This document shows, piece by piece, positions 1 to 20,000 of a stretch of DNA of 20,000 nt. The notes beneath the pieces are model-generated. The model made no database searches. It was not told where the DNA came from and was given only the letters and a program-made list of their open reading frames with translations. Made by a program: the position numbers and the translations under genes. The stretch lies in IMG/VR virus record IMGVR_UViG_2850639881_000002. One strand, written 5' to 3'. This DNA is from an uncultured virus (IMG/VR IMGVR_UViG_2850639881_000002) (taxonomy: Duplodnaviria; Heunggongvirae; Uroviricota; Caudoviricetes). Position 1 is the first letter of the stretch; every line of letters begins with the position of its first letter.

Positions 1-1
1 C

Positions 2-133
2 CTTGCCAAGCTCGACGCGGATCCGCGCATCGATCCTCGCAACCGCGATCACAAGGATCCGGGCCAGCGTTTCGATCCCGATTTGCGCAAGCGCTACGAC
101 GACGCATATGCGCGTCTTCATTCCGGGCGCTAA
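2..133 (+). CDS. 3' end of probable capsid scaffolding/assembly protein (partial, starts upstream of window)
   Basis: Frame 2 reads LAKLDADPRIDPRNRDHKDPGQRFDPDLRKRYDDAYARLHSGR* (TAA 131-133) with GC-ending codons. The DPR...DP...Y..L tail and the position just before the capsid gene are typical of podophage scaffolds. Not in the supplied ORF track. Confidence 0.7.
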   Translation, partial: LAKLDADPRIDPRNRDHKDPGQRFDPDLRKRYDDAYARLHSGR

Positions 134-152
134 CCTCCCAGGCGCCACACCT

Positions 153-179
153 GGCCGGGCACAGTGCCCGGCCTTTTTT
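153..179 (+). terminator. Intrinsic terminator after scaffold gene
   Basis: Perfect inverted repeat GGCCGGGCAC-A-GTGCCCGGCC (153-173) followed by TTTTTT (174-179). Confidence 0.85.
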
Positions 180-187
180 ATGAGAAG

Positions 188-214
188 TTGACCTCACACC
201 CGCCCGCTTATCGT
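188..214 (+). promoter_or_regulatory. Putative late promoter 1 (capsid gene)
   Basis: TTGACC (188-193), 15-nt spacer, TATCGT (209-214). Same geometry in three other intergenic gaps, and it lies immediately after the terminator. Confidence 0.7.
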
Positions 215-335
215 CGATATCAGCAGCGGGTGGACCTGCGCGGCTCATGGCCTCTCCGGCTTGGCCCGGACCTATGAGCGCAAGCGGCCTCTCCTCCCCG
301 GTGTTTTCCCCTTTTAACATCGGAGCGATCCTTCC

Positions 336-1217
336 ATGACGATCAATGCAAATAACTGGAATACGACCCAGTTCGCCAACCGGGCGATGCACATCTACCA
401 GCAGAAAGGCAACCGCCTGCGTCCGACCGTGACCCAGGCGATCCGGATCGAGAACAACGAAAAGGCCGTTTTCTGGCTTGCCGGCAAGACCAAGGCGAAG
501 AAGAAGACCCGCCGCGAACGCAATATTCCGGGCAACGGCGAGCGCAAGAAATTCGAAGCCGCGCTCGAGACCTGGGTCGCCTTCGACACCGTCGAGGAAT
601 ACGACGTCGACCGCATGAGCGTGGACGAGAAGGAAATCGTCTACGAGAGCGGCGCCAATGCCCTCGGCCGCGCCACCGACATCGAGCTTTACGCAAAGAT
701 GAACGCCGCGATCGCATCGGGCGCCGTCCCCGCCGAGCTCGATTTCTCCGCCGGCGCTTTCTCCGCCGCGAACGCCTTGATGCTCTGCAAGCACCTGCAG
801 GACGACAAGGTGGCGTGGGACGGCAATGTCTATTGCGGCCTGCCTGCGTTGCAGTGGAACCAGCTGCTCGCCAACAAGATCGTCAATTCCGCCGACCATG
901 TCGGTTCGGATCTGCCCTTCGTGAAGGCGACCGACACCCGTTTCTGGAACGGCGTCAATTGGTTCCTCTTCGTCGAAGAGGATGCCCAGGATCTCTATCC
1001 CGTGCCCTCTGCGAACAAGCAGGACTTGTTCATCTGGCACAAGACCGCACTCGGCTGGGGCAACAACACGGATCTCCGCGTCATCACTCAGTGGGACAAC
1101 TACGAGGACTGCTGGACGGTCAACATGCAGGCGAAGGGCTGCGCCACCACCCTGCAGGAAGGCAAGGGCATCAAGCGCTTCCGCACCTCGTCGAACAGCG
1201 CGATCGCCGTCGTCTGA
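336..1217 (+). CDS. Major capsid protein
   Basis: 293 aa, GGAG RBS at 322-325. Motifs F...(M)HIYQQKG.RLR, ALGRATD, FWNGVNWF and HKTALG resemble podophage capsid proteins. Position between scaffold and tail tube genes fits. Confidence 0.85.
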   Translation: MTINANNWNTTQFANRAMHIYQQKGNRLRPTVTQAIRIENNEKAVFWLAGKTKAKKKTRRERNIPGNGERKKFEAALETWVAFDTVEEYDVDRMSVDEKEIVYESGANALGRATDIELYAKMNAAIASGAVPAELDFSAGAFSAANALMLCKHLQDDKVAWDGNVYCGLPALQWNQLLANKIVNSADHVGSDLPFVKATDTRFWNGVNWFLFVEEDAQDLYPVPSANKQDLFIWHKTALGWGNNTDLRVITQWDNYEDCWTVNMQAKGCATTLQEGKGIKRFRTSSNSAIAVV

Positions 1218-1232
1218 TCTTGAAGCCTGGTC

Positions 1233-1248
1233 GGGCGGTTCGCCGCCC
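1233..1248 (+). other. Stable RNA hairpin with UUCG tetraloop between capsid and next gene
   Basis: GGGCGG-TTCG-CCGCCC followed by a pyrimidine tract without a strong U-run. Could be a partial terminator or mRNA stabiliser. Confidence 0.6.
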
Positions 1249-1281
1249 TTCCACCTTTCCGCAAACCAGGAGATTTCTACC

Positions 1282-1560
1282 ATGGCCTTCGACATCAAGG
1301 GCTTTCGCACCGCCGACTACATGAGCAATCCGTCCGGCGCCGCCGGCGCCAATCTCGGCGTCCACAGGTACGTCACCAATGACGACCGGGCTGCGGTCGA
1401 AACCGCCGGCTACTTCAACGCGCTCACCTCGCGCGTGAAAGTCGGCGATCACATCGACATGACGCTCGACCTCGACGGCACTCCGATGCGCCGCAACTAC
1501 ATCGTCTCGAGCAACACCGGCGGCGTCGTCGCGATCGCTGCGCAGAACGTCGCCGCCTGA
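1282..1560 (+). CDS. Small conserved virion protein following capsid (possible decoration protein), 92 aa
   Basis: AGGAG RBS (1268-1272) then ATG 1282. Contains the TND..AAVETAGYFN....VKVGDHI pattern often seen after podophage capsid genes. The track start at 982 is an over-extension. Confidence 0.75.
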   Translation: MAFDIKGFRTADYMSNPSGAAGANLGVHRYVTNDDRAAVETAGYFNALTSRVKVGDHIDMTLDLDGTPMRRNYIVSSNTGGVVAIAAQNVAA

Positions 1561-1576
1561 CGTTTCGCGCTTGCGT

Positions 1577-1616
1577 GCCCCTGCCGGATCACGCCCCGGC
1601 AGGGGCTTTCCCTTTT
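1577..1616 (+). terminator. Probable intrinsic terminator after head genes
   Basis: 11-bp stem GCCCCTGCCGG (1577-1587) / CCGGCAGGGGC (1596-1606) followed by TTTCCCTTTT. The imperfect U tract suggests read-through into tail genes. Confidence 0.7.
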
Positions 1617-1630
1617 CAGGAGCGATTTTC

Positions 1631-2260
1631 ATGGCCTTGCTGACCGCGATCGACATCGTGAACGCCGCGTTCAACCGCATCGGCGAGACGCCGATCGAGA
1701 GTTTCGACGACGACGGCGAAAGCGAGCAGGACGCATCCCTGATCTATGAGGACGTCGTCGACTTCAATCTCGGCCTTCAGCCTTCCGGCTTTTCCTTCGC
1801 GCGCGAGGTGCGGCAGCTGTCGAAGCTCTCCGGCGCCACTCCGCTGACAGGCTACACGAACGTCTTCGACATTCCCGGCCCCTATACCGGGCTGCCGATT
1901 TTTCTCAGCGACGACATCACCGATCCCGATCGGCGGTTCACGGCTTTCATCTTGACGGGCGGCCAGGTGCATTCCGACGCCGATCCGCTTTTCGCCATGG
2001 TCAAATTTCGGCCGGATCCTCACCGCTGGACCGCCACCTTCCGCTCCGCCACGATCGCGGCGATCGCCTCGCGCCTGGCGTTCTCGGTTGCATCGGACCG
2101 CGTGACCTCTGAAGCGCTCCGCACGGAGGCTTACGGCACTCCCTCCGAAAACTTCCGCGGCGGCATGATGCGCACTGCGCTGGCCGAGGATGGCTTTTCC
2201 AATCCGCCGCGCAAGCCCGACGTCGACAGTAACCCACTCACCCGAGCCTGGAGAAGCTGA
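1631..2260 (+). CDS. Tail tubular protein A / adaptor (T7 gp11-like), 209 aa
   Basis: AGGAG RBS before ATG 1631. N-terminus T.IDIVNAAFNRIGETPIESFDD, plus FSFA and LA...A patterns typical of adaptor proteins. Synteny. Confidence 0.8.
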   Translation: MALLTAIDIVNAAFNRIGETPIESFDDDGESEQDASLIYEDVVDFNLGLQPSGFSFAREVRQLSKLSGATPLTGYTNVFDIPGPYTGLPIFLSDDITDPDRRFTAFILTGGQVHSDADPLFAMVKFRPDPHRWTATFRSATIAAIASRLAFSVASDRVTSEALRTEAYGTPSENFRGGMMRTALAEDGFSNPPRKPDVDSNPLTRAWRS

Positions 2261-4290
2261 TGGTCGCGCGTCCTGGTCGGCCACAAGCCGCTTTCACCGC
2301 CGGCGAGCTCGATCCGCTGCTGCACGATCGCACGACGCTAAAGTATTTCTCGACCGGCCTGCGCCGCGCCGAGAACGTCGTCATGCTCGCCCAGGGCGGC
2401 TTTCGCCTTCGAGACTACACCCGCCACGTCGGTGCCCTCCTATCGAACGCGCAGCGCATATTTCCCTTCGCCGCCTCGAACGGTTCCGCCTTCGACCTGG
2501 TCATGGCTGGCGACAATTGCCAGGTGTGGGGAGCGACGGCAAATCTTGCCTCGTTCACGATCAGCGGCGTCGGATCGCTGCTTGGCGAAGTCACCGACGC
2601 ACAGCAGTTCGATACCATGCTGCTGTTTCATGAGGATCTCCGATCGAAGCGGATCCGCCTCACGAACACGGGGTGGGTGGTCGATGATCTGCCCTATGAA
2701 GAAATCCCCAACTATGACTATGGCGGCGTCTACACCAACGGCGTGCCAGCAAAATGGCGCCTTGAGTTCGTCGGCCTGGCCGCCACGACTACGACCTTCG
2801 TGCTCACTGTTTCCGGCCAGGAAACGCAGTCAATCGCCTACGACAGCACAATGGCGACACTGGCCGCTACGATCAAAACAGCGGTTGAAGATCTGCCGAA
2901 TGTCAGCGCCGGCATAACCGTGGCGGCAGGATCCGGATCGACAATCACGATCGAATTCACGGGCGCCGGCAACGAGGGCGACGGCTGGGCGGTTTCCGGC
3001 CGCGTCATCAACAAGGCCGATGCAGCCGTGCTGGCAGTCAAGCAGGTCGCAGGCGTCATTCCCGGCGAACCGGTGATCTCGACGACGAAGGGTTGGCCCC
3101 AGTGCGGCGCCTTCTACGGCCAGGCGCTTTTTGTCGGTGGGCTCAAGTCGCTCCCGAATGCCTGGATGCGATCGAAGGTCGGCGACTATTTCAACTTCGA
3201 CCAGCGCTTCACCGAGGCGAACGGGCCCTTCCTCGTGCCTATGGACATCGCCGGCGGCGAGAAGATCGAGCGGATTGTTCCTTCGCTCAATCTGCTGATC
3301 TTCACCACTCAGGCGGAATACTGGATCGCCGAGCGAGCGATCTCCAAAACTCAAGCGCCGAACCATGTCCAGGCGTCTCGCCACGGCTGCAAACGCGGCG
3401 TTCCGATCGTCGAGAACGAGGGCGCCGCGATCTGGTGCCACGCCAACGGCGCGACGATCGGCGAGCTCAGATATACCGACGTCGAGGGCAATTTCGTCGG
3501 CACGGATATTTCGCTGCTCGCCTCTCATCTCCTCACGGACGTCCGCGACATGGCGGTACGGCGCGCGACCGAGACAATGGACGGCAACGTGCACGCGATC
3601 GTCCTCGGTGATGGCAATGCGCGCCTGGTGACGATGTTGCGAGAACAGGAAGTCACCGCCTACACCCGGCTGACGACGGACGGTCTCGCGAAGGCCGTCG
3701 CTCGCAATGCCAGAAACGATCTTTCATGGATCATGGAACGGGGTGGGCAGCGCTTCCTCGAGCGCATGGAGGCGGGCCTCCTGCTCGACGAGGCGCAGGA
3801 TTTCAGCTTCGGCCCTGCATCCGATACAATTACCGGGCTTTCTCGGTTCAATGGTCGCCAAGTTTGGGTCATCGGCGACAGCGACGTCTTCGGGCCTTAT
3901 ACCGTCGCCGACGCCTCCCTCAAGCTTCCGATCGCCGTCTCGGCCGCCACCGTGGGGACTTGGAAACCGCCGATCATCGAGACGCTTCCGCCGCCGCGCG
4001 ACGTCGGCCCGAACGTCGTCTTGAAGCGCAAGGCCAGGATCCACACCGTTCACATTTCGCTCGTCGATACGACCAGCGTCGCGATCTCGACGAACGGCAA
4101 GGCCGTGCGCAATGTCGAGTTGGCCCGGTATGGTGCCTTTGCCGACGTGCCCGAGCTCGAGCAGGGCTTCACCGGCACGATCAAAATTTCCGGATTGAGA
4201 GGCTATGCCGACGATCCCTTCGTGACGATCAGCCAGGTGCGCCCGGGTAGACTGAACGTCAGGGCGATTACCGTCGAGACTGCACTATAG
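2260..4290 (+). CDS. Tail tubular protein B / nozzle (T7 gp12-like)
   Basis: 676 aa, TGATG overlap with the previous gene. Hallmarks Q.AFTAGELDPLL..R.....Y......ENV....QGG, GWP....FY...L, SKVGDYFNF. Confidence 0.85.
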   Translation: MVARPGRPQAAFTAGELDPLLHDRTTLKYFSTGLRRAENVVMLAQGGFRLRDYTRHVGALLSNAQRIFPFAASNGSAFDLVMAGDNCQVWGATANLASFTISGVGSLLGEVTDAQQFDTMLLFHEDLRSKRIRLTNTGWVVDDLPYEEIPNYDYGGVYTNGVPAKWRLEFVGLAATTTTFVLTVSGQETQSIAYDSTMATLAATIKTAVEDLPNVSAGITVAAGSGSTITIEFTGAGNEGDGWAVSGRVINKADAAVLAVKQVAGVIPGEPVISTTKGWPQCGAFYGQALFVGGLKSLPNAWMRSKVGDYFNFDQRFTEANGPFLVPMDIAGGEKIERIVPSLNLLIFTTQAEYWIAERAISKTQAPNHVQASRHGCKRGVPIVENEGAAIWCHANGATIGELRYTDVEGNFVGTDISLLASHLLTDVRDMAVRRATETMDGNVHAIVLGDGNARLVTMLREQEVTAYTRLTTDGLAKAVARNARNDLSWIMERGGQRFLERMEAGLLLDEAQDFSFGPASDTITGLSRFNGRQVWVIGDSDVFGPYTVADASLKLPIAVSAATVGTWKPPIIETLPPPRDVGPNVVLKRKARIHTVHISLVDTTSVAISTNGKAVRNVELARYGAFADVPELEQGFTGTIKISGLRGYADDPFVTISQVRPGRLNVRAITVETAL

Positions 4291-4299
4291 GAGGCATGC

Positions 4300-4869
4300 A
4301 TGGAGCTTGCGGTCGCGGCTTTGGGGAAGGTTTTCACGGGGCTCGGGCTCGCCGGCGCCAGCGCTGGCGGAACGGCTGCTGCGACTGGCGCGACAGCGGC
4401 CGCCGGCGGTGCTGCTGCAGGATCCGGAGCGCTTAGCGCGCTGCAGGGCATTGCGACAACGCTCAAGGTGCTCGGCGGCATCGGTGCCGGCGTTGCAGCC
4501 CGCAACGAGGCCGAGGACGCGGCGGTCCAGACGGAGCTGCAATCCGGCCAGGAGCAGTTGCAATCCACCCAGCGGCAGACGTCGATGAAGCGTGAGCTCG
4601 CCCGTGTGCTCGGCCAGAACGACGTGATCTATGCCGCAGCCGGCATCGACCTATCCGGCGGCATCGCGCAGCAAACGGCGGCCGAACAGAAGGCGCGCGC
4701 CACAGACGAGATCTCGATCGAGCAGCAGGACAGCGAGTTCCGTCGCGCTCTCTATCGTCTTCGTGCCAGGGGCCAGCGCTCCGCCGGCCGATCGGCAATG
4801 CGGGGCGCCCTGATCGGCGCGATCGGCGACGTTGCGCAGTATGGCATGGATGTGGGGAACCGCGGCTGA
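4300..4869 (+). CDS. Small internal virion (ejection) protein, T7 gp14-like position
   Basis: 189 aa, AGGAGG RBS, Ala/Gly-rich hydrophobic N-terminus, Gln-rich helix and YAAAGIDLSGG motif typical of this class. Confidence 0.7.
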   Translation: MELAVAALGKVFTGLGLAGASAGGTAAATGATAAAGGAAAGSGALSALQGIATTLKVLGGIGAGVAARNEAEDAAVQTELQSGQEQLQSTQRQTSMKRELARVLGQNDVIYAAAGIDLSGGIAQQTAAEQKARATDEISIEQQDSEFRRALYRLRARGQRSAGRSAMRGALIGAIGDVAQYGMDVGNRG

Positions 4870-7460
4870 TGGCAAACAAGCAAGTTCGCAATCCGGGTCA
4901 GATCGCCCGCTTTGAGGAGACAGGCCGGATTTCCGCCGACGTTCCAGCTTTTGCGGTGGATACCGGATCCGCCGCTCGAGCGCTGGCGAGCGTCGCCGGC
5001 GGCCTCTCGGAAAATCTCGCCAGGCTCGCCGATCGGGCGGCCGCCCGTGAGGGTGAGCTCGCCGGCCTCTCCGCCGGCGCACAATCCGGCGCCGCCTATC
5101 TGCAGGCCCGCGCGACCGACGAAGCGGCCGCAGCTTCGAACAGGGGCCCTGGCGTCATGGTTCGGGCGCCGGGCGAATTGCGCAAGATCGTGTCCGACGC
5201 CGCTACCCGCCACGGCGTTGATCCGGGCGCGCTGCTCAAGATCGCGATGATCGAGAGTTCCTTCAATCCGAAGGCGAAGAACCCGAGCTCGAGCGCCGGC
5301 GGGCTGTTTCAGTTCGTCGATGAAACGGCGCGACAGTATGGCCTGGCCGATCGCTTTGATCCGGCCCAGGCCGCCGACGCGGCCGCCCGCCTGGCGAAGG
5401 ACAACGCGGCGCATCTGAAAAAGGTGCTCGGCCGCGCGCCGACTGCCGGCGAACTCTACCTTGCCCACCAGCAGGGCGCCGGCGGCGCCGCAAAGCTATT
5501 GAAGAACCCGAACGCCCGCGCCGTCGACCTCGTCGGCGCCAAGGCCGTTCGTCTGAATGGTGGTTCGGCCGACATGACCGCCGGCGCCTTTGCCAATCTC
5601 TGGATGAGCAAGGCAGGCGGCGGCGCGGCTGTCACCGATCCAACGACGACCGCCTCCGTCGCCAGCACGCCCCTGTCGCGCGAGCCGCTTGCACTTCGCC
5701 GCGATGGCACTATCCGCGGCGAGGCCTTCGACGATGCGGCCGCCTCCGCTTATGCCTGGCGCATGCAGGAAGGCCTTTCACGCGACCTTTTCGCGGCCCA
5801 GGCTGAATTCGAGGATGACCCGGCCGGCTTCGTCGCGGCCGCCGACAAGATCCGCAGCAATTACCTGCAGGACGAGGCTCTCGCGGATCCGCGCATGCGG
5901 GAGGGTTTCGATAAGTATTTCGCCCAGCGGTCGGAAGCGTACAGGGAAAACATCGTTGCCCGGCACGAGCGCCGCTTGCGCGACGAGCAGGAAGCGTCTT
6001 TCGCCAGCGGCTACTCTGCGCAGCTCGTCGACCTCGAGCGCCAGGCGCAGGTGCTCGGCGCCAACCCGAAGGGCGACCAGCTGATCGGCGACCAGGTCAG
6101 AACTTTCCAGGCGTCGATCGACGGCGCCGTTGCTTCCGGCACACTGTCGCCGGCGCAGGCGGAAAAGTACAAACTCGAGGTCGCGGAGACGGCCGCTCGA
6201 GGCCGGATCCAAGGCGTCTATGATGCTCTGCCGACGCCGGAGCGGAAGCGCGAGTTTGCGCTTTCCGTGCTCGACGACTGGCGCGAAGGCGAAGGGCCGC
6301 TCGCTGCCCTGCCTTACGACACCGTTCGCGGCATCACCGACAGCCTGCGGCGCGATGCTCAAAGTCAAGTCGAGGCGGCCCGGGCGGCCAACAAGGTCGA
6401 GGCGGCCCGCCTTACCAGCATGATCGACGACGACGTCGAGAGCATCACCTCGAGCGGCAAGGGGCTGCCAGGCGGCGCCGACGGTCTCGACCCTGCCAAG
6501 GTCGGCCAGGTGCTCGGCGCGGAGAAGCTCGCCGATTGGCAACTGAAGCGTGAACGCGCCGGCCGGATCTATGACGCGACCTCCGGCATGGAAACGCAAA
6601 CAGCCGAGGATATCGCCGAGCGCCTGGCGCTCCTGACGCCGAAAGCCGGCAGCATAGGTTTTTCCGAGCAAGCCGACGCGTTCGAGGCGGCACAGAAGAA
6701 GGCTTCCGCGGTCCTGAAGGCGCGCGCTGACGATCCGGCGGCCGCCGTTGAGAAGGCCTTTCCCGATGTCAAGCAGCTGGCGGCCGACGCAAACCCGCAG
6801 GATCCGGCTTCCATGCGAGCCCTCGTTTCCGCTCGCCTCCAGGCGCAGGACGCGATCGGCGTTGCCGAGCTCGCGCGCGAGCCGTTGACCCAGGCGGAGG
6901 CCAAAAATCTGGCGCGATCGGTCAGCCTGCAGCAGGATCCGAAGCTGCAGTCCGACGCGATCTTGCAGCTGGTCGACCAGGTGAGCACGGCTTATGGACC
7001 TCATGCCGAGCGCGTTCTGACGCAGGTTCTCAGTGTGCAGGGCATCGACAAGGAAATGGCCCGCAATGCGGCCGCCCAGTTCCGGCGGCTGTCAAAGGGT
7101 GGCGCCGTGACGACGAGCGATCGCCGCCAGGCGAAGGTGCTCGACGAGACGGCCGTCGCCGAGAGTTCGGCGCGGCCTTCGATGATCGGTGCGATCGAGG
7201 CCGGCGCGACGGCCGCACGCGCCGCGTCTGCAGGCAACAACCGAGTGGGCCCGGTCACCGGGCCGACCGGGCGCGCGGACAATCCGATGGAAGTGGTGCC
7301 CAGCCCGGCGCGCCAGTCGACCGATATGAGCTTCCCGGCGCGGCCGACGCTCGCGAGCATCCAGCATCTCAAGGAAAATCCGCAGCTCGCGCCCCAGTTC
7401 GACGCGCTCTTCGGCGAAGGTGCGGCCCGTCTCTACCTGCCGCCGGCAACAGGCCAGTAA
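4869..7460 (+). CDS. Internal virion (ejection) protein with SLT-type lytic transglycosylase domain
   Basis: 863 aa. IESSFNPKAKN..SSAGGLFQF...YLAHQQGAGGA motifs (about 5175-5615, putative catalytic Glu codon 5253-5255), long helical body, C-terminal LKENPQLAPQFDALFGEGAA motif. Confidence 0.85.
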   Translation: MANKQVRNPGQIARFEETGRISADVPAFAVDTGSAARALASVAGGLSENLARLADRAAAREGELAGLSAGAQSGAAYLQARATDEAAAASNRGPGVMVRAPGELRKIVSDAATRHGVDPGALLKIAMIESSFNPKAKNPSSSAGGLFQFVDETARQYGLADRFDPAQAADAAARLAKDNAAHLKKVLGRAPTAGELYLAHQQGAGGAAKLLKNPNARAVDLVGAKAVRLNGGSADMTAGAFANLWMSKAGGGAAVTDPTTTASVASTPLSREPLALRRDGTIRGEAFDDAAASAYAWRMQEGLSRDLFAAQAEFEDDPAGFVAAADKIRSNYLQDEALADPRMREGFDKYFAQRSEAYRENIVARHERRLRDEQEASFASGYSAQLVDLERQAQVLGANPKGDQLIGDQVRTFQASIDGAVASGTLSPAQAEKYKLEVAETAARGRIQGVYDALPTPERKREFALSVLDDWREGEGPLAALPYDTVRGITDSLRRDAQSQVEAARAANKVEAARLTSMIDDDVESITSSGKGLPGGADGLDPAKVGQVLGAEKLADWQLKRERAGRIYDATSGMETQTAEDIAERLALLTPKAGSIGFSEQADAFEAAQKKASAVLKARADDPAAAVEKAFPDVKQLAADANPQDPASMRALVSARLQAQDAIGVAELAREPLTQAEAKNLARSVSLQQDPKLQSDAILQLVDQVSTAYGPHAERVLTQVLSVQGIDKEMARNAAAQFRRLSKGGAVTTSDRRQAKVLDETAVAESSARPSMIGAIEAGATAARAASAGNNRVGPVTGPTGRADNPMEVVPSPARQSTDMSFPARPTLASIQHLKENPQLAPQFDALFGEGAARLYLPPATGQ

Positions 7461-7463
7461 CGG

Positions 7464-7490
7464 TTGACCTGATTTCCGGAGCCATATCCT
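7464..7490 (+). promoter_or_regulatory. Putative late promoter 2 (polyvalent protein gene)
   Basis: TTGACC (7464-7469), 15-nt spacer, TATCCT (7485-7490) in a 57-nt intergenic gap. Confidence 0.7.
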
Positions 7491-7517
7491 GCGAGCCTCC
7501 ACCACTGCGAGGCTCAA

Positions 7518-10500
7518 ATGGCAGACGAGGAAATCGGCGGCATCAATCCCTTCACCGCGTTTCAGCAGCAGCAGGACGCCACGGTCGAGAACCTCGATCC
7601 GGGGCTCCTCGATCGCTTCTGGACAAACTTCGAAGCTGGCCAACGACACAACACCGTCCTCGGCGCCACCTACGACGCATCGACGCCCAGCCGCCAGGAA
7701 GAACGCAAGCGCTTCGACCGCTCCTATGAGACCTATCCGGAGTGGGACGGCCTCCTCGAGGGCGGCGCCGCGCTCTCCGGCCAGATCGCCGGCACGGCGG
7801 CAAGTCCGGAAAACTTCATTCCGATCGGCGTGGGTGAAAAGATCGTTGTCGGAGCAAAGTCGGCCGTCACTGGCATTTGGGCCCGGATTTTCTCCGGCGC
7901 CGTCGACGCCGCGGCCGCCAATGCCGTTTCTGACGCGGCCATTCAGGGGATCGAAATCCAGTCGGATTTCCGCGAGCAGTTTGACCCGGTCCAGTATGGC
8001 GCGGGCATCCTCCTCGGCGCGGGCATCGGCGGCGCCGCCGGCGGCGCTGGCAAGGTGATCGGTGATCGCACCGGTCGCGCTGCGACCATCGACGAGGCAG
8101 CTCCGAGCCAGGCGGCTGAGGCTCCGGCCGACAATCCCTTCTTGCCTCTTCAGCAGGCGCAACCCGCCAGCGGTTCTCCTGAACCCATAGCGCGGCCGGC
8201 CGCCGCCGAACCTGCGCCGGCGCCGGTCTCGCGTCCTGCCGCAATCGAGCCAGCGCAGTCCGCCGCGCCCGCCGATACGATCGGCGAGACGCTTTCGGCC
8301 AAAGCGTCAGAGGCTCGAGGACTTGCAGTGCCTGCCGACCAGGTCGATCGCGTTGCAAAGAGTGCCGTGGACGTCGGCAAGGCGCCGAGGCGGCCGCAGT
8401 CCCTGACTGACTTCCTCGCTGCAGAGGGCGGATTGCGGGACGACGGCGGCGAGCTCGCCGCGATGGGCGTTTCGCGGAAGTTCGTTCCCGGGCGCGGTGC
8501 ACTCGTGCGCGCCGGCGGCCAAGAGCTCGACAAGGCGAGAGAGGCTGCGGCGCAGGCCGGCTACTTCAACCACCTTTACGGATCCGCGGACGAGGCGACG
8601 GCGAAAAGCACGGTGCGCGACCTGCTCGACCTGGTCGACCAGGAGAACCGCGGCAAGCCGGCATTCAGCATGGCGGAGGCCGATCGCGTGGCCGCCGTGC
8701 AGGACTATGAAAACGCACTGACGGCGCGTGACGACTATCGATCCTTTGTCGACCGGATCGCCACGACCCTCAATGAGATGGACGCCGGCGTAACCCTTGA
8801 TGATGCTGTCCTTGCCCGTGCAACCGACATCATGATAAACGAGAAGTTAGACCCGCTCGACGCATTCGATCGGGCAATTCTCGAAGAAGAGGCACGCCTC
8901 GAGGCGGCAATAGCGGAACGTGGTGGCAGCGATGGCAGCAGCAAATCAGACGCAATCCCCTTCTTCGACGACGAGCCAGCCGGCGGATCTGCTCAAGCGG
9001 GCGGCCGCTTGGGAGGAGCGCAGCAAGGCGGCGGATCCGGAAGACGCCGCGCACATGCAGCGGACGGCGAACAATCTCCGGCTGCTGGCGGCTCTGCGCG
9101 AGCAGAAGACGGCGTAGTTTCCGGCGAGCGGGCGCTGATCGAGACCGCCCGGCAAGAAAAGCAAGCAGGCGATTTCCTGATGGCGCAGCCGCTCACCGGC
9201 TTGCGCGCACAACGCACGCGATCGGGCGCGATCGCCAAAGGCGCCGTTGAGCGCATTGCCAGGGTGAGCGAGACTGCCGAGGCTCTTGCCAAGGCGCTCG
9301 ACGTCGCGGCCACTCGACAGGGCCGGATCTCCGGCGGCAAGCGGGTGCGCGGTACCTTTGACACGCGCGACAGTGTGGTGCGCGTGCGATCGCTCGACGA
9401 TTTCGACGTGCTGACCCATGAATACGGCCATCACCTGGACGCGAAGATCCCGGCGGTGAAGGCCTTCATTAGCAAGCATTCTGCCGAGCTCTCGAAACTC
9501 GACTATGATCCTGTCGCCGGCCGCGACTATGAAGGCTTTGCCGAGTTCTTCCGGCTCTACCTCACCAATCGCGCCTATGTCGACGCGAACTACGCGCCGA
9601 TCGCCGCCGAGTTTCGCCAGGTGCTCGACCAGGTGCCGGAGATGCGCGACGCGATCGACGCGGCCACTCAAGCGTGGGACGCCTTCCTTTCGGCCCCTTC
9701 GTCCGTGGCGGTGCGATCGACCATCGTTTCCGCGAAAAAGGAAGGATGGGTAGCCTCCGCCGCAAAGGAGCTCAAGAAATCGGGGCTCGGCGGCACGATC
9801 GCCGACGTCCTGCAGCGGATCTACACTTTCGCCTTCGATGACCTCAATCCGATCAACCGGGCCGTCTCCTATCTGCAGGATCTCCATCTCGAGAACAAAG
9901 GAAAGCCGCTCGATCTGAAGGTCACGGCGGATCCGTACAAGCTTGCCCGCATGTCCCGGGGTGCCTATGCGGCCGGGCACATGGATGTGATGTACGGCGT
10001 CGCGCCCTACCGCGGCATTCATCCGGCAAGCCCGTCGCTGCGCGATGCGATCATCGAGGCGACCGGCAAGCCCAACGCAATGTCCGGCTGGGATGAGGAG
10101 AAGGTCGCGGAGTTCGGCTCCTATCTCTGGTCCAGGCGCGCGATCGGCGAGTGGGAGCGATATCGCAAGGGCGAAATTCCGAACCCTCCAGACAAGCTCA
10201 CCGAGGCGGATCACGTCCAGAACGTTGCCGACCTCGAGGCGGCAAACCCTGCTTTCGTCTCGGCCGCGGCGAAGGTGCACGAGTTCTCTCGAGCGCTTTG
10301 GCGGAAGAAGCTCGAGGCAGGCCTGATCGACCAGACGACCCACGACGAGGGCCTGTTGATGCGCGACTATGTGCCGGGCCTGCGCGATTTCTCGTCAGAT
10401 ACCGACACGAAGGTGCCGGCGGGACGGTCGAAGGGGAAGACGGCAAAGGGCGGTTTCGCTCGCCGTTTCAAGGGCTCGAAGCGCGATGTCATCAATCCGC

Positions 10501-12824
10501 TCGAGAGCTTGGCGGCCGACGCCTATGAGACCGCCATGGCGATCGCGCGCAATGACGTTGTCAAAGCGCTGCACCGCCTGGCAGTCAATGCCGGAGAAGG
10601 CGCCGGCAGGATCGCCGAGATCATTCCGGCGAAAGAGCTGCGCGCCTCGATGATCGACCCGCTCGAAGCGATCGAGAACGCGGCCAAGGCCGCCGGCCTC
10701 TCCAAGCCCGATATCGTCGTATTGCGCGACGCGGTCGAAAGTGCTGTCGGTTCGGAAAAGGCCGCCGTCTTCCGTCCGGCGATCATCAACGAAAAGGGCG
10801 AGCCGATCGCCTTTTTCCGCGACGGCGGTCAGCTGAAGGCGCTGCGCCTGGCGGACGGTCAATTCGGTCTCGACATGTATCGGACCCTCGTTGCGATGAG
10901 CCAGCACGAGAAAAACTTCTGGCTCGAACTCGTCGCAATCCCCGCGCGGGTCCTGCGTGCCGGCATTACGACGTCGCTTGAATTCATTGGTGCGAACTTC
11001 GTCCGCGACCAGGCAATGGCCTCCGTCTACTACGGTAAGCCGCTGCAGCGGATCGCCAGCACTTTCCGCGGCGGCTTCGACGAGGTGACCGGAAAGGAAA
11101 TCGCGCGCTCCTATTCGCGCGTCTACGGGATCTCCGGCGGCAGCGAGACGGCCTCGCTGTCGAAGGCGATGGCGAAGCGGGACATTTCCGCGCTCAAACG
11201 CAAGGGCTGGATCGCGCAACGCTTCACCTCCTTCCGCGGCGTGCTCGAGGCAGTCGAGATCTCCGAGACCGCGACCCGCCTCGGCCTGTTCCGGACGTTC
11301 CAGCAGGAAGCCAAGGCGCGCGGTCTCAGCGAGCATGAGGCGCTGTTCGAGGCGGCCTACCGCGCGCGCGACTATCTCGATTTCGATCGACGCGGATCCG
11401 GCATGGCGGCGCTGGCGCGCGTCATCCCCTTCCTCAATGTCGCGCTGCAGGGCCTCGACAAGGCTGGCCGGCACATGATTATGCCCGTCGCGCGCAAGGT
11501 GCTCGGCCAAGCCACCTCCACCGAAGACGCCAGGGCGGCCGCGCTCGCGGCCAAGACGTGGGCGCGCCTGGCTGTGCTCGTGACCGGCTCCGTTTCCCTT
11601 TACGCTCTGATGAGCCGGCACGAGGACCATGACGAGATCTCGGAAACGACCAGGTCGACGCATTGGATGGTGAAGACTGGCGATCGGTGGACGGCCATTC
11701 CTAAGCCGTTCGAATTCGCCGTCGCCATCAATCTCGGCGAAGCAATGTTCGACACCATGGTGCGCAAGGATCCGTCGGCGGCCGGGCGCTGGTGGGACAG
11801 CCTGTCGACGACGCTCACGCCGCCGTCTCTCCTTGAGGGCAACCCAGCGATCAAGAGCTATTTCGAGCTCAAGTCGAACAAGAACTTTTTCACCGACGCG
11901 CCGATCGTGCCGGAGCATCTGCGCGGGATGGAGCCGTTCCTGCAGTACACCGAACGGACTTCCGCCTTCTCCAAGCAGCTCGGCGATATCTTCAACGTCT
12001 CGCCAGCCGTCAGCGATCACCTGATCACTTCCTTCGGCGGCAGCTGGGGCCGCAATCTTCTGTCGCTCTACGACCTGGCGCAGCCCGACGCGCCGGCGGC
12101 CGGCTGGGACGATGTGCCCTTTGCCCGCCGCTTCATCAAGGATGCCGCGAAAGGCGCGCAGTCGACGACGATGTTTTGGGAGCTCGCCGGCGCCCAGGAA
12201 GGAAAGCTCGAGGGCAAGGCCTTGAGCTGGCGCGAGCTCGCCGAGGCTGGCGACGCCGCAGGTGCTGCCGACTTCTTCGCGGGTCTCCACCAGGTCGAGA
12301 AGGCCTATGTCGCAGTTTCCACTCACGAGGCGAAGGTGAAGCGTCTTCATCCGATCATCCGCGCCCGCGGCGCCATCCAGGCGATCGGCGCCATGCGCCG
12401 CGAGCTCGCGGCCAATGACGTCCGCGACGCAGACGGTGAAGCGGTCTCGGTGAGCTCGGCCGAGCGCGGCGCCGCCGACGATATCCTTTCTGACCTTTCT
12501 ATGGTTGTCGCTCGCAACGCGCTGCGAGAGGCCGGTGTTTCCGGATGGGCCCAGCGATCGGAGATCGACGAGACAGGGTACTACCGCGAGCTCGAGGCAC
12601 TGAACCCCGCCCTTATCGATCGACTTGGCAGCGGCTATGCCGGCAAGAAGGTATGGAACTGGGAAGCGGTCAAATCCGCCTGGCCGGATCTGCGCGATCG
12701 TCTCCTCGAGGAGGGAAGCAACGCGACCGTCGACGACCTGGTCGCAGACGTCGAGAGCCAGGGGTTCGCGGTCGACGGCGTGAAGGCAAAGCGGCGGGAA
12801 AAGCCGGAGCTCATCCCCGGTTGA
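7518..12824 (+). CDS. Large polyvalent/ejection protein with zincin-like HExxH module and LPD38-like C-terminal region
   Basis: 1768 aa. THEYGHHLD (HEYGH 9417-9431) with downstream EGFAEFF. DF.R.G....L...IPFLN..LQG, IPKPFE (11697-11714) and PIVP..L...P..QY patterns resemble LPD38-containing phage proteins. Position before the tail fibre fits. Confidence 0.8.
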   Translation: MADEEIGGINPFTAFQQQQDATVENLDPGLLDRFWTNFEAGQRHNTVLGATYDASTPSRQEERKRFDRSYETYPEWDGLLEGGAALSGQIAGTAASPENFIPIGVGEKIVVGAKSAVTGIWARIFSGAVDAAAANAVSDAAIQGIEIQSDFREQFDPVQYGAGILLGAGIGGAAGGAGKVIGDRTGRAATIDEAAPSQAAEAPADNPFLPLQQAQPASGSPEPIARPAAAEPAPAPVSRPAAIEPAQSAAPADTIGETLSAKASEARGLAVPADQVDRVAKSAVDVGKAPRRPQSLTDFLAAEGGLRDDGGELAAMGVSRKFVPGRGALVRAGGQELDKAREAAAQAGYFNHLYGSADEATAKSTVRDLLDLVDQENRGKPAFSMAEADRVAAVQDYENALTARDDYRSFVDRIATTLNEMDAGVTLDDAVLARATDIMINEKLDPLDAFDRAILEEEARLEAAIAERGGSDGSSKSDAIPFFDDEPAGGSAQAGGRLGGAQQGGGSGRRRAHAADGEQSPAAGGSARAEDGVVSGERALIETARQEKQAGDFLMAQPLTGLRAQRTRSGAIAKGAVERIARVSETAEALAKALDVAATRQGRISGGKRVRGTFDTRDSVVRVRSLDDFDVLTHEYGHHLDAKIPAVKAFISKHSAELSKLDYDPVAGRDYEGFAEFFRLYLTNRAYVDANYAPIAAEFRQVLDQVPEMRDAIDAATQAWDAFLSAPSSVAVRSTIVSAKKEGWVASAAKELKKSGLGGTIADVLQRIYTFAFDDLNPINRAVSYLQDLHLENKGKPLDLKVTADPYKLARMSRGAYAAGHMDVMYGVAPYRGIHPASPSLRDAIIEATGKPNAMSGWDEEKVAEFGSYLWSRRAIGEWERYRKGEIPNPPDKLTEADHVQNVADLEAANPAFVSAAAKVHEFSRALWRKKLEAGLIDQTTHDEGLLMRDYVPGLRDFSSDTDTKVPAGRSKGKTAKGGFARRFKGSKRDVINPLESLAADAYETAMAIARNDVVKALHRLAVNAGEGAGRIAEIIPAKELRASMIDPLEAIENAAKAAGLSKPDIVVLRDAVESAVGSEKAAVFRPAIINEKGEPIAFFRDGGQLKALRLADGQFGLDMYRTLVAMSQHEKNFWLELVAIPARVLRAGITTSLEFIGANFVRDQAMASVYYGKPLQRIASTFRGGFDEVTGKEIARSYSRVYGISGGSETASLSKAMAKRDISALKRKGWIAQRFTSFRGVLEAVEISETATRLGLFRTFQQEAKARGLSEHEALFEAAYRARDYLDFDRRGSGMAALARVIPFLNVALQGLDKAGRHMIMPVARKVLGQATSTEDARAAALAAKTWARLAVLVTGSVSLYALMSRHEDHDEISETTRSTHWMVKTGDRWTAIPKPFEFAVAINLGEAMFDTMVRKDPSAAGRWWDSLSTTLTPPSLLEGNPAIKSYFELKSNKNFFTDAPIVPEHLRGMEPFLQYTERTSAFSKQLGDIFNVSPAVSDHLITSFGGSWGRNLLSLYDLAQPDAPAAGWDDVPFARRFIKDAAKGAQSTTMFWELAGAQEGKLEGKALSWRELAEAGDAAGAADFFAGLHQVEKAYVAVSTHEAKVKRLHPIIRARGAIQAIGAMRRELAANDVRDADGEAVSVSSAERGAADDILSDLSMVVARNALREAGVSGWAQRSEIDETGYYRELEALNPALIDRLGSGYAGKKVWNWEAVKSAWPDLRDRLLEEGSNATVDDLVADVESQGFAVDGVKAKRREKPELIPG
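8932..9117 (+). CDS. Putative overprinted small helical protein (61 aa) in +1 frame inside the polyvalent gene
   Basis: GGTGG 5 nt before ATG 8932. 38 of the last 44 sense codons end in G/C, while the main frame drops to about half and becomes Gly/Ala/Arg low-complexity. Confidence 0.6.
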   Translation: MAAANQTQSPSSTTSQPADLLKRAAAWEERSKAADPEDAAHMQRTANNLRLLAALREQKTA

Positions 12825-12847
12825 CCTTACTCCCCTCATGAAAAACT
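12821..12847 (+). promoter_or_regulatory. Putative late promoter 3 (tailspike gene)
   Basis: TTGACC (12821-12826, contains the upstream TGA stop), 15-nt spacer, AAAACT (12842-12847). Confidence 0.6.
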
Positions 12848-12871
12848 GCCCTCGTCACAAGAGGGACTTTC

Positions 12872-15043
12872 ATGAGCGTCGTTCTACCCATCAACGAAGA
12901 TGACCGTTTCCGCATTCTCACTGCATCAGCCGGGCAGACCCTTCTGGCGATCACGTTCCCCTGGCAGGATGACAATGACATTGTGCTGTTCAAGAAGGTC
13001 ATCGGTGAGTGGGTGGAGCTCTCTCGCCCTGAAGACTACACCCTTTCTGGGGCTGGAGCGTCGGGTGGCGGAAGCGCAACGCTGACGACGCCGGCGATCG
13101 CCGGCGAGGAGTATCTGGCCCTCGGGTCCGCGGTGCTCGATCGCCTCTCGTCGATTGTCCGCGACGGCCGCTTCAATTCGAAGACCGTCGACGACGAGCT
13201 CGATCGCAACCGCATCATCCAGCAAGAGCAGGCCCGCGATCTCAAGCGGGCCTATCTCGCTCCTGTCGGTTCCACTGGTGGCGAGGTCCTGGCTTCCGAG
13301 CCTGGGCAGTTCCTGATCCGTGATCAGGACGGCAACATCGTTGGCAGCGATCCGCCCGATGGCGCCGGAAACATGAATACCGGCATCTATGATCCGCAAA
13401 GCGTGGGTGGCGATGTCTTCGATCAGATGAACTGGGGGCACTTCCCGAACATTGCCACCTTTATGGCGTTCGCACCGGCCGGCTTTGTCTCGTTTGCAAC
13501 CGTCTACGGCTACTATCTTCCTGGCGACTGCCCCCTGATGACATTCCGTCGCGTCGCCTCGCAGCCGAACCACAACGGCAAGATACAGACTGCCAACGGC
13601 GCTTGGTGGGAACTGAAGGTTTCCAAGGCCGATATCCGCATGTTCGGCGCGAAGGGTGACTATGTCACTGACGATCTAGCCGCAAGCGTGTCTTGGCTCG
13701 CCTTCTATGAAATGACGGGCACGCCACTCACCATGTCGCGCGGTATCTACAAGTGCACGAACAATCTTGTTCTTCCGAAGCGGGTCATCATCCATGGCGA
13801 TGGTGCCCCGAGCATGGCATCGTTCCCGCAATTCGACGAAGGCGACAAGTCGAATATGCGGCCAGGGTACAAGGCCAACATCAAAGGCGCGGCGTTCATC
13901 TTCAGCGGCGCTCCAACGAACGCCTACACAACGACCCGCGGCGACAAATTCGCTTCGACGAAGCCGTGCCTGCTCTACGATCATTTCGCACCTCCGGAAT
14001 TGACCGGCTTCGGCATCCTCCAGGATATGGACATCTTCGACGCCGCCGGGAACCTGACGACCGGAGCAACCGACAATAAGGCCGCGCTCTATACTGGCGG
14101 CCTGCTTTCCCGCGCTACGCTCTCCCGTTTCCGCGAGCTGACCATTTTCGGATACTTCGCGAACCAGGGCGCCATCGCCGTCAACAAGCTCGGCGATCTT
14201 CCGGCGGGGGCGAACGACCCCGATTATCAATCGTTCAATGGCTGCTCTATTACTGGCGGCGTTGCGGTCATCGGCGGCGACACCGCTACGCCTCTTAGCG
14301 AAGGTAATACCGGAACCCGCTTCACGGATTGCTGGATCTATGGGCCGGACCATCACACGCGCGCCGATACAAATCCGGCCATTCCTTGCGTCTATATCGA
14401 CATGGCGCTGACGACGACGCAGCAGGGCCGCGGCGTTCACTTCTCGAACTGCAATCTGCGCACCGTCGTCAACGATGCGATCAAGCTCGACCATGCAAAT
14501 GACTGGTCTTTCTCGAACTGCGCGACCGAATTTTCGGAAGTTGTCGGCGTCACAGGCCTCGATCAGCGAGGCGAAATCAAGGGAACCGCCAACACGCAGG
14601 GCGGCTCCATCATCAACGTCGCGGCTACCGGCCACCTCGGCTTGCGCGCTCTGAAAAACCAGATCGAAACGAACGGCTTCAATCTGAATGTTATCGGCAC
14701 GGCAAACGCCAGCTTGGCATCGATGCTCAAGGTCGAAGCGGTGACTTATAAGGGCGGCGGCACTATTGCCGTTGCATCGAGCACGATCGTCCCGACGACG
14801 AGCTATCATGTTATCGACGCGACCGGGAACCCTACGATCACGACGATCGACCTGACGAACATTGCCGAAGGCCAGATAATGGAATTCCGCAAGACCAACA
14901 CGGGCACCGTCACTTTCCAAGAAAGCGGCGGCAACTTGGCGATGAACGCCGCAACGGCGGCCCTTGGTGCTCAGGCGGACGTCATCTTCTTCCAGCGGGT
15001 CGGATCAAACGCTTACCAGCACTACTTCTCCGACAACGCATAG
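12872..15043 (+). CDS. Tail fibre/tailspike with T7-type N-terminal anchor and pectate-lyase-like beta-helix (putative polysaccharide depolymerase)
   Basis: 723 aa. N-terminal GQT...ITFP...DYTLSG.G...GG..TL anchor, GYY.PGD and MFGAKGDYVTDD motifs that open tailspike beta-helices, repeated F.(N/D)C strands. Confidence 0.8.
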   Translation: MSVVLPINEDDRFRILTASAGQTLLAITFPWQDDNDIVLFKKVIGEWVELSRPEDYTLSGAGASGGGSATLTTPAIAGEEYLALGSAVLDRLSSIVRDGRFNSKTVDDELDRNRIIQQEQARDLKRAYLAPVGSTGGEVLASEPGQFLIRDQDGNIVGSDPPDGAGNMNTGIYDPQSVGGDVFDQMNWGHFPNIATFMAFAPAGFVSFATVYGYYLPGDCPLMTFRRVASQPNHNGKIQTANGAWWELKVSKADIRMFGAKGDYVTDDLAASVSWLAFYEMTGTPLTMSRGIYKCTNNLVLPKRVIIHGDGAPSMASFPQFDEGDKSNMRPGYKANIKGAAFIFSGAPTNAYTTTRGDKFASTKPCLLYDHFAPPELTGFGILQDMDIFDAAGNLTTGATDNKAALYTGGLLSRATLSRFRELTIFGYFANQGAIAVNKLGDLPAGANDPDYQSFNGCSITGGVAVIGGDTATPLSEGNTGTRFTDCWIYGPDHHTRADTNPAIPCVYIDMALTTTQQGRGVHFSNCNLRTVVNDAIKLDHANDWSFSNCATEFSEVVGVTGLDQRGEIKGTANTQGGSIINVAATGHLGLRALKNQIETNGFNLNVIGTANASLASMLKVEAVTYKGGGTIAVASSTIVPTTSYHVIDATGNPTITTIDLTNIAEGQIMEFRKTNTGTVTFQESGGNLAMNAATAALGAQADVIFFQRVGSNAYQHYFSDNA

Positions 15044-15048
15044 CGCGC

Positions 15049-15288
15049 TCACTCGCTGTAGTAACCGTCGCCTGGGGCGGCGGTCTCGACCTCGTCAGCC
15101 TCGTGATCGACATAGGGCTCTCGAAGAGCCGAAAGAAAATCTGCGAGGTCGGCCTCGCGCCGGCGCGCTATTCCGAAGTATTTGGAAAATGCGTCGACGA
15201 GTTCTTCGACTGGTCTAGCATCCACAACAAGGGCGGCGAGGTCACCGCCCGACAGCAGCTCGCGGGTTCCAATTTGGTTCTCGGTCAT
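15049..15288 (-). CDS. Small acidic hypothetical protein (79 aa), third gene of the minus-strand cassette
   Basis: GAGGA RBS overlapping the methyltransferase stop, ATG at 15288 (MTENQIG...), stop 5 nt from the convergent tailspike stop. Confidence 0.55.
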   Translation of the reverse strand: MTENQIGTRELLSGGDLAALVVDARPVEELVDAFSKYFGIARRREADLADFLSALREPYVDHEADEVETAAPGDGYYSE

Positions 15289-15296
15289 CAAAGTCC

Positions 15297-15977
15297 TCAC
15301 TTAATGTTCGTTATCACGCATACGAGCTGGCTCGCCCGGTTCCTTCGACAGTCGATCCGGGCCAACCTAGCGCCTGGACAGTAGCGCCAGAATAGGGCCA
15401 GCCAAGCAGAAGGCGGCATCACGGTCAGGTGACTGTGTCCATCATCGTAGCAGGCTATGACATGGTACTGCAGGGGTGAAGAGGAAACACATTTGGCGAC
15501 AACCTTGGCGAGGTCCGAAGGCGCGAAATGCTCAAGAACGTCGGCGGAGCAAGTGATGTCCCCGCCCGGGATTTTGTCCTTCGTCACGTCGGCTCGCCGG
15601 AAGAACACGTTCTTGGGCCGGTCTACGAACTGAGGCGACAAAGCCCAATCCACTGCATAGACCTTGCGAACGCTGCCAGCGATCTCCTTTGAAAAGGCGC
15701 CATTGCCGCAACCGATCTCGACTACGATCCTCGCATTCGACGCTAAGATCGTTTGCTTCTCCGCCAGCAGCCAGTTGTTTTCCTGATAGCCAGCGTCCTC
15801 TTCGTGAAGGTGCTGGTAGTACGATGCATCGATTGTGGAAGAGCGCTGACGTGGGAGCACTACGGTCTTTGCGACCAGGCTGGTAAGAGGATCTTCGATC
15901 CTCCAACCTGTTTTCATCAACAGTTCTGCTTGCCGAGTCTCTGCCGCGACGAGTGCTTCCTCAACCGCCGACAGCAT
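15297..15977 (-). CDS. Class I SAM-dependent methyltransferase
   Basis: VVEIGCGNG (motif I), VYAVD, ADV, D.....DVLEHF. Start uncertain (15977 overlapping the upstream gene, or 15917). Confidence 0.85.
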   Translation of the reverse strand: MLSAVEEALVAAETRQAELLMKTGWRIEDPLTSLVAKTVVLPRQRSSTIDASYYQHLHEEDAGYQENNWLLAEKQTILASNARIVVEIGCGNGAFSKEIAGSVRKVYAVDWALSPQFVDRPKNVFFRRADVTKDKIPGGDITCSADVLEHFAPSDLAKVVAKCVSSSPLQYHVIACYDDGHSHLTVMPPSAWLALFWRYCPGARLARIDCRRNRASQLVCVITNIK

Positions 15978-18228
15978 CAGATGCGATCCGGCGGGCGGCG
16001 TTATCGGCCCGCATCTGGAGGATGATGTCGATCAGATCTTCGATCTCGATCAGCTTGCCGGTGTCGGGATTGAGGTAAACGGACTGATTGATACAGGCCA
16101 CGTGAAATAGCTCCTCGATAGTTCTCCTCTGGGAGCGTCTTTGGACCGGGCTGCGGTCGTCGGTCAATCCCCATCCGGAGTAAAAAGGCGCTCCGAAGGT
16201 TACCACTTCCTTGCCGCGCATCAGGCCCTCGAAGCCAACCTGGGACGAAACGGTGTAGATCTTGTCGCAGCGATCGATGATAGAGCCGATCGTCACTTCA
16301 TCCGGCAACACCGTGATCTCCCCAATGTTCCTGTTGCGGTAGGAATTCATGTTTCGCTGGATGCTGTCGGGGTGCCTCTTGAAGTAGATAGGCCTGCCGG
16401 GGTTTTCTTCGACAGCCGCCTCGAGCATGCGATGGAAGCTATAGTCATTGGCGCCGGCGAACTGGATGGAGGCGTCTCCCTTCTTCTGATCGATCACCAG
16501 GACAGCGCCCGGTTCTATCTCGAACTCCGCACCTTCGACATATTTGTTGTACTTGGTGATCCCCTCTGCGCAGATCCTATTAATGACCGCGCGGGCGCGT
16601 CTTGCTTCCTGATCCGTTAGGACGAAGTCCGGACTATTGAGGGTCTTCTCGATGCGTGACGGCTGGCGGGCGTCGAAATAATAACCGAGATCATCGATCA
16701 TAAAGCCAAGGGCGCGGCGCTCGTTCAACGTCGCGTCTGGGTCAAAGTATGAGGCGAATGCACCGAAGAGGGCTACCTCGGTGAAGTAGAGCGGCAGATC
16801 GTAGAGATAGGCAGTGTCGACGCAATCCCAGAACATGTCCTGTTCGATGCGCTGCGAGAGCAAGAAAACTGCGTCCGGCAGACGATCGGTGAAAAAGGTA
16901 AAGTGCGAAGTCTTCGTCAGCGTTTTGATGTTCTCGGCATAGCCTCCTTCCATGTCCTTCTTGAAAACATTGGACATGATCACCGAATTGGCAGGCAGCG
17001 CTTCGATCATGGCGCGGGCGCTGAAAGCCGCGGGAGCGTTCGCAGATCTGCTGACTAGGATGTTCTTCAGGGTGACGCCTAGATTTGCCGCCTGGGCGGC
17101 CTGCGCCTTTGCTGCCGGTGCAGTCTTCTTCTCCAGGGCCTCGAGCCGCCGCTCGAGCTTTCCCACTGCCAGCCTAGTCTTCCGGATCCGGGTAAAGCTT
17201 ACGACAGTTGCGGGGACGATGACCGTCAGGAATTTGCCCAGAGTCGTTTTCTCCGCGGCGGCTTTTTTGTTGGTCTGCTTCGGTTTGGCGGCCGGGCGCG
17301 GCGCCTCGAGCCTTTCAGGCTTTGTTATTTCCTGCGCGTACGGCGTCAGGGCGAGATAGTCGAACCACTCTTCTGCCCGTGGGTGTTCGAGCGACATCCA
17401 TGGTTTCCGCTTCAGAGTATAATGGATAATGGCCGGATCGGTGATCGCTGCCTTCGCCTCTGACCTATCCATGTAGTTCTCGATACCAGCGACCTTGTCG
17501 ACCCAGTCGGGCTTGAACATCGATCCGTGCACGTTCCATTTCACCGGAAGGTACTTAATCGAGCCGAAGAAGAGTTCGGTGATGATCTGCTGGTCTCCGA
17601 GCACCAGGCGATAGCGGTTGCTTTCGAGATAGCGCTCGACGAGCTCGCTGAAGCCGATCGCGCGCATCAGGTCGACGTTTACGAGCAGGACGCCAGCATT
17701 CGGGTGTTTGGCGCTCTCTGCCAGGCCGAACTTGGCATTATACGTCCTGGAGATGGTATCCTCGACGCCGGCGAAGAGCGCGCCGTCGAAGGGCGTTGCA
17801 AACAGTTCGTCGATCGAATTGCGAATGATGAGGTCGCTGTCGAGGTACAGCACCTTGCGGGCGTCGACTGGCAGGAGCTTGTGCATCAGTAGACGATAAT
17901 AGGTCGCGATCGAGATGCCATCAGAGGTCTTGATGTTCTTGAACAAGCTGGCGTCAACAGGGATCTCGTGCAGCTGGAAATCGCAAAGAGAGCGCAACGC
18001 ATCAATCTTTGCGCGCTCGGTCTCCGGTAGCGGTTTGTCGATGAGCACGAACACGCGAATTGCCTGCCGTCCGGTGTAGCTCTTCAATATCGATGCGAGC
18101 GTGACTGCAGTAAAGCGGATGTATCTCTCGTCCGACGCGAAGACCAAATCGACCGTTTCCTGAACTGGCTCAATGTGGCCGGCAGCTTTAATGCGCTCGA
18201 AGGCGACAGGGCTGAGTGCGAGAGACAT
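15961..18228 (-). CDS. Fusion of family 8 glycosyltransferase (N-term) and KpsC/RkpZ-like capsular polysaccharide (beta-Kdo transferase, GT107-like) domain (C-term)
   Basis: GT8: FASDERY, TYYRLL, KVLYLDSD, NAGVLLVN, GDQ, IIHY...KPW. KpsC-like: DDLGYYFDARQPSRIE, ITKYN, VLVIDQ..GDASI, KRHPD, YTVSSQVGFEGLMRGK.V..FGAPFYSGWGLTDDR. GGAG lies 8 nt before ATG 18228 (alternative start 18234). Confidence 0.9.
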   Translation of the reverse strand: MSLALSPVAFERIKAAGHIEPVQETVDLVFASDERYIRFTAVTLASILKSYTGRQAIRVFVLIDKPLPETERAKIDALRSLCDFQLHEIPVDASLFKNIKTSDGISIATYYRLLMHKLLPVDARKVLYLDSDLIIRNSIDELFATPFDGALFAGVEDTISRTYNAKFGLAESAKHPNAGVLLVNVDLMRAIGFSELVERYLESNRYRLVLGDQQIITELFFGSIKYLPVKWNVHGSMFKPDWVDKVAGIENYMDRSEAKAAITDPAIIHYTLKRKPWMSLEHPRAEEWFDYLALTPYAQEITKPERLEAPRPAAKPKQTNKKAAAEKTTLGKFLTVIVPATVVSFTRIRKTRLAVGKLERRLEALEKKTAPAAKAQAAQAANLGVTLKNILVSRSANAPAAFSARAMIEALPANSVIMSNVFKKDMEGGYAENIKTLTKTSHFTFFTDRLPDAVFLLSQRIEQDMFWDCVDTAYLYDLPLYFTEVALFGAFASYFDPDATLNERRALGFMIDDLGYYFDARQPSRIEKTLNSPDFVLTDQEARRARAVINRICAEGITKYNKYVEGAEFEIEPGAVLVIDQKKGDASIQFAGANDYSFHRMLEAAVEENPGRPIYFKRHPDSIQRNMNSYRNRNIGEITVLPDEVTIGSIIDRCDKIYTVSSQVGFEGLMRGKEVVTFGAPFYSGWGLTDDRSPVQRRSQRRTIEELFHVACINQSVYLNPDTGKLIEIEDLIDIILQMRADNAARRIASDAVGG

Positions 18229-18261
18229 TCTCATTTCTCCATGGATTTTTTCCGTGGAGCG

Positions 18262-18333
18262 GTTCTACCGTTGCAGCGCACAAATTGGAAGGTGCATTAG
18301 GCTCATCGTAGGTAGCTGGAAATTGCATGACAG
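18262..18333 (-). promoter_or_regulatory. Candidate host sigma70-type promoter(s) for the minus-strand cassette
   Basis: On the minus strand: CTGTCA (18333-18328)-N17-TACGAT (18310-18305) and TTCCAA (18290-18285)-N17-TAGAAC (18267-18262), in an AT-richer gap. Confidence 0.4.
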
Positions 18334-18342
18334 GCGCCGCAT

Positions 18343-18369
18343 TTGACCTCACCCGAGCCATCGTAGGCT
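18343..18369 (+). promoter_or_regulatory. Putative late promoter 4 (lysis genes)
   Basis: TTGACC (18343-18348), 15-nt spacer, TAGGCT (18364-18369). Confidence 0.7.
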
Positions 18370-18393
18370 TCAGCATCGAGGATGCTGGAGCCT
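18365..18393 (+). promoter_or_regulatory. 13-bp hairpin sequestering the endolysin RBS
   Basis: AGGCTTCAGCATC-GAG-GATGCTGGAGCCT (one G.U pair). The GGAG at 18387-18390 is in the 3' arm and ATG is at 18398. Confidence 0.7.
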
Positions 18394-18397
18394 TTTC

Positions 18398-19147
18398 ATG
18401 AGCGATCGTTTCGATGTCTGTCACCCGATCACCGCCGCCTGGGAGGGTGGATGGAGCAACCACAAGGCCGACCCCGGCGGCAAGACCATGTACGGGATCA
18501 CGGAGAAGCGCTGGCACGAGTACCAGGACAAGATGAAGATGAAGCGCACGCCGGTGCGAACCGTCACCAAGGCGCAGGCGCTGAAGTTCTACCGCAGCGA
18601 ATTTTGGAACACCTGCGGCGCTGCTAGCCTCTTTGCCGGCGTCGATCTCGCCGTCTATGACGCTTCCGTCAATTCTGGCGTCTCGCGCGGCCGCAAATGG
18701 CTGCTCGCCTCGTCCGGCAGCAACGACCACTCCGAGACGGTCAAGCGCATTTGCCGCGCCCGTCTCTCCTTCATGCAGTCGCTGAAGATCTGGAAGACCT
18801 TCGGCAAAGGCTGGGCCCGGCGCGTGGCGGACATCGAGGTCCGGGGCGTTGCCATGGCTCTCGCTGCCATGGGCGCAACCGAGGGGCGCATCAAGGCCGA
18901 TGCTCGAGCAGAAGCCGAAGCGGCCAAGAAGGCGGCAAAGAACGCCGGCAGCAAAGCCGCGACGTCCGCCGGCGGCGCCGTCGCTTCAGGCAGCGCGCCT
19001 GCCGTCGACCAGGCCGCGGCGGATCCCGCGGCGCTGTGGCTCTTCGGCGCTCTCTTCCTCTTCCTGGCGATTGGCACCGCCGTGATGATCCTCCGCAAGC
19101 GGGCGGCCGATGCCCGGGCAGAAGCTTATGGAAAGGTCGCGGCATGA
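18398..19147 (+). CDS. Endolysin, glycoside hydrolase family 108, with C-terminal transmembrane segment
   Basis: WEGGWSNHKADPGGKTMYGIT and D.AVYDASVNSG..R, FGKGWARRV motifs. Hydrophobic ALWLFGALFLFLAIGTAVMIL followed by RKR. Confidence 0.9.
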   Translation: MSDRFDVCHPITAAWEGGWSNHKADPGGKTMYGITEKRWHEYQDKMKMKRTPVRTVTKAQALKFYRSEFWNTCGAASLFAGVDLAVYDASVNSGVSRGRKWLLASSGSNDHSETVKRICRARLSFMQSLKIWKTFGKGWARRVADIEVRGVAMALAAMGATEGRIKADARAEAEAAKKAAKNAGSKAATSAGGAVASGSAPAVDQAAADPAALWLFGALFLFLAIGTAVMILRKRAADARAEAYGKVAA

Positions 19148-19470
19148 GGGGCGAGCTTTCGACGGCGATGGTCGATGTCATGAACGAGCGCGATCGCCAG
19201 GTGAACGAGGAAGGCTGGACTGCGGAGCATGATGACCGGCACAAACGCGGCCATCTTGCCCGTGCAGGCGCGTGCTACGCGCTTCGCCAGAGCACAGACG
19301 CGACCGGTTATCGAGCGTGGCTGGGATGGGCCATTGAAAACATCTGGCCTTTCGATTGGTCCTGGTGGAAGCCGCGGGACTACCGCCGCAACCTGGTGCG
19401 CGCGGCCGCGCTGATTATTGCTGAAATCGAGCGCTTTGATCGGGCGGCGGAAAAGGCAGGTGAAAAATGA
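19144..19470 (+). CDS. Conserved phage protein of the 'ER.RQ...EGWT.EHDD...WP...WKP...RR.LV.A.ALI.AEIER.DR' family, 108 aa
   Basis: ATGA overlaps with both neighbours, and the motif is a recognisable widespread phage domain of unclear function. The track start at 18697 is an over-extension. Confidence 0.8.
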   Translation: MRGELSTAMVDVMNERDRQVNEEGWTAEHDDRHKRGHLARAGACYALRQSTDATGYRAWLGWAIENIWPFDWSWWKPRDYRRNLVRAAALIIAEIERFDRAAEKAGEK

Positions 19471-20000
19471 GCGCCATTCTCACCGGGATCCTCGTCGAGA
19501 TCGCCGCGAAGGTCGGCGCGCCGATCGTCAAGGGCATCCTCGAGAAACATGTCGGCGGCACGGCCGGCGAGCTCGGCGGCGTCGTCATCGATGCGATCGC
19601 AGAGAAGGCAGGCGTGCCGCCGGCGGACCTTCCGGCCGTTCCTGCAGAGCAGCTCGAGGCGGCCGTCGCGGCCGTCGAGGCGGAAACGCCGGAGCTCGTC
19701 ACTGCCTGGACGGAGAGCCAGCGGGAAGCGAACCGGCTGATGCTTGCCGAGATGCAGAAGGAAATACCCTTCGGCTGGCTGTGGCGGCCGGCGGGCATGT
19801 GGCTGATGCTCGTCTGCATTGGCTGGTACGTCATCGTCCGGCCGCTTCTGAATGCCCTTCTCTGGGCGCTCGGAACCGCGACGCAGATCGAGATCGGTCT
19901 CGACGTCGCGACTTTCCTCGGGATCTTTACCATCTATACCGGCCTTTACATGGGCGGGAACACGGCCAAATCGATCTTTGCGAAAGGGGCGGGCAAGTGA
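19467..20000 (+). CDS. Probable holin (3TM/GTA-holin-like)
   Basis: 177 aa, WRP motif followed by two hydrophobic helices and a basic C-terminus, in the lysis module. Confidence 0.7.
   Translation: MSAILTGILVEIAAKVGAPIVKGILEKHVGGTAGELGGVVIDAIAEKAGVPPADLPAVPAEQLEAAVAAVEAETPELVTAWTESQREANRLMLAEMQKEIPFGWLWRPAGMWLMLVCIGWYVIVRPLLNALLWALGTATQIEIGLDVATFLGIFTIYTGLYMGGNTAKSIFAKGAGK

Follow-up and report, generated by a model that had tools for sequence, protein, structure and literature searches.

The heptamer TTGACCT, which occurs four times in the 20,000-nt stretch of DNA analysed here (the window), belongs to a motif that marks the late-gene promoters of a temperate podovirus family of Hyphomicrobiales bacteria. 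The real unit is (c)GGTTGAC(C/G)-N15-TAnC(G/C)T, for which the 7-mer is too narrow a description. We lean towards reading these sites as sigma70-type late promoters that require a phage factor; the start sites, the silence of the promoters in the lysogen, and the need for the factor and its identity we infer. A factor made by the phage to switch the promoters on is suggested because the short spacing is always identical across the family.

A rigid bipartite motif ahead of late genes

Direct reading places TTGACCT at 188, 7464, 12821 and 18343, all on the + strand. Shuffled versions of the window held a mean of 1.18 copies, with at least four copies in 7 of 200 shuffles. The promoters and the elements around them are listed below; all are on the + strand.

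153..173, +, intrinsic terminator, 9-bp stem with 8 GC pairs followed by a T run
188..214, +, P3, capsid late promoter: TTGACC (188-193), 15-nt spacer, TATCGT (209-214)
215..335, +, structured 5' leader of the capsid gene, with two GGCCUCUCC anti-Shine-Dalgarno-like boxes, GGUGUUU and the Shine-Dalgarno sequence (SD) AUCGGAG
1577..1606, +, strong intrinsic terminator ending the capsid transcription unit, 11-bp stem with 10 GC pairs
7464..7490, +, P4, promoter of the LPD38 polyvalent internal-virion protein gene: TTGACC, 15 nt, TATCCT (7485-7490)
7493..7515, +, hairpin starting 2 nt past the -10; its 3' arm contains the SD GAGG of the gene at 7518
12821..12847, +, P4b, promoter of the tailspike-like gene: TTGACC, 15 nt, AAAACT (12842-12847)
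12849..12865, +, hairpin CCCUC/GAGGG, pairing the SD of the tailspike-like gene (ATG 12872)
18343..18369, +, P5, promoter of the lysis cassette: TTGACC, 15 nt, TAGGCT (18364-18369)
18370..18388, +, hairpin directly past the -10; the endolysin SD region is partly paired

An earlier note on this DNA had described the four heptamers, each with a hexamer keeping A2 and T6 of a -10 box 15 nt past TTGACC, and both parts were found where it had placed them. Its assignment of the sites to positions ahead of the capsid, polyvalent protein, tailspike and endolysin genes agrees with the open reading frames and their family assignments. The remainder of the 25.9-kb contig has two further TTGACCT on the same strand, and the opposite strand has none. 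The copy at window coordinate -2994 lies inside a coding sequence and is followed by TACCCT at the identical distance; the copy at -2708 has GGCCTC there, without a -10-like hexamer. As in a sigma70-type promoter, TTGAC is exact in all six contig sites, and A2 and T6 are kept in 4/4 window sites and 5/6 contig sites. The spacer departs from the usual 17 ± 1 bp and is always 15 bp (TTGAC-N16-TA). A standard sigma70 scan of the window with 16-18-bp spacers gave two weak matches against 3.3 expected.

The heptamer itself did not hold up as the unit. Its seventh base, T, varies in relatives, and bare TTGACCT is not enriched on the gene strand there (50 copies on + versus 85 on -). When the 85 unique + strand copies of GGTTGAC were aligned with no pre-selection, T was found at +17 in 87%, A at +18 in 93%, C at +20 in 73% and T at +22 in 92%; minus-strand GGTTGAC copies have no downstream base preference. 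In a logo of 119 unique sites, only c, G and G are informative upstream of TTGAC, and positions -20 to -4 are flat. The base preceding TTGAC is G in 101 of these 119 late sites, and the sixth -35 base is C or G in 109.

The spacing is rigid across the family. The + (structural-gene) strand of 43 non-duplicate related loci (820 kb) contains 108 copies of TTGAC-N16-TANNNT, and each other spacing from N11 to N22 occurs 0-5 times (N17 once, N18 never), counted over relatives and thus as non-independent events; the minus strand of these loci has no N16 site. The earlier note had named a spacing not conserved in related phages as grounds against it; the 15-bp spacing is conserved, and that objection therefore falls. 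In ten complete relatives (96-100% complete), the late strand carries 37 strict sites and the opposite strand carries none. The first late promoter precedes the terminase genes, and all but one of the 37 are found there or beyond it. One motif is common to several promoters of late operons. The exception (G013:3815) falls in an early region, and the early regions of the other nine genomes have no strict site. Eight of the ten carry 3-6 strict sites each; G009 and G010 have one and two, and more if the -10 is relaxed to NANNNT. The specificity for structural and lysis genes that had been proposed is borne out, and so is the promoter-like bipartite character of the signal.

At three orthologous positions, N16 was found in 30/34, 36/39 and 31/40 loci. 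The spacers at these positions are constant in length, with 25-29 distinct sequences whose mutual identity is only 41-46%. At the internal site, T6 is at a codon third position, and the residue varies (TAC-CCT, -GAT, -TCT, -CGT, -GGT). Since T6 is fixed at the wobble base while the residue changes, the pattern across these sequences indicates that selection is acting there in addition to coding. Start codons follow the sites by 21-32 nt (short leaders) or by about 120 nt (capsid).

Individual promoters and their leaders

P3 lies within a 202-nt gap preceding the capsid gene (336-1217, PF19821), and the strong terminator at 153..173 ends 15 nt before it. A match to Rfam SorX at 120-179 was rejected as sub-threshold; it corresponds to the terminator hairpin. 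TTGAC-N16-NANNNT is present at the place orthologous to P3 in 31 of 40 relatives, and eight of the nine that lack it have TTTACC with unchanged spacing, as judged by eye. The leader that follows is conserved in an alignment of 26 relatives, for which RNAalifold gave 23 pairs, with compensatory changes in 10. It matched no Rfam family, and folded as a single sequence it was no better than shuffles (z = 0.11).

The other three promoters are close to their genes. P4 begins 4 nt past the SLT internal-virion protein stop codon, 54 nt ahead of the LPD38 gene (7518), and the same geometry is seen at the matching place in G002, G003, G005 and the loci L009, L012 and L014. P4b overlaps the TGA stop (12822-12824) of the polyvalent gene and lies 51 nt ahead of the tailspike-like gene (12872); its -10 is weak and keeps A2 and T6. 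Nine of the ten complete relatives (G002-G006, G009, G010, G012 and G013) have TTGAC-N16-NANNNT 34-58 nt before the spike homologue; G011 has no N16 site ahead of it. P5 is in a divergent gap before a cassette of a GH108 endolysin gene (18398) and a holin-like gene (19467). By eye, an equivalent N16 site is present near the right end in 5/5 relatives (G002-G006), 49-65 nt before an ATG, with the downstream gene matched to endolysin in G002 only.

An SD-pairing hairpin is predicted at each of the window's three short-leader promoters. The z-scores are modest. The hairpin at 7493..7515 has -13.4 kcal/mol (z = -3.1), with 2 of 200 shuffles equally stable, and has equivalents of differing sequence in relatives. 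The hairpin at 12849..12865 has -8.7 kcal/mol (z = -1.7). The one at 18370..18388 (-9.6 kcal/mol, z = -1.2) is weak taken alone, and its pattern is repeated in relatives. Over 28 unique leaders from the window's contig and the relatives, at least four of which belong to capsid or internal sites and had the wrong start assigned, the first paired base is within 4 nt of the hexamer in 25; z is below -1.5 in 16 of the 28, and of the 24 leaders with a recognisable SD, 16 have 75% or more of it paired.

Such hairpins would provide a second lock, in which the DNA just past the -10 encodes the 5' arm of the SD-pairing hairpin. Read-through transcripts would be poorly translated, with the SD paired in the hairpin. 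Transcripts starting 6-8 nt past the -10 would be without the 5' arm and could be translated, as at T4 gene e. In T4, gene e and I-TevI have a late promoter inside a hairpin that sequesters the ribosome-binding site, as far as the account in PMC3014915 goes. In that account, as predicted for the present phage, the SD is exposed only in locally started transcripts (PMC3014915). In T4, gp55 reads a late promoter that consists of TATAAATA alone; the arrangement in the present phage, as predicted, differs.

Phage factor or host RNA polymerase

Each genome of the temperate podovirus family carries some five to six copies of one rigid bipartite element. They precede the terminase module, the capsid, polyvalent and tailspike genes, the lysis cassette and, from within a small ORF, the portal gene. 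The halves of the element resemble the -35 (TTGAC) and the -10 (A2, T6) of a sigma70-family holoenzyme, held 15 bp apart. In the reading we favor, host RNA polymerase with RpoD alone would read such promoters poorly, and structural and lysis genes would stay off in the lysogen until an early phage product made the 15-bp geometry usable. This product could be an activator or a protein that appropriates sigma, bound on or close to GGTTGAC, or else a phage sigma factor that escaped recognition. The earlier note had suggested that mis-spacing keeps the regulon off in the lysogen until a phage factor remodels RNA polymerase, sigma or DNA twist, or that a phage sigma reads the sites; its interpretation is supported in part. 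The phage was found in four RNA runs as contigs, a form that is silent on starts, strand and level.

The main rival is that the sites are ordinary host RpoD promoters, a possibility we regard as real though unlikely. A lax alphaproteobacterial housekeeping sigma would then read TTGAC-N16-TAnnnT unaided, and late timing would have another source, for example genome copy number after replication, relief of silencing or read-through out of early operons. To our knowledge, the temperate phages with several late promoters (P2, Mu and P1) all use activators, which counts against this. A freely read consensus -35 before the holin and endolysin genes would presumably also endanger the lysogen. Housekeeping promoters of Hyphomicrobiales and Caulobacter share with the phage sites the -35 TTGAC and the TA..T outline of the -10 (PMC4943231, PMC9320726). 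In the host consensus, C precedes TTGAC, the spacer varies (about 17, or 16-23) and the -7 T is weak or absent, whereas in the phage sites TTGAC follows GG, the spacer is fixed at 15 bp (E. coli counting) and -7 is T in 92%. The consensus is CTTGAC, about 17, cTATat in S. meliloti, CTTGAC-N16-23-TATNNT for R. etli SigA and TTGACGS-N10-14-GCTANAWC in Caulobacter, where TTGAC to TA is 14-18 (Table 3 of PMC4943231). N16 is thus the lower limit in R. etli and within the range of Caulobacter, and TAnnnT is compatible with TATNNT, all of which speaks for unaided reading. The earlier note had expected a 15-bp spacer to be nearly silent. This is an E. coli rule, and it may not transfer to these hosts, because the R. 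etli SigA range just includes the N16 geometry.

A range as lax as 16-23 leaves unexplained why 108 sites have a single spacing and the others have 0-5. Mapped Methylorubrum promoters have 16-18 spacing, and -7 T is reportedly absent from the alphaproteobacterial consensus (PMC9320726). In one host, the candidate rrn promoter reads TTGAC-N19-TATATA in 3/3 operons (18 bp), and the phage spacer is 2-3 bp shorter than in the published or candidate housekeeping promoters of these hosts. The strict site at G013:3815 favors host RpoD, and the nine early regions without sites argue against it. So does a promoter-like site of different architecture conserved in the early region of seven genomes, cTTGAC-N9-CAAATCA, in which the base before TTGAC is C in 6/7, like host CTTGAC. 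Scans of host genomes revealed no preferred spacing at all. Among the first 100 of 494 listed matches in one host genome, N16 accounts for 15, of which three or more come from the prophage locus itself, and other spacings for 9-15; non-coding sites in 800 kb of host DNA number five for N16 versus 2-8 at other spacings. Because no spacing is preferred, the scans side with neither reading.

We consider it improbable that a host alternative sigma, for example a stress sigma active in SOS or induction, reads the sites in place of RpoD and a phage factor. Promoters of group 3 and ECF sigmas commonly have a rigid spacing of about 15 bp, and S. meliloti RpoH promoters have been modelled with a 15-16 spacer and a 7-nt -10, shorter than the 17-19 spacing with which RpoD promoters were searched. 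The RpoH-type -10 (CCTATAT), however, has its conserved A and final T 3 apart, not 4, and RpoH TTGAA to TA is 17-18, not 16, as derived from published examples. A host regulon should also leave host copies, and N16 does not stand out in the scans above (5 versus 2-8; 15 versus 9-15). That the sites are not promoters, and are instead a binding site for a phage protein (packaging, replication or partition) or a by-product of coding and stop codons, is very improbable: two sites do share bases with a coding sequence (one at the stop codon 12822-12824, the other being the internal site, -2994) and all members of the family encode a DNA-binding protein like DnaA domain IV, but the strand bias is strict (37 to 0), the sites stand 21-32 nt or about 120 nt before start codons and just after a terminator, the second half retains the exact -10 pattern A2 and T6, the spacer sequence is free, and T6 is fixed at a wobble position despite a varying amino acid.

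For sigma70-type promoters served by a phage factor, the activator is at candidate level, which favors host RpoD. A 90-aa early protein is encoded in all ten motif-bearing genomes. Its AF2 model (pLDDT 93.6) aligned by VIA-align to DnaA domain IV (1j1v, 3pvp) with Z 11.0 and an rmsd of 1.9-2.1 over 78-80 of 90 residues, versus Z of 6.2 or less for sigma region 4. The best Foldseek match was DnaA (E = 0.13), and three distant sequence relatives carry PF08299; matches to Sigma70_r4_2 and KorA were both sub-threshold. An Xre-like HTH ORF of 81-88 aa is just upstream of the gene in nine of the ten genomes. The Xre-like ORF and the 90-aa protein with its modelled fold are weak candidates for the activator. 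The gene of the 90-aa protein heads the replication genes, and the protein may be an origin-binding protein. G015, a distant relative (92% complete), has a weak homologue (28% identity) and no N16 site on either strand. The only clear transcription-factor domain found was Trans_reg_C in a 120-aa protein, which was not found in G009-G013; a tblastn search also did not detect it in any of the nine other complete relatives. Sigma factor families gave no match at the curated cut-off among the ORFs scanned.

Known late and activator-dependent promoters

P2 (Ogr, with P4 Delta), Mu (C) and P1 (Lpa) have activator-dependent late promoters and are temperate phages. As in these, one motif here is found at several late promoters (packaging, head, tail and lysis operons) and none early, and on the reading we favor host RNA polymerase alone would be unable to use the promoters. 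In P2, Mu and P1 the -35 is poor or lacking, and the activator has its own site, which for Ogr is a dyad near -55, for C lies at -30 to -55 and for Lpa is an inverted repeat near -22. The present -35, in contrast, is consensus, and the rigid 15-bp spacer is the only visible defect; beyond cGG, the 119-site logo has no separate conserved activator site upstream of the -35 or replacing it.

T4 middle promoters combine a MotA box at -30, unlike the -35 consensus, with sigma appropriation by AsiA. They share with the present sites a box near -30 at a fixed distance above a sigma70-type -10, and by analogy a phage factor would re-fit sigma70 region 4. The present box differs in containing TTGAC itself, and no homologues of MotA or AsiA were found among the ORFs scanned. 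MerR promoters, which the earlier note had named as opposite in sense, are over-spaced (19-20 bp) with a dyad operator within the spacer. Non-optimal spacing of a good -35 and -10 as the off state, as proposed here, is a likeness to them. A MerR-type promoter with a distorted spacer was nevertheless rejected: the spacer is 15 bp, 41-46% identical and without a shared dyad.

In alphaproteobacteria, phage-derived gene transfer agent (GTA) clusters are activated by the small DnaA-like GafY and by the N-terminus of GafA; GafY contacts RpoD domains 3-4, the target promoters are RpoD-dependent, and in Hyphomicrobiales a small gene of its own encodes the DnaA-like part, in the accounts given by PMC11150451 and PMC9638019. 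By its modelled DnaA-type fold, the 90-aa protein would resemble these, a small DnaA-like DNA-binding protein encoded by an element of an alphaproteobacterial host. No DUF6456/GafZ-like protein was found among the G002 early ORFs scanned. As those accounts describe it, the GafY system differs from the phage in a site far upstream, an IHF site between, a degenerate -35 and GafZ antitermination; the phage -35 is consensus.

The virus family and its late module

The window, with a G+C content of 55–68%, comes from the reverse strand of a 25,863-bp IMG/VR virus record judged to be 70% complete. Its + strand carries a podovirus-type late module with the features below; the last line covers the 5.4 kb of contig to the left of the window.

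Features of the late region
153–173: strong terminator, ending 15 nt before the capsid site
336–1217, + strand: capsid protein (PF19821)
Late module, + strand: tail tubular proteins A and B
4869–7460, + strand: SLT-domain internal-virion protein
7518–12824, + strand: LPD38 polyvalent protein, 1768 aa
12872–15043, + strand: tailspike-like protein
15297–18234, minus strand: methyltransferase and GT8/capsule-synthesis glycosyltransferase (757 aa)
18398–19147, + strand: GH108 endolysin
Late module, + strand: holin-like protein with three TM segments
Left of the window: large terminase, orfX (a small ORF), portal and scaffold

The minus-strand pair is a moron-like cassette within the late region and has its own terminator-like hairpin at 15250–15231. 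No close relative was found among deposited phages: megablast gave one 1% match, and tblastn with the capsid returned only two records, at 24–28% identity. Related sequences were present in 33 viral contigs and at 16 places in bacterial genomes, the latter taken to be prophages. The bacterial genera are Martelella, Pseudochrobactrum, Phyllobacterium, Rhizobium, Stappia, Labrenzia, Roseibium, Hoeflea, Ancylobacter and Ahrensia, plus a Magnetovibrio MAG. Complete members of the family measure 35.5–40.9 kb and encode an integrase and a CI-like repressor; the family is therefore temperate. The closest complete relative (G002) has a capsid 96% identical to that of the window, and the most distant relative (G015, 92% complete) one that is 34% identical.

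The phage is also present in four RNA-library runs (X1–X4) of one study, as contigs that carry no starts, strands or usable levels, and stretches with little or no coverage are not evidence of anything. One run holds it as a single 35-kb contig. The longest contigs of three runs cover 14.4–18.8 kb of the window, where the minus-strand cassette lies, and contigs cannot rank expression. The highest word depth in the contigs of X2–X4 (approximately 16–110) lies at 8672–10672 of the window, inside the polyvalent gene, and could reflect a shared repeat, an internal transcript or the sequence of another organism.

A repeated element with fixed spacing

An earlier note had described TTGACCT at 188, 7464, 12821 and 18343, each within or bordering a short gap before the capsid, polyvalent, tailspike and endolysin genes. 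It had placed TATCGT, TATCCT, AAAACT and TAGGCT 15 nt downstream of TTGACC. Direct reading of the four sites, all on the + strand and at the few short gaps before these genes, showed this description to be correct. Shuffling gave an expectation of 1.18 copies, and 7 of 200 shuffles reached four. Outside the window, the contig holds two further copies, both on this strand, and the opposite strand has none. The copy inside orfX is followed by TACCCT, again 15 nt away. The other, at window coordinate −2708 within a small ORF and 47 nt before the portal start, shows GGCCTC where the −10-like hexamer is expected, and so probably falls outside the class.

The bare 7-mer was rejected as the unit, as it occurs 50 times on the + strand and 85 times on the − strand of 49 related loci and its seventh base, T, is not conserved in relatives. 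The bipartite element behaves differently. In 43 non-duplicate related loci (820 kb), TTGAC-N16-TANNNT, which has a 15-bp spacer by E. coli counting, was found 108 times on the gene strand and not once on the opposite strand; all other spacings from N11 to N22 gave 0–5 matches each on the gene strand. An unbiased check took all GGTTGAC on the + strand (85 unique) with no second element required. Downstream of these, T was found at +17 in 87%, A at +18 in 93%, C at +20 in 73% and T at +22 in 92%; minus-strand copies of GGTTGAC showed no base preference downstream. The logo from 119 unique sites reads (c)GGTTGAC(C/G)-N15-TAnC(G/C)T. The usual set of predicted late promoters is named as follows.

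Predicted late promoters (window coordinates, + strand, where they fall in the window)
P1: before the terminase module
P2: inside orfX, before the portal gene
P3, 188–214: before the capsid gene
P4, 7464–7490: before the polyvalent protein gene, in some lineages
P4b, 12821–12847: before the tailspike gene, usually with NANNNT as hexamer
P5, 18343–18369: before the lysis cassette

Five complete relatives carry 5, 6, 4, 5 and 3 sites on one strand and none on the reverse (backward-read control, 0–2). Ten complete genomes together hold 37 strict (TANNNT) sites, every one of them on the late strand. The first site lies approximately 300 nt before a conserved 198-aa gene and the large terminase, and 36 of the 37 are at or downstream of it. 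The short spacing that the earlier note had singled out is kept in related phages, with N16 at P1 in 30 of 34 loci, at P2 in 36 of 39 and at P3 in 31 of 40; eight of the nine misses at the capsid site carry, by eye, TTTACC at the same spacing. The spacers themselves comprise 25–29 different sequences at each of P1, P2 and P3, with a mutual identity of only 41–46%. The signal is real: it exceeds chance by far, keeps both its position and its spacing among relatives, is strand-specific and is restricted to late genes.

The P2 hexamer overlaps two codons, one for Tyr and one variable (CCT, GAT, TCT, CGT or GGT), and the third base of the latter stays T despite the G+C-rich genome. Such retention of T at the wobble base of a varying codon suggests that the DNA signal itself is under selection. 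G015 has no N16 site on either strand of its 92% complete genome, which makes the element a trait of a subfamily and not of the virion fold.

Between P1 and the 198-aa gene, 24 of 33 leaders contain three direct repeats of (C)TGTCTA. The array lies outside the window (L003:3565–3590 in one related locus, and at the same place in relatives), approximately 30–40 nt past the −10 hexamer of P1. Other lineages show concerted change of the unit, to TGTCCCG, GTGTTTC or GTGTTGC. It looks like a protein-binding array, perhaps the recognition site of the small terminase.

Reading of the predicted late promoters

We favor a reading of the element as the late promoter of this family, and the combination of TTGAC with A and T at positions 2 and 6 of the −10-like hexamer points to a sigma70-type holoenzyme. 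A standard sigma70 scan of the window with 16–18-bp spacers gave two weak matches against 3.3 expected; thus, the repeated sites are the only recurrent promoter-like signal there. Late regulons with a dedicated promoter class are a known kind of phage system, of which the element is a variant. We found no description of it in a limited literature search, and the words ‘promoter’ and ‘transcription’ do not occur in the PhiGT1 paper on Rhizobiales podoviruses.

We consider it somewhat probable that these promoters need a phage factor, as the earlier note had proposed. Four points underlie this view: the spacing is rigid and sub-optimal, the flanks are distinct, early regions do not carry the element, and a lysogen has to hold its lysis genes silent.

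Reading by unaided host RpoD seems rather unlikely. Table 3 of PMC4943231 gives spacers of 15–19 for E. coli and lists CTTGAC-N16-23-TATNNT for R. etli, CTTGAC-about 17-cTATat for S. meliloti and TTGACGS-N10-14-GCTANAWC for Caulobacter. The phage N16 falls at the very edge of the R. etli range and within that of Caulobacter. RpoD sites were searched with spacers of 17–19 in the supplement of an S. meliloti start-site study (Tables S22 and S6), and mapped Methylorubrum promoters have spacers of 16–18 (PMC9320726). The phage sites are 2–3 bp shorter than typical host promoters and have GG before TTGAC, where the host consensus has C. They also strongly keep the −7 T, unlike the alphaproteobacterial consensus, from which the Methylorubrum paper says it is absent (PMC9320726). 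A candidate promoter in the Phyllobacterium host, gTTGAC-N19-TATATA, lies 509 nt before the 16S gene in all three rRNA operons. The host spacing profile was flat in raw pattern counts from the first 100 of 494 matches in one host genome, and again in 800 kb of host DNA under crude gene masking that called only 61% coding; these counts favor neither reading.

That a host alternative sigma reads the promoters is very improbable; the same S. meliloti study searched RpoH with spacers of 15–16 and a 7-nt −10. A role other than promoter is less credible still. Taken by eye as a DnaA box, the −10 half (TTATCGTCA against TTATCCACA) matches at 7 of 9 positions at the capsid site and poorly at the other sites, and this assignment was rejected.

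Two further patterns were observed. CTTGAC-N13-21-TATANT has 14 matches in the host genomes G001, G007 and G008, eight of them exactly N14; its backward-read control gave 22–27 per host genome. A promoter-like site, cTTGAC-N9-CAAATCA, adjoins the CI-like gene in the early region of seven complete relatives (G002 (L053), G003–G005, G009, G010 and G012), and C precedes TTGAC in six of the seven, like the host consensus. It has no clear −10 and was rejected as a standard for host geometry.

Candidates for a phage factor were sought among early genes, which in G002 include the following.

Early region of G002
Integrase
CI-like repressor with HTH_3 and a UmuD-like C-terminus
ParB-like protein
Toprim primase
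Primase-like protein, 619 aa
Trans_reg_C protein, 120 aa

No sigma family reached its cut-off among the early-region ORFs scanned. The Trans_reg_C protein was rejected as a universal activator: it was not found in G009–G013, nor did tblastn detect it in any other complete relative. An early protein of approximately 90 aa is encoded in 10 of 10 motif-bearing genomes, just before the Toprim primase (L054:7106–7378 and relatives). Pfam gave sub-threshold matches to Sigma70_r4_2 and KorA only. The AF2 model is confident (pLDDT 93.6), and VIA-align placed DnaA domain IV first (Z 11.0, rmsd 1.9–2.1 over 78–80 residues), with sigma region 4 and other HTH domains at Z ≤ 6.2. Foldseek also ranked DnaA top, but at E = 0.13, and gave no match at E ≤ 0.001; a profile search of PDB sequences found nothing significant (best E 0.37). 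Three distant sequence relatives of the protein carry PF08299. Its close homologues in public data (approximately 105) are nearly all unnamed. A search for it in unrelated phage families, for co-occurrence with the motif, returned 18 loci (contigs of 18.6–59 kb and one of 109 kb), most of them already known from the capsid search. An 81–88-aa ORF with sub-threshold Xre-like HTH matches precedes the 90-aa gene in 9 of 10 genomes.

In phage-derived gene transfer agents of the same bacterial class, small DnaA-like proteins are described as activators; GafY binds domains 3–4 of RpoD, and the DnaA-like part of GafA is encoded in Hyphomicrobiales by a small gene of its own (PMC11150451, PMC9638019). 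Two observations count against such a role here. The 90-aa DnaA-like gene heads the replication genes, and G015, which has no motif, keeps a weak homologue (28% identity). The predicted DnaA-like protein is therefore only a lead as the late activator, not a finding. G015 has neither the Xre-like ORF nor orfX nor the 198-aa protein.

Leaders and predicted hairpins

At P4, P4b and P5 of the window, a predicted hairpin begins 0–2 nt past the −10 hexamer, with the Shine-Dalgarno (SD) sequence in or next to its 3′ arm. The energies are −13.4, −8.7 and −9.6 kcal/mol (z −3.1, −1.7 and −1.2), respectively. We folded 28 unique leaders from the contig and its relatives, at least four of which are capsid or internal sites whose start was misassigned. 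The first paired base was at most 4 nt from the hexamer in 25 of the 28, and z was below −1.5 in 16 of the 28. Of the 24 leaders with a recognizable SD, 16 had at least 75% of it paired. The arm sequences vary from phage to phage and from promoter to promoter, which makes a shared protein operator unlikely. A transcript started locally, 6–8 nt past the hexamer, would lack the 5′ arm, and read-through RNA would retain it. The same arrangement of promoter and hairpin has been described for T4 gene e and I-TevI (PMC3014915), whereas here it is only predicted.

These features could form a two-level late-gene switch that is family-wide and undescribed, a reading we put forward tentatively as possible rather than probable. 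At the first level, sigma70-type promoters with a rigid, under-spaced 15-bp spacer and a GG mark before TTGAC would be readable only by RNA polymerase re-fitted with a small phage early protein. This may be the stand-alone DnaA-domain-IV-like protein, acting like GafY but at the −35 itself, or alternatively its Xre-like neighbor. At the second level, the short-leader promoters would be embedded in the anti-SD hairpin arm, and only locally started transcripts would be translated.

With this element, the late regulon of a widespread, unstudied family of temperate podoviruses can be defined in precise and testable terms, and the motif is of practical use as a marker when the transcription units of these prophages are annotated. 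Were a factor needed, a spacer shorter than the optimum could by itself serve as the off state, a mirror image of MerR promoters. The system might provide a tight, orthogonal promoter–activator pair for alphaproteobacterial genetics and a link between phage late control and the DnaA-like activators of gene transfer agents.

Ahead of the capsid gene, a sub-threshold Rfam match to SorX at 120–179 (30.7 bits; gathering score, 46.6) falls on the pre-capsid terminator hairpin and is most likely spurious. The capsid 5′ leader itself (215–335, approximately 120 nt) matches no Rfam family. It is highly conserved in 26 relatives and contains two GGCCUCUCC boxes, GGUGUUU and AUCGGAG. RNAalifold predicted 23 pairs, 10 of which show compensatory changes, chiefly within a central hairpin. 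This leader may be a new cis-regulatory RNA of the capsid genes.

Follow-up and report, generated by a model that had tools for sequence, protein, structure and literature searches.

A probable small gene embedded in the +1 frame of a phage ejection-protein gene

The open reading frame (ORF) at 8932–9117 of the window (the whole stretch of DNA analysed here, 20,000 nt) is very probably a true gene-within-a-gene, coding for protein in the +1 frame of a gene for an ejection protein, as it is intact and shows gene-like evolution in about seven related phage lineages. Judged from aligned sequences, the frame has been kept open in these lineages with a conserved ATG, a homologous stop and a pattern of change that indicates purifying selection on its amino acids. 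The original prediction was of a hidden overlapping gene with selection acting on the nested frame, and it is borne out by homologous ORFs in 10 sequences, frame-specific substitutions in two close pairs and held-out conservation that is best in the nested frame. The features referred to below are the following.

7518–12824, + strand: host gene, whose 1768-aa product is an internal-virion (ejection-type) polyvalent protein carrying an HExxH motif and an LPD38 domain
8370–8933, + strand: conserved all-alpha host module PRRPQSL...AAQAGYFNHLYG...AFDRAILEEEA, directly upstream of the nested ORF, which always co-occurs with it
8911–8913, + strand: TAG closing the +1 frame upstream, 6 codons before the nested ATG
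8922–8926, + strand: GGTGG, a weak Shine-Dalgarno-like motif, 5 nt 5' of the nested ATG
8932–9117, + strand: embedded ORF, 61 codons and a TAG, read in the +1 frame within the host gene, with homologs in 10 distinct sequences
8955–8978, + strand: host-frame motif IPFFDDEP, overlapping the nested codons for SPSSTTS
8980–9111, + strand: hairpin-coding part of the nested ORF (predicted helix 17–33 and helix 36–60)
9115–9117, + strand: nested stop TAG, formed from host codons GTA and GTT
9417–9434: HExxH motif of the host protein

PF18857 (LPD38) was found in the host protein at residues 1369–1536 (E 2.6e-46; 158.5 bits, against a cut-off of 27), and the host gene matches phrog_9854. It is preceded by a gene for an SLT-domain internal virion protein (4869–7460) and followed by a tail-fibre-like gene. 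The SLT-domain internal virion protein, the very large LPD38 protein and the fibre-like gene order are shared with podovirus ejection proteins (T7 gp14–gp16) and LPD polyvalent proteins; ejection proteins are described in the parts of PMC8954989 and PMC8605104 used here. A difference is that the ORF-carrying module, directly upstream, could not be assigned to any family in Pfam, PHROGs or NCBIfam. This module is 62–94% identical to the window in its relatives (alignment A7), and its AF2 model has helices throughout (mean pLDDT 68).

The nested frame reads from the ATG at 8932 to the TAG at 9115–9117, and its translation is the 61-aa peptide originally quoted; the +1 frame is open from 8914, with alternative GTG starts at 8920 and 8923. 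The length of the ORF alone is unremarkable and not beyond chance: the window has 132 ORFs of at least 50 aa, and the host gene has five ATG-started +1-frame ORFs of at least 61 aa, compared with a mean of 5.9 in 500 codon shuffles. Given 35 stops in 1768 +1 codons, the probability that 68 codons stay open is ∼0.26. These figures, and a peptide with no family match, would suit a chance open frame in GC-rich DNA over an unconstrained linker, a reading made very improbable by the substitution patterns given below. The codon phase of the ORF is unusual, in that its own GC3 (0.79) exceeds the main-frame GC3 of the same span (0.55), which is unique among the 11 alternative-frame ORFs of at least 50 aa in the gene. 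GC at codon positions 1/2/3 is 0.68/0.49/0.78 for the whole gene; for the nested region it is 0.79/0.67/0.54 read in the main frame and 0.68/0.55/0.79 read in the nested frame. The compositional observations of the original prediction held on recounting: GC3 is 38/44 for nested codons 18–61 (48/61 over the full nested ORF), main-frame codons rare elsewhere (GGA, AGA, CGA, CAA and TCT) are enriched (13 out of 63 here, against 44 out of 1706 in the remaining gene), the GGTGG motif proposed as a ribosome-binding site is present, and the ∼150 nt upstream are AT-richer (GC 0.58 over 8760–8930, against 0.65 for the whole gene).

We found a homologous ORF of 57–63 aa in 10 distinct sequences, drawn from viral contigs, one metagenome and three bacterial genomes. 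The +1 register is identical in all of them, the ATG is conserved and the ORF ends are homologous, and the host and nested frames are both open on the same strand in all 10. The carriers collected by host-module searches are loci L003, L055, L056, L057/L058, L061 and L069, and the more distant L076 and L077; the carriers represent podovirus-like phages and prophages associated with Rhizobiales, in about seven lineages. At least three of them (L069 in Rhizobium leguminosarum Tri-43, G217, G449) are prophage-like loci within bacterial genomes. A five-member profile, run against the six-frame ORFs of all loci, matched the held-out L061 (E 5.3e-25) and L069 (E 2.7e-21), and the next unrelated match was only at E 0.065. 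Searches of wider scope were also run. The tblastn of the 61-aa peptide that was originally proposed gave an 86%-identical contig as the sole match among the first 49 loci, and no match in 50,697 phage records. Viral-contig scans with the window peptide and with P0003 (an annotated member, see below) both returned this same contig and no other, and a peptide profile over 173 genomes of the genus (top candidates per genome scored) gave one match, in a genome already known as a carrier. Against the 50,697 phage records, blastn of 8300–9700 found no match, and the host module had one match, an unannotated record at 39% identity.

The distribution of the ORF follows the module. N-terminal modules are different in the 15 other full-length relatives of the big gene, and the nested ORF is lacking where full-length relatives (44–70% identity to the window's gene) have such other modules. 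On a tree of the host module the 10 carriers are on one side of a branch and 16 non-carriers on the other, a split equalled by none of 500 label shuffles, with weak support for the branch itself (62/26). A +1 frame broken by stops or indels at homologous loci had been named as evidence against a gene, and no relative with this linker shows this. The hosts in L055, L057, L061 and L069 are only about 750–800 aa long; they end ∼100 aa past the nested gene and are without the HExxH/LPD38 part.

Substitution phase was compared in two close pairs of sequences. The window and L003 share 86% nt identity, with no indels over the nested ORF. Counted by main-frame codon position, their changes number 85/41/571 outside the ORF and 9/3/3 inside, so that 33.5% of third positions differ outside it and 4.8% within it (Fisher p 1e-7). 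For L057 and L061 the counts are 83/37/319 outside and 8/5/2 inside (third-position rate 45.7% versus 3.4%, p 4e-12). Inside the ORF the changes are shifted to nested third positions in both pairs; this phase signal comes from 15 substitutions per pair in two pairs, and the pooled phase test against a flat one-third null gives p 0.007. The frame-specific dN/dS (Nei–Gojobori), a check also suggested originally, is 0.23 in the nested frame and 0.98 in the main frame for the window and L003, and 0.19 and 2.30, respectively, for the second close pair; the underlying peptide alignment was made on the nested frame, which biases distant pairs toward that frame, and the close pairs are gapless. A comparison of L057 with L058 shows two changes that are silent in the nested frame and alter the residue in the main frame.

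Linker status alone is insufficient to explain this pattern, as a control low-complexity linker (8076–8262) retains 23–25 third-position changes per 186 nt. An open frame kept by chance is contradicted as well, because an unconstrained linker is expected to change fastest at host third positions, whereas in both independent pairs these sites change 7- to 13-fold more slowly here than elsewhere in the gene. Against chance also stand the conservation of both the ATG and the homologous ORF end, the conservation of +1-frame residues even in relatives with an unrecognisable host-frame linker, and the divergence of related loci, which is as high as ∼50% over the host module and speaks against recent copies. 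When the hairpin part was scored with held-out profiles, L061, L069, L076 and L077 gave 72.0, 57.4, 20.4 and 14.6 bits in the nested frame, 39.6, 19.4, −1.5 and −0.9 bits in the main frame, and 34.2, 24.0, 5.1 and 1.1 bits in the third frame (the third sense frame has stops in six out of nine sequences).

Constraint is partitioned along the ORF: the first ∼16 nested codons are under the host frame and the last ∼44 are under the nested frame. Over IPFFDDEP the constrained frame is that of the host. For example, IPFF is kept in L056 by a host-synonymous change (CCC to CCA) that alters the nested residue, and the IPFFDDEP motif is also found in relatives without the nested ORF (L065, L066 and L071). 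The N-terminal sequence of the nested product would be dictated by the host IPFFD motif. The host frame over the nested ORF is a Gly/Ala/Arg-rich linker with almost no sequence constraint; the 46 aa that it encodes over 8980–9114 include 14 Gly and 11 Ala.

Suppression of synonymous change is by itself silent on the nature of the overlapping function, so that a non-protein element (RNA structure, or a DNA or packaging signal) or an antisense gene could be considered in place of the sense +1 frame; we regard such an origin of the constraint as hardly credible. The variation has a three-base period phased with the nested frame, which argues against a non-protein element, and RNAalifold found no conserved RNA structure over the nested ORF in seven sequences (−3.45 kcal/mol, with an unfavourable covariation term of +1.29). 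A 465-aa antisense ORF (8946–10343) does have its third positions in phase with the nested frame; however, this antisense frame has stops in eight out of 10 sequences, and past 9117 substitutions along the long antisense ORF follow the usual host-frame pattern. For the antisense frame read on the same triplets, two out of 10 sequences contain stops, and the substitutions are out of phase with it. Antisense-gene readings are rejected because of these stops.

The ends of the nested ORF are built from host codons in a consistent way. The ATG arises from a T-ending Asp or Asn codon followed by a G-starting codon in nine out of nine sequences (T-ending use in host genes is 38%), and the TAG is at the aligned position in seven out of seven sequences by way of rare host GTA or CTA codons (GTA is one of the 63 host codons over the nested region, and occurs four times among the other 1706). 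Shine-Dalgarno-like motifs are found 8–10 nt upstream in relatives: GAGGG in L057, L058 and L061, GGAGG in L069 and GGAG in L056; a canonical core was not found in L055, L076 and L077. The internal promoter suspected upstream was not recovered, as a sigma-70 consensus scan of 8500–9400 gave no promoter-like site (and no terminator-like site was found there). The product would be made from the internal ATG on the late structural mRNA by an independent ribosome start, probably aided by the G-rich Shine-Dalgarno-like motif. As for RNA data, two contig runs from RNA libraries hold the stretch (one as an identical 35-kb contig that may represent the source DNA), and contigs cannot show transcription or translation; two raw-read RNA runs with the same species label have no reads on it.

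The hairpin could also be reached if ribosomes shifted out of the host frame in a programmed +1 (or −2) event, giving a shorter ejection-protein isoform that ends in the hairpin and not an independently initiated protein. Purifying selection on the hairpin would appear identical in that case; a separate promoter was not found, the GGTGG of the window is weak, and the +1 frame is open for 18–29 codons before the ATG in L055, L056, L057, L061 and L069. But in the window and L003 it opens just six codons ahead of the ATG, where the TAG at 8911–8913 restricts where a frameshift into the nested frame could happen, and the +1-frame residues 5' of the ATG are dissimilar between lineages. A shifted tail needs no ATG, yet the ATG is retained throughout by a minority codon, with GGAGG or GAGGG 8 nt before it in L069, L057 and L061. 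The sole shared candidate shift site, CCC TTC within the IPFF codons, has changed to CCA in L056 and has been replaced in L077, and none of the known +1 shift motifs with a stop or rare codon is present. Lambda G/GT and T7 10A/10B also use a second frame within a late structural gene, by −1 shifts at conserved slippery sites and with no start codon of their own; here the ATG is conserved and the shift site is not. We consider the frameshifted tail, which the original prediction had listed as an option, improbable and less likely than independent initiation, and a programmed frameshift product was rejected as a classification on the same two grounds (CCC TTC not conserved, ATG conserved in 9/9).

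For the independently initiated product, AlphaFold2 run on a seven-sequence alignment (A6) gave a mean pLDDT of 78, and about 90 in the helices. The model has one helix at 17–33 and another at 36–60, in agreement with the two-helix hairpin guessed originally, so the nested product is predicted to be a disordered N-terminus followed by a hairpin. We picture it as 57–63 aa with a Ser/Thr/Gln-rich disordered part and a probably antiparallel, coiled-coil-like hairpin. The peptide has no match in Pfam, PHROGs or NCBIfam, a Foldseek search of its model against PDB gave none at E 0.001 or better, and ESM Atlas scores are all 0.80 or lower; none of these searches gives an indication of function. Many weak, repeated matches to TPR-like repeat proteins fall on profile positions 20–44 (RAxxLxExSxxADPxDA), and for the second helix designed single-chain antiparallel coiled coils were matched (E 8.5e-5). 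The spacing from the DP turn to the NL motif differs from that of TPR repeats, and the likeness to TPR and coiled-coil proteins is one of composition and fold type, with homology not established. Assignment as a TPR repeat was rejected, as no Pfam TPR model matched at E up to 10 among eight scanned members and only summed weak repeat matches were seen.

The function can be proposed only tentatively: the product may be a small partner of the surrounding ejection-protein module (a helper in folding, packaging or assembly, or a virion component) that is made in step with the protein. A rather doubtful extension is that the frame of the hairpin gene is dominant and possibly the older of the two, with the linker written over it, and that the small protein is a dedicated partner of the carrier module produced from the same mRNA stretch, maybe a chaperone, a plug or an inhibitor holding the ejection protein in a packaged or inactive state up to injection. 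If so, a helper encoded in cis would be concealed within the linker of the very protein it serves, and would move along with the module when polyvalent proteins reshuffle. Inhibition of the neighbouring domain, as first suggested, is disfavoured if the downstream HExxH/LPD38 part was meant, since the nested gene also sits in the ∼750–800-aa hosts that lack this part.

It is unlikely that the gene is real with a role unlinked to the ejection protein, i.e. that it encodes a lysogen-expressed immunity or exclusion protein or a host-takeover protein for which the linker was free coding space. The prophage-like carriers in bacterial genomes would fit such a role, overprinted viral genes are often accessory according to the excerpts of PMC8227390 and PMC6195259 used here, and a depth step in one RNA-library run starts just upstream (8794/8861; contig data, and no proof). 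Set against this, the ORF lies on the same strand in the middle of a late structural gene block, the region scanned has no promoter-like site of its own, and the peptide has no PHROG match.

Overprinted genes are familiar from small viruses, with phiX174 B, K and E and many RNA-virus cases. As in those systems, both frames code, the overlap is detected by suppressed host-frame synonymous change and the family has a narrow distribution; in contrast to them, the genome here is that of a large dsDNA tailed phage with no obvious size pressure, and the overlap is limited to the linker of a modular protein and moves with the module between host-protein architectures. Apart from the spanins, few out-of-frame embedded genes of tailed dsDNA phages are well supported, and such genes are discarded by annotation pipelines. 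The comparative support in this case is unusually clean, with a structured product over a disordered host linker, and the nested gene moves with a module of poorly understood ejection/polyvalent proteins. If it is translated, virion assembly or genome delivery in podoviruses gains a further component, and it means that the linkers of giant phage proteins can conceal genes; prophage-like carrier loci in sequenced bacterial genomes (e.g. Rhizobium leguminosarum Tri-43) offer a test bed.

In the full-text literature searched, genes for ejection or polyvalent proteins are nowhere described as containing an embedded gene, and the ejection-protein review makes no mention of an embedded gene, an overlap or a reading frame. 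The nearest parallels are the spanin genes lambda Rz/Rz1 and T7 18.5/18.7, in which, according to the portions of PMC6139136 used here, a small same-strand +1-frame gene with its own start lies wholly within a larger phage gene; the same portions state that embedded spanin genes are usually missed by gene callers. Unlike spanins, the nested product has no Cys, lipobox or signal peptide and no sequence relation to them, and its host is an internal-virion/ejection protein and not an i-spanin. The embedded product is structured and the host frame disordered, the reverse of the tendency of Rancurel et al. as quoted in PMC6139136 (in the portions used). An o-spanin (Rz1-like) assignment was rejected: Cys is absent from the window peptide and from seven aligned members, and the host is an LPD38 internal-virion protein. 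Members of the family recovered by the profile search had been independently annotated by gene callers (P0003, P0005 and P0006), and P0013, reached via the cluster of P0003, is a 52-aa RefSeq 'hypothetical protein' of Rhizobium mongolense.

Judged from sequence comparisons, 8932-9117 is very probably a real embedded gene. It lies on the plus strand of the window in a late gene block of podovirus type (the record containing the window has 25,863 bases):

336-1217, plus strand: major capsid protein
1571-2260, plus strand: tail-tube-like protein 1
2260-4290, plus strand: tail-tube-like protein 2
4300-4869, plus strand: small ORF
4869-7460, plus strand: SLT-domain internal virion protein
7518-12824, plus strand: 1768-aa ORF with an HExxH motif and an LPD38 domain (PF18857, E 2.6e-46)
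8932 (ATG) to 9117 (TAG), plus strand: nested ORF in the +1 frame of the 1768-aa gene
12872-15043, plus strand: fibre-like gene

The composition reported in the original prediction was reproduced: translation of 8932-9117 gives exactly the 61-aa peptide it quoted, GC3 in the helical part is 38/44, a GGTGG motif is located 5 nt 5' of the nested ATG, the five codons it named as rare make up 13 of the 63 main-frame codons over the nested ORF vs 44 of 1706 elsewhere, and 8760-8930 is AT-richer (GC 0.58; the gene as a whole has 0.65). Over codon positions 1/2/3, GC runs 0.68/0.49/0.78 in the 1768-aa gene; the nested stretch gives 0.79/0.67/0.54 if its main-frame codons are counted and 0.68/0.55/0.79 if its nested codons are, and among the 11 alternative-frame ORFs of at least 50 aa in the gene, own-frame GC3 exceeds main-frame GC3 only here. 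Length is no argument for a gene, because the window has 132 ORFs of at least 50 aa and codon shuffles of the 1768-aa gene hold, in the +1 frame, a mean of 5.9 ORFs this long that begin with ATG.

The closest IMG/VR relative of the whole gene (L001, the same as L003) has 86% nucleotide identity and is indel-free in the nested region. The nested peptide is absent from 15 further full-length IMG/VR relatives (44-70% protein identity), which have different N-terminal modules, the alignment failing upstream of the motif DFLMAQP. All 16 full-length sequences in the alignment (these 15 plus the window) share an unchanged HEYGHH, the HExxH motif at 9417-9434, in a part of the protein outside any Pfam match. 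In a 48%-identical relative (L002, the same as L013) the big gene is divided into overlapping 518-aa and 1237-aa frames, the split falling in the linker region (about 4158-4326 of L002, 9158-9326 of L013); a frameshift, two genes or a sequencing error may lie behind it, and all 15 other full-length relatives have a single ORF.

Directly upstream of the nested ORF the main frame encodes a conserved module predicted to be all-alpha (8370-8933). Its relatives, sought first with the local main-frame segment and next with alignments built on it, were found in viral contigs (L052/L057, L053/L058, L055 and L056), in metagenomes (L060 and L061) and in Rhizobium leguminosarum Tri-43 (L069). In L055, L057, L061 and L069 the module forms the C-terminal half of a ~750-800-aa protein whose neighbours are an SLT protein on one side and a phrog_684 virion protein on the other; the L056 module lies within an ORF of 2898 aa or more. 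The +1 frame of each of these loci holds a homologous 57-58-aa ORF, e.g. MSQTMKTSPSSTSRQQALLNRAALLERKSETATPELAEQMKKSAINLKVLAKLHETA. Among six-frame ORFs of all loci, a five-member profile detects two held-out members (E 5.3e-25 and 2.7e-21), the best unrelated match having E 0.065. A module profile found 12 module carriers among 401 genomes of the family of the L069 genome; two of these (L076 and L077) have weaker +1-frame homologs (E 3.5e-6 and 2.4e-3) that share the register and carry A-x-N-F-x-[IV]-L-A-x-L-K as their end motif. Linker and nested ORF are missing from 16 other distinct module-bearing sequences. On the module tree ten carriers lie on one side of a branch, a single state change that none of 500 label shuffles matched (branch support is weak, 62/26), and the pattern is compatible with a single origin of the nested ORF and retention afterwards. 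The linker bearing the ORF may sit in a duplicated or inserted segment, since short-type host genes have a second motif, LLDFIPVEDGDGN, ~90 aa past EDIPFFDE (about 4700-4867 in L057) and preceding the conserved C-terminal end (...SCKL), whereas relatives without the nested ORF have one IPFFDD, near that end.

Selection was predicted to act on the nested frame, and substitution phase, dN/dS and held-out profile scores all favour it. Between the window and L003, substitutions at main-frame codon positions 1/2/3 number 94/44/574 in the gene and 9/3/3 within the ORF; the third-position rate is 4.8% within the ORF vs 33.5% outside (p 1e-7), and the excess shifts to main-frame position 1, which is nested position 3. 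The independent pair L057 and L061 gives 8/5/2 within the ORF and 83/37/319 outside (third-position rate 3.4% vs 45.7%, p 4e-12). Within the ORF only 15 substitutions are available per close pair; the pooled phase test against a flat one-third null gives p 0.007. For the two close pairs, nested-frame dN/dS (Nei-Gojobori) is 0.23 and 0.19 and main-frame dN/dS 0.98 and 2.30; the two differences between L057 and L058 are both nonsynonymous in the main frame and synonymous in the nested one. The other low-complexity linker (8076-8262), an internal control, has raised nonsynonymous change and normal third-position change. Distant pairs were aligned on the nested peptides; in a frame test free of alignment-choice bias, five seeds supplied one profile per sense frame over an identical 126-base stretch, and the held-out L061, L069, L076 and L077 scored 72.0, 57.4, 20.4 and 14.6 bits in the nested frame, 39.6, 19.4, -1.5 and -0.9 in the main frame, and 34.2, 24.0, 5.1 and 1.1 in the third, which carries stops in six of nine sequences.

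RNA structure could also constrain these bases, but consensus folding gives -3.45 kcal/mol and the covariation term is unfavourable. So could an antisense gene, but the antisense frame phased with the variable positions carries stops in 8 of 10 sequences and the other open one is out of phase. Constraint is, in these alignments, partitioned between the two frames along the ORF. Codons 1 to ~16 overlap the main-frame motif IPFFD(D)E, also present in the ORF-less relatives L065, L066 and L071 (in L056 a main-frame-synonymous change retains IPFF and alters the nested residue); the last ~44 overlap a 46-residue linker (14 Gly, 11 Ala) whose sequence is not conserved.

The nested ATG is formed from a T-ending Asp/Asn codon and a G-starting codon in all nine sequences, the T-ending form accounting for 38% of use in these host genes, and seven of seven have an aligned TAG stop, formed from rare GTA or CTA codons of the main frame. 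The original prediction had also entertained the tail of a frameshifted short isoform; this is less likely, since the lead open before the ATG is short in the window (6 codons), the ATG is conserved and a conserved shift site was not found. Motifs 8-10 nt upstream are GGAGG (L069), GAGGG (L057, L058 and L061) and GGAG (L056); the window and L003 have GGTGG alone, and no canonical Shine-Dalgarno core was found there in L055, L076 and L077. The internal promoter suspected upstream did not appear in a consensus scan. The 35 bases before the ATG (8897-8931) have no substitutions vs L003, against a gene-wide rate of 13%; this is not general, because in the second close pair 3 of the 25 bases preceding the nested ATG differ.

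The product (6.6 kDa, pI 8.3, no Cys) was modelled with AlphaFold2 at a mean pLDDT of 78, about 90 in the helices; from seven sequences, a disordered N-terminus and helices at 17-33 and 36-60 are predicted. M1, S9, S11, S12, L20, R23, M42, N48, L49, L52 and L55 are invariant. No family or fold match was found in Pfam, PHROGs, NCBIfam, a PDB fold search or the ESM Atlas. The peptide is weakly like TPR-type repeats and designed antiparallel coiled coils, a likeness of type that does not imply homology; long TPR-like repeat proteins (P0004 and P0007-P0012) repeatedly match profile positions 20-44, with summed E-values down to 7e-21 and every single stretch weak. Three family members (P0003, P0005 and P0006) already have protein calls in public data. 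A fourth, P0013 (RefSeq WP_183927844.1, 'hypothetical protein', 52 aa, Rhizobium mongolense), falls in the 90% cluster of P0003; its N-terminus differs and is without SPSS. Our best guess for the product's role, a tentative one, is that of a small partner to the ejection-protein module carrying it.

In architecture the locus matches lambda Rz/Rz1, where, as described in PMC6139136, one gene carries a smaller one in its +1 frame, but the nested product is no spanin and its host protein no i-spanin. Neither the literature searched nor a term look-up in an ejection-protein review yielded a description of a gene nested in one for an ejection or polyvalent protein.

The nested stretch occurs in four RNA-library runs from a single study; these are stored as contigs and indicate presence only, and one contig of 35 kb is identical to the window. 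In one run (X2) contigs break at 8794-8861, just upstream of the nested ATG, and mean contig depth goes from ~4.9 (8366-8794) to 61.3 (8861-10467), which for an RT-PCR library is no evidence of a transcript start. Beyond the fibre-like gene, the minus strand (15297-18234) encodes two proteins, possibly cargo altering the host surface: one of 757 aa (glycosyltransferase family 8 and a capsule-synthesis domain) and a methyltransferase-like one of 226 aa.
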